From positions 816-64,815 of the IMG/VR virus record IMGVR_UViG_3300022682_000066: 64,000 nt of DNA; one strand, given 5' to 3'. Positions 1 through 64,000 of this stretch are shown here, one piece after another. The first letter of the stretch is position 1. Each line of letters begins with the position of its first letter. A program made the translations under genes and the position numbers. The notes below the pieces were generated by a model. The model had not been told where the DNA came from. It worked only from the letters and a program-made list of their open reading frames with translations, and did no database searches. This DNA is from a virus. Lineage: Duplodnaviria > Caudoviricetes.

Positions 1-182
1 TCGGGGCCGTTGATGATGTACTTTGCTCGGTTGCATTCGCGGGGCGGGGCGAAGAGGTACCCGCCGAATTTGTGAGCATGGCTGGGGGATTCCCAGGGGT
101 TGCGTTTCATTCTACGAACCTTTCGTTTGTGTCCTCGGCGTACCGTTCGTTTTTTCGGTTTTCTGGTAACTGATCGTGCCAT
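1..182 (-). CDS. partial hypothetical protein with basic N-terminus (runs off window start)
   Basis: ATG at 182 just after the thyX stop; open frame MARSVTRKPKKRTVRRGHKRKVRRMKRNPW... to position 1. Confidence 0.5.
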   Translation of the reverse strand, partial: MARSVTRKPKKRTVRRGHKRKVRRMKRNPWESPSHAHKFGGYLFAPPRECNRAKYIINGP

Positions 183-184
183 TG

Positions 185-946
185 TCACTGTTCCTTGTGC
201 TCGACCAGGTTACCGAACACCGCCGGGCACCGTTCTGCGAACTCTTCCAGCACTGGCAGCATGAGGGCTTGCATTTGCGGATGGGGTCTGCCGGTGGTGC
301 CTATGGCACGCAGCTTGAAGATGTGCCGCCACTCGCGGAAGTTGGCGGTGACGACGATCTCGGTTTTGAGGGAGTTAGGCAGCACTTCGCGGGCCTGCTG
401 GGGCTGCCAGCCCAATGAGAGCAGCTTGTTGTATTGCCGCTCGGCATGATGGCAGGCGGACAGAAATGCCTTGGTTGTCTTGTCTGCCGCATTGGTGATG
501 GTCTTCGGACTGATGTAGTCGTCAAAACGATCAGCGAACCACACCGGCCTGATGAACGCGATGTCGTCGCCGCCGTAGTTGACGTAGCGTGTGGACTCCT
601 GCCCGAAGGCGCAGAGCCGGTGCCGGACCAGTTCATGGGTGACGCCCCGGTTGGTGATGAACTTCACCGTGGCCGAGGCATGCTCGATCATGGCCTCATG
701 GCCGCGCTTGATGAGCATGCGGGCGAAGCGAGGCGCGGAGCCTTCCTGTCTCCCGGTGCCGAGACACTTCGGACAATCGCGCGAACCTGTCACTATCCCG
801 GGTCCGAGAACGTCGAACCCCTCGCAGTCACAATCCTGGTCCGTCGTGATGTGATCCTCGGACTTGTAGCAAGTCCGACCGGCGATCTCGATGCGCTCGA
901 TGCCGTCCATGTGCAGGATTTCGTGCCCCTGTTCGGTGATCTTCAT
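185..946 (-). CDS. thyX: FAD-dependent thymidylate synthase ThyX
   Basis: GHEAMIEH, THELVRHRLCAFGQESTRYV (RHRx7S motif), AREVLPNS, NFREWRHIFKLR; RBS AGGAG. Confidence 0.95.
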   Translation of the reverse strand: MKITEQGHEILHMDGIERIEIAGRTCYKSEDHITTDQDCDCEGFDVLGPGIVTGSRDCPKCLGTGRQEGSAPRFARMLIKRGHEAMIEHASATVKFITNRGVTHELVRHRLCAFGQESTRYVNYGGDDIAFIRPVWFADRFDDYISPKTITNAADKTTKAFLSACHHAERQYNKLLSLGWQPQQAREVLPNSLKTEIVVTANFREWRHIFKLRAIGTTGRPHPQMQALMLPVLEEFAERCPAVFGNLVEHKEQ

Positions 947-1021
947 TGATACTCCTCCCTTATTTTGCAGTTACGACTTCGGCTTCACGCCACTGGCTTT
1001 CCACGTCTCCCAACCGACGAT

Positions 1022-1070
1022 TATATCGAAACGGTCCATCATTCCTCCTCCCCGCGCAGGGCTTGGCGGG
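1022..1070. repeat. 49-bp direct repeat, copy 1
   Basis: tatatcgaaacggtccatcattcctcctccccgcgcagggcttggcggg, identical to 1925-1973. Confidence 0.95.
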
Positions 1071-1494
1071 CAATGTCGTCAGGATGATTTTTCGCATCCC
1101 ACGCAATATAAGGGCCACCAGGAACGTCGCACAGAACCGTCCAGTTGAGTGGGTCTGCTAAAAGTTCCAACGCCTTGCGGTATCGCTCTGCCCTTTCATT
1201 AACAAACCGGAGGGCACCTTCGTGAACGTATGGTTGCGGAAGGCCGCCACGCTTCCTGCACTCTGAAAGCTCGGACTCCAACTCAACCACCCGCTCCATC
1301 AGGGCGGGTACGACACTTAACAAAAATTCAACGCGCTCCACGTCAACAAGTGCTTTTTTCCAGTCAACGTGTGGGTCTGCATCACAGTCGTGATCATCAA
1401 GCAGGTGCTTCACGGCCTCTGACAACAGACGGACCACAAGGTGCCCAGGCGTAGCCGCGTCCAGGGCGTCGCGGATTTCTTTCAGGTCAGGCAT
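1039..1494 (-). CDS. hypothetical protein
   Basis: 151-aa ORF overlapping the upstream ORF by 8 nt, in operon orientation. Confidence 0.7.
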   Translation of the reverse strand: MPDLKEIRDALDAATPGHLVVRLLSEAVKHLLDDHDCDADPHVDWKKALVDVERVEFLLSVVPALMERVVELESELSECRKRGGLPQPYVHEGALRFVNERAERYRKALELLADPLNWTVLCDVPGGPYIAWDAKNHPDDIARQALRGEEE

Positions 1495-1945
1495 CTAATT
1501 TCTCCCTGTGCTTGGCGAGGAAGGCCAGGGCCTTTGTGACCTCACTGTCAAGCGCATCGGCAATGGCTACCAGCGGGGGCAGGCTGCAAATGCCATGCAC
1601 TAGCGTGTTGACGGATGTAATCGCCTCGTTCAGTTCAGCGCGGAGGGTGGTGTTTTCCTCCTCAAGCTTGGTGATGTGGTTGCGGAGGTCGTTACATAAT
1701 CTCTCAGAGAATCTCCGCTCACCTACTAACATTCCACGCTGATTTTTGTTCTTCTCCACCAGATCCTCCACCCGCCCCACCAGGGCGCGGAGGGTACTGA
1801 TAGCCTCACGTTCGGCCTCAAGCTCGGTGATGCGCTGCTGACAATCAGAAAACCGGATATACTTTCCGTTTGATTTGTGGACCAGAAATGCACAATTCCC
1901 GCCGTATTCTGTATCTTTTACTTCTATATCGAAACGGTCCATCAT
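1487..1945 (-). CDS. hypothetical coiled-coil protein
   Basis: 152 aa, GGAGGA RBS, heptad-rich middle. Confidence 0.7.
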   Translation of the reverse strand: MMDRFDIEVKDTEYGGNCAFLVHKSNGKYIRFSDCQQRITELEAEREAISTLRALVGRVEDLVEKNKNQRGMLVGERRFSERLCNDLRNHITKLEEENTTLRAELNEAITSVNTLVHGICSLPPLVAIADALDSEVTKALAFLAKHREKLDA

Positions 1946-1973
1946 TCCTCCTCCCCGCGCAGGGCTTGGCGGG
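1925..1973. repeat. 49-bp direct repeat, copy 2
   Basis: exact match to 1022-1070; contains the RBS and first 7 codons (MMDRFDI) on the - strand. Confidence 0.95.
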
Positions 1974-1987
1974 TTACTTGTTCTCCC

Positions 1988-2015
1988 ATTATACGGTATG
2001 AGTGTTGGGTTTCTA
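1988..2015 (-). promoter_or_regulatory. putative phage promoter, TAGAAA-N14-CGTATAAT
   Basis: same bipartite motif and spacing at 48038, 58367 and 59534, each at a gene junction upstream of a - strand gene. Confidence 0.7.
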
Positions 2016-4139
2016 TGCAGCCTGCTTGAGGCGGCGTTTGAGAAGGGCGGTTAGCAACGCGGATGTTTTGACGTCCTTTCCGTCCAGGATGCTGGTCACT
2101 ATCTTGTTCTTCTCGTCGATTAATTCGGCGATTTCTTCTTCGATAGTGCGCTCGGCAATAAGGTAGTAGGCCATTACCTTGTCAGCTTCCTGTCCAATTC
2201 GGTGAACTCGATCTTCCGCTTGGTGATGCTTGCTCGGTGTCCAGGCGAGTTCTAAGGTGCAGGTGTCAGAAGCAGCCGTAAGGGTGATTCCTACTCCGGC
2301 CGCATGAAGGTTTCCGATGAATAAGCGGATGCCGTCGTCTTCTTGGAAACGGTCGATCGCAGTTTGCCTGTCTTTTTGTTTGGTGCGTCCGTCGAGGGTG
2401 ACTGCAATGTCGCCGAAGGCCTCTTTGAGTGTGTCGATTGTTTTGTGATGGACTGCAAAGACAACGAGCTTCTTACCCGAGGTGTCCAGATAGTCGTTAA
2501 TCCAATCGATTGCCGCTTTGAGCTTGCCTTCGACAGCGATTTGTTTCAGGGTGTTGGTCTGTACCAGTGCTCCTGCCATTATTAAGCTCTTAAGGGAATC
2601 CTTACCCTTGTTTTCGTGCAGCCATATCGCGAAGTTTTTCTCGGCTTTTTCGTATTCCTTTCGGTTGTCGATTTCGAGGACGGTGACGCTTCTCCGCTTG
2701 GGTGGGAGGTCTTTGAGTACGTCCTTCTTAAGTCGTCGGATCATGACATGCTTGACGAGTTTGTGGAGCTCTTCTACATTCGAGGCCCCCTTGAAGTCCC
2801 AGCCGTACCCGTTGTTGGCGGCTCCGCAGAAGCGTTGGGCGTAGTCCCAGAAGTTGGGGAAAAGTCCGGGGGCAATGAGGTTGAGTGCAGGGAAGAATTC
2901 GACAGGGCGATTTTCAATAGGAGTGCCGGAGAGCCCGAATATGTGAGGCACACCGCTGCAGATGTTTCTTACTGCTTGCGTTCGTTGGGCCTTTCGGTCC
3001 TTGATCATTTGGACTTCATCGAGAACGACAACCTTTGCCTTGGGGAGGAAATCTTCCCAGCCTGTGCCGGGACTGATTTCGGTGGTTTTGCGTCCCAGCG
3101 CATCTTTGATGGTCTTCCGTTTGTTGGCGAGAATGTCGTAGTTGATGATGATGATCGGGCCGTGGCCAAGGAAGCTCTTAGAGACCTGGTGCTTCCGCCA
3201 TTGCTCCTTGTTCTTCCCCTTGGGTCTGCCGTTGATGACGTAGAGGTCGGGGGCTTGGGTCCAGGTTTGGGCTTCCCGTGCCCAGTTGATTTTGAGGGTT
3301 GCCGGCACAATGATGATTGCCGGGCGGGCTTCCTTGTGGATTTCGAGCCAAGCGAGCGCCTGGGGTGTTTTCCCGAGGCCCATTTCGTCCCCGATAATGG
3401 CGTTACCTTCCTTGGCATGCACGAACTTGACGCCGTCTCGTTGATAGTCGTACAGGGTATTCGGGAGTTCCAGGCGGATGCGGTCGAGTTGAACATCTTC
3501 GATCAATCGATCGTACTTTTCCTGCACGTTCTTATCTATCTCGAAGTCGAGTTCGATCAGTCGCTGCACGGCTTGAACAGAGAATGCAACTTCCCAATAC
3601 CGCTTGGCCTTGATCCAGCGGCGGCGGGGGAGGCGCTTGATTTCGGCGAGGAGGGTGGCGTCGAAGGGGAAGGTGACTTTGATCTTCGTCCCGGCCCCGT
3701 CTACGAACGAGACCTGCTTGGTCGGTGCAGGTTGGTCGGTCTTTTTGCGGGTGTTCATCGGGTGGTTGCGGGGGATTGCAACCCGTTCGGTTGTGGGGTA
3801 TTCGTTCATGATGCAGGACTTGGGCACCCAGCCGTCGACGATGATGTCATACACCATCTTCTTGAGCTGCTCGGCGTGGGCTTCGGTGAAGCCGTAGGGA
3901 CCGAGAACCGACTCGTCCCAGTAATGACCTCCGCACTCGGGGCCGATTCCGACGAGTCGGGAGACGGGGTGGGTGAGACTCCGCCCGCAACGAATACAAC
4001 GTACCGCCCCTTCCACAGAGCCGTGTCCATAGAGGTACACGGCTTTCGCGGTTTCGCGCAGTACGGTGGCCACGACGTTGGTGGGGATGTTCTTCGCGCG
4101 AGCGAAGCCGACACGGATTTCATATCGTTTGACTTGCAT
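2013..4139 (-). CDS. SNF2/SWI2-family helicase with N-terminal Zn-ribbon (DUF6011-like)
   Basis: GDEMGLGKT, LDEVQ, LSGTPIENRP, QAEDRVHRIGQ; N-terminal CIRCGRSLTHPVSRLVGIGPEC; ATG 4139 has AAGGAG RBS. Confidence 0.92.
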   Translation of the reverse strand: MQVKRYEIRVGFARAKNIPTNVVATVLRETAKAVYLYGHGSVEGAVRCIRCGRSLTHPVSRLVGIGPECGGHYWDESVLGPYGFTEAHAEQLKKMVYDIIVDGWVPKSCIMNEYPTTERVAIPRNHPMNTRKKTDQPAPTKQVSFVDGAGTKIKVTFPFDATLLAEIKRLPRRRWIKAKRYWEVAFSVQAVQRLIELDFEIDKNVQEKYDRLIEDVQLDRIRLELPNTLYDYQRDGVKFVHAKEGNAIIGDEMGLGKTPQALAWLEIHKEARPAIIIVPATLKINWAREAQTWTQAPDLYVINGRPKGKNKEQWRKHQVSKSFLGHGPIIIINYDILANKRKTIKDALGRKTTEISPGTGWEDFLPKAKVVVLDEVQMIKDRKAQRTQAVRNICSGVPHIFGLSGTPIENRPVEFFPALNLIAPGLFPNFWDYAQRFCGAANNGYGWDFKGASNVEELHKLVKHVMIRRLKKDVLKDLPPKRRSVTVLEIDNRKEYEKAEKNFAIWLHENKGKDSLKSLIMAGALVQTNTLKQIAVEGKLKAAIDWINDYLDTSGKKLVVFAVHHKTIDTLKEAFGDIAVTLDGRTKQKDRQTAIDRFQEDDGIRLFIGNLHAAGVGITLTAASDTCTLELAWTPSKHHQAEDRVHRIGQEADKVMAYYLIAERTIEEEIAELIDEKNKIVTSILDGKDVKTSALLTALLKRRLKQAA

Positions 4140-4186
4140 GGTGTTCTCCTTTGTCCCTTTTGTGGGGTTGGAGTTTGTGGTGCGTT

Positions 4187-4681
4187 CTATAGGTATTTGA
4201 CGGCTTGACGTATCTCGCGCAGGGCTCCCCATGTCCGGCCGGGAGGTAGTTCGCTTCTACGAGCGAGTTCCCCCCGTGCAACGCGGACTTTGATGCCTGT
4301 GTGTTTGGCAGTTGCCGCGGCTAGTATTTCGTCGGGGCTATTGAATAGGATTGTGAGAATTGTACGAGCATCTTCCGACAATCGATTGATTGTCTCTCGG
4401 AAGATGCAGATGCGCTCAGGGTCGTGGCGCAGATCAGCCACAGAATGCCAGAACTCCTCAGGGGCCTGCACTGTCCTTGTTTGCTTACGGCACCAGTGAA
4501 TCAAGTAGTTCTTCACGCTGACGTAAAGCCAGGAGTGGAATTTGGCCTCGCTGTTTTTGCGGTATTTGTGTTCGATCTCGTAAGAGCGGGCTACCGCCTC
4601 GTTGAGTATCTCGTCGGCTTCAAGGTTGTAGCTCGCTGCTAGGCTGTTTGCCAGGCGGGCGAAAAAGCGTCTGCGATCCAT
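4187..4681 (-). CDS. phage-encoded sigma-70/ECF-like sigma factor
   Basis: region-2-like ADEILNEA...AKFHSWLYVSVKNYLIHWCRK; region-4-like INRLSEDAR; upstream alternative start at 4708. Confidence 0.7.
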   Translation of the reverse strand: MDRRRFFARLANSLAASYNLEADEILNEAVARSYEIEHKYRKNSEAKFHSWLYVSVKNYLIHWCRKQTRTVQAPEEFWHSVADLRHDPERICIFRETINRLSEDARTILTILFNSPDEILAAATAKHTGIKVRVARGELARRSELPPGRTWGALREIRQAVKYL

Positions 4682-4686
4682 ATGCT

Positions 4687-5004
4687 CTACCGCCCTTCCC
4701 AACCCCAATGAGCCTCAACGACGAGGGTCAGGGGCTTGGGCTGTCGTTCTAGGAAGTGCATCACGTGAGCACGGAAGCGACCGTCCTTTCTGAACAGGTT
4801 GTTGGGGTCGAACAGACCGATGTCTGCGATCAAGCGAATGCCGTCTTTGCTCTCGTATGCGATGATACGAAGGGTTTTCTGGTTGTCCCCCACCCAGTCA
4901 GGGATGTCGGGGTCTTTGTGTTGAAGGACTTCTTTTGCTGTGCGGGCGACTTCGAGCGGTCGCTTGTACTGTCTCACAAAGCGAAGCCAGGGCTTGGTTG
5001 CCAT
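4687..5004 (-). CDS. hypothetical protein
   Basis: ATG 5004 (MATKPW) with AAGGAG RBS. Confidence 0.65.
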   Translation of the reverse strand: MATKPWLRFVRQYKRPLEVARTAKEVLQHKDPDIPDWVGDNQKTLRIIAYESKDGIRLIADIGLFDPNNLFRKDGRFRAHVMHFLERQPKPLTLVVEAHWGWEGR

Positions 5005-5005
5005 T

Positions 5006-5263
5006 TTAGATCTCCTTGTAGAAGTTGAAATCTTCGATTCTGTCGGTCGGGACGAAGCCTTCGCGGTAGACTTCGGCGAAGGCCAGGCGGACGCAACGGT
5101 CGCCACTGCCATTGTCGTACCGTCCTTCGTGAACGACGACTGCGTGGTTGTGCGTGGTGGCTGACCCGACGCTACCAGTTGCCAGTGCCATGACGATTGT
5201 TTCGTCGATGAGCTCCGGAGAGCTGTCCTTGTGTGCGTACCAACGGGTTACCTTGCGAGGCAT
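5006..5263 (-). CDS. hypothetical protein
   Basis: 85 aa, AGGAGG RBS. Confidence 0.65.
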   Translation of the reverse strand: MPRKVTRWYAHKDSSPELIDETIVMALATGSVGSATTHNHAVVVHEGRYDNGSGDRCVRLAFAEVYREGFVPTDRIEDFNFYKEI

Positions 5264-5278
5264 TGGATCTCCTCCTTG

Positions 5279-5572
5279 TTAGTAGATGCGAGCCTCGATG
5301 ATGTCGAAGATGGTGTTGACGCCCTTCTCGGTGAGCCAGAAGATGTCGGCAGGCTCTCCATTCACTCCGTCCATATCCATGTAGCCCATGCCCTTCTGCT
5401 CCAGGCTGGAGATAAGGCCCCCGGCTTGCTGGGCGTTCCAGCCGAATTCGGCCATGATCTCGCGGACGCCGCCATTGCTGAAGTTGTCGCTCAGCTGATT
5501 CTCGCGGTTGTCGTAGTTGAGGCAGATTTCCAGGAAGCGGATTTCGTTGTCGGTCAGATTGATATTACTCAT
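5279..5572 (-). CDS. hypothetical protein, possible winged-helix
   Basis: 97 aa; GGLISSLEQKGMG...WLTEKG resembles a wHTH recognition helix and wing. Confidence 0.6.
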   Translation of the reverse strand: MSNINLTDNEIRFLEICLNYDNRENQLSDNFSNGGVREIMAEFGWNAQQAGGLISSLEQKGMGYMDMDGVNGEPADIFWLTEKGVNTIFDIIEARIY

Positions 5573-5600
5573 TGTATGCTCCTTTCGTTTTCTTGTGTCG

Positions 5601-5855
5601 TTAGAAAGATTCGCGGAAGGCTTGCTCGAAGGGAATGATTCCCATTGTGCGCTCTCGATCTTCGTCGGCGCGGGCTTCCCAATAGCCTCTATCCTCTAGG
5701 TGGCGTTCGTAAGCCTCCTCGGCAGCAATGTCTGCCATTTGTTCGTCGGCAAGCATTTCTGCTTCTTGTTGACTGCCGGGGTCTTCAAATCCGAGGGCAT
5801 TGGCTTCGTTGGCCAGGGGTGTGTAAATCTCATGATAGAATTGAAGGGTGTTCAT
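5601..5855 (-). CDS. acidic hypothetical early protein
   Basis: 84 aa, AGGAGAACATC-ATG. Confidence 0.65.
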   Translation of the reverse strand: MNTLQFYHEIYTPLANEANALGFEDPGSQQEAEMLADEQMADIAAEEAYERHLEDRGYWEARADEDRERTMGIIPFEQAFRESF

Positions 5856-5864
5856 GATGTTCTC

Positions 5865-6080
5865 CTAGCAGAAGTGAAACATTTCTTCGTGGGCGGGGTC
5901 GATGCCTAGCTCGAGGGCACGTTCGTAAAGGACGTAATCCTCCAGCACAACCAGTTCCGAGATATGGTATGTCGTTACCGTACCGTCGGGGAGCTCGACA
6001 GCCTGGAATTCGCTATCGGGGTTCATCGAAATACCTGCCGCGTAGACTTCTGCCACGTTAGGGTCGATCAGAACGTACAT
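5865..6080 (-). CDS. acidic hypothetical early protein
   Basis: ATG 6080 (MYVLIDP) with the same AGGAGAACATC-ATG as the next gene. Confidence 0.65.
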   Translation of the reverse strand: MYVLIDPNVAEVYAAGISMNPDSEFQAVELPDGTVTTYHISELVVLEDYVLYERALELGIDPAHEEMFHFC

Positions 6081-6382
6081 GATGTTCTCCTTTGTCTCGA
6101 ATATTGTGAGGTCGGAAAATGTTTTCTGGTTGAGAGTCGCAGACCAGCTAACTGCTCCCGTACGTTTCGGCCGCCTCCCCGAAGGAGGCTGATCAGCGTC
6201 GATGGTATCTATTTGCCCGCCCGCTGACTGGGTGTTCGGATTGTGGTTGCTGTGCGCGGTGTGCGAAGCCGCCCCCTGGGTCACCTTATCAAACCTAGCT
6301 AGGGTTACGCTTGGAGCCTTGCCGGCGTTTCACTTCCGGGTGATGCTCTCCGACCTCCCGACGGGCCTTGTGCGTCAGCTTA

Positions 6383-6411
6383 CATATAGTACATCTGGTA
6401 TGCGGAGTCAA
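6383..6411 (-). promoter_or_regulatory. possible host sigma70-type early promoter
   Basis: - strand TTGACT...TACTATAT preceded by an A/T-rich UP-like tract; spacing is imperfect. Confidence 0.4.
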
Positions 6412-6594
6412 GCCTTTTACCTTAAAAAAGGTGAAAAAAGTTTTGTGGTATTTTATGGCTTCAAAGCGTTGCTATCATTACGCCTATGCCTAGCACGAAC
6501 CCCCATATCCAGGAAAAACCATATACATGCCTCCCCCGCAGCCCATATATATGCTCGCGTCGGGGGCCAGCTATCAAAGGAGAGGTCGAAATCA

Positions 6595-7299
6595 ATGTCA
6601 AAGAAGCGTAGAGTGAATCGAAAGGCCGCATCCGGCCCTCGTCGTGCGAAGCCACACCGCACGACACCCCTGCCTAACAAGCCCGAGATCAGACTCGACG
6701 ATGACAAGCTGACTCCCCGCCAGCAACTCTTTGCTCAAGAGTATATCGTGGACCTCAACGGAACCCAGGCCGCTCTCCGTGCCGGCTACAAACCCAGCAC
6801 CGCCCATCAAGCAGCCTGCGTCAATCTTCAAAAAGGCCATGTTCTCAAAGCGATCAAAGACGCAATGGACGCACGGGCAGCCCGTACAGCAATTACCGCG
6901 GATCGGGTACTACGCGAGTTAGGACGGATTGGCTTTTGTGATCCAAAGGCCTTTTACGACGACACGGGTGATGTACGGGCGGTAGGCTCTTTGGGTCGGG
7001 ATCACCGGGCGGCTATACAGCAAATGAAAATTCACGTTGAGAAGAGTGAAGACGGGGAGGCCGCAGTCTACGTCAAGTCAATCAAGTTCCACTCCAAGCT
7101 GAAGGCTCTGGAGATGATCGCCAAGCACCTCGGGATCATGCAGGAGCGGTTCGAGCTCATTGAACGCAGTGAACACACCCACACCTTCAAGTTGGACTAC
7201 ACGGACTTGAGTCAGGAGGAGATGCAGGTCCTGCTCAAGCTGATCGGCGCCAAGTATCTCTCGGAGGAGGACGTATGTCCAAACCTGCCACGGCAGTAG
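6595..7299 (+). CDS. terS: terminase small subunit
   Basis: LTPRQQLFAQEYIVDLNGTQAALRAGY...ITADRVLREL...KLKALEMIAKHLG; AGGAG RBS before ATG 6595. Confidence 0.93.
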   Translation: MSKKRRVNRKAASGPRRAKPHRTTPLPNKPEIRLDDDKLTPRQQLFAQEYIVDLNGTQAALRAGYKPSTAHQAACVNLQKGHVLKAIKDAMDARAARTAITADRVLRELGRIGFCDPKAFYDDTGDVRAVGSLGRDHRAAIQQMKIHVEKSEDGEAAVYVKSIKFHSKLKALEMIAKHLGIMQERFELIERSEHTHTFKLDYTDLSQEEMQVLLKLIGAKYLSEEDVCPNLPRQ

Positions 7300-8930
7300 C
7301 TGAAACGCTGAACAGAGGGGAGATCCTGAACGGACTGCTCTCCCAGGCGATCCAGACCCCGGAAGAAGTTCAAGCCGAGGCCTGTCGTCGTTCTCTGTTT
7401 ACGTTTGTGCAGGTTTTCTGGTCAACGATTATTCAGACAGCGCCTGTCTGGAATTGGCATATCGCGTATCTCTGTCGTGTGATACAGGACACGATCACTC
7501 GTGCGGCGCAGGGCCTCCCCAAGGAACACGATGTTCTGATCAATATCCCTCCTGGTACAACCAAGTCCACCCTCGTTACTCAGATGGCGCCTGCTTGGGC
7601 GTGGACGAGGTGGGCGTGGTTGCGGTTTATTTGCGGTAGCTATTCCGGAGATCTTTCAACGGAGCATGGCGGTCTTTGCAAAGACATCGTTGAGTCTGCT
7701 CAATACAGGGCCTTATTCCCTGACATCAAGATCCGCGTCAATCACGATGCCCGTTCCAATTTCAGAATCGCAGATATCAAGACTTACAATCCCGATACCC
7801 AGCAGATCGAGATTATTCGGGGCGGCCAGCGGACATCTTGTTCCGTAGGCGGTACCGTTACAGGTAAGCACGCTCACGTCATCCTCGTCGATGACCCGCT
7901 GAATCCAAAGCAGGCGGCTTCTGAGATACAGACCGAGACGGCCAACAACTGGTTGGACAGCACACTTTCCACGCGAAAGGTCGATAAGGCCGTCGTCCCC
8001 ACTATCCAGGTGATGCAGCGCCTGGCGGAGAACGATTGCTCCGGTCACTGGCTTCAGAAGGACGGTAAACGCCTTCTTCATATTTGTTTGCCGGGTTTCA
8101 TTCGAGACGATCGTTTCAAGTCGGACGCCGAGGAAGATGAGGGGCCTGTTGAGTATGAGGTCACGCCCGCCATTCTGAAAAACTATTACAAGGATAATTT
8201 GCTTGATCCAGTCCGCATGCCGTGGGATGTGATCGATGAAATGTATATCGACTTTGGTCCTCTGAGTTTCGCCGGGCAAGTGGGGCAGGACCCGAGCCCG
8301 CCCGAAGGCGGCATGTTTAAGATTAACCGTCTCAGAAAGCGTATTGTTGACGTCCCGCCTTTCAAGATCAAGCAGGTCGTTCGTTATTGGGACAAGGCTG
8401 GCACAGAGGGTGGCGGGGCGTTCACTGCGGGTGGGCAGCTCGCTGAAATGGAGAACGGCGGTTTCCTCATCATGCACATGGTGAAGGGACAGTGGGGTCC
8501 GGACACTCGCGAAGCGAAGATGCGCCAGATTGCTGATAACGACGGCCCTGGTGTTCGTACTTGGGTGGAGCAGGAGCCCGGGAGCGGCGGCAAAGACAGT
8601 ACACTCTCCAGTATTCGTAATCTTGTCGGTCACGCAGTTTACGCCGACCGGCCTACAGGGGACAAGGTTGTCAGGGCGGATCCCCTGGCTGCTCAAGTCA
8701 ATATCGGAAACGTCTGGATGCTTCGGGGCGACTGGAATGAAGCCCTTCTCGACGAGATGCGGCTCTTTCCCCTGAGCAAGTACAAGGACCAGATAGACTC
8801 CTTGTCTGGCGCCTACGCCAAGCTCTTGCAGGGGCGTAGGGCTGGGGCGTTGCGGACTCAGGCAGAGATTAGCATGAGCCAGAAGAGTCGGGGAGCCAAG
8901 AGGAAAGCCAAGCGGAGGAATCGCAAGTGA
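7275..8930 (+). CDS. terL: terminase large subunit
   Basis: INIPPGTTKS Walker A, ILVDDP Walker B, YWDKA nuclease Asp, KDQIDS. Confidence 0.95.
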   Translation: MSKPATAVAETLNRGEILNGLLSQAIQTPEEVQAEACRRSLFTFVQVFWSTIIQTAPVWNWHIAYLCRVIQDTITRAAQGLPKEHDVLINIPPGTTKSTLVTQMAPAWAWTRWAWLRFICGSYSGDLSTEHGGLCKDIVESAQYRALFPDIKIRVNHDARSNFRIADIKTYNPDTQQIEIIRGGQRTSCSVGGTVTGKHAHVILVDDPLNPKQAASEIQTETANNWLDSTLSTRKVDKAVVPTIQVMQRLAENDCSGHWLQKDGKRLLHICLPGFIRDDRFKSDAEEDEGPVEYEVTPAILKNYYKDNLLDPVRMPWDVIDEMYIDFGPLSFAGQVGQDPSPPEGGMFKINRLRKRIVDVPPFKIKQVVRYWDKAGTEGGGAFTAGGQLAEMENGGFLIMHMVKGQWGPDTREAKMRQIADNDGPGVRTWVEQEPGSGGKDSTLSSIRNLVGHAVYADRPTGDKVVRADPLAAQVNIGNVWMLRGDWNEALLDEMRLFPLSKYKDQIDSLSGAYAKLLQGRRAGALRTQAEISMSQKSRGAKRKAKRRNRK

Positions 8931-10360
8931 GTACTAAACGAGTCGTTAGACGGCGCAACCCAGTAGCCGTTACCGCAGATGCCAATGCCAAGAAGCAAAA
9001 GCGTGCTGCCCTTAAGACGATGACCTCTGCACTGGTGATGCGGAGTAAGCTCGCGTCCGGGTTCAGTCAAAGCTTCGACGGTGAGCGTGATCTCTACACA
9101 GCCTTGGGCTACCCGTCTGCCTTGACCTACAAGCATTTCTGGCAGCGGTACCGCAGGCAGGATATCTGCAAGCGTATCGTCGAAGCATACCCCGACGCGA
9201 CTTGGCGCGGTTACCCCGATGTCTATGATGCCGATGCTCCGGAAGAGTCGAGTTTTACCACACAGTGGGGTCGCCTCGCCAGAGACTTGAAGGTGTACCA
9301 CTATTTCAATCGGGTGGACGTTCTTGCCGGAGTCGGTAGCTACGCCGTTCTGCTTATCGGTTTTCGGGAGACTGCCCCGGTCGATATGAGCAGGCCTCCC
9401 AACAACCCGAGCGAAGTCATTTATCTGAGCCCCTATTCTGAGGAAAACGCACAGATCGACAGTTACGACAATGACCCGACGAGCCCCCGCTATGGACTTC
9501 CTGAGCGATACAAGCTCACAATGGCGATCGAAGGCACCCACGCACCGTCGGGCAGCCGGACCCAGCTTGTCCATTGGACTCGGTGTATTCATGTTGCTGA
9601 GGGTCTGCTTGAGGATGAGATCTTCGGGACCCCGCGACTTGAGGCTGTGTTCAACCGTATTGAGGACCTGGCTCGTGTCGTCGGCGGTAGCGCCGAGATG
9701 TTCTGGAAGGGGGCTTTCCCCGGATACGGCTTCATTGCCAAGGACGGGGCTACTTGGGACGATCAAACGATTGAGGATTTCACGGACGAGGTGGAAGAGT
9801 ACTTCCACGGTCTGAAGAGATTCCTCAGAATGTCCGATACCGAGATCCATGATTTCGCGATGCAAGTCGCCAACCCGAAGAACCATTTCGACGTTTTGCT
9901 CACGCTGGTGGCAGGCACGACTGGAATCCCGCAGCGCATCCTGACTGGTTCGGAGCGAGGCGAGCTCGCCAGTAACCAGGATGAGGACAACTGGGACAAC
10001 CGTGTGGAGGAGCGCCGTATCGACTTCGCCGAGCCTACTATCATTCGCCCGTTCGTCGATCGCTTGGGCGGCTTCGGTATCCTAGACGTGCCGGAGAATT
10101 ACATCGTGGACTGGCCCGACTTGCAATCCCTATCGGAACGGGATCAGGCTGATATCGGCCTGGTTCGTGCCAAGACGGTAGCCGAGTATGTGCGGTCGGG
10201 CGGCGAGTCTCTCCTGCCCCCGCTGGAATTCTTGACAAGGGTTATGAATGTGCCTGCTGAAGAGGCACCGGGTATTCTGGAACAGGCGTATGCGCTCCTT
10301 GTGGAGGAGGAGGTTTCTTCCATAGAAGGCGGGGAATCTAATTCCGAAGAGGAGGGGTAG
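8927..10360 (+). CDS. portal protein (DUF1073-like)
   Basis: follows terL; VHWTRCIH, GTPRLE, TGIPQRILTG motifs; 477 aa. Confidence 0.88.
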   Translation: MSTKRVVRRRNPVAVTADANAKKQKRAALKTMTSALVMRSKLASGFSQSFDGERDLYTALGYPSALTYKHFWQRYRRQDICKRIVEAYPDATWRGYPDVYDADAPEESSFTTQWGRLARDLKVYHYFNRVDVLAGVGSYAVLLIGFRETAPVDMSRPPNNPSEVIYLSPYSEENAQIDSYDNDPTSPRYGLPERYKLTMAIEGTHAPSGSRTQLVHWTRCIHVAEGLLEDEIFGTPRLEAVFNRIEDLARVVGGSAEMFWKGAFPGYGFIAKDGATWDDQTIEDFTDEVEEYFHGLKRFLRMSDTEIHDFAMQVANPKNHFDVLLTLVAGTTGIPQRILTGSERGELASNQDEDNWDNRVEERRIDFAEPTIIRPFVDRLGGFGILDVPENYIVDWPDLQSLSERDQADIGLVRAKTVAEYVRSGGESLLPPLEFLTRVMNVPAEEAPGILEQAYALLVEEEVSSIEGGESNSEEEG

Positions 10361-10365
10361 GCGTC

Positions 10366-10959
10366 ATGGCGGACTATCGTTTCGATCTCGTCCCGTTGGT
10401 TTGTTACCGAACGGGCAAGTTGAAGGTGACTCAGCAGAACGAATGCACGCTGCAAAGCGGTACGTCTTTTCTCGCGCAGTATTACAACAAGGCGCTCGGT
10501 GCCGGTTCCTCCATTTCCCTGCTTTTCGTTACGCCAAACAACGACGACCTGACTGTCACGATGGAAGTGGGGTTCAGCGGGAGCAAGGCCGGGGAGATGG
10601 TCATTTGGGAAGCTCCGGCCGCTACTGCCGCTGCGAACCCCGTTGATGCGATTTGTCTCAATCGGAAGAACCCTACCGTGGCGACTTGTGTCGTGACGCA
10701 TACGCCTACGGGGGTGGATACCTCTGGAGCAACCAAGCTCAAGGATGACATTTTCGGTTCCGTTGGCGGAAACCCGAGTCAAGATGACACAGGCGGTGGC
10801 GGGGTGTCCAGAAACCGCCGAATGCTCAAGCCTAATACCAAGTACCTTATCACCCTGACCAACGATGACAGCACGGACCCCGGTGCATTTGAGCTGGATA
10901 TCTACTGGGACGAGATCGAATATCCGAACGATACCTATTACGCCAAGGAACTCGCGTAA
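10366..10959 (+). CDS. hypothetical beta-rich protein, possibly virion-associated
   Basis: 197 aa between portal and MuF, translationally coupled (TAATG) to the next gene. Confidence 0.65.
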   Translation: MADYRFDLVPLVCYRTGKLKVTQQNECTLQSGTSFLAQYYNKALGAGSSISLLFVTPNNDDLTVTMEVGFSGSKAGEMVIWEAPAATAAANPVDAICLNRKNPTVATCVVTHTPTGVDTSGATKLKDDIFGSVGGNPSQDDTGGGGVSRNRRMLKPNTKYLITLTNDDSTDPGAFELDIYWDEIEYPNDTYYAKELA

Positions 10960-12941
10960 TGTGCAACGTCTGTGATCATAAGGTCCCCCTGAGAAACGGC
11001 CAGCGGCTACGCCAGGACAGCCGTTCGAGCCGTACGGTGCGGGGCGGGTCTGGGCAACCTTCCCGCACCACCCTCAGGAGTGTGGTTCGTGCCAATGCGG
11101 TGCTTCGCATGGACCCCACGCGGACCACACTCCTCCGGCGGGCCTTTGTTGCAGACGTCACTCGTCGTTTCCGACGCCTTACAAGTGCGATTACCGAGGT
11201 CGTTGATAAGCGGGATGTCTTCGGGCTTCGTGACGCTGTTCCTAATCGGCTGGTATTCAGTGCGGCCCTCCCGGAGGCTCGTGCCTACGCTTTCCAGACC
11301 ACGAGCCGGAAGGTCGAGTCTTTCCTTGCTTGGATGGACGAAATGGTCGAAGACGAGATCCTTCAAGTGACTACGCGAACGGGCGGGCGGCCCGGTATCG
11401 ATTCACATTGGTCGGATGTCTACGTTCGGCAGGCGTACCAACGCGGGGTGGATCGTGCTCAAACAGAGCTGGGTAAGGTCGGATACGAGATTCCTGACGC
11501 CGGGATTGAGGGCTTGTTCAATCAGCCCGTACATGCTGATCGTCTCGGCGTGCTGTTTACCAGGACGTTCCATGACCTGAAGGGGATCACAGGGGGCATG
11601 AGCAACCAGATTGCTCGTGTGCTCACCCAGGGGATGGCGGAAGGGAAGAACCCGTTGGAAATTGCACGGATTCTCAATCGGACAATCAAAGGCGGGAAGG
11701 GGTTGCCCCCGATCCAGGTGCGCGGCGGCGCGACAATGTCGCCTCTTCAGCGAGCGAAGACTCTAGCCCGGACAGAAATCATTCGCGCACACCATGTCGC
11801 TACGATTGCCGAGTACGAACGGGCAGGCATAGACGGTGTCAAGGTTCAAGCCGAGTGGGGAACGGCTGGTGACGATCGAGTGTGCGAGCAATGTGCTAGT
11901 CTGGAAGGTACAATTTATACTCTGGACGAGATCCGCGCGTTGATTCCGGCGCACCCCAATTGTCGGTGCGTGGCGTTGCCTGTGTTGCCTGATGAAGGAG
12001 AAGCCGCTCCAGACGTGCCGATTGCTGATCCAGTTGCAGCGTCGATTACGGATCGGGGCTTGCGCGGACACTATCTTGCGGAGAAGGCGGATCATGTGAC
12101 GTGGCTCGCTTCGTTGGATCCGACGATGGTTGCCAATGCACGGACATTCATGGCGGAGATTCGTAAGCAGGCTGCTCGTCTGCCTGGTAAAGTGGATTAC
12201 GCTTTGAAAGACGCTATGAAGCGGGACTACCTCAGATTCCGGGCGGAGTTGAAGACGCGATTGGGCAAGATGGACCTTCCTGAATTCAACGCAGCGTCTT
12301 ACGATCAACCCTGGAGCGTCTCTTCGATGGAAAAGGGGCTTTTTGATTGGCAGCAAGATTCGGTGAAGAAAGGGCCGATGACGATTCGTGCTATTGCCAC
12401 TGAAGTCGAACAAGGGATTACTCCCTTCAAGAAGCTCGAGGGGTTGGTACAGTCAATTGACGCTGAATACGGTTATACCGCGGACGAGTTGTTCATGGTA
12501 GCGGATACGATCGACGCCCAGCAGTCGTATGTGTCGTTGCGGGCGCTCAATCAGGCGTACATGGACTATATCGGGATGCCCAAAACGGTCACGTTGTATC
12601 GGGGTACTGAAGGGTTGGTTGGGCAACGATATGCTCAATTGATTAAGCAGGCACTCGATAACCCTGGGAGCCCTTCTAGAAACAAGTTCTTTGTCGAGAA
12701 TATGCCTTTGTCGGGATACTCCAAATATGAAAAGCAGGCAGATCGGTTTGGGTATCGCCATAAAGGCATTACTGTTCGGATCAAGGTCCCTCGGGAGGAT
12801 ATCGTTGTTCATGAGGATCTCCTGAGTGGGGCGAATTCTGAATATTGGGGCGAAGGGGAGTCAATTGTTCTCGGTAAGAAGCGGCAGATTCCTTTGAAGG
12901 ATATCAAGACCTGGGAAAAGCCGGAGTTCGGTGAATTATGA
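10959..12941 (+). CDS. MuF/SPP1 gp7 head morphogenesis protein with C-terminal ADP-ribosyltransferase-like extension
   Basis: RAKTLARTE...DDRVCEQC...PAHPNCRC (MuF); C-terminal TLYRG...LSGYS...GEGESIV. Confidence 0.85.
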   Translation: MCNVCDHKVPLRNGQRLRQDSRSSRTVRGGSGQPSRTTLRSVVRANAVLRMDPTRTTLLRRAFVADVTRRFRRLTSAITEVVDKRDVFGLRDAVPNRLVFSAALPEARAYAFQTTSRKVESFLAWMDEMVEDEILQVTTRTGGRPGIDSHWSDVYVRQAYQRGVDRAQTELGKVGYEIPDAGIEGLFNQPVHADRLGVLFTRTFHDLKGITGGMSNQIARVLTQGMAEGKNPLEIARILNRTIKGGKGLPPIQVRGGATMSPLQRAKTLARTEIIRAHHVATIAEYERAGIDGVKVQAEWGTAGDDRVCEQCASLEGTIYTLDEIRALIPAHPNCRCVALPVLPDEGEAAPDVPIADPVAASITDRGLRGHYLAEKADHVTWLASLDPTMVANARTFMAEIRKQAARLPGKVDYALKDAMKRDYLRFRAELKTRLGKMDLPEFNAASYDQPWSVSSMEKGLFDWQQDSVKKGPMTIRAIATEVEQGITPFKKLEGLVQSIDAEYGYTADELFMVADTIDAQQSYVSLRALNQAYMDYIGMPKTVTLYRGTEGLVGQRYAQLIKQALDNPGSPSRNKFFVENMPLSGYSKYEKQADRFGYRHKGITVRIKVPREDIVVHEDLLSGANSEYWGEGESIVLGKKRQIPLKDIKTWEKPEFGEL

Positions 12942-13132
12942 TAGAACGTGATGTCAGAGCAGTGGATGTCGACGAGAACGGGGATACCGTGTTCGATTTG
13001 GCTGCTGATGCAGCTAACGCGGATTGGATTCGTGCAGCCCGTTTGCGGGAGCGAGCGGACGCTGGTGACGAGGAAGCTCTGGCGAAGCTCGAGACTTTGT
13101 TCAACACCTCGATGGTGGAGGTAGTGCGGTAA
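12938..13132 (+). CDS. small acidic protein, candidate MuF-toxin partner
   Basis: 64 aa, ATGA-coupled to the MuF stop. Confidence 0.55.
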   Translation: MIERDVRAVDVDENGDTVFDLAADAANADWIRAARLRERADAGDEEALAKLETLFNTSMVEVVR

Positions 13133-13878
13133 TGGATAAGCCGATTGAATACCCCGTGTGTTTCGTCCACATGCTGCGGACCGGCGGAACCAGCCTTTCT
13201 CGCATGGTGCGGGATGTGCTTGGGGACCAGTGTATACATCGGACGCATCAGGCCGAGCTCATCCGCGACATCCTGATTGCCGACAGGAGCAGGAACAGGC
13301 TCTGGATCGGAGGGCACTTCCTCGCAAAGCAGTGGCGGCGATTTGTTGGGACCCACCAACTCGTCACGTTCCTGCGTCACCCGGCAACGCGAATCAAAAG
13401 CTACTATCGACTCATCCTCGACTCGCCCCAGCACGGACAGCACGAGCGCGTTCGTAAGATGACTTTCCGCGAGTTTGTTCTGGACAACAAGGAGACCAAC
13501 GGGATGATTCAACGTCTGCTTGGTCGTAAGGTGGTGGGGTTCGATCGAGCGGCCGTGGACGAGGCGATGCTGGTGCTGAAGCAATTCGCCTACGTGGGTA
13601 TCTTTGAAGAATTCTACTCCGATGTGAAGGATCTTTTTTCAAAGGTTGGTCTCACACCTCCCTCCGTGGTCACCTACGCCAATTGGACCGACCCTTCCCG
13701 GCATCCGGAAACCGAGAGCATGGCCTCTTTTGAAATTGAGGAGGTCAACGCTTCTGATGTGGTGCTCTGGTCCAGTGTTCGATACCAGGGGGAGGGTTGC
13801 AAACGGTATGCCGGGAATGACCGTCCCGAGGAAACCGCTGCTCTGGATGAAAAAACGGCACGAATTCGAGGCTCGTAA
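13132..13878 (+). CDS. sulfotransferase-family protein
   Basis: FVHMLRTGGTSL (5'-PSB loop-like), TFLRHPATRIKSYY (3'-PB-like), YVGIFE. Confidence 0.8.
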   Translation: MDKPIEYPVCFVHMLRTGGTSLSRMVRDVLGDQCIHRTHQAELIRDILIADRSRNRLWIGGHFLAKQWRRFVGTHQLVTFLRHPATRIKSYYRLILDSPQHGQHERVRKMTFREFVLDNKETNGMIQRLLGRKVVGFDRAAVDEAMLVLKQFAYVGIFEEFYSDVKDLFSKVGLTPPSVVTYANWTDPSRHPETESMASFEIEEVNASDVVLWSSVRYQGEGCKRYAGNDRPEETAALDEKTARIRGS

Positions 13879-14008
13879 CCTATTGGAATAAGAAGTGAAT
13901 CCATCCTAAAGAAAAAGGCGTATTAGGATATATGAAAAAGGCTCAATGGCAAGACAGGCAGCATAGAACGCCAATGATAGGAAAGTAAGAAAAAACCGGA
14001 GATCAGCT

Positions 14009-15661
14009 ATGCCGACACCCAGAACTCGCCAATCGAAACCCCGGACCCCATTAGGCTGCCCGACGGGAAGCCGCCAGCAGGTCACGTTCAATTTTGAGTC
14101 CTACTCGACTCGTCGAGAGACGTTCGAGGGACGGGAGTATCTGGTGGTGCCCGTTGTGATGATGGTCGAGGGCGTCCACCACGGATCCGCCGGCCCGATG
14201 CTTTACACCGCCGAGGAGTTGGCCAAGTTTCCTGGTGCGTGGGACGGCCGCCCGGTTCCGATTTTCCATCCGGAGCAGGACGGCTATCAGATTTCGTGCA
14301 ACCAACCCGACGTCCTCGAGCAACAAACAGTCGGCTGGTTGTTCAATACTTCGTTCAATGGGGGCAAGCTCAGGTCGGAGGCATGGATTGATGTTGAGAA
14401 GTGTGAGCGCGTGAGCTCCGCGACTCTTCTTGCCCTCCGGAACGGGCACCCCATGGACGTGAGCACCGGGTTGTGGTCCGAGGATATGGAAGTCCAAGGG
14501 ACCTGGAATGGTGAGCACTATACATCAATCGCTCAGCACATTCGCCCCGATCATCTTGCCTTGCTTCCCGGAGGCCAAGGGGCCTGCGGGTGGGCGGACG
14601 GCTGCGGTGTGCGAGCAAACCAGCGGAAGGAGGAACAGATGGTGCGAGACGGTAACGGCAGCGCATCCAATTCGTGGTTGAGGAGGCTCGCCGCGTCGAT
14701 GGGATTCGCTTCGCATGAGAAACCCGCCCCGGAAAGCCGGATGGTGGAGAACGCAATGAGCTATCAGGACATCTCCCGGTCGCTCCAGCGTCTGGTCGAC
14801 AGCTGGGACGGGCAGGGAAAGGTTCACTTCGTCAAAGCAGTCTATGACGATTACTTCGTCTACGAGATTGCGGCGGAGAGCGAAAGCCAGAGCGGGCTGT
14901 TCCGTCAGGACTACTCCATCAACGAGGAATCGGGCGAGGTCACTCTGTCGGGCGAAAACCAGCGCGTGATTGAGCAGCGGGACTTTGTCGCAGTCAATGC
15001 CGACGAAGAAAACGCATCTGCCGCCGAAGCCGATGAGGCCGGCGATAACCCTGAAAATGTTCACCACAACAAGGAGGAATCCGAAATGAAAGTGAACAAG
15101 CAGATCCAGGCAATGGTGGACGGTCTCATCAAGAATGAGGCAACCCCGTTCACCGAAAATGACGAGGAGCATCTCAAGGGCTTCAGCGAGTGCGTCCTCA
15201 AGGCCCTCTCCGAGCGGTACGCGGCTTCCGAAGAGTCCGAGGGAACCGTGGGAACCGAGGGAACCGGCAACGAGGCTTCCGAGGCTCCCACGGCGTCCAA
15301 GGACACCGAGGACACCTCCGGCAAGGACCCCCAGGCTCCCGTGGCTTCCGCGGACGCCGAGGGAACCGTCACCATGAAGGTGGACGACCTGCAGAAGCTC
15401 GTGGACAACGCGGTCTCCCAGCGGCTCGAGAACGACCAGAAGGCCGAGATCATCGAGCAGCTGAAGGCCAACAAGTGCGATATCGAGGACACCGCGCTCC
15501 AGGGCATGAACGTCCCGACGCTGGAGAAGATGCTCCAGTTGTACCAGCCGGACTTTTCCGGCCGCGGTACCTACCGCACCCAGGCCGGCGCCGATTTCAA
15601 GGACAACGCGGCTCCGAAGATGCCGGGCGTGGTCATGGCCGAAGAGTCCAAGACTCAGTAG
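14009..15661 (+). CDS. prohead protease/scaffold (DUF2213-like)
   Basis: YLVVPVVMMVEGV, WDGRPVPIFHP, DVSTG, PDHLALLPGGQGAC; acidic scaffold-like C-terminus. Confidence 0.8.
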   Translation: MPTPRTRQSKPRTPLGCPTGSRQQVTFNFESYSTRRETFEGREYLVVPVVMMVEGVHHGSAGPMLYTAEELAKFPGAWDGRPVPIFHPEQDGYQISCNQPDVLEQQTVGWLFNTSFNGGKLRSEAWIDVEKCERVSSATLLALRNGHPMDVSTGLWSEDMEVQGTWNGEHYTSIAQHIRPDHLALLPGGQGACGWADGCGVRANQRKEEQMVRDGNGSASNSWLRRLAASMGFASHEKPAPESRMVENAMSYQDISRSLQRLVDSWDGQGKVHFVKAVYDDYFVYEIAAESESQSGLFRQDYSINEESGEVTLSGENQRVIEQRDFVAVNADEENASAAEADEAGDNPENVHHNKEESEMKVNKQIQAMVDGLIKNEATPFTENDEEHLKGFSECVLKALSERYAASEESEGTVGTEGTGNEASEAPTASKDTEDTSGKDPQAPVASADAEGTVTMKVDDLQKLVDNAVSQRLENDQKAEIIEQLKANKCDIEDTALQGMNVPTLEKMLQLYQPDFSGRGTYRTQAGADFKDNAAPKMPGVVMAEESKTQ

Positions 15662-15694
15662 GCTGCAACATCAGGACTCAAGGAGGAAACTGAT

Positions 15695-16165
15695 ATGAGT
15701 TCCTACAAGACTGTTATCGTCAAGGGGAATCCCCTTACGAAAGAGGCCGAAGCTGGCGAAGCGATCACTCCGGGTCACCTCGTCACCCTCGATTCCAGCA
15801 ATGAGCTGATCAAGCATGCCACGGCGGGCGGGAACGCCATTCCGCGGTTCGCGATCGAGAACAGCGACATCGGCGATGACGTCGACGATGCCTACGCGGA
15901 CGGCGACAACGCCAAATACGTGGTGGCCCGGCGGGGCGATGAGATTCAGGCGCTGCTCGCAGCCAGCCAGACCATCGTGATCGGTGATGCGCTGGTTTCC
16001 AACGGCGATGGTACCCTGAAGAAGTACTCGGCCGAAACCATCACCCTCGCCACCGGCACCGAGACCCTGGACGAAACGATCTACGACACCACTATCGTGG
16101 GCTACGCCCTGGAGGCCAACGCTTCCTCTTCCGCGGGTGACAAGCTCCTGATCGAGGCCGCGTAG
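15695..16165 (+). CDS. capsid decoration/cement protein
   Basis: AGEAITPGHLV, IVIGDALVSNGDGTL, VGYALEA; sits between scaffold and MCP. Confidence 0.75.
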   Translation: MSSYKTVIVKGNPLTKEAEAGEAITPGHLVTLDSSNELIKHATAGGNAIPRFAIENSDIGDDVDDAYADGDNAKYVVARRGDEIQALLAASQTIVIGDALVSNGDGTLKKYSAETITLATGTETLDETIYDTTIVGYALEANASSSAGDKLLIEAA

Positions 16166-16195
16166 GCAAAACTGAACCTGAGAAGGAGGAATACC

Positions 16196-17230
16196 ATGAA
16201 AGGCCATGCCAATCTCAGTTCGCCGATGGGGTTCGTCGGTAACGGTGGGGGTGCCCCTCACCTGATCGCCAACTTCGTCGCGAACGACTTCGACGTCAAC
16301 GCGCTCCGGACGAACGCTCTCCTGCAGAAGGACGAGTGGATCCTGCTGGACGATGCCGTTATCGGTGTCGCCCGACAGCGGCTCGCAGGCATTGCGGACC
16401 TTCGTGCCCGCAACCTGGTTCACAACCTGGGCGGGCTGGGCGTGCTCACTTCCGAGTGGGAGAACGTTTCCAGCATGACTGAGGCCGATGTGGACATGGG
16501 TGGCGAAACCCCGGGTCGCGAAGACACCGTCGGGTTCGATACCCAGGGCGTCCCGGTGCCCATCATCCACAAGGGCTACCGTCTGAACATCCGGCGCCTG
16601 ATGGCGTCCCGCCGGTCGGGGCAGTCCATCGACACCATCCAGGCGGTCGAGGCCTCGCGGAAGGTCGCGCTGAAGCTCGAGGACATCCTGTTCAACGGCT
16701 ACAGCATCAAGAATGACGGCTACACCGTCTACGGCTACACCAACTACCCCTATCGCCTGCGGACCAATATCGGCACGGCGTGGGACGCTACGAACCCGAC
16801 CCCGTACGAGGACGTTCTCCACATGGTCGAGACTGCCGCCGACGCGGGCTTCTACGGCCCGTTCTACCTGTACGTCCCGTCCAACTACTGGGCGGCCCTG
16901 CAGGAAGACTACGACGACTACAAGGACGGCACTCACATCGACCGTATCCTTCGCATCCGCGAAGTCGCGGAGGTCAAGGTGTCGGATGTGATCGCCGAAA
17001 CGGAGGTCGTGCTCGTGCAGATGTCCCCCGATGTGGTGGACCTCGCCATGGGCCAGGACATCAGCAACGTCGAGTGGAACAGCCTCGGCGGCCTGGTCCA
17101 GCACATGAAGGTCATGGGCGCCATGGTTCCGCGTCTCAAGTATGCGGAATACGAAGGCGATGCCGGCGGCGAAGTCACCGGTATCGTTCATGCCTTCGAA
17201 GCCAGCGCCTCCTCCACCACCACGGCCTAG
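16196..17230 (+). CDS. major capsid protein (HK97 fold, linocin/encapsulin-like)
   Basis: 344 aa, strong codon bias; EWILLDDAV, PVPIIHKGY, GFYGPFYLYV; ends ASASSTTTA. Confidence 0.88.
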   Translation: MKGHANLSSPMGFVGNGGGAPHLIANFVANDFDVNALRTNALLQKDEWILLDDAVIGVARQRLAGIADLRARNLVHNLGGLGVLTSEWENVSSMTEADVDMGGETPGREDTVGFDTQGVPVPIIHKGYRLNIRRLMASRRSGQSIDTIQAVEASRKVALKLEDILFNGYSIKNDGYTVYGYTNYPYRLRTNIGTAWDATNPTPYEDVLHMVETAADAGFYGPFYLYVPSNYWAALQEDYDDYKDGTHIDRILRIREVAEVKVSDVIAETEVVLVQMSPDVVDLAMGQDISNVEWNSLGGLVQHMKVMGAMVPRLKYAEYEGDAGGEVTGIVHAFEASASSTTTA

Positions 17231-17266
17231 CAGTAGGTAGTGGTAAACTCGAAGAAGGAGTCTGTT

Positions 17267-17698
17267 ATGGCCAAAACCGACAGGAAGGAATACCGGCTGA
17301 AACGTGGGCGGTACAACCGTCGTATGGGAGGGGAGGTCGCTCTGCTTCGGCCTGGCGACCGCTTCTTCCCCACCGGAGTCGAGGTTGCTCGGCTCGGAGA
17401 TCAGATCGAGCCCACGGGCCGGCTGCACTCCGAAGTCGTCGAGGCGGCGGAATCGCCGAAGAAGCCCTCGCGCAAGGTGGCGCGGGTGTCCGCCCCTGCC
17501 AAGTCCCCCAAAACGGCTGACGCGGCCCCGAAGGAAGCGGAGAATCCCGCTCCGGCGCCCGCTGCCAAGGGGGAGAAGGCCGGGAAGCTCCTCGTTACGG
17601 AGGCTCTCCAGGGCGGATGGTTCGTCTTGTCCGACGGTCGCAAGATCCACGGCAAGAAGGCCCTCGAGAAGGTCCTGAAGGAGGAGGGTGATGGCTAG
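17267..17698 (+). CDS. hypothetical head-associated protein with Ala/Pro/Lys linker
   Basis: ATG 17267 with AAGGAG RBS; follows MCP. Confidence 0.7.
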   Translation: MAKTDRKEYRLKRGRYNRRMGGEVALLRPGDRFFPTGVEVARLGDQIEPTGRLHSEVVEAAESPKKPSRKVARVSAPAKSPKTADAAPKEAENPAPAPAAKGEKAGKLLVTEALQGGWFVLSDGRKIHGKKALEKVLKEEGDG

Positions 17699-18071
17699 GG
17701 TCACGGCAGACGAGGTGAAAGAGATTCTGGAAGTCTCAGCTGATGTGCTGGCGACCACCCCAGACCTCACTCCGTTCATTACCTCTGCGAACCTCTTGGT
17801 TACGGATTTGCTTGGCACGTCCAGCTTGTCCAGTGACCAACTCAAAGAGATTGAGCGGTGGTTAGCGGCCCACTTCGTCGCAATCCGAGACCCGCGCCGT
17901 TCCTACGAGCGAGCAGGATCCGTCGGCGAGGGGTTCCAGCACCGGTTGGGGTTGAGGCTTGAAGTCACGACATACGGACAACAGGCTATCGCACTCGACA
18001 CGACTGGAACCCTCGCCGATGTCAACGAAACTGGCGGAAAGCGTTCCGCTATGGTGAAGGCGTTGAAATGA
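17688..18071 (+). CDS. head-tail adaptor
   Basis: IERWLAAHF...TTYGQQ motif typical of adaptor proteins; position. Confidence 0.75.
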   Translation: MMARVTADEVKEILEVSADVLATTPDLTPFITSANLLVTDLLGTSSLSSDQLKEIERWLAAHFVAIRDPRRSYERAGSVGEGFQHRLGLRLEVTTYGQQAIALDTTGTLADVNETGGKRSAMVKALK

Positions 18072-18427
18072 GCATCATCACACGAATGCTGAAACAGACC
18101 GCTACTTACTGGCCTGCCAGTCCCGATGGTTACGGGGGTTTCGTTTTTGGAGCTCCCGCAGCCATCGACTGCCGCTGGGAGGACAGAGCAGAGCGGTTCA
18201 CAACTGAAGACGGACGGGAGGAGGTCTCCCAATCCGTGGTGTATGTAGACCGGGACTTGGAGGTTGGCGACTACATTGCTCTGGGCGACTATTCAATGTC
18301 AACGTCGACCACGACCACCGGGGAGGAACCCTCGTTCACTCCTCCGGCGGGAGCCAGACCCATTCGCGCATTCGGCAAGTTGCCGAATCTGCGGAATACC
18401 GAGTACCTGAGGACAGCATGGCTCTAA
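18068..18427 (+). CDS. head-closure protein
   Basis: QTATYW...DGYGG...IDCRWE; internal SMSTSTTTT. Confidence 0.7.
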   Translation: MSIITRMLKQTATYWPASPDGYGGFVFGAPAAIDCRWEDRAERFTTEDGREEVSQSVVYVDRDLEVGDYIALGDYSMSTSTTTTGEEPSFTPPAGARPIRAFGKLPNLRNTEYLRTAWL

Positions 18428-18780
18428 CAGGAATGGCTACGGTGATCAAGAATATGACGGCCGAGATGCAGCGGGTTCAAGAGCGTACCCGAGGTGGGAT
18501 GCACCGCGCAGTTCTAACCGTTAAGCGAGCAAGCATGAAGCAGACTCCGGTGGATACCGGTAATCTGATGCACAGCCACGACACCGAGGTCTTTTCCCAG
18601 GGCATGACGATCATTGGCGAGATCCGCGTCACTGCAGATTACGCGGTTTACGTTCATGAGATGCCCGAGAGCTATAACTTCAGGCGCCCTGGTTCGGGTC
18701 CGAAGTTCCTTGAAAAAGCACTGTATGAGAACCAGCAGAAAGTGATAGACATATTGGCTCGAGCCGGGAGGATTCGATGA
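18418..18780 (+). CDS. HK97 gp10-like neck/tail completion protein
   Basis: TPVDTGNL, YAVYVHE, PKFLEKAL. Confidence 0.8.
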   Translation: MALTGMATVIKNMTAEMQRVQERTRGGMHRAVLTVKRASMKQTPVDTGNLMHSHDTEVFSQGMTIIGEIRVTADYAVYVHEMPESYNFRRPGSGPKFLEKALYENQQKVIDILARAGRIR

Positions 18781-19169
18781 ATTCCGTTGCTGAAGACCTT
18801 AAGGACCTTCTTGTTGCGGAAGGGGTTGCTACTTTCGAGAGTAACCTGTTTTTCGACTTGCTTCCTGATCGCCCCGACCTTTGTGCCGCTGTGCGCGAGA
18901 CTGGTAGCTGGCGTATGCCAGAAGCTAACACTGGTATCGAGTACCCTACGGCGCAGGTATTGGTCCGGGGCGGGGCCAACAATATCCTGGGTGCCAGGGA
19001 TTTCATGCAGAGCATCTACGCGGCTATTCGCGATGCTCTCCCACAAACGATAAACTCGACCTGGTATGGCGGGTTCTGGGTAGCCTCAGGACCGGCAAGC
19101 ATCGGTCGGGATGAACGGCAGAGGCCCGTATATAGCGTCAACTTCCGCATCATGCGGGGCGACGAATAA
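18777..19169 (+). CDS. tail terminator
   Basis: YPTAQVLVRG, GRDERQRPVYSVNF; precedes the tail tube gene. Confidence 0.7.
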   Translation: MNSVAEDLKDLLVAEGVATFESNLFFDLLPDRPDLCAAVRETGSWRMPEANTGIEYPTAQVLVRGGANNILGARDFMQSIYAAIRDALPQTINSTWYGGFWVASGPASIGRDERQRPVYSVNFRIMRGDE

Positions 19170-19181
19170 GGAGGAAACACC

Positions 19182-19622
19182 ATGGCTTCCAATGCCTTTT
19201 CTGGCGTCGGAACTTCGCTGTACCGGAACGACCCGGCGACGGGTTGGGGCACGATCTCCGAGGTGAACAACATCAGCGGTCCCACCATGACCAGGGACTT
19301 CATCGATGTGACCAGTCTCGATTCGATCGAGGGGTACCGCGAGTTCATCACCGGTTTCCGGGATGCCGGGGAGGTCACGTTCGACATGAACATGACCAAT
19401 GCCAACTACGATCAGCTGGTGGTGGATTTCGAGTCCAACACCAAACGCGAGTACAAGATCGTCCTGCCGGATGACGACGAGTCCACTCTGTCGTTCTCCG
19501 GTCTGGTCACTGGCATTCCCCTGAACATCCCCATGGATGACAAGGTCACCGTGAGCGTGACCATCAAACTGTCGGGGCCGACCGACTTCTACGCCGGCTC
19601 GACCACGACCACCACGTCCTAG
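19182..19622 (+). CDS. major tail tube protein
   Basis: IDVTSLDS..GYREFITGFRDAGEVTF, TIKLSG; ends STTTTTS. Confidence 0.9.
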   Translation: MASNAFSGVGTSLYRNDPATGWGTISEVNNISGPTMTRDFIDVTSLDSIEGYREFITGFRDAGEVTFDMNMTNANYDQLVVDFESNTKREYKIVLPDDDESTLSFSGLVTGIPLNIPMDDKVTVSVTIKLSGPTDFYAGSTTTTTS

Positions 19623-19638
19623 TGGTGTTAGGAGAGGT

Positions 19639-20919
19639 GTGATGGAACATAAGCCGAAGATCGGCATTCTGACGCACTTCAATTCGTACCAGGCCGGGTA
19701 CGCTCTTTCCGTCGGATGGAATGAGCGTGCCCGGCTACTGGAATACCACGAGCAGGACTTTGACTTCTTGGTCAACGAGACCTGTCCGGAGGGGTTGTAT
19801 CCCCACCAGTTGAATGTGCTCGGCCGTATGCCCAAAGACAAACCTTTCGAAAAACGTGCCCGTTTCTTTCGCAAGAATTATCGTCAGGTACTTGAGCCTT
19901 ACGATGTGATCTTGACAGCAGATCTGATCTACCAGCGGAAGAATAATTTCCTAGCGTGGAATCAAGCCATGCGCTGGGTGAATGAAGATTTCAAAGTTCG
20001 TGGTATGAATAAGCGTTGGTTCCATTGGATCCACTCTGCTTTCACGAACAGAGATACCCGCGCCGGGTATCCTGACAATTTGCGTTTTCAGCCGATGGAC
20101 AATTCCACGTTGGTCTACATGAACGAAAGTGAAAAGACCGGGCTTGCTGCTATGTACGGTGTCAAGCCTGAGCAGGTTGCTTGCGTTTTCAACCCCAAGG
20201 ACTTCCGCTCGTTTCACAATTTCCATCCGTATGCGTGGGAGATCACGAAGCTGATGGACTTTGCGAACAAGGACTACATTCAACTCATGCCGTTCTGCAC
20301 GACTCGTGGCGATGCCAAGGGTGTGCTGGAAGCGATTGAGGTTGCAGCGACCCTCAAGCGGATGGGCAAGAAGGTTGCGTTGGTACTTGCCAACGCAAAC
20401 GCTCGGCGACAGGGAGGCGAGATTGCGAAGAAGAACCACATGATGGAGAAGCTGGGTCTTGTTCGGTGCCGCCCGTCAGACGGTCCCGGACAGAAAGCCG
20501 ATTACATCTGGACGTCCGATCTCGTTGAGCGCCAGGGGCCGTTGCCGCGCGAAGCGGTGGCAAATCTGTTCCTTTGCTCCAACTACTTTGTCTTTGGTAG
20601 CTGGCGTGAGGTCTGTCCCAACGTGCTGCTGGAGGCTCGTATCAACGGTAACTTCGTTGTCGTTAATCAGAATACCGCTCCGTTAGTTGAGTTTGCGGGG
20701 CCTTTTTCTGGGACGTTTTCTGCCCCGTCGAAGATGCCGGGTGTCCCTGATCATGCACCTGGGGAGATGCGTCGAAAGGCTATGCGTCAATACGATTATG
20801 AGCAGATCGCGAAGGCGGTTATCGAGAAAGCCCCCAGCCGGAAGCATCTCTGGGCGTTCAGCTTTGAGCAAATCTGGCACAAGCAACTGCGTCCGCTTAT
20901 CTACGGAGACTGGCAATGA
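19639..20919 (+). CDS. GT-B fold glycosyltransferase (GT4-like)
   Basis: KIGILTH N-terminus, DAKGV, FVFGSWREVCPNVLLEA (E-x7-E), PLVEF. Confidence 0.75.
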   Translation: MMEHKPKIGILTHFNSYQAGYALSVGWNERARLLEYHEQDFDFLVNETCPEGLYPHQLNVLGRMPKDKPFEKRARFFRKNYRQVLEPYDVILTADLIYQRKNNFLAWNQAMRWVNEDFKVRGMNKRWFHWIHSAFTNRDTRAGYPDNLRFQPMDNSTLVYMNESEKTGLAAMYGVKPEQVACVFNPKDFRSFHNFHPYAWEITKLMDFANKDYIQLMPFCTTRGDAKGVLEAIEVAATLKRMGKKVALVLANANARRQGGEIAKKNHMMEKLGLVRCRPSDGPGQKADYIWTSDLVERQGPLPREAVANLFLCSNYFVFGSWREVCPNVLLEARINGNFVVVNQNTAPLVEFAGPFSGTFSAPSKMPGVPDHAPGEMRRKAMRQYDYEQIAKAVIEKAPSRKHLWAFSFEQIWHKQLRPLIYGDWQ

Positions 20920-21440
20920 TTGTGAAGCAGGTCACCGCACGAAGGGACCCTCCGCAGGTTTACGTGGTGCTAGGTATGCACCGCTCGGCCACCAGTGCGG
21001 CGGCCTTTGCTTTGCATCAGATCGGGATTGAAATGAACGGCGGTAAGTTCCATTGCGAGGATCTCGATATCATGCGCCTGAACGATAGGATCCTCAAAGC
21101 CGCCGGGGGCACCTGGGATACACCTCCTCGTCGTTCTGCCATTCTCGGCGTTGAGCAGCTTTTCCGCGATGAGATAGCATACCTAGTAGCCCTACGGTAC
21201 AAACAGGCAAGACAGGCTGAGGGAAAGTGGGGGTTCAAGGATCCGCGCGTTTGCTTGACTTACGATTTGTGGCGCCCCAGCCTTGTCAAGCCCATCCTGT
21301 TGGTGATGTACCGCGATGTTGAACAAGTGGCTGCCAGCTTGCGAAAACGGAACGGGTTCTCGATTGATTTTGGAATTGCGTTGGCACAAGAGTACAACCG
21401 ACGTATTTCTGGAATTCTCGAAAGGGAGGGGTTGTGTTGA
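20916..21440 (+). CDS. sulfotransferase-family protein
   Basis: VLGMHRSATSA, WGFKDPR, YRDVEQVAASL. Confidence 0.8.
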   Translation: MIVKQVTARRDPPQVYVVLGMHRSATSAAAFALHQIGIEMNGGKFHCEDLDIMRLNDRILKAAGGTWDTPPRRSAILGVEQLFRDEIAYLVALRYKQARQAEGKWGFKDPRVCLTYDLWRPSLVKPILLVMYRDVEQVAASLRKRNGFSIDFGIALAQEYNRRISGILEREGLC

Positions 21441-22225
21441 TGCTCGCCAAAGAGCTGAACGATCTGCACTTGGGGCGGACTGTTTACGTGGTCGGTGCCG
21501 GCCCGCAGCTTTGCGATCTGTCCTCCGATCAGATTGAGGCTCTTGCGTTTCGTCCGAGTATCGGGCTCAACGGCGTGCCCCATAAGGTCCCGACCTCGTT
21601 CTTTTTGAGCGGGTATATGTGCATGTGCCTTCTCGCAATGCAGGAATATCAGCGATTGGGGAGGGTGGACGATACGGTTATTCTGAATCTCAAAATCGGG
21701 AAGGTGTCCCATTTCTGGCATCAGGGGTTCTACCGGGTGCAGAAACAGCGGTTTGATCCTGAGCACGGGCTTCCCAGCGGCTTCCAGTCCCGCCCGCGTC
21801 TCTGTACGAATAAGAACGGGGCACTTGCCGCCACTCACCTTGCCCATATTCTCGGTGCTTCGAAGATTGCGTTTGTCGGGGTCGAGTTTTCTTCTGGGGT
21901 GCATTATTATCACGTTGATCAGAAGATCAACGAACGTATCTACAAGGATGTGTTGAAGCTCCGGAAGCGTAGCCCGCGGCATCACCGGACGATGGCTCGT
22001 CTTGAACAGCAATTTCGTCCGCGGCCGGAGCCCGTTGACCGGAATCGTGAGTCTGCCTTCTTGCCGGGTGGTGGGGTGGATAAGATATTGAAGACACTTT
22101 GGCATTACAAAATGATCTGTCAAGAGCGCGGTGTTGAATTTGTCAATACCGCAGAAAACTCTCGGCTTGGTGATATCGGCATTCCATACAAGCCCCTTTC
22201 GGAGGTGCTCGATGAAGAAACTTGA
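21434..22225 (+). CDS. Maf/DUF115- or sialyltransferase-like nucleotide-sugar transferase
   Basis: VYVVGAGPQL, IGLN, AHILGASKIAFVGVEF, HYY. Confidence 0.6.
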   Translation: MLMLAKELNDLHLGRTVYVVGAGPQLCDLSSDQIEALAFRPSIGLNGVPHKVPTSFFLSGYMCMCLLAMQEYQRLGRVDDTVILNLKIGKVSHFWHQGFYRVQKQRFDPEHGLPSGFQSRPRLCTNKNGALAATHLAHILGASKIAFVGVEFSSGVHYYHVDQKINERIYKDVLKLRKRSPRHHRTMARLEQQFRPRPEPVDRNRESAFLPGGGVDKILKTLWHYKMICQERGVEFVNTAENSRLGDIGIPYKPLSEVLDEET

Positions 22226-22805
22226 TGTCGTGGGGATGATGGCGATCAGCGATTTCGAAATGGCCCCGGTGATGGTGGCTGATTTGTGCCAATACTGCAC
22301 GAAAGTGATTCTGCGATTCGATGCGAACAGCGGGAACAAAAAGATATTCAAGGAATGCTGTGCTGCGGTGCCGGATAGTATCCCCTTACTCGGTATTCGC
22401 GGCCGTGAACGCTGGAATCGGTGGAATTGGCGGGAACAGCTTATTCGAGCCGCTGACCCGATCAAGCCGGATTACGTTCTCTTTCTCGACAGCGACGAGC
22501 AGTACGATCCGGAGAACTTCCGCCGGGACTTCGAGAATTTCGTTGCAGTGGACCGCGACCTCATGATGTTCGATTACGAAATGGTCACCGACGACGGGCG
22601 GCGTGTCCAGAAGTATCCTCGTGCCCGTCACTGTAAGGCTTTCAAGTGGATGCCCGGGATCGGCTATCGGCCCTATAAGGGGTTCGCCCGTCCCGTGATC
22701 CCCAAGCGAACTTTTGAAGCGTATAAGGCCGAGTCAAGGATCTACCATTACTGTTTCTACACGAAGGAAATGGAGCAGTGGAAACTCAAGCACCTGCATA
22801 AGTAG
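22212..22805 (+). CDS. GT-A fold glycosyltransferase (GT2-like)
   Basis: DYVLFLDSDE (DxD), RIYHY; ATG 22212 with GGAGG RBS. Confidence 0.72.
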   Translation: MKKLDVVGMMAISDFEMAPVMVADLCQYCTKVILRFDANSGNKKIFKECCAAVPDSIPLLGIRGRERWNRWNWREQLIRAADPIKPDYVLFLDSDEQYDPENFRRDFENFVAVDRDLMMFDYEMVTDDGRRVQKYPRARHCKAFKWMPGIGYRPYKGFARPVIPKRTFEAYKAESRIYHYCFYTKEMEQWKLKHLHK

Positions 22806-22822
22806 CAGGAAGGAGCAAGGCG

Positions 22823-23308
22823 ATGGAACAGAACGAAAAGGCTCTTGAAGTCAAGCAGGGGGAAGATCTCCAGGACGAGCAGGTTGCCGAGTCGCAGCCC
22901 AAGCAGCCCCAGAAGCACTATCCCACCAGGGAGGAGATTCTGAAGGCTCGCACCTGCAAAACCAAGGACATCTACGTCGAGGAATTCGGCGGGTGGATTC
23001 GTATTCGCGAGCTCACTGCCGATGACCGAGATCGGTACGACATGTTCTTGTTCGAGAAGGGGCAGGCAAAGAGTCTGGAAGAACGCTGTGGTATGCGCGC
23101 CTATTTGGTGTGGCTTTGCACAGTGGATCCGAAGGGCCGCCGAATGTTCCTTTACAACGATCTGAAGCAGCTGGGTAAGAAGAGCTACTCTGCTCTCGGG
23201 AAGCTCTACAAGGCTGCCCAGGATATCTCGGGGCTCGGACCGAGAGGCGTTGAGGCGGCAAAGGAGGATTTCGTCAAAGGCCAGAGCGACGATTCCTTTT
23301 CCGACTAG
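22823..23308 (+). CDS. tail assembly chaperone (gpG-like)
   Basis: VEEFGGWIRIRELTADDRD; upstream of the tape measure gene. Confidence 0.8.
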   Translation: MEQNEKALEVKQGEDLQDEQVAESQPKQPQKHYPTREEILKARTCKTKDIYVEEFGGWIRIRELTADDRDRYDMFLFEKGQAKSLEERCGMRAYLVWLCTVDPKGRRMFLYNDLKQLGKKSYSALGKLYKAAQDISGLGPRGVEAAKEDFVKGQSDDSFSD

Positions 23309-23658
23309 CTCTGGCCCTAGGCAAATCCGTTGAAGAGTTGTTGGGGTCGATGACATCGAAGGAGTTGACAGAATGGAAGGCGTTTTACGAATTGGAGCCC
23401 TTTGGACGCACGGCCGAGGACATGCGGGGCGGCATCCTCGCCAGTCTGCTTGCGAACATTCACAGGGACCCCAAGAAGCGAAGCAAGCCTTATCTGGCAA
23501 TGGACTTCATGCCCGATTACGATGGCTCGCGCAAACCTGCGCCGAAGAAACAAAGTGTTGAGCAGATGAGGGAAGCTCTGAAGGCGATTCATCAGGGTTC
23601 TAAGAAGAGTAAGAAGCCCAGGCGAGTTCGAGTAGCGAAAAAGCGAGGTAAGAAATGA
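23266..23658 (+). CDS. tail chaperone gpT-like segment, probably reached by -1 frameshift
   Basis: -1 frame reads RRFLFRLALALGKSVEELLGSMTSKELTEWKAFYELEPFG; candidate slip site G GAT TTC at 23266-23272. Confidence 0.75.
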   Translation, partial: GFRQRPERRFLFRLALALGKSVEELLGSMTSKELTEWKAFYELEPFGRTAEDMRGGILASLLANIHRDPKKRSKPYLAMDFMPDYDGSRKPAPKKQSVEQMREALKAIHQGSKKSKKPRRVRVAKKRGKK

Positions 23659-26270
23659 ATATCGGGAATCTTGTTGCTCACCTGCGGTTAGACTCTAACG
23701 TGCTGCGGGCGGATCTGGCCCGAGCAGGGGCTTCTATGAAAGCCTTTGGTGCTCGTACCGATCGGATGCTCAACAACATGCAGAGTAGTATCATGTCCGT
23801 GCAGGGCGCCTTTGCCGCTCTCGGCATTGGCGTTGCTGTGCGGAGTGTTGTTAATGACTTCTCTGTGTTAGACAAGGGTTTGATTGGAATCCGTAAGACC
23901 ACGAATATCACGGGACCGGCTCTCGAACAGTTGGGCAAAGATATTCAGAAAATTGGTCGTGAATTGCCGGTGCCTACGGCTGAGCTTTTAGAGATTGCTC
24001 AGGCTGCTGGACAGTTGGGTGTTCAGGGAGCGGATAATATTCTCAAATTCACCAATACAGTTGCGATGCTTGGTACCGCTTCTGACTTGGCTGGTGCTGA
24101 TGCAGCAATGACACTGGCACGACTGCTTGCCGTTACTGGGGAGTCAGCGGATCAAGTTGATGTTCTTGGTTCGGTTATCGTCGAACTCGGTAACAATATG
24201 GCGGCAACTGAAAGTGAAATTGCTGAGGTTGGTACTGCGGTTGCACAGTCAACGGCAGCCTTCCAGGTATCTTCTGCGGAAGCCGTTGCGATGGGCGCCG
24301 CCATGCGATCGATGGGGATCCAATCTGAGATTGCTGGTACTGCGACTGGTCGGACACTTCGGATGATCGAGGATGCCATTGTGTCCGGTGGCGATAAGAT
24401 GGAGAATCTTGTTGAGATCATGGGGATGGGGGCTGACGAAATTGCCCAGGCTTTTGAGGAACGTCCGATGGACGTTTTCCGTCAGTTCTTACGCGGTCTC
24501 AATGATATCGTGGTATCGGGCGGATCTGCGGCCAAGACGTTGGAAGTCTTTGGATTGCAGGACCAGCGACTGCTTCGTGTCCTGCCTACACTCGCTACGA
24601 ATATCAATCAGGTCGATTTGGCGTTCAATCTTGCTTCTGAGGAGGTTAGTAAGAACACGGCACTCACAAAGGAAGCGATGGCCGCTTCTGAAAGTTTTGC
24701 TGGGCAGATGCAGATTATGGGTAACCGAATTGATGAAGTCGGTGCCAAGTTGGGAAAGACACTTGCTCCGGCACTTCTGACCGCCACGGAGACTTTGATC
24801 AATTTCACGCATCACGGGTATCAGGCATTGCAGATGCTTGGTGAGATGATCGCCGGTAGGGTGGGGTTCTTTGATAAGGAAATGTGGAATGCTGATGCCG
24901 CAGATGCGTATCTTAACGATGAAGTCGCCCGTGCGAAGAAGTTGCTAGAAGAGTTGGAGAATAACAACATCGACGCGATGCGTGACGGTATCTTCGACTT
25001 CAGGGCGATTAGTGTCGAGGATATTGAGGCACAGAAGAAGCAACTTCGAGACTTTATTCGAATGAATGAAGAGGCGGCGAGGGCTGCCAAAATCAACGAA
25101 AGTATTACGTCTTCTGCAGATGCAGTCGATTATCGTCCAGGCATGCCCGATCTTTCCAAAACCGGCGGTGGTGATGGTTCACCTCCCCCGCGTCCCGATC
25201 CGTTTGGTGGTCGTGATTTTGTCTTTGATGATGCCGAGTCTGAGGCTGCGAAGCAGAAGTCTCTGCTCGACCAACGGATGAATATGTTACGGCAATGGGA
25301 AGATGCCGTTAATCGTTCGACTATGAACGAGGTTGATTACACTCGTTGGGCCGCTGATCAGGAGCTTGAGATTTTCAAGGAAAGCGAAGCCTGGTTGAAT
25401 GCTTCGCAGACTGAGCGCGACAGCATTGTGGCGGCCCATGCCAAATACCGTGAGCAGGTTGTTCTCGATACTGAGGAGAATGTTGCTGAAGAGCGGAAGC
25501 GTCTCCTTGAGGATTTCAACGACGATTACATTCGCACAGTGGTCGGTCAGACGCAGGCCGAAATCATGGCGATCAATGAGCGGGCGGAAGAATTGCGGAA
25601 GGCAGCCCAGGGCAACGCCGAGGAGCTTATCAAAATTGCCGAGTGGCGTGAGTCTGAGATCACCCGTATCATGGAAGAGCACGAAGAGGACCGGCTCGAG
25701 AATTCCAAGCTCGCTGTGGACGGGATGAAGCGGGCGCTGCAAAGCTACGTTGAGGATGTGGAAGATCATGGTGCGATTATGGAAGCAGCGACGACCAAGG
25801 CTCTCAAGGGGATGAAGGATGCCCTTGTTGAGTTTGCTACCACTGGTAAGCTGGAGTTCAGTGATTTGGTGGATTCCGTTATTGCTGACATGACTCGAAT
25901 GGCCGCCCAGCAAGTGACGGGTCAGCTTGCAGGAGGTTTTCTCGGTGGTATGGGCGGGGGAGGTCGTCGCGGAGGTGGTGGCGGGTTCCTCGGCGGCATC
26001 ATGAATTTGTTCGGCTTCGTGCAGGGCGGCTCATTCCCAGTGAATGCTTCTACCAGCATGGGTACAGTGCCTGGTGTGGACAACCGACTGATCGCTTTCC
26101 GTGCTAGGGACGGTGAGGAAGTTTCCGTCACTCCACGGGGCGGGCAGAAGAGCGGTCAAGTCACGATGTATATCAATACACCGGATGCGAACAGCTTCCG
26201 GCGTTCACAGAATCAGATTATGACGAAGGCAAGCCAGGCCTTGAGCCGGGCACAAGGGAGGAACGGGTAA
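23655..26270 (+). CDS. tape measure protein
   Basis: 871 aa, Ala-rich helical; TP901-type core EIAQAAGQLG, LGNNMAATESEI. Confidence 0.93.
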   Translation: MNIGNLVAHLRLDSNVLRADLARAGASMKAFGARTDRMLNNMQSSIMSVQGAFAALGIGVAVRSVVNDFSVLDKGLIGIRKTTNITGPALEQLGKDIQKIGRELPVPTAELLEIAQAAGQLGVQGADNILKFTNTVAMLGTASDLAGADAAMTLARLLAVTGESADQVDVLGSVIVELGNNMAATESEIAEVGTAVAQSTAAFQVSSAEAVAMGAAMRSMGIQSEIAGTATGRTLRMIEDAIVSGGDKMENLVEIMGMGADEIAQAFEERPMDVFRQFLRGLNDIVVSGGSAAKTLEVFGLQDQRLLRVLPTLATNINQVDLAFNLASEEVSKNTALTKEAMAASESFAGQMQIMGNRIDEVGAKLGKTLAPALLTATETLINFTHHGYQALQMLGEMIAGRVGFFDKEMWNADAADAYLNDEVARAKKLLEELENNNIDAMRDGIFDFRAISVEDIEAQKKQLRDFIRMNEEAARAAKINESITSSADAVDYRPGMPDLSKTGGGDGSPPPRPDPFGGRDFVFDDAESEAAKQKSLLDQRMNMLRQWEDAVNRSTMNEVDYTRWAADQELEIFKESEAWLNASQTERDSIVAAHAKYREQVVLDTEENVAEERKRLLEDFNDDYIRTVVGQTQAEIMAINERAEELRKAAQGNAEELIKIAEWRESEITRIMEEHEEDRLENSKLAVDGMKRALQSYVEDVEDHGAIMEAATTKALKGMKDALVEFATTGKLEFSDLVDSVIADMTRMAAQQVTGQLAGGFLGGMGGGGRRGGGGGFLGGIMNLFGFVQGGSFPVNASTSMGTVPGVDNRLIAFRARDGEEVSVTPRGGQKSGQVTMYINTPDANSFRRSQNQIMTKASQALSRAQGRNG

Positions 26271-26875
26271 TGGCAAGTTTCCACGAAGTGCGTCTCCCGG
26301 TGGATATTGAGGTTGGGGCAGTAGGAGGCCCGCAGTTCAATACGACCATCCTCGAGCTCTATTCTGGTTACGAGCAGCGCAATATCAATTGGGAGAAGGT
26401 TCGCGGGCGTTGGGATCTTTCGTATGCAGTCCGCGGTATGGATGATATGGACGATCTGATAGCCTTTTTCTACGCAAGGCAGGGGAGGGCCTACGGATTC
26501 CGGTTCAAGGATTGGACAGACTACGAAATCGCCTCGATTCAGGCTATTGGGACTGGCGACGGGTCGACTACCGCGTTCCAAGCCTACAAGCGATACAGTT
26601 CTGGCGGGCACTACTACGATCGCACCTTGTCCAAACTTGTGTCGGGGACCGTGACTGTTTACGAAGATGGTGTGCCGTCCGCTCCCCAGCCTACTGTTAA
26701 TGTCAACACGGGAGTGATCACATTTGCCGCAGCACCAGCTCTCGGGGTGGTTGTCGGGCTTGTTTGTGAGTTTGATCTCCCGGTGCGGTTTGATATGGAC
26801 CACTTGCAAGTCAGGGCGATCGGGATCGAACTTGAGTCCCTTCCACAAATCGACATCGTGGAGATTCGCGTATGA
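26270..26875 (+). CDS. distal tail protein (DUF2460-like)
   Basis: FHEVRLP, GGPQFNT, FFYARQGRAYGFRFKDW, FDLPVRFD. Confidence 0.9.
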   Translation: MASFHEVRLPVDIEVGAVGGPQFNTTILELYSGYEQRNINWEKVRGRWDLSYAVRGMDDMDDLIAFFYARQGRAYGFRFKDWTDYEIASIQAIGTGDGSTTAFQAYKRYSSGGHYYDRTLSKLVSGTVTVYEDGVPSAPQPTVNVNTGVITFAAAPALGVVVGLVCEFDLPVRFDMDHLQVRAIGIELESLPQIDIVEIRV

Positions 26876-28485
26876 AGACGATAGACTCTGCACTTCAATC
26901 GCATCTTGAAGAAGAAGTTACCACGCTTGCGACCTGCTGGCATATCACTCGGCAGGATGGTGTCGAGTTTTTCTTCACGGATCATGATGTGGATTTGACT
27001 GTAGACGGTGACGACTACATCAGCGCCTACAGCTACAATCGAACCGCGATTGCGAATGATTCAAGTCTTGCAGTAGACAATCTCGATCTTGTCGGTATTC
27101 TGGAATCCTCGGAGATTAGTGCCACCGAAATCCGGGCGGGGTTGTTCGATTATGCAGAGGTCGAAATCTTCCTTGTCAATTGGGCCGATCTTTCGCAGGG
27201 CATCCTGAAGATGCGGAAGGGGTATCTCGGTGAGGCGGTGCTGACTGAGACAGGCTTTTTCAAGGCTGAGCTTCGTGGTCTCACACAGGTTTTGTCGCAA
27301 CGCATCGTAGAGCTGTACTCGCCTTCTTGCCGTGCTGATCTCGGCGATGACCGTTGCGGTTTTGATCTTGAGGCTTCGGGGGTCTGGACTGCGGATACCG
27401 TGTATGCACTCGGCGCGACAGTCTACCCGACAGAGGATTCGCGAGACACGCCGTTCGTGCCTGAGTTTGTTGCCCTCACAAACCCTGGGGCGGAAACGAA
27501 CGATTTCACAGGCTGGACCACTACAGGCTCTCCCACTACTCGTTCGGCGTGGGCCGGGCTGCTCCCGTTCTTAGGCGACTACTTTTTCTCGGGTAATGCG
27601 GCCAGCGGGTCGATGTATCAAGATGTGACAATTCCGGTGGATAGTACGTCGAGCAGTTCGTCTTCAAGCACAAGCTCGTCTACCAGTAGCAGTACCACAA
27701 CGACTGCCGCTCCCGATCTTGAGAAGGCGACATTTGGTGCAATGCTCGCCCAGCCAGAGCTTTCAGGTGGGGACACCATCCGGATGACACTTTATGCTCT
27801 CGACGCTTTGAATGCGGTGCTAGATTCCGAGACAACTGGGGACCTGACGATGGGTGCCGCTGACACCTGGGAGCGGCACGAAGTAGAGCTTGATCTCCCG
27901 GTTGATGCTGTGAAGGTGCGTTGTGAGGTATCCTGGGTCAAGGGGAGCACCGCGTTCGCGTATGCTGCTATTGATGCCGCTTACTTGTTCATCGGGGATA
28001 CCGAAACTGTGGACAAGGGCGATTTGCTGTTTGAGTGTACGACAGCGGGGACCAGCGACAGTGCGGAGCCTACGTGGCCGGGGGTTGCTGGGGGCACTGT
28101 AACGGATAACACCGTTGTCTGGACTGCCCGAGATCAGAAGACGGCATTCTCGTCCGTCGCCACGTACATTGATCGAAAGACATTCATCGGGGTCAATCTT
28201 TCGACGACGGACGATTTCTACAACGGTGGGTTGATTACCTGGATCACCGGAGACAATGCCGGCCGGTCGATGGAAGTGAAAGATTTCGATGGAGGCAACG
28301 GGCAGATCACACTTCATCTTCCACTTCCTTATGCGGCTCAAGCTGGAGACGTTTTCAAAATCTATCCGGGTTGTGATAAGCGTCTTGAAACGTGCCGGGA
28401 TACGTTCGACAATATCCTCAATTTCAGGGGAGAGCCGTTCATCCCAGGTACAGACGAGTATTTGAGGTATCCCGATGCCAAGTAG
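26872..28485 (+). CDS. tail hub protein (DUF2163/BR0599-like) with large insertion
   Basis: TLATCWHITRQDG..FTDHD, CRADLGDDRC, GCDKRLETC..F.NILNFRGEPFIPG. Confidence 0.9.
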   Translation: MKTIDSALQSHLEEEVTTLATCWHITRQDGVEFFFTDHDVDLTVDGDDYISAYSYNRTAIANDSSLAVDNLDLVGILESSEISATEIRAGLFDYAEVEIFLVNWADLSQGILKMRKGYLGEAVLTETGFFKAELRGLTQVLSQRIVELYSPSCRADLGDDRCGFDLEASGVWTADTVYALGATVYPTEDSRDTPFVPEFVALTNPGAETNDFTGWTTTGSPTTRSAWAGLLPFLGDYFFSGNAASGSMYQDVTIPVDSTSSSSSSSTSSSTSSSTTTTAAPDLEKATFGAMLAQPELSGGDTIRMTLYALDALNAVLDSETTGDLTMGAADTWERHEVELDLPVDAVKVRCEVSWVKGSTAFAYAAIDAAYLFIGDTETVDKGDLLFECTTAGTSDSAEPTWPGVAGGTVTDNTVVWTARDQKTAFSSVATYIDRKTFIGVNLSTTDDFYNGGLITWITGDNAGRSMEVKDFDGGNGQITLHLPLPYAAQAGDVFKIYPGCDKRLETCRDTFDNILNFRGEPFIPGTDEYLRYPDAK

Positions 28486-28900
28486 AAGTGATATTGTCGA
28501 AGCTGCTCGCATGTATCTCGATTGTCCTTGGCGTCATCAGGGGCGGTCGGAACAAGGAATTGATTGCGCTGGCGTGATTGTGTGCGCCTTGCGTGACGTC
28601 GGTTTGCCTGCTCCGGATCGGACCGACTATCAACGCCGCACCGCTGGGACGAGATTCATCAAGCATTTCGAAAAGCACGGTATCAGAATTTCGGTTGGGG
28701 AGATGCGTCCTGGAGATGTCGCGGTTTTTCGCGAGCCTGCATTTCCTTGCCATACCGCGTTGGTTAGCGAAAAGAACGGGCAACGCCATATGATTCACGG
28801 TCATCTTCGGCGGCGCAAGGTCGTTGAGGAACTGTTTGATGGATATTGGGAGCAATACTTGATCGCCGTGTTTCGTGTTCCGGGTCTTGAGGAGGACTAA
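28475..28900 (+). CDS. NlpC/P60 tail-tip peptidase
   Basis: PWRHQGR..GIDCAG, PGDVAVF, HTAL, MIH. Confidence 0.9.
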   Translation: MPSRSDIVEAARMYLDCPWRHQGRSEQGIDCAGVIVCALRDVGLPAPDRTDYQRRTAGTRFIKHFEKHGIRISVGEMRPGDVAVFREPAFPCHTALVSEKNGQRHMIHGHLRRRKVVEELFDGYWEQYLIAVFRVPGLEED

Positions 28901-31900
28901 TGGCTACTCTAGCAATCGCAGGGGCAGGCGCTCTCGGAAGTAGTGCTCTCGGGTTGGGTGCCGGGATCGGTTGGCTCGCCGGAACCCTGATTGGGAACCT
29001 GCTCTTTCCTGCACCTTCGCAAGAGATCGTACAGCAAGGACCACGTCTTGGAGACCTTACGGTTTCTTCCTCTGCATTTGGCGCTCCAATTCCGATTCCG
29101 TATGGTACGGTTCGTGTGGCTGGTAACATGATCTGGAGTGAGGGGATCAAGGAGACCAAGCACAGCACCAGTACCAGTAGCGGCGGGGGCAAGGGCGGCG
29201 GCGGGGGCGGGGTCACGCAAACCTCAATTACATACACCTACTCTTGTTCGTTTGCGATGGCATTCGGCCAGGGTGAGGCTGACGATGTGCTTCGTATTTG
29301 GGCGGACGGCAAGCTGCTTTACGATAAGACCGGTACGGGGCAGGTGGCTTCCCAGGAAGTGCGGTATCGGTTCTACCCTGGTAGTGAAACGCAGCTCGCT
29401 TCAAGTGTGATTGCCGCAGACAAGGGGGAGGATAATACCCCGGCGTTCAGGGGATTGTGCTACATCGTTTTTGAGGATCTCCAGCTTGCAAACTTTGGTA
29501 ATCGGATTCCCAACATGACGGCGGAAATCACATTCGAGAAGACGCCGAGTTGCCCGGAGTTGGAATTCACTTTTACTTCTGGTGAGCCGGCTGGGTACGA
29601 CATTTACTCTCTTATGGTGGATTCCCAGCGCGGGCGTGCCTACATTTCTGATAGTTCTGGGGATGACGATCATACCGGTTTCCGTGCTTTTGACTGGTGG
29701 AGTGGGCAGGAGATTCTCAAGGTTACCGCTGCTGATGCATTGAGCGCGGAAAGCATCGCAGATGGTGGGTTGTCTTGGCGGCTCGTTGGTATTGATTCTA
29801 ACGGTGATCTCTATACCACGGTCGGTGCAACCAACCAGCGCCCACTCGTTAAAATCGATGGGAATAGTCTGCGTGAGACCGCCCGATTCGGATCTACTGG
29901 TAGCGGGGTTTCTAACACGGATGATGCTCTTGTTGCAACCAAGGGCGTTTGCGAACTTCAAGTTATGAATATCACTGGGTTGGAGCGATTTCTCGTTGTA
30001 ACGAGCTTTTTCAATGATGTTGCTGTTCTGACTGAAGGGATGGGGCATCTCGACAACTTTGAACTCGACGAAGCCACAACCGGTGGCGGTTGCATGGGGG
30101 ACTTGGGTGAGGCGTGGGTTACCGGGTACAATTTGAACGGTACTCAGGTCGGGCTTTACAAGGTTACTGGAGAGCCCGGTATGACCCTTTTCGGCGGAGT
30201 TGCCGTCGGGGTTGATATTGAGAAGATCGCCACCATTACACCTGCAAGCATCGGGGCTTCCGGTAAGATTCTGACCACGGGTCCCATCTACGACGAGTCG
30301 GATGGCGGTGTCATCCTTTTCATTCACTCGGACGAGGCCAAGGCGTTTGTTGTCAAATACGTCGGGGACAGTCAGCTTTGGCTCACAGAGCTCCCGGTTG
30401 GTACCCAAATTTACAGTCCTGTCCCGGCAACTGATCTTCGTTTTGGTGTTTACGCCTTTCTTGCCGGGAGCGTCTCTTATTTGATCACTACCCGCGATGG
30501 GGAGTATACTACCGAAACCTGCTGGATCACCGGGGGCGGGGTCGGCTCGCAGTTCTTTTCTGCACTGGATAATACGATTACGAAGCTGGATAGCAATGGT
30601 CTGCGAAAGCACTATATCGGGCGCGGCAGCGGTAACGGTATCACGTTGTCCGATATCGTCGATGATATCTGCGACATTGCCGGGTTGGAATCCGGCGATT
30701 ACAACACCGCAGCGTTGACCGACGAGGTTCGCGGTTATGTCATCCCACGTCAAACGGAAGCCCGTCGGGCTATTGAGCCGCTTGCAACGGCATTCCTCTT
30801 TGATGGCGTGGAGTCCGATTACGTTCTGAAGTTCGTCAAGCGAGGCGGATCAAGTATTGATGATCTCGACGAGGACGACCTGGTCGGTACTGGGGATAGC
30901 GGCAACCCGTGGGAAGAGTCCCGGACGCAGGAGGTCGAACTCCCCGAGCAGGTCAACGTCAACTTCATGGATGTAGATGCTGATTACGAGCAGGGGACGC
31001 AGTTCGCCAAGCGTATTACAAATCCTCGCCCAACGATGTACTCGAAGAATGAGGTAACCACGGAATTGCCGATTGTTTTCAACGGGGACGAGGCAATTCA
31101 ATTGGCAGAGACGTTGCTCTATAATGCCTGGCTTGAGCGTAGTCGCTACGCTTTCGCTCTTCCCTGGGAGTTCTTGAAGTTCGACCCGACGGATATCTTC
31201 ACCATGACGATTGATGATACAACGTACACGGTGCGGATTACCGCGGTGGATGTGGGCGTTGATTTCTTGATGGAGCTCGAAGGGCTTTCGGAGGATGCCG
31301 CACTCTATACTTCGACACTCGTAGCGGATTCCAATTATGGTTTTGAAAGTCAGCAGATCGTCGGATTGGGACCCACGCGCCTCTTCCTGCTCAATATCCC
31401 GCTTTTGCGCGACTACGATGATCTGGGAGGTGCCCGTTCGCGAATCTACTTCGCGATGGGTTCTTACATGCCTGCTGATAACCCCTGGCCGGGTGCAACA
31501 CTTTATCAAAGTTCTGATTTGGAGATGTGGGATCGGTTGGTTCAGGGACCGGATGATATTGCCTGGGGTACAGTGGTGTCGGTGCTTGATGAACCCGACA
31601 GTTTATGGCGTACGGACGAGGATAGCGAAATCAAGGTCTACATGGCTCAGGGAGCAGACGCCCTTGAGAGTATTACTCAACTTCAGTTGGTAAACAATAC
31701 CAACGCTGCCTTAGTCGGGGACGAGTTAGTCTGTTTCCGTGATGTGGCACAGAACGCCGATGGATCGTATTCCCTCACCGGTTTGCTACGTGGGCGTCGC
31801 GGGACGGATGTCGAGGCTGCGAGTCATGCAGTAGGGGAGATCTTTATCCTCTTGACAACGGCAACCGTGGAGTCCTTTGCGCTGGCCCTTGCTGACGTGA

Positions 31901-33192
31901 ATACTGCGCTCTACTACAAGTCGCCAACCCATGGTACCTTGTTTGAGGAAGCTGCTTACGAATCATTCATTGGGACCGGCGAAGACCTGAAACCTTATGC
32001 ACCTGTTCAGCTGGATGCCAATTACGATGGAGACAATATCGACATCACGTGGGTGCGGCGGACCAGGGTTGCTGGTGAGTTGCGCGACGGATCGGGCACC
32101 GTTCCCATTGGTGAAGATAGCGAATCCTACGAAGTGGATATCTACGATTCAGCAGGTACCACAATCGTACGAACCCTGACTAGCAATTCTCCTGAAGTCA
32201 CTTACACAGCGGCTCAGCAATATGAGGATGGCTGGACTGGGGGCACCCTGAAATTCACAGTGTACCAGATTTCAGCAGCGATCGGGCGCGGTTTTGGTCG
32301 CACCGAGACAGTGGATATGGGTGCTACGTGGCCGGGTAGCAGCACTACGACCTCTCAGAGCACGAGTTCCACTACATCAGGTAGCACGAGTTCCACTACG
32401 TCAACTCTGAGTCAAAGCACGTCCACTACCACTACGGGTTCAACGACGACCACAACAAGTGCAGTCCCAGAGATCAACTATAAGGGGGCTGGTACTGATG
32501 TGCAGGGGCAGGGTCTCACTGAAATTGACGTATCTTTTTACGGTTTGACCGCAGTTGGTGATCTGTGTCTTGCATTTATTACGCACCGCGATACGTTGAC
32601 GTATCCGCCGGGTTGGGAACCGGTGATGCAAAAGAAGACGTCTACTGGTCAGGGGGCAATTGATCAGTGGATCACAGTGCTTCGCAAGACGTACGAATCG
32701 GATGATGGTTCGCAAGCCAAGTTCAAGCAGGCGTCCGCTCTTGTTATGTGCGGCGTGATTGTTACACTTGAAGTCACAGAAGATGGCGTTCCGTTCATTG
32801 CCGATAAGGCTCGAGGGACTTATTCAGCCGGGGCGACGAACCCTGGGTTGCACCCCGCCGCAGGCGCGCAGGGTACTACATCTGGGCAGATTGTGCTCGC
32901 GGCGTCCTCTTGTGTGTACTCGGCTATTCTCCCCGGCACGACTACTTGGTCGCCGCCTTCAGGTATGACGCTGATTACGACAGCAACCCAGCAGGCAAAC
33001 CGGATGGCAGTCGCATACGATGACGCCCCCACGGGCGCCCCGCTTTCGGGCAACTTCTCTCACGGAACCAGTACTCACGACGGTGCAGAAATTGCACTGG
33101 TTGTCGGGGTGGCTGACTCAGGCGATACAGGCACTTCAACTTCGACCACGGTGTCGGGGGCCTTGGAGTCCACGACCACGACAACGACCTAA
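28900..33192 (+). CDS. central tail/baseplate protein (GTA megatron-like) with C-terminal extension
   Basis: GPRLGDL, YGTVRVAGNMIW, PAFRGLCYIVFEDL..FGNRIPN, LLRGRRGT, WVRRTR. Confidence 0.88.
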   Translation: MATLAIAGAGALGSSALGLGAGIGWLAGTLIGNLLFPAPSQEIVQQGPRLGDLTVSSSAFGAPIPIPYGTVRVAGNMIWSEGIKETKHSTSTSSGGGKGGGGGGVTQTSITYTYSCSFAMAFGQGEADDVLRIWADGKLLYDKTGTGQVASQEVRYRFYPGSETQLASSVIAADKGEDNTPAFRGLCYIVFEDLQLANFGNRIPNMTAEITFEKTPSCPELEFTFTSGEPAGYDIYSLMVDSQRGRAYISDSSGDDDHTGFRAFDWWSGQEILKVTAADALSAESIADGGLSWRLVGIDSNGDLYTTVGATNQRPLVKIDGNSLRETARFGSTGSGVSNTDDALVATKGVCELQVMNITGLERFLVVTSFFNDVAVLTEGMGHLDNFELDEATTGGGCMGDLGEAWVTGYNLNGTQVGLYKVTGEPGMTLFGGVAVGVDIEKIATITPASIGASGKILTTGPIYDESDGGVILFIHSDEAKAFVVKYVGDSQLWLTELPVGTQIYSPVPATDLRFGVYAFLAGSVSYLITTRDGEYTTETCWITGGGVGSQFFSALDNTITKLDSNGLRKHYIGRGSGNGITLSDIVDDICDIAGLESGDYNTAALTDEVRGYVIPRQTEARRAIEPLATAFLFDGVESDYVLKFVKRGGSSIDDLDEDDLVGTGDSGNPWEESRTQEVELPEQVNVNFMDVDADYEQGTQFAKRITNPRPTMYSKNEVTTELPIVFNGDEAIQLAETLLYNAWLERSRYAFALPWEFLKFDPTDIFTMTIDDTTYTVRITAVDVGVDFLMELEGLSEDAALYTSTLVADSNYGFESQQIVGLGPTRLFLLNIPLLRDYDDLGGARSRIYFAMGSYMPADNPWPGATLYQSSDLEMWDRLVQGPDDIAWGTVVSVLDEPDSLWRTDEDSEIKVYMAQGADALESITQLQLVNNTNAALVGDELVCFRDVAQNADGSYSLTGLLRGRRGTDVEAASHAVGEIFILLTTATVESFALALADVNTALYYKSPTHGTLFEEAAYESFIGTGEDLKPYAPVQLDANYDGDNIDITWVRRTRVAGELRDGSGTVPIGEDSESYEVDIYDSAGTTIVRTLTSNSPEVTYTAAQQYEDGWTGGTLKFTVYQISAAIGRGFGRTETVDMGATWPGSSTTTSQSTSSTTSGSTSSTTSTLSQSTSTTTTGSTTTTTSAVPEINYKGAGTDVQGQGLTEIDVSFYGLTAVGDLCLAFITHRDTLTYPPGWEPVMQKKTSTGQGAIDQWITVLRKTYESDDGSQAKFKQASALVMCGVIVTLEVTEDGVPFIADKARGTYSAGATNPGLHPAAGAQGTTSGQIVLAASSCVYSAILPGTTTWSPPSGMTLITTATQQANRMAVAYDDAPTGAPLSGNFSHGTSTHDGAEIALVVGVADSGDTGTSTSTTVSGALESTTTTTT

Positions 33193-33206
33193 GGAGGTTA
33201 GATGCA

Positions 33207-33923
33207 ATGGCGACCACAAATCTGAATATCACTGAAGTCGCTGCTTCCCAGAATAACAAGGAAGTGACGATCAACGATGCACTCGAAGCGTTGGACCAGG
33301 GGACCCAGGGGTCCAAGGCCCAAACCATTACCGGTGCCACTTCTCTTTCTGCAGCGGATTTCACCGGGTACTTCGCTCAAATTCTCGGCGGTTCCCCTGC
33401 AGCGGCCTTCACATTGAACGTCCCCGCCACGAAGCGGTTGTTCCTGATTGCTAACAACACGGGGCAAACCGCAACCGTTCAAGTGACGGGTGGTGGAGGA
33501 GATAGCGTTACCGTCGCCAATGGTGCTATCAAGTTGCTTTACTGCGACGGGGCAGACATTGATGAAGCCGGGGGCGGGGGAAGTGCCGAAACAACTGTGA
33601 GTAACAAAACGGACAATTACACCGTCACTGCCGGCGATCTCGGCGCCCTCCTTTTCATGGACAAGGCCACAGCAAATACGGTTTCACTGCCTGATGATGC
33701 AACGGAAGACCTTGCTATCGGGTTTACGGTTAATGTTGCTCAGAAGGGAGTGGGTGCCACTTCATTTGCGGCTCTCGGGGTGGGCACGATCCTTACTCCG
33801 GATACCTCCATTTTGCGCGGGCAGTATTCTATCGCTGGCGCGGTCAAGGTGGCGGCGAATACGTGGTTGCTGTTTGGTGATCTCACCTCCTCTGCATCCA
33901 GCACGAGCACCACAACGTCTTAG
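33207..33923 (+). CDS. tail fibre/adaptor protein (DUF2793-like N-terminus)
   Basis: TTNLNI..VAASQNNKEVTINDAL..LD; ends SSASSTSTTTS. Confidence 0.7.
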   Translation: MATTNLNITEVAASQNNKEVTINDALEALDQGTQGSKAQTITGATSLSAADFTGYFAQILGGSPAAAFTLNVPATKRLFLIANNTGQTATVQVTGGGGDSVTVANGAIKLLYCDGADIDEAGGGGSAETTVSNKTDNYTVTAGDLGALLFMDKATANTVSLPDDATEDLAIGFTVNVAQKGVGATSFAALGVGTILTPDTSILRGQYSIAGAVKVAANTWLLFGDLTSSASSTSTTTS

Positions 33924-33931
33924 GAGAAGCC

Positions 33932-36322
33932 ATGCTGCTCAATCAAGGTGTTCTTTCTGCAGGAAAAGTCGTAGCTGCATCGACAGGACCGAACAATCCT
34001 GGGTCGAAAGCTCCGTACCCGATTCCGGCAACCTACGCCTACTTATACGATGCTACGAACCTGTGGGCTTTGTACGACAAGGCCGGAGATACCCAATGCG
34101 GAAATGAAGAAGCAGCGAGTATCATCAAGACAATCACAGCTATTTTGGTCTATGAATATAAATCCGGCGTAATGACATCAGAAACGGTGACCGTAACGGC
34201 TGCGGATATCAAAACGGGTAGCACCGCCAATCTCCAAGACGGGGATATTTTGACTTGGGAAGATTTACTGCACGGCATAATGGTGCCGAGCGGAAATGAT
34301 GCCGCCTACTGTGCTGCCAGGATTATCGGGGACGAAGTCTATGCCGCTGCTGGGAACACTGGTACGTCCGGCGTGACGCGGTTTGTGGAATTGATGAATT
34401 CCAAGGCGACCGCACTTGGGATGGCAAACTCTGTGTTCGTGTCCCCAAGTGGCGTCAACGCTACCGGGAACAAGACGACCACTCACGATATGTGCTTGGC
34501 CGGGGCCGAATGTTTCGGAACACCGTATCTTGCTGAAGTTTCCATGCAACCTTCTTGGGAAATGACCATCACTGGACCAAATGCCAGGACGTACACGGTT
34601 GACAACGCTTGTGCCTTTGCTAATGGCCCTAGCTTCAATCAAAGCGGTGAGGTCGATAAGCGAGTAATTGGGTGCAAGAATGGCGATCTTGTTATCGGTG
34701 CTTCCCATTCTTCTGTGGCAATGTGGCAGACGCCGAATGGTACAAGAATTGTCGGCTGCATCATAAAGTCCCCTTCTGGGTACAATCGGAATCTGGACAT
34801 GCACTCTCTTTATTTCGGGGCACTCAACGAGTACAACTACTTATCTGAAGGTATGCAGTGGGCGGATGATCCGCATTTGGACGATGTCGTCGTTTTGACC
34901 GGTGCTGAATACGGCTTCGTTGACGAAAGCCCCGTGGGCAGGACCTTGTCCAATCAAGGTGGTGTGTCGTTGAGCACATCGCGCTCGATGATTCAGGGTC
35001 GTGAATACTACTTCGACGGAGTGGACGGGCGTATCGAAGCCGCCGATGCTGCTGATTTGAGCCCTGGTTCTCAGGATTTCTGCATCGAGGCTTGGGTGCG
35101 TGGGGATGGTACCGACCCTTCTGAGCAGTATGCAGTGATTGCAAGTAAATGGGACGCTACTGGAAATCAAAAAGAATTTGAGCTTGTTTACGATCACGTG
35201 ATCAACAAAATAAGTGCCTATTTTTCTTTGAACGGGTCCACACATCAAGTAATTCACATTGACGTGGGGATTTACTTCGCGATTGGTAGGCCGCATCACA
35301 TCGCAATGGTACGGAACGGGACCAAGATTTCCTTGTACGTGAATGGGGAGAAGGATCCCGACGATGATGTTGATGTCGGTACCGACGCACTGTTCTCCGG
35401 GACCGCCCCCTTTATGATCGGCGCCAGGGCTTCTGGTGGTGCCGGCACCTACGATGGGCAATTCCGCGGGTATATCGACGAGGTTCGTTTTACGATTGGT
35501 AATGCACGCTACACCGACGACATGTTCACTGTAGACGCCCGCCCGTTCTCGAGGGGTGACACGAATATTTCAACGACGAGTACTTCTACTTCAACGACTA
35601 CAACTGGTTCCACGACTACGACTACCACGCAGTCTTTCCCGAATCTTACAATCGTTGCTTGGGAACAAACACGAAGCGCCGTGGGGCCGTCGTCGTTGGC
35701 ATGCAATTTCCCCACTGGGACGGCTACAGGGGACGAAGTGTTTGCCTTTGTGATGCATTCTTCAGCCCTGACCAGTATTCCGGCAGGATGGGAGAAGATC
35801 ACGAAGCAACAGAACGTTGGTGTTACCTACGATCGATGGTGTACCGTTTTCCGCAAGACGTATGTGTCGGGGGACGGTTCTAGCGTGACATTCTCCCAGA
35901 CAACTGCAACGGGGCGGATGGTTGTCAGTCTCGTTACGATGCGGGCTTCTGATGGCGGCATTATCTACACCAGAGATATCAACGCTTCTAACGGGACAGG
36001 GTCTTCCAATCCGCAGAGCATGGCGCTTCCGTCAGGGTGCAGGGGCACTGGTGGTGAGCAGCTCTTTATCGCTGCTGCTTGGGATGCCTACGCTCTTGTT
36101 GCCGGGAACACCACGTACACAGCACCATCCAGTTGGACCTTGCAATCTCCTGCGAGTGTGGAGCAGAATAGAATGGCTGTCGCGACATTGGATCCGGCCA
36201 CTACAGATGCCGATGCTTCAGGAAGCTTCACCCAATCGGGCGGATCACATGATTTTGGTACACTCGTGTTCATTATTGGTGCTGCTGATTCGGCGGATTC
36301 GTCGACGACCACAACGTCTTAG
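33932..36322 (+). CDS. multidomain tail protein: D-Ala-D-Ala carboxypeptidase (S11) + LamG/ConA + C-terminal beta domain
   Basis: ASIIK (SxxK), PSGNDAA (SxN), KNG (KTG-like); DFCIEAWVR, HHIAMVRNG..LYVNG, GYIDEVRF. Confidence 0.82.
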   Translation: MLLNQGVLSAGKVVAASTGPNNPGSKAPYPIPATYAYLYDATNLWALYDKAGDTQCGNEEAASIIKTITAILVYEYKSGVMTSETVTVTAADIKTGSTANLQDGDILTWEDLLHGIMVPSGNDAAYCAARIIGDEVYAAAGNTGTSGVTRFVELMNSKATALGMANSVFVSPSGVNATGNKTTTHDMCLAGAECFGTPYLAEVSMQPSWEMTITGPNARTYTVDNACAFANGPSFNQSGEVDKRVIGCKNGDLVIGASHSSVAMWQTPNGTRIVGCIIKSPSGYNRNLDMHSLYFGALNEYNYLSEGMQWADDPHLDDVVVLTGAEYGFVDESPVGRTLSNQGGVSLSTSRSMIQGREYYFDGVDGRIEAADAADLSPGSQDFCIEAWVRGDGTDPSEQYAVIASKWDATGNQKEFELVYDHVINKISAYFSLNGSTHQVIHIDVGIYFAIGRPHHIAMVRNGTKISLYVNGEKDPDDDVDVGTDALFSGTAPFMIGARASGGAGTYDGQFRGYIDEVRFTIGNARYTDDMFTVDARPFSRGDTNISTTSTSTSTTTTGSTTTTTTQSFPNLTIVAWEQTRSAVGPSSLACNFPTGTATGDEVFAFVMHSSALTSIPAGWEKITKQQNVGVTYDRWCTVFRKTYVSGDGSSVTFSQTTATGRMVVSLVTMRASDGGIIYTRDINASNGTGSSNPQSMALPSGCRGTGGEQLFIAAAWDAYALVAGNTTYTAPSSWTLQSPASVEQNRMAVATLDPATTDADASGSFTQSGGSHDFGTLVFIIGAADSADSSTTTTS

Positions 36323-36331
36323 GAGGACTAG

Positions 36332-36589
36332 ATGTCCGCACAAGATCCACTTGATCTGCTTCATGCCGATCTTATCGCACTTGGGCAGCAAGTAGATAAG
36401 AATCGACGGGACATCTACGATCATAAGATTGAGGATGCAAAGATTCATAGTCGTCAGTCAGTATATTTTTGGTTGGTTTGGTTAGTGTTTGGCTTTCTTT
36501 TCTCGGTATTAACTGGGGCAACCGGATACGCTTTGCGCGTTTTGTTCGATCTTGTATTAGAATCTGCCGCAGGAGGAGTTCTACCGTGA
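36332..36589 (+). CDS. small membrane protein, holin candidate
   Basis: coiled N-terminus followed by one long hydrophobic segment. Confidence 0.5.
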   Translation: MSAQDPLDLLHADLIALGQQVDKNRRDIYDHKIEDAKIHSRQSVYFWLVWLVFGFLFSVLTGATGYALRVLFDLVLESAAGGVLP

Positions 36590-37305
36590 TCAAGGTATTA
36601 AAGACGCTGGCGTTTGGGGAAGCCTTCGTTGAAGACCAAATGGACGATTCTGACCCGTCGGTTATTAATGATTTTCAGGAACGGGTGGCGGAGAATATTC
36701 AAAAAGCGAAGCTGGAACGCGAATTGCTTCAGCAGCATTTGGCAATTCTTGAATCTACTGCAAACGAAGCTGGTGGGATGCTTTGGCGTAAGGATGCGGA
36801 TCACTGCTATCTCTACGCTAATCGGTATCATTGCAGGCACTTCTTCGGATTGCCGGCTCATTGTATCGGCATGATTCGCGGTAAGTCCGACCTCGAGCTT
36901 GCCAACGACTACATTGAGCGAACCGGGGAATGGCACGGGTTTGCCGATCTTTGTTGGAGAACCGACAATCACGCACGGGATTTACGAAAGCGGGCGGTGT
37001 ATGTCGAGGTCGGAGTAATCGGCCGGGAGGAGCGCGTTCTTAAGGTAATCAAGACGCCTCTGTTCCGCGATGGTATTTTTATCGGCACGGTCGGCTTCGC
37101 CATGGATTTGACATTCGATTGTGCAGGCGTTTTTGCTACTATCGAAATTGGAATCCAGAATGGGGCGGTGGAGCCTTTGGAAGATCAGATTTACTGGATC
37201 AAGGATCCGGATACTTGTGGGCTTGATCGTCGGCGCGGGCAGCACGTTTTGACCTGGGCCAGAGAAATGGCTGCGAAGTTTACGAAGGAGATAAACCATG
37301 AGTAA
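36586..37305 (+). CDS. standalone PAS-domain protein
   Basis: GTG 36586 coupled to the upstream stop; LWRKDADHCYLYAN...GKSDLEL...VIKTPLFRDG.FIGTVGFAMD. Confidence 0.72.
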   Translation: MIKVLKTLAFGEAFVEDQMDDSDPSVINDFQERVAENIQKAKLERELLQQHLAILESTANEAGGMLWRKDADHCYLYANRYHCRHFFGLPAHCIGMIRGKSDLELANDYIERTGEWHGFADLCWRTDNHARDLRKRAVYVEVGVIGREERVLKVIKTPLFRDGIFIGTVGFAMDLTFDCAGVFATIEIGIQNGAVEPLEDQIYWIKDPDTCGLDRRRGQHVLTWAREMAAKFTKEINHE

Positions 37306-37831
37306 AGGGTTCTGGTACAAAATTGTTGCAGGAGTAAAGCAGCTTCTTACACCGCTTCCGTCGGCACCACCACCTTTGAAGATTGTGGTACTCCGGCGCA
37401 CCCATGCGAGCATTGCTGGTACTTTCGGTACCCTGGAGATGCCGTCTGGGCAGGTCTTTGCTTCGGCCGAACCGCCCTGGCTCGGTAATGCCGTTGGGGA
37501 TTCTTGTATCCCTCCTGGGTTTGATGAGGGCTCGATACGGTATGTATGTCGTCTTGTGCAATCTCCCAAGTTCGGGCGAACGTACATGGTTACCAATGTT
37601 CCCGGCCGGTCCCATATTCTGTTTCATGCTGGTAACTGGGCTGGGCACGAAGGGCAAGGACTCAAAACTGATACTGACGGTTGTATTCTTCTTGGCGTTG
37701 GGACTGGTGCCCTTGAGGGGCAAAAGGCGTTGCTTTACAGTCGTCGTGCTATGAGAGCATTCTTCGAAGAGCTCGATTGGGAGCCCTTCGCTCTGCATAT
37801 ACAATGGGCCCCCGAGGCCTTGGACTTCTAA
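37298..37831 (+). CDS. DUF5675-like putative endolysin
   Basis: GTFGTL, EPPW, SCIPPG, VPGRSHILFHAGN, DTDGCILLG. Confidence 0.75.
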   Translation: MSKGFWYKIVAGVKQLLTPLPSAPPPLKIVVLRRTHASIAGTFGTLEMPSGQVFASAEPPWLGNAVGDSCIPPGFDEGSIRYVCRLVQSPKFGRTYMVTNVPGRSHILFHAGNWAGHEGQGLKTDTDGCILLGVGTGALEGQKALLYSRRAMRAFFEELDWEPFALHIQWAPEALDF

Positions 37832-37845
37832 CAAGGAGCAAGACA

Positions 37846-38466
37846 ATGGACCAGGGCACTTTGAGCTGGATTGTCGAGAACTGGGTCCCTCTGGGGCTTG
37901 CGGCTTTTATCTTCCTCGAGAAGATCGTAAAGCTGAGCCCTACCAAGTGGGACGATCTCCTGATCGACGGGCTGCGGGCGATTTTCCGCAAGGGCGGGGC
38001 CAAAACCGTCCTCGTCGTCCCCGTACTGGGCCTGCTGATGCTTTCCGCCTGCGCCACTGTGGACTACGTTCCGCCCGAGGCGTGCAACTGCACCGGGAAC
38101 CTCGAGGAGTGCGATAGCCGCATTCTTGGGGTTGTCCCCGATGCCAATGGGGCGGATCTCGTTTTGCAACTCGCTAACCTGTCGGCTCTCGAAGCCGGTG
38201 CGTATACGAAGGAGGATGCGCTGGAAGTGATCTCGGAAATCGAGGCCTTCCTGGCTGCCAGTGAAACCTGGGCAACCCTGGTGTCTTACGTGGCAGCCAA
38301 ATTGAGTTACGCCAATGCTGCCGCTGGTATGATCATTTTCGCGCAATCCGGTTACCTGCAGGCCCTCAATGTCCAGGAGGTGATCAGTCCCTGCGATATT
38401 GCAATTCTGAATCGTCATCTGGGCAAGCAAAAGGCGGTGATCAACGCCTTTGTTGAGCCCGACTAA
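37846..38466 (+). CDS. membrane/lipoprotein of the lysis region
   Basis: holin-like N-terminus (TM + IVKLSPTKWDD) and an internal lipobox-like LSAC. Confidence 0.55.
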   Translation: MDQGTLSWIVENWVPLGLAAFIFLEKIVKLSPTKWDDLLIDGLRAIFRKGGAKTVLVVPVLGLLMLSACATVDYVPPEACNCTGNLEECDSRILGVVPDANGADLVLQLANLSALEAGAYTKEDALEVISEIEAFLAASETWATLVSYVAAKLSYANAAAGMIIFAQSGYLQALNVQEVISPCDIAILNRHLGKQKAVINAFVEPD

Positions 38467-39023
38467 TGGCGATTCACTTGTACCGTCCAGGGGATTTGAT
38501 CCTCTGTCACAGTCCCGGGTGGCTTCCAGCGGCAATTCGTTGGGCCACCCGGCGACGTGGTGAACCGATTACATACGCGAACCATACCGCCGGTTTCGTG
38601 GATTCGGAAACCATTGTCGAAGCTCTCTGGAAAGTCGAACGAAAGCCATATCGAGGAAGCATGCCAGAGCCACATCAAGTTTGGCGTCGGAAGGACCTGA
38701 CACCGACGGAACGACTTAAGGTTGCTCTCTGTGCCGAGCAGTATGTGGGGAGGCAATACGGGGTCTTGAAGTTGTTTGCACATCTTGGAGATGCCGTTCT
38801 CGAGAAGCTATTCGGCAGGGATGTCTATATCGTTCGCAGGCTCGCTTTTTTGGACAGATACCCGATCTGTTCTTGGGTGTGGGCTTGGGCATACGATAAG
38901 GCACTCAACATCCGTTTTCGCGGACTGCATCCGCGCTTTGTCACACCTGACGATATGTGGGATCATGTTCGAGAGAACCCCGGGTGGGTCAAGGTAAGTG
39001 AAACGGGCAAGTGGGCTGGCTAA
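38466..39023 (+). CDS. permuted papain-like NlpC/P60 (YiiX-like) hydrolase
   Basis: PGDLIL, NHTAG, VEAL, YVGRQYG, ICS..AWAY, TPDD. Confidence 0.75.
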   Translation: MAIHLYRPGDLILCHSPGWLPAAIRWATRRRGEPITYANHTAGFVDSETIVEALWKVERKPYRGSMPEPHQVWRRKDLTPTERLKVALCAEQYVGRQYGVLKLFAHLGDAVLEKLFGRDVYIVRRLAFLDRYPICSWVWAWAYDKALNIRFRGLHPRFVTPDDMWDHVRENPGWVKVSETGKWAG

Positions 39024-39029
39024 TAAGAA

Positions 39030-39057
39030 GGGGGAGGACTGTCTCCCCCTTTTTTTT
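39030..39057 (+). terminator. intrinsic terminator at the convergence of the two arms
   Basis: GGGGGAG-6nt-CTCCCCC followed by T8. Confidence 0.88.
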
Positions 39058-39078
39058 GGCTGAATGGTTTTCTTCGCT

Positions 39079-39390
39079 TCAGTAAAGTTGTTCCGTCGGA
39101 GCGAAAATTGAATCGTTGAATTCTGTTTCTACTATTACCTGTATATACGCCACGAGTAATTTGGAAATAGCATCATCTGCGAACGTTCGCCGGACTGCAT
39201 CCTCGTTAATGAAGCGGTCGTGTGTTGCTTCAAACAAGTCCCGAATAACCGATTCGGCATACTTTTTGAAGAGCCACCGGTCTACGGCGCGTTGGACGAG
39301 GTACTCATTGGAGTACAGCCCCAAATATACACGCATTTGCCGGACGCGGTAGCGCAGCCACTCGCGAATCATGTAGAATCGGCGTTTCAT
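39079..39390 (-). CDS. hypothetical protein
   Basis: ATG 39390, TAATG-coupled to the upstream gene. Confidence 0.6.
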   Translation of the reverse strand: MKRRFYMIREWLRYRVRQMRVYLGLYSNEYLVQRAVDRWLFKKYAESVIRDLFEATHDRFINEDAVRRTFADDAISKLLVAYIQVIVETEFNDSIFAPTEQLY

Positions 39391-39641
39391 TAAAGATCCT
39401 CCATGGTATAATGCTCGGGGCAACATTCCCCGACTTCCTCGTCGATAACCCCTTCTTCGTGGCGATGACGACCGCAGATACCGCAGATATACGCCCGCCC
39501 TTCTTGGAGCTCGTTCATCTTGCGAATGTATCGCCGGGTCACGAACCAAGCGATTCCCAAAGCAACACAAACGGCAATCACAACGATTGGTAGAATTCGC
39601 CAAACGAAAAACGAACTCCAGATTGAGAGTGTTTCTATCAT
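39390..39641 (-). CDS. membrane protein with Cys/His cluster
   Basis: MIETLS...TM...CGICGRH...CCPEH; AGGAAGG RBS. Confidence 0.6.
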   Translation of the reverse strand: MIETLSIWSSFFVWRILPIVVIAVCVALGIAWFVTRRYIRKMNELQEGRAYICGICGRHRHEEGVIDEEVGECCPEHYTMEDL

Positions 39642-39675
39642 ACCAACCACCTTCCTTTCTTGGTTGCTGTTTGTG

Positions 39676-40002
39676 CTATTGGCCTCCCCCATGCTTACGG
39701 ACATCCGCCAGAGACGGCGCCGCGATTCCGGATTTTTTCGCCTTGCTCGCAGCGGCAACTTGTGTCCAGAAATTCGCGAGGTGCTTATTCGCAGGGTAGG
39801 TTGTCAGGACATGACGCTCGTGCGGGGCTTTGATTTTGGTAGCGCAGGTATGGCGTTCGTTCAGTAACGGCGTTCCGCCGCCACCGTCTTGGTTCATGAC
39901 AACCGGTTCCTCCCAGAATTCGTTCATCTCGTTGTAGACAACGGTCCCGCCCAGGGCCATGATGGCAACCATCACTCGACTTTTCGAATCTGCCTTTTTC
40001 AT
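39676..40002 (-). CDS. hypothetical protein
   Basis: 108 aa, AGGAGG RBS. Confidence 0.55.
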   Translation of the reverse strand: MKKADSKSRVMVAIMALGGTVVYNEMNEFWEEPVVMNQDGGGGTPLLNERHTCATKIKAPHERHVLTTYPANKHLANFWTQVAAASKAKKSGIAAPSLADVRKHGGGQ

Positions 40003-40011
40003 AACAACCTC

Positions 40012-40425
40012 CTAGTTGTGATTTGTTTTATAGATTTCTCGAAGCAGAAGCAGCACTCGGGTGGGTACCGCTTTCGTTCGATTCTGTTCATGAGGAGGCC
40101 ATACCTCGAGGATCCAAACTCCGGATGGGCTGTTTATCTCATAAACCATTTCTTTGCCATCCCCTTCGGGTTTGACATTCAATGTGAGCGCATCCGGATT
40201 ACCGATCACCATATTTACGACATCATGAATGATCTCGAGTCGGCCGGTTGATGTTTCGATAACGACCGTGGTGGTTTCTTCCCCGAAGGCTTCATTTGGT
40301 GTGCAGCCCACAAGGGCCCAGACCAGGATAATGATCCCCAGTACGAAGAGTAACGCGGTGAGGATGGTGTCAGCCCACCAGCGAATTGCTGAACTGGGTT
40401 GATGCCATTTCTTGTGATTACTCAT
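40012..40425 (-). CDS. putative membrane lipoprotein
   Basis: ATG 40425; hydrophobic stretch ending LVGC. Confidence 0.55.
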   Translation of the reverse strand: MSNHKKWHQPSSAIRWWADTILTALLFVLGIIILVWALVGCTPNEAFGEETTTVVIETSTGRLEIIHDVVNMVIGNPDALTLNVKPEGDGKEMVYEINSPSGVWILEVWPPHEQNRTKAVPTRVLLLLREIYKTNHN

Positions 40426-40610
40426 TCGGGGCCTCCTTCGTTTTCCAGGCGGGACCAGTCCAGCTCGGGTTTGATTTTCGGCATTTCTTTGCCGCGTAGT
40501 TTTTGACACATATCATAAGCTGCTTCTTCATTCATATGGTTTTGTTCTTTGGCGGCTTCTTCGCGCAGCTTCTGGCGCGTTTCCCAATTAGGGTACGGTA
40601 CTTTTTTCAT
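40422..40610 (-). CDS. hypothetical protein
   Basis: 62 aa, coupled on both sides. Confidence 0.55.
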   Translation of the reverse strand: MKKVPYPNWETRQKLREEAAKEQNHMNEEAAYDMCQKLRGKEMPKIKPELDWSRLENEGGPE

Positions 40611-40837
40611 TAGAATTTCCAGCTAATTCCGAGAAAGATTTGGGATACTTTGATATCTTTCATGGTCGATATCCCGATTTCTCGAAGGTTTGGGACGTTT
40701 TCAATATCAATGTTTACCTCGTAACCGAGACGACGAACTGTTTCAATTTTGTGTTCCAGTAATTTGGCTGTTTCTTGAAGGTCTTTGATTTGGTCCTTAT
40801 GCTCTTTGGGGAAGGATGGTTGTTGTTTATTACTCAT
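40610..40837 (-). CDS. hypothetical protein
   Basis: 75 aa, coupled on both sides. Confidence 0.55.
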   Translation of the reverse strand: MSNKQQPSFPKEHKDQIKDLQETAKLLEHKIETVRRLGYEVNIDIENVPNLREIGISTMKDIKVSQIFLGISWKF

Positions 40838-41424
40838 AAACCCACCTCTACAATTTTGTCAGCACCTTGAATGAGTTCAGGACTGTGACTGACCATTAGT
40901 ATTTGGACCCCAAGTCGATGGGAGAGTTCTCGCAGCATGAGCGCACCCTTGATCGGCATTTCTTTTCCTTTGAGATACTTGAGTGGCTCGTCGAGTATGA
41001 GCAGGTTGCGCGTTCGTGGTTGGCGTATCGACCACATAGTCATCTGAAGGGCCAACGCGGCGATGTCTACTGCGCCTCCTCCGGCCGCATCCATCGGTGC
41101 GATTTTCAGCCTGTCGCGCTCGAAATAAATGTGGGCTTGGGTTGCGGTCCCCTTCGTTTCGAAATCCAAAGACAGGGTATAGGGCTCCTGCAGAACTCCG
41201 GCCAGTGCGAGTGTCGCGAGCTCGGAAACGCGGTACTCCAGTTGTTTTTGGGTTTGTCGTGCTACAGATTGGATTACCTCGAGGGCTTTTTTCTGATTCT
41301 CAAGGCGCCGTTCTTGCTTTCTTTGTTTCCGCTTGGTATGCTTCAAGTCTTCGAGATTCCTATCTCGTTGACCTTTGAGACGTTCAATTTGAGCGCGAGC
41401 AGCGGTTATTCTTGTGTCTGTCAT
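40834..41424 (-). CDS. SbcC/Rad50 C-terminal half
   Basis: coiled coil, signature-like AAGGG, LLILDEP Walker B, MVSH. Confidence 0.85.
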   Translation of the reverse strand: MTDTRITAARAQIERLKGQRDRNLEDLKHTKRKQRKQERRLENQKKALEVIQSVARQTQKQLEYRVSELATLALAGVLQEPYTLSLDFETKGTATQAHIYFERDRLKIAPMDAAGGGAVDIAALALQMTMWSIRQPRTRNLLILDEPLKYLKGKEMPIKGALMLRELSHRLGVQILMVSHSPELIQGADKIVEVGL

Positions 41425-41660
41425 TGCAGCGTCTCTTCAATGTCAGCAAGCATATCATGAAGTTCATCCTCGAGGCCTTCGGCTTCTTTTCGGAGAGCTT
41501 CGATTTTCTTCTTTGCCTTTGCGATGGACGGCACTCCGAGATTTTGCAACTGCTCCAATGCGCTGTCTCGACGTCCTTTGAGGATTGCAATTTGTTCTTT
41601 GCTATCCTCGATATCTTCTTTCAATCGTATCAGATGTGCTCTCTTCTTTTGGTTTGCCAT
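41421..41660 (-). CDS. small coiled-coil protein
   Basis: 79 aa of heptads between sbcD and the SbcC C-half. Confidence 0.7.
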   Translation of the reverse strand: MANQKKRAHLIRLKEDIEDSKEQIAILKGRRDSALEQLQNLGVPSIAKAKKKIEALRKEAEGLEDELHDMLADIEETLQ

Positions 41661-41662
41661 TA

Positions 41663-42562
41663 TTACCTCACAATCGCTTCTTGGATTATCTTTTTAATCG
41701 GGCTTGCTACTTTGTTGGTTGCGAGAAATTCGTCCATATTCTTTTCGAATGACAACCCAACTTCATATTCTCGATCGAGTCTTGCAATAAATTCGTTGAT
41801 ACGTTTGTCGAGTTCTTGTTTAGGGTCTATGTGGTCCCTTGTAACAACACCCTTTTTGATCGGATAATATATGGGTTCCACTGTGTTGGTCTTTTTATAC
41901 CAGGCGTAGATGCGTGGGCGGTGTTTGATCTGATCAGCGGTTCTACGCATCATTGAGCCGGGGTTTACAAGAAGCCGCCCGTCACGATGCTTGTAGGTAA
42001 ACGGTTTGTGGTTATCCCCTGTGATGATCAACTTGTAAGCTGACAGTTTATTCATAAGCCAACTTACACGAGCTTCTTTGGGGCATCCAGGCCAAGGAGC
42101 CCGGCCCATATATGTGAAGCGATGAAGTACGGCAACGTCTCCTACAGTTGGTAGTGGTTGAGCCCAACTGCTTCCTGCGAGGAGAAAATGTTTGTTGACT
42201 TTCGTGACTTTTTTCGGCTCGAGAATTGACGTCTTCCCGGCAGATACGAGGATACCTAATGCCGAGCGCAGTAGTTGATCGTAGGAATGCCCGGGCAGGT
42301 CGTGCTGCCCGGCCACCCCATAGAAATTCGGAAGGGAGACCAGTGCCGCTACGATTACTTCAAGAGACTGTCGGTTGGGCCTGTCAAAAACGTCCCCGGC
42401 AATCACAAGCGGCACTGGTCGGTCCCAACGCTTCTGGACTTTGCCCAGAAATTTGATCTTGCGGATCATCGCTGCTCGGAAATCATCCGTGCGGCAAAGC
42501 GGTTGGCGGTCGTCGATGTGTGTGTCCGCCGCAATGAGGAGGTCGGGGCGTCTCACACCCAA
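41663..42562 (-). CDS. sbcD: SbcD/Mre11-like metallophosphoesterase nuclease
   Basis: ADTH, AGDVFD, GQHD, GDNH, NPGSMMR. Confidence 0.88.
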   Translation of the reverse strand: MGVRRPDLLIAADTHIDDRQPLCRTDDFRAAMIRKIKFLGKVQKRWDRPVPLVIAGDVFDRPNRQSLEVIVAALVSLPNFYGVAGQHDLPGHSYDQLLRSALGILVSAGKTSILEPKKVTKVNKHFLLAGSSWAQPLPTVGDVAVLHRFTYMGRAPWPGCPKEARVSWLMNKLSAYKLIITGDNHKPFTYKHRDGRLLVNPGSMMRRTADQIKHRPRIYAWYKKTNTVEPIYYPIKKGVVTRDHIDPKQELDKRINEFIARLDREYEVGLSFEKNMDEFLATNKVASPIKKIIQEAIVR

Positions 42563-42756
42563 CCCTCTCTTATGAGAAATTCTTCCTCAACGGAAAATGA
42601 AATCTCGTCGTCGACAGAGAATTCAGAGTCGTCCCAGTCTTGGATGCACATTTTCGGAATGAAGCCCTTCTTACCAGTACCATCGACACAAAGTACCGCT
42701 CCTGCGCTGATGTACTCTATTGTGACGTCGATTTCGTAGTAGTTTCTTTCAGACAT
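42553..42756 (-). CDS. small acidic hypothetical protein
   Basis: 67 aa, AAGGAGG RBS. Confidence 0.6.
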   Translation of the reverse strand: MSERNYYEIDVTIEYISAGAVLCVDGTGKKGFIPKMCIQDWDDSEFSVDDEISFSVEEEFLIREGWV

Positions 42757-42776
42757 ATTTGCCTCCTTGACGGTTT

Positions 42777-43691
42777 TTATTTGGAAACCCTACCGCATAG
42801 TGGGCACGGGGCCCCTTCCAATGCGGTGTGTAATTCTTCTTCAGCGGAAGCGATACGTTTTTTGTGATTTGCAATCTCTTCTTCTAGGTCTGTGATTCGA
42901 AGACTTGCCAGATGCAGTTCTTGAATTTGTTTACGGCACGTTTCTAGTGTGTGGTATTGCTTTAGTGCCGTATCTACCAATGCTTCTAGGGCGTTTGGGA
43001 ATTTCTTTCGTGCGGATCGTAATAGGGTTTCTTGTTCCTGCAGGTACTGTGTTGCCTGATACAATTGGGCGGCTTTACTATGCAAACCCTGCACTCGTTT
43101 CTGGTGTGACTCGGCCTTTGCCATTTTCATGTCAAGTTTGTCTAGCCCGTCGTAACGAGTAAGTGTTTCTTCAAGATACTCTATTTGGCTGTCATTCGCC
43201 CGTATATTGGATTGCGTCTCCCGCACTTGCCCGCTCACTGTACTAATGGCGTGATCGATTATGTCGAGATTGGCGATGTTATTGAGTTCCTTTGCGACTT
43301 GTCCCGGTGTTTTTGAAAGTAAGAAGGCCGGGTCCCCTTGGAACAGAAAGTTGAGTCGGTCGAGTCGCAGGGTGTTTCGAATTTCATCCGGTACGCCTCT
43401 ACCAAACGATTTGAATTGCTCTTTGTTGAGTGTGTAATAATTTGCCTTGTCTGTGCGTACACGACGGAGGACATCCCCTTCTTCCGTTTTGATAGTAACC
43501 GAGGTGCGCCCTCCCCAAGAACTGCGAAACGCATCTCCAGCAGGTTCGTTGAAAACAAGCCAACGCAAAGCACGGATAATTGCAGTTTTTCCTGCATCGG
43601 AGGGACCTACTATGACGTTGACCCCTTCGTCAAGTTCGATGTCTAGCTTTTTATGAGCCTGGAAGTTGCGAATGGAGATGCTTTCGAACAT
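42777..43691 (-). CDS. SbcC/Rad50 N-terminal half ending in a Zn hook
   Basis: IRNFQAH, GPSDAGKT Walker A, coiled coil, terminal CPLCG. Confidence 0.88.
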   Translation of the reverse strand: MFESISIRNFQAHKKLDIELDEGVNVIVGPSDAGKTAIIRALRWLVFNEPAGDAFRSSWGGRTSVTIKTEEGDVLRRVRTDKANYYTLNKEQFKSFGRGVPDEIRNTLRLDRLNFLFQGDPAFLLSKTPGQVAKELNNIANLDIIDHAISTVSGQVRETQSNIRANDSQIEYLEETLTRYDGLDKLDMKMAKAESHQKRVQGLHSKAAQLYQATQYLQEQETLLRSARKKFPNALEALVDTALKQYHTLETCRKQIQELHLASLRITDLEEEIANHKKRIASAEEELHTALEGAPCPLCGRVSK

Positions 43692-44107
43692 CAGCCCTTC
43701 CTCCGAACGACACGGCGCTGCTTTGGCCCTCCCAATGCAAGGCGGCTTTCTTCTGCGAGCCGGGTTGCTCTTGCAGTTGCAGTTCGTTTTTCCTCAGCCT
43801 TTTTTCGAGCCTCATGTCCGGCTTTGATTGCTTTTTGGCGTATTTTCTCGAAGTCAGAAGAGATGCTCCCGTCAACAGTCCAGATGGGCATCCAATGACT
43901 AATGTGCCGATCGTATGAAAGAGCGTGCGGCTTGTGGAAGGCGTCTTTTCCAAGTTCCGTTTGGGCGTGGAGCCTGGCGAGGCAAGATGTCCAGATGTAG
44001 ATTCGTTTTGTATGATGATTAAAGACCAAGATGTCTTCTTCAGTTGCTGGCGGCAACTTATCCTTAATGCGAATCCACATCTTCACAAAAAGCGGCTTCC
44101 GCTTCAT
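43691..44107 (-). CDS. hypothetical protein
   Basis: WIRIKDKLP...ISHWMP (DUF551-like); basic C-terminus. Confidence 0.6.
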   Translation of the reverse strand: MKRKPLFVKMWIRIKDKLPPATEEDILVFNHHTKRIYIWTSCLARLHAQTELGKDAFHKPHALSYDRHISHWMPIWTVDGSISSDFEKIRQKAIKAGHEARKKAEEKRTATARATRLAEESRLALGGPKQRRVVRRKG

Positions 44108-44649
44108 TAGTCAACCCCCATATGAATACGCCGGGCCTTTTCAGCCATGAGAGCAGCATCAGCTCGTCCGTCTTTCCACCCACCCTTCGGACCTGAGAAT
44201 TGCTGACGGTTATCAGGCCACATTCGAAAGACCGCAACTTTGGCTCTAGTTTTGGCGTCGGGGCCGTCGCTGCGAACAACCAGTCCCTTTTGCCAGCTTT
44301 GTGGTGCGAGAAGTTGGTACGGAATTCGCAGTATGGTAAGCAGGCAGTGCCAGATACCACAGTTCTGTCCAAAGGTGAACATGGATTTCGCCCCGCGGGT
44401 TTGTGCTTGACCGAATTTGTTGATTGCCGGTCGGGGTATGACACGTTCAAGAACAGCGAAGACGATATCGTATTGAGCGCGCCACTGTAAGAGTTCGTGG
44501 TAGATTTCCAGCGGATCGTTTGTGCGGGGCCAGTCGTATAGAAAGAGATCCGCGCCTGGGACCAAAAGGCATGCGGCGCCGGACTTGCCGGGGTCTATTC
44601 CCACAAAGGCTTCCGGTTTGATTTTTCGTCTTACCTTTCTTGCACTCAT
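44107..44649 (-). CDS. RuvC-like Holliday junction resolvase
   Basis: VGIDPGKSGA, VLE, SMFTFG, PQSWQK, DGRADAALMA. Confidence 0.85.
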   Translation of the reverse strand: MSARKVRRKIKPEAFVGIDPGKSGAACLLVPGADLFLYDWPRTNDPLEIYHELLQWRAQYDIVFAVLERVIPRPAINKFGQAQTRGAKSMFTFGQNCGIWHCLLTILRIPYQLLAPQSWQKGLVVRSDGPDAKTRAKVAVFRMWPDNRQQFSGPKGGWKDGRADAALMAEKARRIHMGVD

Positions 44650-45794
44650 TTGAACCTCCCGGGTCTTCCGGAAAGCAGGCTGTTTTCGACGTCTGTCCAA
44701 GCTGTTTGGGCTACCTGCTGAAGTTTGCGGTGTAGTCCTTTGGATTCGATATAGTTGATCAATTGATCGCGAGTGGCTTCCACTTTCAATTCTTTTGCAC
44801 GAATCTTTTGTTTCGTTTTGTGCCACCACTTGGACTTGAGCAGGTAGTCGATAATCGAGCCAACATCATCAAGACCCGGCCGATCGTAGAAAATATCGAA
44901 CTCGACTGTACGGATTTTCCCAGTGATGGAGTTTTTATCCATTTCCACTTTCGTTGTGACACCGATCTTGTATTTGATGTTCCGCTTGGTTTTGGTCTTG
45001 GTTTGGACTTTGTGCAGAACAGGACGTATATGACTGGCAAAGAATGGCGCGTTGCCCCCGCTGGTGCGCCACTGCTTGGCAAACGCTTGCCCTCCGATAT
45101 TCGTTCTGAGTTGTTGGACGATGATTACGAGACTCTGAGTATCTTTCACCTTCCCTTTAATCAATCGGAGCACTCGGCCGATGATACCGGCCTTGCGTCC
45201 GGCAAATGCTTCAGCGACCTTCTTTGCGGCATCATCCGATTTGATCCGGGCCATTGCTGCGGCTTGTTCTTTGTCGAGCTCTTCTCGTGTGGTGAGAACA
45301 TCTAAAGAGTCGCAGATGTAGATAAAGGGCTTCCCGGCTTTCGTGAGTGTCTTGATATTGTCGCCCAGGTCTTCGACGGTATCGGAAATACCCAGTGGCG
45401 GGTCTGAAATACGCTTTGCCAGACGCTTCCCGAATAGATAAGGAATATCGAATTCTTGGCGCCGTTCGATATCATCGAAAATCAAGGCATAATCCTTGAA
45501 CCGTTTTTCTTGAGCACATGCCGCAAGAGTGGAAAGACAAAGAAAGGTCTTGCCGCTTGCCGAAGCTCCTGGCAAGGTAACGATGTTGCCCAGGGGCCAG
45601 CCGCCCGCTATCCGATCAGAACAAGCGAGATTCAGCAGAGTGGATCCGGTCGGGGCTAACGTATCGGGAGAAACCTCCCGAGGCGTTTCTGGCCGATGTG
45701 AGCGTTTCTGTATCGCTTCGGCTACGTCCGCCGGGGAGGTCTTTCGGACGACCTTTCTATCCGATTTGCGGGCGACTGCCCTGCGCCTGGTCAT
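44646..45794 (-). CDS. recA: RecA/UvsX recombinase
   Basis: TGSTLLN, GASASGKT, DSLD, QLRTNIG, TSGGNA.FFAS. Confidence 0.9.
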   Translation of the reverse strand: MTRRRAVARKSDRKVVRKTSPADVAEAIQKRSHRPETPREVSPDTLAPTGSTLLNLACSDRIAGGWPLGNIVTLPGASASGKTFLCLSTLAACAQEKRFKDYALIFDDIERRQEFDIPYLFGKRLAKRISDPPLGISDTVEDLGDNIKTLTKAGKPFIYICDSLDVLTTREELDKEQAAAMARIKSDDAAKKVAEAFAGRKAGIIGRVLRLIKGKVKDTQSLVIIVQQLRTNIGGQAFAKQWRTSGGNAPFFASHIRPVLHKVQTKTKTKRNIKYKIGVTTKVEMDKNSITGKIRTVEFDIFYDRPGLDDVGSIIDYLLKSKWWHKTKQKIRAKELKVEATRDQLINYIESKGLHRKLQQVAQTAWTDVENSLLSGRPGRFK

Positions 45795-45990
45795 TCAGGA
45801 ACTCCTTGTATTTGGTCTTTTCGATATAAAACCGCCCACGCGGGACCGGTTGAAAGACCATATCGGGTCTCGCTTTCGCCCAAGTCCGGACCCATCCGAG
45901 AAATGTGGGACGGGCCACGTAGATGTTGAGTTGTTCTTCAAGCATCCGTTGGGCTTCATTGGTGTCGATGCGTTCTGTTTTGCCTGCCAT
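45757..45990 (-). CDS. small DNA-binding (excisionase-like HTH) protein
   Basis: IDTNEA..L..VARPTFLGW...GRFYI. Confidence 0.5.
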   Translation of the reverse strand: MAGKTERIDTNEAQRMLEEQLNIYVARPTFLGWVRTWAKARPDMVFQPVPRGRFYIEKTKYKEFLNDQAQGSRPQIG

Positions 45991-46001
45991 AAGAGCCTCC
46001 T

Positions 46002-46029
46002 AAAAGTGGGGGAGGTCGCCCTCCCCCAC
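46002..46029 (-). terminator. intrinsic terminator after the SSB gene
   Basis: GTGGGGGAG/CTCCCCCAC 9-bp stem followed by TTTT on the - strand. Confidence 0.75.
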
Positions 46030-46037
46030 ATTGCGAT

Positions 46038-47339
46038 CTAAACGCCTTCCTTGGCGTCCGAGCAGGCAGCCCAGGTTTCTTCGTCACATTCGTTGCAGTC
46101 GTCAACTTCGTCCGTGTCGGCGCCGAACTTGTGACCGTAGGGGCATTTTCCCTTCTTGCCCTTCGAGGGCTTCGAGGCCTTCTTGCCCTTCTTGCCCTTC
46201 GTGGTCTTCTTGCCCTTCGTGGTCTTCTTGCCCTTCTTCGGCTTTTTGGGAGGTTCGGGTTCCTCGTCTTCGTCGTCCTCGTCGTCGTCGAGATCCTCGT
46301 CCTCGTCCTCGTCGTCGTCGAGATCCTCGTCGAAGTCGTCCTCCTCCTCGTCGTCCTCCTCCTCGTCGTCCTCCTCCTCGTCGTCTTCGTCGTCGTCGTC
46401 TTCGTCGTCGAGATCCTCGTCGTCCTCGTCGTCGAGATCTTCGTATTCCTCGTCGTCCTCGTCGTCGAGATCTTCGTCGTCGAGATCCTCGTCCTCGTCT
46501 TCGTCAGACTCGGGGATTTCGAAGAACATTTTTTCGAGGTCCTTGTACGATTCGATTCGGAGAGCTGTGCTCAGGTCGAACACTTCTTCGAGGATTTCGT
46601 CGTCCAGGGGTTCGCGGCGTTTGGCGAAGTCGATTCGGTTGACATCCCAGAACGAGCCGAACGAGCTGGTCTCCTCGACGAACCGACAGTTGAGATCGAA
46701 GCCCTTGGTGTCCGGGAGGTAGAAACTCGCCCAGAATTCGTCGCCTTCCTGGATTTCCATGTCCAGCTGTTTGCCGAAAAGGTGGTAGCTGGCATCCCAG
46801 AGGAAGACCTTCTCCGACTTGTGGTCGTAGATGAAGTAGAGTTCGCGGTCCTTCTGGCGAATATCGGAGATCAAGGACTTGTTCTCGGCGTAGTCCTGCT
46901 TGAGCCGATTGACTTCTTCACAAATCGGGCAGGGTTTGCCGACCGATTGGAGGCAAACGACCTTCCGGTTTTGGGGGCCGATATTGGCGTGCTGCATGAA
47001 CGATCGACGATACCAAAGCTGACCCGGCTCGATACCGTCCGGATGGTTGGATTCTTCGACGATGTAGGGAAGGACGCTGAACTTGGTCCGCTCTCGGGGC
47101 TTCCAGACCTCCATATCCGAGACGAGGGTCCAGCTGCCGCTTCGTTCCCGTTTCCGAGCCGCAGCCCGTTCACGAGCTCGATTGGCTGCGTCCTTCCGTG
47201 CAGTCTTGGAAGCCGTTTGCTTGATGCGTTCTGCAACCGACGCTTTTTTCTTTTTGCTGGTCTTGCTTGCCTTGGGCCGGGTCTTCTTGCTGCCGTCGGC
47301 TTTGTTCGTCTTCTTCGTTCCCTTCTTTCCCTTTGCCAT
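46038..47339 (-). CDS. gp32-like single-stranded DNA-binding protein with long acidic tract
   Basis: H.NIG...VVCLQSVGKPCPICE Zn motif; ~75-residue D/E tract; Lys-rich flanks. Confidence 0.78.
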   Translation of the reverse strand: MAKGKKGTKKTNKADGSKKTRPKASKTSKKKKASVAERIKQTASKTARKDAANRARERAAARKRERSGSWTLVSDMEVWKPRERTKFSVLPYIVEESNHPDGIEPGQLWYRRSFMQHANIGPQNRKVVCLQSVGKPCPICEEVNRLKQDYAENKSLISDIRQKDRELYFIYDHKSEKVFLWDASYHLFGKQLDMEIQEGDEFWASFYLPDTKGFDLNCRFVEETSSFGSFWDVNRIDFAKRREPLDDEILEEVFDLSTALRIESYKDLEKMFFEIPESDEDEDEDLDDEDLDDEDDEEYEDLDDEDDEDLDDEDDDDEDDEEEDDEEEDDEEEDDFDEDLDDDEDEDEDLDDDEDDEDEEPEPPKKPKKGKKTTKGKKTTKGKKGKKASKPSKGKKGKCPYGHKFGADTDEVDDCNECDEETWAACSDAKEGV

Positions 47340-47364
47340 GTCGATCTCCTTATTTAGGTTTGGG

Positions 47365-47490
47365 TTACCGTCCTAATTTGGACCTATGCCAGGCATATGA
47401 TACGAGTCGGGTTGCGGCATACAACCAGAACAAGGCGTACCAACTGCCCACAAACCAGTCGATTACACAGTATCCAAAGAAATCAGGCAC
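47365..47490 (-). CDS. 41-aa hydrophobic peptide (not in ORF track)
   Basis: GTG overlapping the end of the upstream gene, AAGGAGG RBS; MPDFFGYCVIDWFVGSWYALFWLYAATRLV... Confidence 0.5.
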   Translation of the reverse strand: MPDFFGYCVIDWFVGSWYALFWLYAATRLVSYAWHRSKLGR

Positions 47491-48019
47491 GAGTCACAGT
47501 CCTCCTTTTCGCCGCAGCCTTTTTGGATTTTTCCACCACGGCCTTGTGTAATGCCTGTTGAGCCTTTTCCGAGAAACGTATTTCTTCAGGCAGGTTTCTG
47601 GGCTCCTTTGGCTTCGCAAAGTATTCTTGGTTCATGAGAAGAACGAGGTTCTCAAGTGCTGCCTTGCGCTGGTGAAATGCGAAGACGCCCCCGTCGAGAA
47701 GGTCCAAAATGAATTCAGCTTGGATTTGACGCTCCTTCGCTTTGCGGTACTCGGGGTGGGCCCGGACCCAGGCATCCACGTTGGGCCCTGTGGGGTTGAC
47801 TCCGATAAGATCTGCACCACCCCGGCCAGCCTTAAGCACGAGTTCTGAACGAGTGGTTTTCACTCGTTCGTGCATTCGCTTGGCTGTTTTGGCGGCGAGA
47901 GCCTTCATTCGGGAATACTTCTGGAATAGTTGTGGTTGCAGCGCCCACTCCACATCGAGTGCTTCTGTGTCGATGCTCAAATCCTCGTCGTATTGACGTT
48001 CAATGTCTTTCTGGTGCAT
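47483..48019 (-). CDS. UvsY-like recombination mediator
   Basis: DLSID..ALD.EW..QP..F.KYS helical protein adjacent to SSB. Confidence 0.55.
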   Translation of the reverse strand: MHQKDIERQYDEDLSIDTEALDVEWALQPQLFQKYSRMKALAAKTAKRMHERVKTTRSELVLKAGRGGADLIGVNPTGPNVDAWVRAHPEYRKAKERQIQAEFILDLLDGGVFAFHQRKAALENLVLLMNQEYFAKPKEPRNLPEEIRFSEKAQQALHKAVVEKSKKAAAKRRTVTRA

Positions 48020-48037
48020 ATGGACCCCCTATTTATC

Positions 48038-48065
48038 GTTATACGAATTGTGTTTGTTTTTTCTA
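48038..48065 (-). promoter_or_regulatory. putative phage promoter, TAGAAA-N14-CGTATAAC
   Basis: copy of the four-fold conserved motif. Confidence 0.7.
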
Positions 48066-48986
48066 TATAACCATCGCGTTGTAACAGGCTGTCACGAGTC
48101 CGGCTTTTCCTGTGTTGTAGAAAGGTTCCAAGAATTGCGACATAATGAGGTAGGCATCTTCCTTTCCGTTAAGCAGTACCTTGCGGTAGTATTCCAAAAC
48201 GATACGCCGGATTGTTTCAGGGTCTTCCTTGTCCAGTTTCTTGAGGAGCCCTGCCACTTCGGGCCATTTCACATTGGGCTTCATAAGAAGACGACATAAC
48301 GCGATTGCCAAGTCTTCTTTTTCGACAATACGCCCAACAGCGGCTTCCATTTCGTCTTCTTCAAGCCCTTGCAGTTGATCCAGTACAGCAAGGGCCAGCC
48401 CAGGACTACCGTTGCTTTCGACGAGCATCTTCTTGATCACCGATCGTGGAAGATCGAGATCGGCAGATTTCGAGACTTCAAGAATGAGATGCCTCATTTC
48501 TGAAGCGTCTAAAGGCTCCACCGGGAAATGGCCTACGCGCCGTCGCAAAGCCGCCGTAAGTTTCTCCGGCGCAGTAGTGGCTAGGATGATCCAGGTTTTG
48601 GCGGGCGGGTACTCCAGCATCTTGAGGAACCCCTCTTGCGCGTCCGGAGTCAGCTTGTGGCATTCGTCAAGGAACCAAACCCGCACACCGCCGAGAGGTC
48701 GGTACTGGCTTTGCCTTCGGATATCCCGGATCATTTCAATGCCCCGAAAATCTGACGAGTTGAGTTCATGGTAGTCGGTCGAGGCTTCCCCGTCTTTTCC
48801 GATTGCCCCAAGAGCGCGAGCCATTATCCGTCCCAGTGTTGTTTTGCCACAACCCGGCGGGCCATGAAGCAAAATTGCACGGTTGGGGCTTTCTTTCGAA
48901 ATTAGCTTCTGAAGCCCGTTTACCGTTTCGGCGTTGCCGTATACCCCGTCAAACGAGGTAGGCCGAAAATCCGTATGCAATGGCAT
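48063..48986 (-). CDS. clamp loader (DnaX gamma/tau-like AAA+)
   Basis: LHTDFRP, GPPGCGKTT, LDECHKLT..AQ..LKMLE.PP; ATG 48986 with GGAGG RBS. Confidence 0.9.
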   Translation of the reverse strand: MPLHTDFRPTSFDGVYGNAETVNGLQKLISKESPNRAILLHGPPGCGKTTLGRIMARALGAIGKDGEASTDYHELNSSDFRGIEMIRDIRRQSQYRPLGGVRVWFLDECHKLTPDAQEGFLKMLEYPPAKTWIILATTAPEKLTAALRRRVGHFPVEPLDASEMRHLILEVSKSADLDLPRSVIKKMLVESNGSPGLALAVLDQLQGLEEDEMEAAVGRIVEKEDLAIALCRLLMKPNVKWPEVAGLLKKLDKEDPETIRRIVLEYYRKVLLNGKEDAYLIMSQFLEPFYNTGKAGLVTACYNAMVI

Positions 48987-49003
48987 TAGAATCCTCCTTC
49001 GTG

Positions 49004-50401
49004 TTACTGGATCGGGTATTCTTTCGCGGTGTTCCACGAACCATTGACAGGACCCACATCGGCTTCGACTTCTAAAGGCACCTTGATCCACTTCCAAGCC
49101 TTGGGCAGGTCCTCTGTCATCACGCGCTGTGCAGTCCGTAATACGTGATCCACTTCGTCGGGGTGAAAATCGAAAACGATCGAGTCGTGAATTTGCCCGA
49201 TAAGTAGCGTCTTCCATCGTTCCCGAGTTGCAATTTGGGTCAATCGGATGAATGACCAAAGCAGCATGTGAAATGCGCTGCCTTGCACCGCGAAGTTAAT
49301 CACTTGGTTTCGCTTCATGAATCCCTTGAACATGAACCCGGTTAGCGATTGGAATTGTCCGTGTTTCAAGTAATTACGATACCAGGTGTTGCGCCAATTG
49401 TTGTAGACCGGGAATCGTTCGTTCCAGAAACGATGTTCGACCTCTGCCATATGGTCTTCAAAGTCTAATTGAGTGTGGATACCCTGTGTCGCAAGATGCT
49501 CGGGTAGTAAGATACCATCAGAGGTTTTAAGGTTGTCCAAGTGGATCATTGCCCACATATTTTCAGCGATGCTTTTGTAGTAGTCTCCGTAGAAGGCCGG
49601 AAAGACGAATCCGTTCTTACCACAGTGACGAAGGGTCTTATAGCAGCCAGTGCCTTTTGGACCCAGTTGTTCTTCTGTGAGATGATAACATTCCATGGCC
49701 ATATCGCGATGCATATCACGATTCGGATTTGTGAGTTCATCATACATCGCTGGATCTAGATGATAACAGTATGCCGCGCGGATTTCCGCACCGGAGAAGT
49801 CGACTTCCCCTAGTAATCGATCATGCCGCGGTATAAGTGACCGACGAACAATATTCATAATCTCTTTGATGCGTTTGGGAAAGTTGTGGAAGTTGGGATC
49901 GAACGAACTGGAACGGAAGGTTTGTACTGTATTGAGTGCGAAGCTTGGATGGATAAACCATTGATCCCCTTGTTGCACAGCTTCACGAATGATAGACGCA
50001 AGAAACGTCCCTTTTGCTTTTTGTAAGCGATCCACAGCGATCAAATCGTCAATCTCGGGGAGTCCTAAAGCCTCGAGCGCATTTTGGCTTGTAGAGGGGT
50101 TGCCGTTTTCCGTGAAAACTTTGGCCTCGTGCCCCATTCTTTTGTAGATTATGTCCGCGAGCTGGTGGTTGCTATCCCAGTTCATAGATGTTCCGTAATA
50201 TTTCCGCCACAGCTTCGCGAGTTTCGTGTCTAGCAGACGTTCTCGTCGTCGCCGAATCTGTCTTGTAAGGTGTTTATCCTTGGCAAGGCAATAGTCCATA
50301 TCAATAGCGATGCCGTTTTCAGTTGCTTGCGATAAAGCAAGTGTACCTTCTTGGAGCAAGGTGTAGGCTGCTTTATGCTTTGGTCGAATATTTACTTTCA
50401 T
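49004..50401 (-). CDS. family A DNA polymerase, polymerase domain
   Basis: RSSSFDPNFHN, DFSGAEIR (motif A), R..GKN..F..FYG (B), QIHDS (C). Confidence 0.92.
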   Translation of the reverse strand: MKVNIRPKHKAAYTLLQEGTLALSQATENGIAIDMDYCLAKDKHLTRQIRRRRERLLDTKLAKLWRKYYGTSMNWDSNHQLADIIYKRMGHEAKVFTENGNPSTSQNALEALGLPEIDDLIAVDRLQKAKGTFLASIIREAVQQGDQWFIHPSFALNTVQTFRSSSFDPNFHNFPKRIKEIMNIVRRSLIPRHDRLLGEVDFSGAEIRAAYCYHLDPAMYDELTNPNRDMHRDMAMECYHLTEEQLGPKGTGCYKTLRHCGKNGFVFPAFYGDYYKSIAENMWAMIHLDNLKTSDGILLPEHLATQGIHTQLDFEDHMAEVEHRFWNERFPVYNNWRNTWYRNYLKHGQFQSLTGFMFKGFMKRNQVINFAVQGSAFHMLLWSFIRLTQIATRERWKTLLIGQIHDSIVFDFHPDEVDHVLRTAQRVMTEDLPKAWKWIKVPLEVEADVGPVNGSWNTAKEYPIQ

Positions 50402-51678
50402 TACGACATCCTATGAATTCCTAGCTGTTTCATTTGTAGCAAGGCGAGTTTCATTTCGTAGATACTATCCAGCCCGTTGTAGGTAAGCAGTTCTTTGCGT
50501 CCCGGAGGGGTGGACACGAGTTCGCGTAACTTGTTGAATGCGTTTGCCCCGCTCTTTTTTGCAGCTTGTGGAGGTGATTCGATCCATTGCTTCATGTGAG
50601 AATCGTAGTCGACCACCCCAAAGTTGATATACGCTTGGACTTTGAGACTCGTTATTTTGGGTCGGTTATCTATCATATGGGCTGCGAGTATGGAATCCCA
50701 GGCCCAATTGTTGACGGTGCCTACTTTTGTGCGACTCCAGATATTCTCAAAACTAATGTTATGAGCTCCCTTGCCTACTGTTTTTGTAGCGAGCAATCGG
50801 CGTAATTCTTGTATCCATTGATCTTGTTTCGCAAATGTAAAGGCACAAGTCTCAAGATTTGGCTTTGTAAACGAAGCCGTTACAATTTGTTGACCGGGGG
50901 CATATGGGCGAAGTCCGGTGGTTTCCCAGTCAAATACAACGAATTCTTCTTGTAACGTACAAGTTTCGATAAAATGCTTGATGTCTTTTTGTTTTTGGGG
51001 CATCTGTATCAGGCCCTGTTCGTCTTCTGGTATTACCGGCGGCCCGTTAAGGATCGTCTTTATCGCATTATTGAGATCTTGTTGGAATAGAACTTCTACA
51101 ATTGGTTGTTTGTACCCTCGTTCGCTTTTGCTTCGTAGCACATACGCCGGGTCGTAGGTCGGGCAAAACCAAGCCTTGAGATCGCGATCAGGAATTGTGA
51201 AACCCCTCCATCGCGAAACCCCCATTACTCCATTGCGATCGCCTTTCCAACGATGTTGCAGAATTGATAGGATTGGGGCGTTTCCGAAAGTGATTATTCC
51301 GTGCGGCTTCAGTTTTCTGATTGTACGCCAAAGATTAGGGCGGCAGTACCCAATTTCTTCTTTGCTTGGTGTTTTACCTTTCCTTGTTTTGCAGATTACG
51401 GCGTAGGTGTGCCAACAATCCACGTCTATGTTGATACCAAGTTGGGACAGAGCCCGTTTTAAGAGCCGCCCGCCACCGTCGCAGACAGTCTTGTTTAGTT
51501 GATCCGCTTGTTTTCTTGGGGTCTCTCCCACGAGCAGAATCTTCTTACGGCCTTTGCCGTGGACTTCCATCTTTGGTGAGTTGCAATGCTTGTGAAGGTT
51601 ACAAGCGCCACAACCCGCGACTTTAGCTGCCGGGTCCGTTTGGACCGTGGTTTCCCCGTAATTGAAGAATCCTGTCAT
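50401..51678 (-). CDS. uracil-DNA-glycosylase-like + 3'-5' exonuclease domains of a split PolA
   Basis: CGACNL, LVGETP; FDWETTG, AHNISFE, YNGLDS. Confidence 0.85.
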   Translation of the reverse strand: MTGFFNYGETTVQTDPAAKVAGCGACNLHKHCNSPKMEVHGKGRKKILLVGETPRKQADQLNKTVCDGGGRLLKRALSQLGINIDVDCWHTYAVICKTRKGKTPSKEEIGYCRPNLWRTIRKLKPHGIITFGNAPILSILQHRWKGDRNGVMGVSRWRGFTIPDRDLKAWFCPTYDPAYVLRSKSERGYKQPIVEVLFQQDLNNAIKTILNGPPVIPEDEQGLIQMPQKQKDIKHFIETCTLQEEFVVFDWETTGLRPYAPGQQIVTASFTKPNLETCAFTFAKQDQWIQELRRLLATKTVGKGAHNISFENIWSRTKVGTVNNWAWDSILAAHMIDNRPKITSLKVQAYINFGVVDYDSHMKQWIESPPQAAKKSGANAFNKLRELVSTPPGRKELLTYNGLDSIYEMKLALLQMKQLGIHRMS

Positions 51679-51684
51679 GGCAGT

Positions 51685-52806
51685 TTAGAAGGAGTTATCG
51701 TCCATGTCGGCGTCTAGGGCCTCGCTGGGGAAGGCCGGCCCCAAATCTTCATCAGGGTTGTCGTAGGCGGCGGTGTCGGCACTTTCTTCATCTTCCTTGT
51801 GGGGCATCTCGTGGACGTAGACGACTTGATGTATGAACTCACTGGTTTTGAAAATAATGGATCGTTTGCCCAGCATGATGCGGCCCTTGCTTTGCAACAC
51901 ATCACGAAGTAGGAATGGGTTGATGTAGAAGGAAACGTCCTTCGCACACCTGGCGGGTACTCGTCCGGCGAACCAGCCATCACTTCCCTCGGAACGGACT
52001 TTTGCTTTGTTGTCTGTGATTTTGATTTCAACGTACATTTCTGAGGCATGTTTGTCGTTCAGAAATACGTTGGCCGCTTCGAGGATTTCGATCAATTTCT
52101 TCGTGAATTGGATGCGGGTGCCCTTCTTTTCTCGTGCCGGGGTTGTGTCGACGTAGGTTTCCTCGAATGTGCGACAGGAGAAGATGACCTTGTTCTTGTT
52201 TCTGAAGTGCAGCCACCCATCCTGCCGGGCGTAGCTCAGAACATCGTACGCAAGCAGATTCGGGATATGGCGTGCAGGAATGAGGAAAGGTTTTTTGACT
52301 CCGGTTTCCATCGGGAAGGTCGTCAGCCGATAGGAATCCGTTGCTTCGACAAATTCTGGATGGACATGGACGCAGGTAATGAGTGGTCGCGACATGTCCT
52401 TGCTGGCGGTGAGTTGGCAGATGTCCAGTGCGTGAAGAATGGCTGTGTTGAATTTCTTGTACCGAGTAGGCAGCTCAATATCAAGCGGACGCTCGGACTT
52501 GTAAAGTCGCACCCCAGCCTTGAACCCCTTCCCGGTTACCCGCAGTTCGTTCTTGAGCACCTTGAGTTTGACATCTTTCGAATTGGTAGACAGTAGCAGG
52601 TTATAGAACGGCTTGGCCTCCACAGCGATCCCGTCCAGTGCCTCTGTAAGCTCGTCGGGCAGCGGAGCAGAGACGTAGACTTCGTCATTGAACGTGATCA
52701 CGCGGCCTTTGCGGAACAGGAAAGCCGTTGAGAGCTCCACCACTTCTTTGGAAGAGAGCCCCGGCCGTACCGTTGTCAACAGATCAATCAATGCTTGACG
52801 ATTCAT
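51685..52806 (-). CDS. DNA sliding clamp (DnaN beta-like)
   Basis: ASKDMSRPLITCVH, EATDSYRL, INPFLLRD; ATG 52806 with AGGAGG RBS. Confidence 0.75.
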   Translation of the reverse strand: MNRQALIDLLTTVRPGLSSKEVVELSTAFLFRKGRVITFNDEVYVSAPLPDELTEALDGIAVEAKPFYNLLLSTNSKDVKLKVLKNELRVTGKGFKAGVRLYKSERPLDIELPTRYKKFNTAILHALDICQLTASKDMSRPLITCVHVHPEFVEATDSYRLTTFPMETGVKKPFLIPARHIPNLLAYDVLSYARQDGWLHFRNKNKVIFSCRTFEETYVDTTPAREKKGTRIQFTKKLIEILEAANVFLNDKHASEMYVEIKITDNKAKVRSEGSDGWFAGRVPARCAKDVSFYINPFLLRDVLQSKGRIMLGKRSIIFKTSEFIHQVVYVHEMPHKEDEESADTAAYDNPDEDLGPAFPSEALDADMDDNSF

Positions 52807-52988
52807 TTCTTCCTCCTTGCACACCGCCGGGGGCGGGTCGTTTTCTTCATATTGTCGATCCTCCGCTTCGTACAGGAGGTGTAGAAGTAAGAGAGCAGCA
52901 CACCGCCGCACTCATGGTATTCCCCAAGCAGTTCTTTAGTGAGTAGATCCTCGGCATAGCAGCCATTACCGGCCAAGTAAACGATCAT
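52803..52988 (-). CDS. small protein resembling the N-terminal strands of TGT-like proteins
   Basis: MIVYLAG...VLLSYFY. Confidence 0.5.
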   Translation of the reverse strand: MIVYLAGNGCYAEDLLTKELLGEYHECGGVLLSYFYTSCTKRRIDNMKKTTRPRRCARRKK

Positions 52989-53853
52989 CGAATAGCCCCT
53001 TTCGTATATGTTTTTTGAATGCCCATGGCCATTTTGGGAGGCTCTTTGCTAATCGCAGAAAGTACATGGCGTTCACGCGCAGGCGTTCTTTGGAATCGGT
53101 CTCGACCCCTTTGAGGGTAGACCCGCAACTCTCGATAAACGCCTCGACGTGGTCCTTGAAGCGCGGAGAAAGCACATCAAGTCCGTACGGGGGTACAGCC
53201 CGCTTGGACGACTTTTCCGACACGAAAATCAGGACGTAGTCCATGAAATCGAGTTTGCCTTTCTTGATTGTAGGAACCAGTACCTTACCGTAGATGCCGT
53301 GCTTGAGCCACGTTGTGCTGTCTACCGAATACCAGGGGTACCGCGCCATCAACTGCGGACTCGTTACAGCAAGGCCGTGAACTTTGCAGCGGGGCAATCC
53401 AGCATCGTCAGTCAGGTACAAAGACCAGAGCCGGTCGAGAATCGGAAGCGTTACCGAAACCGGGTTGGGAGTGATGCCGCCCAGCGCAATGTAATCATGT
53501 CCTTCGTCGATATACTTTTGAAGCCACTTGAGAGGCGTCCCCAAGTGAAAGATTGGGATGGCAGGTACACCACGGGCTTTTGCTTGCTTCATATTCTCGT
53601 AAGTGAGTGGTGCGTTGTTAATGATGTCGAAACAGGCACAAGCAGTGATATACCTTTCCTTTTTGAGGTACTTAAGATATTCGTCGTGATAGGTTTCGAC
53701 TTCTTCTTGCTCAACCCATTCAAAGGAGTCTCGGTGCCGGTCTCCAAAACGGGAACCCATAGACTCGCTAGTCGGGTTGCTTTTGGTGAGTTTATTGTAG
53801 AATGTCGGAGCGCCACTGTCGACGAAGACGTTGAATTTCCTAGATACGGCCAT
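52966..53853 (-). CDS. DpdA-like (tRNA-guanine transglycosylase family) DNA base-exchange enzyme
   Basis: VDSGA, IPIFH, YIALGG, VHGLA, PWYSVDSTTW; clustered with folE/queD/queE. Confidence 0.75.
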   Translation of the reverse strand: MAVSRKFNVFVDSGAPTFYNKLTKSNPTSESMGSRFGDRHRDSFEWVEQEEVETYHDEYLKYLKKERYITACACFDIINNAPLTYENMKQAKARGVPAIPIFHLGTPLKWLQKYIDEGHDYIALGGITPNPVSVTLPILDRLWSLYLTDDAGLPRCKVHGLAVTSPQLMARYPWYSVDSTTWLKHGIYGKVLVPTIKKGKLDFMDYVLIFVSEKSSKRAVPPYGLDVLSPRFKDHVEAFIESCGSTLKGVETDSKERLRVNAMYFLRLAKSLPKWPWAFKKHIRKGLFDDRLLGR

Positions 53854-54874
53854 CGGGATAGATCTCCTTGAGCATATTCGGTATCGCTTGCTCGCCGGCT
53901 TTTTTCAGTTTATCCATCCCGTGCATGAGAAAGCGTTGGTATCGATGGTTGTCCGTTTCGTAAGCTGTTACAATTCGGAGGATCTTCTTCTTTAATTCAG
54001 TGAGTGTGTCGTATCGCATATCTGATGGATACATTTCCGGGTAAGACAGTCGATTCGGGACGAGCGGGATGCAACCGGAGAACCAGGCTTCTTGCATTGC
54101 GATTCCCCAGGTTTCTTGGACAGCACAAGAGACCGCGATAGCCGCCGTCCCCAGAAGAGCGTAGTATTGGCCCTTTGTCAGGCACACATTCTTGGTGTAG
54201 ACCCAGCGCCATTGTTTTGGTAGTTGTGGTCGGAGGGACTGCATCACCGTTTCAAATACGGTAGGTTGTTTTTCTTCATCCAGCCGGTGAGGGAACACAA
54301 TTACCGGTTCTCTCTGAAGGTGGGATTGGCTTTCGAGATTATCGGTATACAGCGGGAATCCGGTCACATGAGTATTTCTGCAGTAGCGTCTTCGTGTCAG
54401 AAGGGATTGATGGAACTTGGTTGCAAGAAAAATACCGTCGACTTCGTTGAACCAAGAAAGTTCACTGTTGAGTGCCCAGCGTTCCATCCCCTGCTTCGTG
54501 AGAAAATCGTGAGGATCGTAGGTACCGGCATGAAGGCAACCGTAGATCCGGAGATCCATGTTGAGCCCGTCTCGTATGTAGAACAGCATTTCGAGTCCTG
54601 GAAACCATAAATCGTGGAAAAGCAGTACGTCCTTGTTCTTGATACGCCCGTCATGAATCATCTGACAGATTTTCCGAAGCTGGGAGGCTTTGTAGGCGTT
54701 CGTCCCTACTACATCAAGAAATGCTCCGTGTTCGATTGTATCCCCGAGAGGCTCTCCTTCAATGAATTCGAAAGGAATTGGACGATTCGAAAGTTCCTTT
54801 TGAAACCAGGAAGCCCATTGTGCGGAGTAGCGTTCTTCGAGAGGTTCGATCGGAACCACGAATAGTTTACTCAT
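53840..54874 (-). CDS. GT-B glycosyltransferase
   Basis: FPHRLDEEKQP, QETWGIAMQEA (E-x7-E), PNRLSYPEM. Confidence 0.82.
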   Translation of the reverse strand: MSKLFVVPIEPLEERYSAQWASWFQKELSNRPIPFEFIEGEPLGDTIEHGAFLDVVGTNAYKASQLRKICQMIHDGRIKNKDVLLFHDLWFPGLEMLFYIRDGLNMDLRIYGCLHAGTYDPHDFLTKQGMERWALNSELSWFNEVDGIFLATKFHQSLLTRRRYCRNTHVTGFPLYTDNLESQSHLQREPVIVFPHRLDEEKQPTVFETVMQSLRPQLPKQWRWVYTKNVCLTKGQYYALLGTAAIAVSCAVQETWGIAMQEAWFSGCIPLVPNRLSYPEMYPSDMRYDTLTELKKKILRIVTAYETDNHRYQRFLMHGMDKLKKAGEQAIPNMLKEIYPDGRI

Positions 54875-56189
54875 TGCCGACCTCCTCGATCAACCCAAGT
54901 CGTGCTTGGATTGCGATTGATACTGCGGCATCTCCAGGACGATTTGATTCAAACACCACCTGCGACACTCGGACTGGGCGGGTGATCTCGAGTTGCGGGA
55001 CCTTGTAAAGGTTGTGATAGTAGTTAGCTGCGTGCTTGGAAATAGGCACAGAGCCTATTGATGGGCTGGTTTCTTGGATAGTGCAGTCGAGGAAGCTGTT
55101 CGGGAGATACGACGGTACGAGCCGCAGTGGACGGCTGGTGAGGAAAACGCCTTCTTTCTTCAATGCTTCGTAATCGGCTGTGCCATGGTACGGTTGAAAA
55201 AATTGCCCGAGTCCTCCCCAAGTCCCGTTGGTACGGATGCGACCATACAGCTCGTAGGGATCAAAGCCGTATTGCATGAGGAAGTCCCCGGTGGTTTTGA
55301 TTGTGTTGATCGTCTCACCGGGGAAGAATGTCATCGTCAGCCAAAAGATATCGACTGGGGATTCGTCAGCCAATTGATGGTACTTTTCGATGTGGGGCTT
55401 CCCCATACTGGCACCGAGATCCTCGTCCGCTGTTTCAAGGCCTACTTCGATCAGCCGTACGGTTTTGGAGAGGGTGTCCCCTCCGTATGTGTGAAGGTAT
55501 GAGAGGACTTTACTGACGCTGCCCAATGTGATGAAATTGAATTGGACATTGTACCTCTCGAGGAGCATTGCAGCATATTCGAGAATGGCATGTGCTTTAC
55601 TCGGTGAGAAGAAGAAATCTTCGTCGGTGAAATGGATATTGTAAACACCGGTCAGGGCACATTGCTTCAAGACGTCGTCGATCACTTCAAGATCGAGTTC
55701 GATTCGTCTGCGATTGGTGTTGACCGTTGTGGGACAGAACGCACAACCGCGGGGACAGCCGTAGGAGGTGAATAACGGGTATACCTGCCCTTCGTATTTT
55801 TTGAGGTGCATGTCGCAATCGCTCAAGAGCAGATATTTGAAAGATTGGTAATGGCGTGGGTAGGTTCGCATCCCCAGCAGGATGTCTTCGTCAGGTACGA
55901 TATATTTGTTGAACCCGCATTCATCGATCAGCGGGTAATATCCAAAGAAGTAGACTTCCTTATTCGGCAGGAATTTTTCCAGGATGCGGCACATCTCGAT
56001 CTGTGGGTAGGACCACAGCGCCACGTAAACCGGCTCCGTGTCCTCTACCGAGTCGAGTTGATCTAGTGTGAAGTTCTCGAAGAAATGGCTGAGTTCGCCG
56101 TTTTCCGTTGCAGCCCCCGCAAACAGATAGGGAAGGTAACAAAAGCTGCCTCTATTAAATTCTGGGCTGGTGGGATCGATGATAATCAT
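54867..56189 (-). CDS. radical SAM protein
   Basis: TSYGCPRGCAFC, FTDEDF, VGLET, FFPGET. Confidence 0.85.
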   Translation of the reverse strand: MIIIDPTSPEFNRGSFCYLPYLFAGAATENGELSHFFENFTLDQLDSVEDTEPVYVALWSYPQIEMCRILEKFLPNKEVYFFGYYPLIDECGFNKYIVPDEDILLGMRTYPRHYQSFKYLLLSDCDMHLKKYEGQVYPLFTSYGCPRGCAFCPTTVNTNRRRIELDLEVIDDVLKQCALTGVYNIHFTDEDFFFSPSKAHAILEYAAMLLERYNVQFNFITLGSVSKVLSYLHTYGGDTLSKTVRLIEVGLETADEDLGASMGKPHIEKYHQLADESPVDIFWLTMTFFPGETINTIKTTGDFLMQYGFDPYELYGRIRTNGTWGGLGQFFQPYHGTADYEALKKEGVFLTSRPLRLVPSYLPNSFLDCTIQETSPSIGSVPISKHAANYYHNLYKVPQLEITRPVRVSQVVFESNRPGDAAVSIAIQARLGLIEEVGNE

Positions 56190-56482
56190 TGTTTGAGAAA
56201 CCTCCGCTTGGATTGGATTACTTCAACAATTTTTCGATGATCCACTCGTTCTGCTCCGGCTTGAAAGGCTCGGAAGATGAAGGAGTCCATGACGTTGAAG
56301 TGCTCTTTCGCTTCACCCTTGTATTGCAGCTGGTTTTTTCGAAGCCCTATTCGTAATCCAAAACGGCGCAGTTCTCTCGTGCCGGCTTTGCCGTGCTTAT
56401 CAGAAATCATGTGGGCCGTGTGGCGTACTCGTTTCCCGACCAGATATGCAGTCGTCGGGCTGATGAGGACACTCATCGCCAA
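56186..56482 (-). CDS. DUF4031-like protein
   Basis: HMISD...EL..F..RIGL....Q...EHF...A..AGA. Confidence 0.6.
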   Translation of the reverse strand: MAMSVLISPTTAYLVGKRVRHTAHMISDKHGKAGTRELRRFGLRIGLRKNQLQYKGEAKEHFNVMDSFIFRAFQAGAERVDHRKIVEVIQSKRRFLKQ

Positions 56483-56802
56483 ACCTCGGCGCCGTTCTCG
56501 TTGTCTTCGGATACTGAAACCATGTCGATTTCGGGGAAAATGTCAAGCAGTTGGCGCCCGAGCATTTCGCAGGAGGTCTTTCCGAGGAAGCGTTCGGCGT
56601 ATTCGCGCTGGATGTGCCTCTCGACTTTGTTTTTGAGTGAAATGAACTCGATATCGCGATTATCGTGATCAACGAATGCCCAAATCTTCACATGGAAGAC
56701 GTGCCGGTGTGGGTTTCGAAGAAATATGACTTCTTGCGGGGCTTCGGGCCAGTGATGGGTTGCTGCGAATTGCAGCGTAGCCCATACGAGATAACGTGCC
56801 AT
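56473..56802 (-). CDS. QueD paralog (T-fold), DpdL-like
   Basis: H.WPEAP..FLRNPHRHVF, DIEF, SCE, VSEDNENGA. Confidence 0.7.
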   Translation of the reverse strand: MARYLVWATLQFAATHHWPEAPQEVIFLRNPHRHVFHVKIWAFVDHDNRDIEFISLKNKVERHIQREYAERFLGKTSCEMLGRQLLDIFPEIDMVSVSEDNENGAEVWR

Positions 56803-56806
56803 GATA

Positions 56807-57358
56807 TTACCTCAAAAGAGTGGTCATGAGTTCAGCACGAGCGGCTTGATCGGTCAAGAAAACACCCTTGAGGCTTTGGTACCCCATGATGCTGTGCTGT
56901 TTTTGGACACCACGGCAAGCCATACAGAGGTGTTTGGCTTCGAGGATACATGCGGCACCTTTGGGGCGTAAATGTTCCATCAATGCCTCTGTAACCTGCT
57001 CGGCAATGCGCTCTTGTATTTGCAGGCGGCGGGCGTAGATATCGAGGATACGTGCGAGCTTGGAGACGCCGATCACCCGTTTGTGAGGGATGTAGGCAAT
57101 TGAGGCCTGTCCGGTGAAGGGGAGCATGTGATGCTCACACATAGAGTAGAACTCGATATTCTTGAGATATACGAGTCCGGTGGCTTCCTTGCACTCAAAG
57201 GTTTTCAGTATTTTTGAAGGGCACTGTCGGTACCCTGCGTAAAGTTCGCCCCAGCTTCTGCGAACACGAGTTGGCGTTTCGATGAGGCCTTCCCGAGTAG
57301 GGTCTTCGCCGATTCGAAGGAGCATGGTACGAATGATTTCTTCTGATCTGATTGGCAT
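56807..57358 (-). CDS. folE: GTP cyclohydrolase I
   Basis: REGLIETP.RV, SMCEHHMLPF, GVSKLAR, RLQIQE, HLCMACRG. Confidence 0.96.
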   Translation of the reverse strand: MPIRSEEIIRTMLLRIGEDPTREGLIETPTRVRRSWGELYAGYRQCPSKILKTFECKEATGLVYLKNIEFYSMCEHHMLPFTGQASIAYIPHKRVIGVSKLARILDIYARRLQIQERIAEQVTEALMEHLRPKGAACILEAKHLCMACRGVQKQHSIMGYQSLKGVFLTDQAARAELMTTLLR

Positions 57359-57376
57359 GACAAAGGCCCCTTTGTG

Positions 57377-57419
57377 AAAGTAAAACAGGGGAGGGGATGA
57401 AAGGTCCCCTCCCCGTTTT
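57377..57419 (-). terminator. intrinsic terminator
   Basis: GGGGAGGGGA/TCCCCTCCCC 10-bp stem with T-rich tails on both strands. Confidence 0.78.
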
Positions 57420-57435
57420 CGTTCTGCGATTGCTG

Positions 57436-58308
57436 TTAGGTGTTGGCCTTCTTGCCCAGGTTGTAGTAGATGGTGGCGCGCTTCTTCATGTAGGCTTCGT
57501 CTTCGACCCCGCGCTCCTTGTAGAGCTTGATGAAGTGGGCGATGACCTGCTTCTTGGATTTGCCGTCCTTGACCATCTTGACGGCCATCTGCTCGAAGGA
57601 TTCGCCCTTCTTGCCCCCGCCCCGGGCGGACTTGCCGGTACGCTTGGTGCCGGTGCTTTTCTTGACCTCGGGCTTGCCGACGATCTTCTGCATCTTGGCC
57701 TTGAGGTCCTTGGTGCCCTGCAGGCCCTTGAACTTGCTCAGGCCCTTGCGGAGACCCTTGAACTCGTCGTAGTCCTCGACGATAGCCTTGAGGTCGTCCA
57801 GCTTGCGGGTCGAGGCCACGTAGGCGGACAGATCGAGGTCGTCGTCCTCGTCGTCATCGTCGCCGCCGGCGCCGTCGTCGTCTTCGTCCTCGTCGGCGGC
57901 TTCGTCGTCGTCGGCGTCTTCGTCGTCTTCGTCGTCTTCGTCGTCCTCCTCGTCGTCGTCTTCGTCGTCGGCGTCTTCGTCGTCCTCGTCGTCGGGAGCC
58001 TCGGGCGCCTCGTCGTCGGGATCGTCGTCGCCGTCAGCTTCCGCCAGGTTGGCTTCGGGGTCGCAGCCCAGGGCGAGCAGCGTGGCCCAGGCTTCTTCGG
58101 AAAGGGCTTCCTCGTCGCTCGGGACGATCGCATGGAAGACTTCCTTGATTCCCTTGGCCAGTGTCTTGCTCTTGAGGTTCAGAGGGGGCTCGATGTCGAT
58201 GATCTCGTTGAGCTCCTTGCCGAGTGCGACCAACTCCTTGAGGGTGGGCTTCTTCGAACCGGAGCTCTTTTTCGGAGCCGCTTTCTTGGTCTGGGTCTTC
58301 TTCGCCAT
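57436..58308 (-). CDS. basic-acidic-basic low-complexity protein
   Basis: Lys-rich ends, ~55-residue D/E tract, strong codon bias, own promoter motif and terminator. Confidence 0.8.
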   Translation of the reverse strand: MAKKTQTKKAAPKKSSGSKKPTLKELVALGKELNEIIDIEPPLNLKSKTLAKGIKEVFHAIVPSDEEALSEEAWATLLALGCDPEANLAEADGDDDPDDEAPEAPDDEDDEDADDEDDDEEDDEDDEDDEDADDDEAADEDEDDDGAGGDDDDEDDDLDLSAYVASTRKLDDLKAIVEDYDEFKGLRKGLSKFKGLQGTKDLKAKMQKIVGKPEVKKSTGTKRTGKSARGGGKKGESFEQMAVKMVKDGKSKKQVIAHFIKLYKERGVEDEAYMKKRATIYYNLGKKANT

Positions 58309-58366
58309 TGCCGTTCTCCTTGTTTTTTGGGCATTTGCCCTCGTTAAAAGAATCTACTCGTGTATC

Positions 58367-58394
58367 ATTATACGAGCAAAGGTCCCTTTTTCTT
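58367..58394 (-). promoter_or_regulatory. putative phage promoter, AAGAAA-N14-CGTATAAT
   Basis: copy of the four-fold conserved motif. Confidence 0.7.
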
Positions 58395-58403
58395 TTTAAT
58401 TAT

Positions 58404-59132
58404 TCACGCCACCCCGAGGATTTTGTGAATTTGCACATTGAGCACAAGATTGAGCCCTTCCAGTTCCTCCCACTGCCGAAGCAAAGTCTGAGGGATATAC
58501 CCTGTTTTGATTGCTTCCGTTTGACTGATTGCCCACCCGCAGCGAACTGAGTCGAAGGGGTACCGTTCCCGCATATCACTTATGAACTTCAGGGCGTGAA
58601 GGACATCGCTGTATTCGTGACACACCAACTTGACCCAGGAACCCAGGGGCAGATCAGGAAGAATGCGACCTACGAGTGACTCGTTAGTCGAGCCGGGAAG
58701 GCCTTCGCCGCTTCCCGGTAATTTGTGATCTACAACCCAGGTCACTTTGCTCCCGATACCCCATTTGCCGTGTGGAGGCTCAACGGTACCGTTGGTTTCG
58801 ATAATCACAGGACGATGCTGTTTGTCGGAAAGGTGAAAAACCACATCCCGCAATTCGTCCCAATTTTGCAGCAACGGTTCACCACCAGTGATGAGAATTG
58901 GTGTAGGATGCGCGAGCGGAAACGGTGCTGGGACTGATAATGCCGCTACTCGCTCGAGTATTTCGGCCACACCCATTTCCTTCCCCTGGTGGTTTCCAAG
59001 AGCCTCAATAGCGTCACAATAGTGACATCGCAGGTTGCACCCTTGGAAGCGGATGATGATGATTGGTTCGCCTTGCAGCACACCGCCGCCGACTTCTCCG
59101 CTGAAACTTCTGGAGATGTTATGAACCCGCAT
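58404..59132 (-). CDS. queE: 7-carboxy-7-deazaguanine synthase
   Basis: IRFQGCNLRCHYCD, ITGGEPLLQ, IETNG, QIHK. Confidence 0.9.
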   Translation of the reverse strand: MRVHNISRSFSGEVGGGVLQGEPIIIIRFQGCNLRCHYCDAIEALGNHQGKEMGVAEILERVAALSVPAPFPLAHPTPILITGGEPLLQNWDELRDVVFHLSDKQHRPVIIETNGTVEPPHGKWGIGSKVTWVVDHKLPGSGEGLPGSTNESLVGRILPDLPLGSWVKLVCHEYSDVLHALKFISDMRERYPFDSVRCGWAISQTEAIKTGYIPQTLLRQWEELEGLNLVLNVQIHKILGVA

Positions 59133-59135
59133 AAA

Positions 59136-59516
59136 TTACCCCCGTTTGTACTCGACCCAGGAGGTCGGGGTTTCGGTGATGCGGATGCGGACCACCGCGT
59201 TGTGTAGCCGCTCGTCCAACGTGTTGTGCATCCAGCGGACGAGATTTTCGCAGGTAGGCGGTTGAAATTGGTCCGGGAGGATGTCGTTGAGATGCTGGTG
59301 ATCAATAAGCTCAACGACTTCATTCACCACGGCTTTTATTTCCGAGAAATCCATGATCATTCCCGGGTAACATTGGTGAATTTTGTCCTTGGACACGGGA
59401 TGTTCGACTTCAACTTCCATTCGGGCGTTGTGCCCGTGCAGGCGACGGCACTTGCCTTTGTAGTCGGGCAAAGAGTGCGAGTAACAGAAATCGAAAACCT
59501 TGGTTGCAGTGAGCAT
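59136..59516 (-). CDS. queD: 6-carboxy-5,6,7,8-tetrahydropterin synthase
   Basis: H.L..Y.GKCRRLHGH, MDF, DHQHLN, PTCEN, ETP. Confidence 0.93.
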   Translation of the reverse strand: MLTATKVFDFCYSHSLPDYKGKCRRLHGHNARMEVEVEHPVSKDKIHQCYPGMIMDFSEIKAVVNEVVELIDHQHLNDILPDQFQPPTCENLVRWMHNTLDERLHNAVVRIRITETPTSWVEYKRG

Positions 59517-59533
59517 AATAGACCTCCTGCCCC

Positions 59534-59561
59534 ATTATACGGGGCATCTGTTGGTTTTCTA
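59534..59561 (-). promoter_or_regulatory. putative phage promoter, TAGAAA-N14-CGTATAAT
   Basis: copy of the four-fold conserved motif, directly upstream of the queD RBS. Confidence 0.72.
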
Positions 59562-61103
59562 GAAGCTTGTTATGATTGGTCGTCCTGTTTTTATGCTCTG
59601 TAGGACGGTTACAAAGTTGGTGGAATTTTGGTCATCTTCGCGCACCACAATAGCATTGACGCGCATTAAGCAGCGTTTCTTTTCTTGCGGTGTTTGATTG
59701 AGCCCGTACATTGCAGTCACATGACCTAGCTTTCGCTTGTCCTCGCTGAAGTTCCGCATGGAGAGCATCCATCGATCGTAGCTATCAGCATCTGCTTGAG
59801 TTGGTGCAATAACCAGTGCATTTCGAACCTGGGATAGATTTCGCAACGCCATCCAACGATCGTTTTCTTCTTCCCTTTTCTTACTGCGGGTGGTTTCCGG
59901 CGCAAGGATATCCGCATAGTCTATCAGGATGACTTGCGGGACAAAGCCTTCTTCGGCTTCTAACCGCCTGCAAATAGCCTCGATGTCTTTGACCCTTACC
60001 GACCCCGTCGGATGGCAAGACAGGCGTAATTCTCCGCCAAGAGCGCGTTGGAATCTGGTGTTTAGGTCGATTGCCTCGTTAGCCGTGAGTGGTTCAATAA
60101 AAGCCCGCTCCCACCAGGAGATGCCCTCAAACTCGTGTGGGTGTCGTTGGCGGCAGTAAGTGCAGGGGTTGTAATGCTTCTCAGCTTCTTCAAAAGGCAT
60201 GTAGACTGGTTCATCACGATCGCCGTCTTCTACAATCTCGATTTCCCCTCGGCGTTGCGTTCGGGAACACTCGCCGGTCTGGTTCTTCCAGCAGTCCAGC
60301 ACGGGCACTAGCTGTTCACCGCAGAATTTCTCCCGATTGCTTCTTCCAGCAAAAGAGACGCTGAACCGTAAGGTTTGTTGAGGCTGGCTGAGATCGCCTG
60401 CTTGAACGAATAAGACCTTGCGCCTTGCTCTCAAAGCACGTTTGGCGTGCTCAATGAGCATCCATGTCTTACCGATTTTCTCTCTTCCGAGGAAGGAAAC
60501 AAACGAATCTCGGGTTAATTGGTCGTTCATAAAGTGCCCTAAGGCACCAGGTAGTTCGTAGAGTGGCTTTGGTTGGTTTTGAAACCCTTCCCGAATTGCT
60601 TGTTCGTCGGTTAATGGGTTGATCGGTCGTCCCGTGGCAGCGGTTACCTGCTTGAATTCTGTCCGAAGGGTTTCTGCTTCGTTGAGGTCGCCGTCTTCAA
60701 CAGCAATTTGAATTCGTTCGGATAGCAGTCGCAAATTGGTTAACTGGAGACGTTCCGACATCTGCTTCTGCAGGTAGCTGGCGTTGATCCCTTCCCCAGC
60801 GTTTTCAAATTCTTGACTCAACCCTGCAAGAAAATCGCCGAGGTCATCCGCAAGTTCTGGCGGCAGGGCGTCATATTGCGTTGCGTAGATGTCTTGAATC
60901 GCTTTGCCTGGTGCTGCTTGATGTTCTTCGTAGTAGTCCACACACCAACGAAGAACCCGCTGCAAGAACTCCCCTTCTACGAGCTCCTCAGAAAAAGACG
61001 GAACGAGTCCCGATAGAAACTCGTTACTCACAATCGCGGCAGTAGCTACCCGGCGATCAAACATACCATCGTAGGTCCTGACTTTGAGATTGCGCTTCGC
61101 CAT
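59559..61103 (-). CDS. DnaB-like replicative helicase
   Basis: GREKIGKT, VILIDYADIL, PTQA, SEDKRK. Confidence 0.85.
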   Translation of the reverse strand: MAKRNLKVRTYDGMFDRRVATAAIVSNEFLSGLVPSFSEELVEGEFLQRVLRWCVDYYEEHQAAPGKAIQDIYATQYDALPPELADDLGDFLAGLSQEFENAGEGINASYLQKQMSERLQLTNLRLLSERIQIAVEDGDLNEAETLRTEFKQVTAATGRPINPLTDEQAIREGFQNQPKPLYELPGALGHFMNDQLTRDSFVSFLGREKIGKTWMLIEHAKRALRARRKVLFVQAGDLSQPQQTLRFSVSFAGRSNREKFCGEQLVPVLDCWKNQTGECSRTQRRGEIEIVEDGDRDEPVYMPFEEAEKHYNPCTYCRQRHPHEFEGISWWERAFIEPLTANEAIDLNTRFQRALGGELRLSCHPTGSVRVKDIEAICRRLEAEEGFVPQVILIDYADILAPETTRSKKREEENDRWMALRNLSQVRNALVIAPTQADADSYDRWMLSMRNFSEDKRKLGHVTAMYGLNQTPQEKKRCLMRVNAIVVREDDQNSTNFVTVLQSIKTGRPIITSF

Positions 61104-61634
61104 TTAGGTATCCTCAGGCTTGAGTAGGACAGGCGTACACATCTGCCCTACTCGGCGGGCTAGCCGTTGTCCTGTGACATTTTGCAAGGCTTTGATTGCG
61201 TAATTGGTTGTGATGATTGTTTGACGTTGATCTCGGTATCTCCGGTCAATGATTAGGTCGAGTGTTTGAGTTGCCCACTCGGTGGTCTTGGTGTTCCCTA
61301 AATCATCCAACACGAGCAGCACCGTATTGGTATAACGATCGACGACATCCTTTTCTGTTGTCTCGGAATTAGGCGAATAGGACTGCCGGATCTCGAACAA
61401 AAGTTCGTTGACCGGTGTGAATAGACACGGTACGCTCAAATACCGTTCTTTGAACGTCATGAGTACCGCACAAGCAAGGTGGGTCTTCCCCACTCCGGGC
61501 GGGCCGTAGATGTAGAGTGAATCAGTTGGGCATACCTCCAAATCAAAATCTTCGAGGGAGGCGTCTACAAATTCAGCAGGTATGCCTGCTCGTTTGGCGA
61601 TTCGATACTTCTGCTCTTTATTCAGAAATGCCAT
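61104..61634 (-). CDS. DnaC/IstB-like helicase loader
   Basis: GPPGVGKTHLA, LVLDDLG, TIITTN. Confidence 0.9.
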   Translation of the reverse strand: MAFLNKEQKYRIAKRAGIPAEFVDASLEDFDLEVCPTDSLYIYGPPGVGKTHLACAVLMTFKERYLSVPCLFTPVNELLFEIRQSYSPNSETTEKDVVDRYTNTVLLVLDDLGNTKTTEWATQTLDLIIDRRYRDQRQTIITTNYAIKALQNVTGQRLARRVGQMCTPVLLKPEDT

Positions 61635-61637
61635 ATG

Positions 61638-62570
61638 CTAGACTCCTTTGGTGGCTGCCCGCCGACCACGTTTAACTGTGACCTTTCGTGTCTTGCGTTC
61701 GTAATCATCAAAGTAGTCGTCAGGAAGTGCTTCAGGATCACTATTCCGTTTCTTGGGGCGTACGGTGTCCCGGCCTTCCCACATGCCAAAGATAATTTCA
61801 AACGGAGTAGAATTGCCCTTGCTGGGACGTTTGCGGGAGAGGTAGTCGCCGGGACGAGTTCGCAACACTTCGGCCCAGCCGGGGAAATCAGAGTTGGGGT
61901 CGGGGGCTTGGTCAAGTATCCATTTCAGAGCAGCACGGACATCTGCTGGGGCATAGCCGTCTTCAAGAATTTGCTGGATAGCGATTGCACCCTTTTTGAT
62001 CTTTTGGGGTGCCTTTGGGTTGAGCTTCCCATAAAGCATTTGGCTCATGTTCATTGCAGAACCACATGGTTGGTTCCTATCTTCTTTCTTTTTAGTTTTA
62101 GTTAATTTAGTTTTATTATACAGTTGGCCCCTCCCGGCCGGACTAGTTCTCCCCATCCTGCCGGACTTGTCATCCCCATCCGGCCGGACTAGTTCTCCCC
62201 ATCCTGCCGGACTTGCTCTATGGCTCTTATGGTGGAGGTAAACCAGGATTTGTTCGTAATCGATTTTGAAGTGAATTCGAGCAGGTGTGCCTACTCGTTT
62301 GGTGAGGATCAGGTGAAGGTCTTTCAGTGTTTTGATTATCGTGCGTTGTGTTTTGTGTCCGATTCCCGTGTCTTTCAGCCGTGCTTGTTCCGTACGGTAA
62401 AACCAACCGTTGTGGTCGGTCAGATTTTCGTTGATGCTGATGAGGTATGAAAGAAAGAAAGCTGTTTCGGCCCCAAGTTTGCGAACCAATACCTTGTTGA
62501 CTGCCCAGTACCCGTCTGCGGATAGTGCTGCTCGACCGATTTCAGCGAGTGCTTGTTCTCTGCTCGACAT
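61638..62570 (-). CDS. replication initiator protein (lambda O-like architecture)
   Basis: N-terminal wHTH (GWFYRT...TG), internal iterons, upstream of DnaC/DnaB. Confidence 0.8.
   Translation of the reverse strand: MSSREQALAEIGRAALSADGYWAVNKVLVRKLGAETAFFLSYLISINENLTDHNGWFYRTEQARLKDTGIGHKTQRTIIKTLKDLHLILTKRVGTPARIHFKIDYEQILVYLHHKSHRASPAGWGELVRPDGDDKSGRMGRTSPAGRGQLYNKTKLTKTKKKEDRNQPCGSAMNMSQMLYGKLNPKAPQKIKKGAIAIQQILEDGYAPADVRAALKWILDQAPDPNSDFPGWAEVLRTRPGDYLSRKRPSKGNSTPFEIIFGMWEGRDTVRPKKRNSDPEALPDDYFDDYERKTRKVTVKRGRRAATKGV
62128..62219. repeat. four tandem 23-bp iterons (probable origin)
   Basis: units at 62128, 62151, 62174, 62197 (CCCCATCC.GCCGGACT.GT..T), next to an A/T-rich tract at ~62080-62120. 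Confidence 0.85.
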
Positions 62571-62809
62571 AGGACCCCCTACTCAAAAGAATCCCGCTTC
62601 ACGTGGAGCCTCGATGGCCGCCTGGGGAGTCGAGCAGGGCGACCTTCGGGGCCAACCGAGGCCGGAAAACGGCCATCGGAGGCTCCGCGAAAAACGGGAT
62701 TGATTGAAATGCGACTCCCCTTCATCAAAGAGCGAACCTGGGTGGCTAACCCAGCAAAGACAAAGTGTACGCATATTTTGTAGGTGTTGTAAAGCATTTT
62801 CTTCCTACG

Positions 62810-63745
62810 TTATTTTATTAGGTTCCGGATGAATTTGCGGTCCCGTTTAGACTGCTCCTCGATGTCCCCGTGCGAGAGGATCACCTCTTGAACGGTTAGT
62901 CCTCTTTGGGCGAGCTCTGCACAAATCTTCCAACTAGCTATGCGGGCTTGCTGCTCCCCACCGTCAAAGACAATAGACGCTCCTTTGAAATGTTTCGCAA
63001 TGAGAGTGATCTGGGGCATACGGAAACCGATCCCAAAAAGGCTCATGGCTCCCGGCCCTAAGGGGAAGACGTCAAAAAAGCCTTCAACGAAGACGCCGTG
63101 TTCAACCCCGGCCGCAATCGCTTGGTCGAAGCCGCCAACGATGTCTTTGTGGTGAACGCTTTCTTGTTTTGCTTCACAGGCTTTGTATTTGATTTCAGAT
63201 TTGCCGGTGTAGTCTCGCCCTTGGTAGCTTACAAGAACGCCTTGATACGTTATGGGGACAAGGACCCTGTGTTTGTACTTACCGAGGTGCCCGCAGGCGC
63301 AGACACCCCATTTTTCAGCGAGTCGTGCAGGCTTGTATCCGCGGTCCCGGAGGTACTTTACTGCACCGGGCACTTCTACAAGCGGGCGCCACCCGGCGGG
63401 GAGGTCTATCGGAGTCGGGGTTCGTGGTAGGGCAATCCGTTCTCCCTTAGAGTAGTTCATTCGGCGAAGGCGCCCTTTGTATCTCCGAAAGACTTGCCGG
63501 GCTTGTTTCTTATTCACACCGAGAAGCTTCTGCACAACGTCAAGAGGACCCTTTCCCTTGCAGCGCCAGCAGACGAAAGCCCCAGCTAACCGATCCTCCG
63601 GGTTGATGCAGAACCCTAAATGGTAGCCCGGATTGCCGGTACAGAAAGGGCACTCGATCTGCACCCACCCCGTGCGGCAATGTTTGTGTCCGGTTTCTAC
63701 GTATTCGATTCCGTGGTCTTGGTAGAAGCGAAGAGCGTCGAACAT
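62810..63745 (-). CDS. DNA primase (Zn-finger + Toprim)
   Basis: CPFC...H...CWRC, YL..RG, YQGR, VEGFFD, FDG. Confidence 0.85.
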   Translation of the reverse strand: MFDALRFYQDHGIEYVETGHKHCRTGWVQIECPFCTGNPGYHLGFCINPEDRLAGAFVCWRCKGKGPLDVVQKLLGVNKKQARQVFRRYKGRLRRMNYSKGERIALPRTPTPIDLPAGWRPLVEVPGAVKYLRDRGYKPARLAEKWGVCACGHLGKYKHRVLVPITYQGVLVSYQGRDYTGKSEIKYKACEAKQESVHHKDIVGGFDQAIAAGVEHGVFVEGFFDVFPLGPGAMSLFGIGFRMPQITLIAKHFKGASIVFDGGEQQARIASWKICAELAQRGLTVQEVILSHGDIEEQSKRDRKFIRNLIK

Positions 63746-63747
63746 TT

Positions 63748-63978
63748 TTAGCGGCCCAGCTTACCGCCCGCACGGGCCTGGGCGAATGCACCAGGGATCC
63801 GAGGGTGGGCGCTTTGTGTGAACTGTTTGAATGGGGGCTCTTCTCCGATCGGGTATACCGGTATCGGGGTACATCCCCATTCAAGCAGAGTGCCGTTGGG
63901 GACGAGCCACGGCTTGCATAGTTTGATATCAGGGCTCCAATAAACGGGGTCTTCTTTTTCTTTGCCCCAGAGGAACAT
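63748..63978 (-). CDS. hypothetical protein
   Basis: 76-aa ORF in operon orientation; its start may lie further upstream. Confidence 0.45.
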   Translation of the reverse strand: MFLWGKEKEDPVYWSPDIKLCKPWLVPNGTLLEWGCTPIPVYPIGEEPPFKQFTQSAHPRIPGAFAQARAGGKLGR

Positions 63979-64000
63979 CTTTTCTTTTGGTGTTAATCGA

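Follow-up and report, generated by a model that had tools for sequence, protein, structure and literature searches.

Why do proteins of one phage repeatedly begin or end in runs of lysine and arginine? The phage in question is uncultured, tailed and 65 kb long, and our window, the whole stretch analysed here, comprises 64,000 nt of it (IMGVR_UViG_3300022682_000066, positions 816-64,815). A sequence-only reading had reported recurrent basic terminal tags on DNA-handling proteins and had proposed that they are a single localisation tag that builds a replication/packaging compartment. All nine peptides quoted in that reading are present in the sequence (Table 1); the one quoted for the initiator, RKTRKVTVKRGRR, sits seven residues before the protein end.

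Table 1. Tagged proteins and acidic proteins of the window. C-terminal peptides are given up to the stop codon; SD, Shine-Dalgarno sequence; G001, nearest relative of the window phage.
Feature	Position	Strand	Evidence and remarks
109-aa ORF, N-terminal polybasic tag MARSVTRKPKKRTVRRGHKRKVRRMKRN	99..182	-	holds KKRTVRR..RKVRR; start of G001 ortholog polybasic, including KKTVRRK
TerS, N-terminal basic arm MSKKRRVNRKAASGPRRAKPHR (begins MSKKRRVNRK)	6595..6660	+	SD AAAGGAG; Pfam Terminase_2 from residue 39
TerL, C-terminal basic tail KSRGAKRKAKRRNRK	8883..8927	+	codons AAG CGG AGG AAT contain portal-gene SD
Portal, N-terminal tag M/V-STKRVVRRRN	8927..8959 (gene 8927-10360)	+	GTG start, SD GGAGG; Pfam portal domain from residue 75
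143-aa head-module ORF, N-terminal basic stretch MAKTDRKEYRLKRGRYNRRM	17267..17326	+	kept in G001
Tail-assembly-chaperone T part, C-terminal polybasic tail SKKSKKPRRVRVAKKRGKK	23599..23655	+	G001 and G002 orthologs basic
DUF551 protein, C-terminal tag KQRRVVRRKG	43694..43723 (ORF 43691-44107)	-	codons CGG AGG AAG GGC contain next gene's SD
RuvC-like resolvase, N-terminal tag MSARKVRRKIKP (begins MSARKVRRK)	44614..44649 (gene 44107-44649)	-	SD GGGAGG; PHROG match from residue 14
RecA/UvsX-like, N-terminal tag MTRRRAVARKSDRKVVRK	45741..45794 (gene 44646-45794)	-	SD AAGGAG
gp32-like SSB, 433 aa	46038..47339	-	predicted fold, His+3Cys, charge profile
SSB Lys-rich block	46146-46253	-	charge profile; precedes C-terminal Cys-rich mini-domain
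SSB acidic tract, ~80 residues (278-360)	46260-46508	-	charge profile
SSB basic N-domain	47145-47339	-	charge profile
UvsY-like, C-terminal basic tail …KSKKAAAKRRTVTRA (ends KRRTVTRA)	47486..47530 (gene 47483-48019)	-	predicted T4 UvsY fold; clade orthologs
57436 protein, 290 aa	57436..58308	-	PHROG 30618 match
57436 protein acidic tract (residues 88-158)	57835-58047	-	charge profile; C-half Lys-rich
57436 protein basic N-end	58246-58308	-	charge profile
DnaB-like helicase, N-terminal tag MAKRNLKVR, weak	61077..61103 (gene 59559-61103)	-	4 K/R in 8; ortholog N ends modestly basic
Replication initiator, C-terminal basic tail ERKTRKVTVKRGRRAATKGV	61641..61700 (gene 61638-62570)	-	present in sequence

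The N-terminal tags are translated, as an AGGAG-type SD lies 6-9 nt upstream of each start; in RecA, moreover, the next possible start is already within the ATPase core. The claim that the extensions lie outside the conserved folds stood in so far as they fall beyond the Pfam/PHROG-matched domains (the RecA match begins at residue 47 and the UvsY profile match stops at about residue 126-130 of 178; for RuvC, TerS and portal see Table 1). In the UvsY-like protein, however, the tail forms the last part of a helix modelled with confidence. The DnaB and initiator tags are weak by our cluster metric, each with 4 K/R in 8, and the initiator tail is not conserved in the G001 ortholog. The gene of the 109-aa ORF at 182(-), for which no Pfam or PHROG family was matched, leaves the window at its first base and reaches genome base 668.

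We defined a basic cluster as at least five K/R per eight residues, at most 20 residues from a protein end, and scored the curated window proteome of 79 proteins (158 termini). Clusters were found at 12 termini (7 N, 5 C), as against a mean of 2.6 and a maximum of 9 in 2000 shuffles of the same proteome, none of which reached 12; the shuffled control thus upheld the terminal tags. Among interior 20-mers of the window, 195/15893 (1.2%) hold a cluster. The predicted enrichment over other phage proteomes was borne out against 61 random viral loci from IMG/VR (51/2352 termini, 2.2%; Fisher OR 3.7, p=4e-4; taken separately, p=6e-4 for N-termini and a non-significant p=0.085 for C-termini), although 4/57 random loci reached the clustered fraction of the window, but not against the model phages lambda, SPP1 and T7, from which the window did not differ significantly (15/326 termini, p=0.21; SPP1 alone, 9/146). 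Across the loci of the related clade, clusters occur at 252 of 2576 termini (1288 proteins) vs. 51/2352 in random loci (p=4e-31).

When orthologs were checked for the tags, we found that the tails are a lineage-wide trait of the recombination set in a large clade of ~60-70-kb siphophages, and that their charge is kept across the clade: 41/53 UvsY orthologs have a polybasic C end, 30/38 gp32-like SSB orthologs have a basic cluster at either end, and basic tails occur on 31/64 RecA and 4/9 RuvC orthologs (of 113 full-length RecA homologs, 66 have four or more K/R per eight residues at their N-terminus). Tails are nearly lacking on polymerase (PolA; 1/30 and 0/16), clamp (2/28) and clamp loader (1/55), and were not found on SbcC (0/45) or DpdA (0/13); SbcCD and the DNA-modification enzymes are likewise tail-less, and the tail of primase is weak. 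Because they are rare on polymerase, clamp, clamp loader and SbcC, the tails are not a mark of 'DNA-handling proteins' as a class. In UvsY the charge is kept and the sequence is not (KKKGRRRAPK, LVRRRRRK, KTRTRRRR and others). The end that carries the tail also varies: the RuvC tail is N-terminal here and in four relatives (G004, L017, L029, L049) and C-terminal in L015 and Vibrio phage SSP002, and the DUF551 protein tail is C-terminal here and N-terminal in the G001 ortholog. Such end-swapping fits an autonomous, composition-driven module. In AT-rich relatives the tags remain Arg-rich (R/(R+K) 0.56-0.57 at 40-41% GC).

The cultured Vibrio phages of the SSP002/MAR10 group (Mardecavirus) are members of this clade. 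They share a syntenic order of clamp, polymerase, ThyX, clamp loader, UvsY-like, SSB-like, RecA, RuvC, SbcD and SbcC genes, and SSP002 has polybasic ends on UvsY-like (C), SSB-like (N and C), RecA (N), RuvC (C) and TerS (N) proteins; it differs in that its RecA is only ~26% identical, R, D and G are mixed in its SSB tail in place of a pure poly-D/E run, and its RuvC tail sits at the opposite end. Packaging and tail proteins, namely TerS, TerL, portal and the tail chaperone, have similar tails separately, and to these ordinary, separate explanations apply. TerS N-termini are also basic in G001, G002 and SSP002; the TerL tail is basic in G001 and weak or absent in G002-G004; the portal N-terminus is basic in one of three orthologs (G001 only); and in SPP1 an ORF sharing the stop of the annotated tail chaperone gene likewise has a basic end.

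Two members of the recombination set could be assigned from structural models. ORF 47483-48019(-) is UvsY-like, with a predicted T4 UvsY helical fold: its model (pLDDT 91) matched T4 UvsY in Foldseek (4zwt, 4zwr, 4zwq; probability 1.0, TM (target) 0.82-0.91), PHROG 231 'UvsY-like' was matched at E 2.6e-7, and the score against Pfam PF11056 was 21.4 bits (gathering cut-off 22.8). ORF 46038, earlier read as an SSB with a long acidic tract, is on its predicted fold a T4 gp32-type SSB, for which cooperative ssDNA binding is predicted; its AF2 model (33-row alignment; core pLDDT >90, pLDDT <50 for residues 1-29) matched the T4/RB69 gp32 core (1gpc, 2a1k, 8gme; E 2.5e-7 to 1e-5, probability 1.0, TM (target) 0.52-0.60). 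It matched no Pfam family at E≤0.01, and its sole PHROG match was a low-complexity one to an 'ATPase' family. All 33 sequences compared keep H117, C129, C137 and C140, and this His+3Cys site probably holds zinc. The net charge of the SSB is +7, +8 and +4 in its opening three 20-residue blocks, as against -17 to -19 across residues 281-360; its C-terminus, …SDAKEGV, is without an SSB-Ct-type acidic run and hydrophobic tip, and DIPF C-termini occur among orthologs in one SSB (L052, …EDIPF) and two clamp loaders (L049, L059). The acidic tracts reported for the SSB and the 57436 protein were confirmed, each of 70-80 residues and flanked by basic blocks. In G001 the SSB is equally acidic (where acidity peaks, 38 of 40 residues are D/E), and the 57436 ortholog ends in PKKSKKK.

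These features invite comparison with known systems. The acidic C-terminal tails of E. coli SSB (SSB-Ct, DDDIPF) and T7 gp2.5 are partner-docking hubs, where an acidic SSB tail likewise meets basic partner surfaces; the proposed partner element here, however, is a terminal polybasic tail and not a folded pocket. ORF 46038 is closest to T4 gp32, which it resembles in core fold, His+3Cys site, basic N-domain, acidic C-terminal region and UvsY-SSB-RecA neighbourhood. As described in PMC3016280 and PMC12424627, gp32 has a basic N-domain whose KRKST 'LAST' motif drives cooperativity, a Zn-OB core, and an acidic C-domain (residues 254-301; PMC12424627) that binds UvsX and UvsY (PMC3016280). Gp59 and others bind that domain as well. 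Of its T4 binders, UvsX and UvsY are the ones whose counterparts carry basic tails here. Unlike gp32, the window SSB has an acidic tract of ~80 residues of almost pure D/E, which gives way to a Lys-rich block and then a Cys-rich mini-domain; its partners have terminal polybasic tails. T4 UvsY is not known to have such a tail, and the PHROG 231 profile ends near residue 130 of the 178 of the window protein. PMC6821194 links low-complexity segments rich in K/R, on DNA-binding proteins of prokaryotes, to non-specific DNA binding, and the histone-like proteins, Ku and Streptomyces topoisomerase I treated there resemble our case as DNA enzymes with polycationic segments that are terminal, driven by composition and non-sequence-specific; those, however, are single proteins, whereas here a whole recombination set is tailed, with conservation across the clade and beside a hyper-acidic SSB.

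We hold, with moderate confidence, that the tails are lineage-wide, charge-selected, non-specific binders of polyanions (DNA and, probably, the SSB acidic tract) that belong to the recombination set. With the docking of T4 UvsX and UvsY on gp32's acidic C-domain as a precedent, it is reasonable to infer that the tails serve to bind DNA or the acidic tract. Selection would act on the charge and end position of the tail and not on its exact sequence; the tails would non-specifically raise each protein's local affinity for DNA, and the same electrostatics would let UvsY, RecA and RuvC dock on the phage-encoded SSB by way of its very long acidic tract, so that the docked proteins would gather on SSB-coated single-stranded DNA and then take over the ssDNA. 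T4 polymerase and helicase loader bind gp32 as well, and both classes are tail-less here, which speaks against polyanion binding, as does the modelling of the UvsY tail as a confident helix and not as a floppy segment. The lack of covariation between SSB acidity and partner-tail basicity (figures below) and the non-significant model-phage and C-terminus comparisons also weigh against it.

It is improbable, in our judgement, that the tails are a by-product of purine-rich gene boundaries in tight operons, where ribosome-binding sites in upstream C-termini and unstructured A/G-rich starts would encode Lys/Arg and the remaining tags would be locally unrelated, with no common function. Terminal enrichment is indeed general (2.2% of termini vs. 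0.83% of interior segments in random viral loci, and the SPP1 count above), and part of the signal lies at the nucleotide level, because Arg codons in clusters are rich in AGA/AGG (15/45 vs. 172/1286, p=7e-4) and two C-terminal tags (TerL, ORF 43691) overlap downstream SDs, so that ribosome-binding sites are formed in part by codons for C-terminal Arg or Lys; the AGG AGG codons of UvsY are also SD-like. However, boundary constraints common to all genes cannot give tails on most UvsY orthologs and on one of 55 clamp loaders, the tails survive changes of gene order, GC content and protein end, and most tag Arg codons are CGN (30/45). Codon choices vary between tags, and therefore no DNA repeat accounts for them.

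The sequence-only reading of one shared tag fared poorly: the tails have no common sequence beyond charge, polymerase, clamp and clamp loader are without them, and SSB acidity does not covary with the basicity of partner tails (UvsY and RecA tails; Spearman 0.26, p=0.13, n=35, and 0.13, p=0.43, n=37); nor do the PHROG annotations returned for 83 ORFs scanned name a compartment shell or scaffold. The missing tails and the missing covariation also make it unlikely that the acidic tracts of SSB and the 57436 protein form a scaffold or condensate into which the tails partition recombination, replication and packaging proteins. Two proteins with such tracts and basic flanks, the equally acidic SSB, 57436 ortholog and portal and TerS tails of G001, and the condensates that E. 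coli SSB reportedly forms (PMC12143593; bioRxiv 10.1101/2022.01.17.476650) all fit a scaffold, but tails are as numerous or more so (15/180 termini in G004) in relatives whose SSBs are only moderately acidic, at 14-16 D/E in 40, and the window phage and G001 are not independent. We think it quite unlikely, too, that BB-V(V)-BB (KRVVRR, RRVVRR, RKVVRK, RKVRR, KRTVRR) is a short linear motif read by one co-evolving phage or host factor, although this would account for the spacer flavour of each relative: V here, G/P in G001 and T/P in G004 (chi-square p=2e-4, with low expected counts). The motif occurs five times at termini and never internally in the 79 window proteins, as against one occurrence among 1176 random-locus proteins and two among 1288 clade-locus proteins, small counts in a post hoc test, because the motif was derived from the same data; valine makes up 11/44 non-basic residues in clusters vs. 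7.4% in the proteome (p=3e-4; ~5e-3 corrected for 18 residue types), and in the SSBs of some relatives (L041, L035) RRRVV-type repeats lie within the tail. Against a receptor, no candidate was found, slippage-like drift of low-complexity DNA could yield genome flavours without one, and the V/T-containing sequence is not conserved in the orthologs examined, bar KKTVRRK in G001; the V-containing form is peculiar to the window genome, a local flavour. LAST composition, (Lys/Arg)3(Ser/Thr)2 in five contiguous residues, has 2 terminal (SSB SKKTR at 17-21, tail chaperone SKKSK) vs. 10 interior matches in the window and is absent from the RecA, RuvC, UvsY, portal, TerS and ORF 43691 tags. A combined scheme for the clade's recombination-dependent replication, in which the acidic SSB (with a second acidic protein here) is a hub or condensate, movable polybasic tails are the client code and spacer flavour, valine here, tunes recognition, seems to us decidedly doubtful. 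The genome-specific valine enrichment is left unexplained by polyanion binding.

The favoured reading remains that the tails most likely act as non-specific polyanion binders. Annotators of these phages should keep the short basic gene-end extensions, which are genuine and conserved, and not cut them off as mis-called starts. The finding would be an ordinary one if the tails only provide generic affinity for DNA. If they dock on the SSB acidic tract, the clade would have a simple, charge-coded SSB "hub" that organises recombination, and the wide variation in the charge patterns of phage SSB tails would be explained; as cultured Vibrio phages share the design, it is testable.

All nine basic terminal peptides that a sequence-only reading had quoted (on the RecA, RuvC, UvsY-like, DnaB, initiator, portal and TerS proteins and on ORFs 43691 and 182, the last assignable to no family) were found in the window sequence, although those of DnaB and the initiator are weak, at 4 K/R in 8 residues. 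The tags lie outside the matched domains, in line with the claim that they are outside the conserved folds: family matches begin at residue 47 in RecA (Pfam), 39 in TerS, 75 in the portal and 14 in RuvC (PHROG), and the profile match of the UvsY-like protein stops near residue 126-130 of 178, before its basic C-terminal tail. Defining a basic terminus as an 8-residue stretch with at least 5 K/R within 20 residues of the protein end, we counted 12 among the 158 termini of a curated set of 79 genes, at the N ends of ORF 182, TerS, portal, ORF 17267, RuvC, RecA and ORF 46038 (an SSB), and at the C ends of TerL, the tail-chaperone T part, ORF 43691 (a DUF551 protein), UvsY and primase. Interior 20-mers qualified in 195 of 15893 cases (1.2%), which predicts 1.9 termini, and 2000 within-protein shuffles gave a mean of 2.6 and a maximum of 9, so the terminal enrichment stood against a shuffled control.

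For comparison with other phages, a simple gene caller was validated on the window (74/79 curated stops) and on the cultured Vibrio phage SSP002 (52/57 annotated stops), and a random sample of viral contigs was drawn by an arbitrary 14-mer (80 loci fetched; 61 of at least 8 kb used, 19 shorter ones dropped). In the random loci 51/2352 termini (2.2%; 1176 genes) and 0.83% of interior stretches were basic, and the window was enriched relative to them (odds ratio 3.7, p=4e-4); its N ends were also enriched when taken alone (p=6e-4), and its C ends alone were not significantly so (p=0.085). Against lambda (3/96 basic termini), SPP1 (9/146) and T7 (3/84) combined, the window did not differ (p=0.21). 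Because the model phages do not differ and 4/57 random loci match or exceed the window's basic fraction, we conclude that phage proteins in general tend to carry basic clusters at their ends, and that this genome lies in the upper part of that range.

The N-terminal tags hinge on start-codon choice; mis-called starts as their source were ruled out by Shine-Dalgarno support and the absence of alternative starts, each chosen start of an N-terminally tagged gene having an AGGAG-type site 6-9 nt upstream, and the next candidate start of RecA falling within the ATPase core. A DNA repeat or motif beneath the tags was also ruled out, since codon choice varies from tag to tag and the Val codons GTC/GTT are ordinary; genome-wide, GTCGT and GTCGTC occur ~1.5-fold and ~2.5-fold over base-composition expectation. 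Part of the tag signal is a nucleotide-level feature of gene boundaries, because the genes that follow TerL and ORF 43691 have their Shine-Dalgarno sites within the ends of these two; in addition, AGA/AGG are enriched among the Arg codons of terminal clusters (15/45 vs. 172/1286, p=7e-4).

The residues that space the basic ones have a flavour of their own. In a post hoc test, a pattern of two basic residues, one or two Val and two basic residues was found at five termini and at no internal position of the 79 window proteins, once in 1176 random-locus proteins and twice in 1288 clade-locus proteins. Valine made up 11/44 of the non-basic cluster residues vs. 7.4% of the proteome (p=3e-4). Genomes differ in spacer composition (p=2e-4 by a chi-square test in which expected counts were low), the spacers being V in the window, G/P in its nearest relative, G001 (tags like MARRKxPK), and T/P in another complete relative, G004. 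Such a genome-specific flavour could reflect co-evolution with a receptor, or it could be mere low-complexity drift.

The window covers bases 816-64815 of its parent IMG/VR record, which carries a 99-bp direct terminal repeat in 64,815 bp, and PHROG scans of the window identify a siphovirus, with a packaging, head and tail block on the plus strand (6.6 to 39 kb) and a replication and recombination block on the minus strand (39 to 64 kb). The latter encodes a primase, an initiator, a DnaC-like loader, a DnaB-like helicase, a clamp, a split PolA and a clamp loader, as well as a 7-deazaguanine set, the UvsY-like protein, ORF 46038, and RecA/UvsX-like, RuvC-like, DUF551 and SbcCD-like proteins. 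The 'phages' collection held no close cultured phage (RecA identity at most 27%), and a single-protein RecA scan of viral contigs detected no relatives; an alignment-based RecA scan of viral contigs yielded 80 viral loci around RecA, and four complete relatives (65-67 kb, with terminal repeats and GC of 40-55%) were retrieved whole.

Metagenomic RecA homologs number in the hundreds (37-55% identity), and nearly all have an N-terminal extension in which a basic start precedes a conserved helix. Among 113 of 119 homologs retained for starting with M and containing the core motif, at least 4 K/R in 8 residues were found at the N end in 66/113 and at the C end in 94/113, and the homologs share a conserved C-terminal motif, L-x-R-K-x-R-F/Y. 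The fuller form of this motif in the RecA/UvsX-like family (P0002-P0120) is W-x2-I-E-x2-L-x-L-x-R-K-x-R-F/Y, at whose position the window RecA reads …SLLSGRPGRFK. Across the 60 clade loci that are 8 kb or longer, 252/2576 termini were basic vs. 2.2% in random loci (p=4e-31), a comparison that is not like for like because the clade loci are replication/recombination neighbourhoods. Basic ends were found on UvsY (C end, 41/53 orthologs), SSB-like proteins (either end, 30/38), RecA (31/64) and RuvC (4/9); the corresponding counts were 1/55 for the clamp loader, 1/30 and 0/16 for the PolA halves, 0/45 for SbcC, 2/28 for the clamp, 0/13 for DpdA and 0/6 for ThyX. In these ortholog tails charge is conserved and sequence is not. 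The RuvC tail lies at the N end in the window, G004 and loci L017, L029 and L049, and at the C end in L015 and SSP002; that of the DUF551 protein is C-terminal in the window and N-terminal in G001. Phage SSP002 carries a syntenic module and has polybasic ends on its UvsY-like, SSB-like, RecA, RuvC and TerS proteins. Tags on TerS, TerL, portal and tail chaperone show only patchy conservation, and it is plausible that they have separate roles.

The long acidic tracts proposed as partners of the tags were located at residues 278-360 of ORF 46038 (net charge about -72) and in the 57436 protein, where 70 residues lie between a basic start and a Lys-rich C-half. ORF 46038 has no Pfam family; H117, C129, C137 and C140 are invariant in an alignment of 33 orthologs, and its AlphaFold model (core pLDDT above 90) resembles the gp32 cores of T4 and RB69 (TM 0.6, E about 3e-7). 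We class this SSB as gp32-like on the basis of its predicted fold and putative zinc ligands rather than of a sequence family. Besides the acidic tract, the surroundings of the core comprise a basic N-region (1-65), a Lys-rich block at 363-398 and, at the C-terminus, a small Cys-rich domain. Some SSB orthologs (loci L041, L035 and L046) have disordered tails composed of repeats such as PAPRRRVVEEDA, with an RRRVV element and an acidic run within one repeat unit. The UvsY-like model (pLDDT 91) resembles T4 UvsY (TM 0.84-0.91) and has an additional C-terminal helix (143-177), the last part of which is the basic tail. The 57436 protein has no informative Pfam match, with solely sub-threshold matches to its acidic tract, and falls in a PHROG family without assigned function; its Atlas matches were below 0.8. 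A complex predicted from alignments of SSB residues 270-433 and UvsY scored 0.00 (mark 0.32) without controls, and is evidence for neither side. The sliding clamp also has an acidic C end, and in relatives the E. coli-type SSB tip …DIPF closes two clamp loaders (L049 and L059) and one SSB (L052).

Several other features of the genome deserve record. A 7-deazaguanine DNA-modification set (DpdA/TGT-like, FolE, QueE-like, QueD-like) sits amid the replication genes with a radical-SAM and a glycosyltransferase-like protein, neither of assigned role. DNA polymerase A, a single fused ORF of 820-890 aa in several relatives, is split into two adjacent ORFs, and the SbcCD-like nuclease appears split, with a metallophosphatase and a short coiled-coil ORF between its ATPase halves; all of these parts except the coiled-coil ORF are conserved in 4/4 complete relatives. 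An antisense open frame opposite the decoration, capsid and following genes has a high codon-model score but no family match, whereas the plus-strand genes there do match families, and is probably a composition artefact.

Coordinates of features in the window
Feature	Positions	Detail
7-deazaguanine gene set (including radical-SAM, glycosyltransferase-like)	52966-53853, 53840-54874, 54867-56189, 56807-57358, 58404-59132, 59136-59516	
Split DNA polymerase A	49004-50401, 50401-51678	425 + 465 aa, ATGA overlap
SbcCD-like, N-terminal ATPase half	42777-43691	
Metallophosphatase	41663-42562	
Short coiled-coil ORF	41421-41660	
SbcCD-like, C-terminal ATPase half	40834-41424	
RecA C end	44646-44700	
Sliding clamp	51685-52806	ends …DADMDDNSF
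Antisense open frame	15671-17845 (-)	724 codons
Ser/Thr-tailed virion proteins (C-termini)	16196-17230, 19182-19622, 28900-33192, 33207-33923, 33932-36322	e.g. …STTTTTS
Glycosyltransferase-like gene cluster	19642-22805	within structural block

Ser/Thr runs close the C ends of the major capsid and major tail proteins, the host-specificity protein and two fibres, all of them virion proteins; such runs were found in 5/79 window proteins vs. 1/1176 in random viral loci. In G001, Ser/Thr tails (on capsid and tail tube) occur together with the transferase genes, and both features are absent from G002 and G004; in G003 no protein is Ser/Thr-tailed, and orthologs of the capsid, tail-tube and transferase genes were undetected there by BLAST. 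Together, the tails and transferase genes suggest O-glycosylation tags on the virion, a modification reported for some mycobacteriophages.

The closest known parallels are the domain logic of gp32, DNA-binding proteins whose tails are rich in K/R, and SSBs whose acidic tails serve as hubs. Passages in PMC12424627 and PMC3016280 describe a basic N-domain of T4 gp32 (with KRKST) that drives cooperativity and an acidic C-domain bound by UvsX, UvsY, gp59 and others; of these partners, UvsX and UvsY correspond to clade proteins with polybasic tails, and the acidic tract of the SSB is exaggerated. A passage in PMC6821194 associates non-specific DNA binding with K/R-rich low-complexity regions of prokaryotic DNA-binding proteins. 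The tags fail the strict LAST-motif definition, and the open-access literature searched yielded no account of UvsY, RecA or RuvC proteins of phages with polybasic tails, and no paper containing both 'UvsY' and 'polybasic'. That they form a shared localisation tag assembling a replication/packaging compartment, as the sequence-only reading had it, is unsupported, and a compartment is a possible reading. In the simplest and most likely mechanism, the tails would be polyanion binders; SSB acidity showed no significant covariation with the tail charge of UvsY (rho 0.26, p=0.13) or RecA (rho 0.13, p=0.43), which counts against it. As polyanion binders, the tails would add DNA affinity and could dock on the SSB acidic tract, and such docking may bring UvsY, RecA and RuvC together where SSB coats ssDNA and ease the hand-off.
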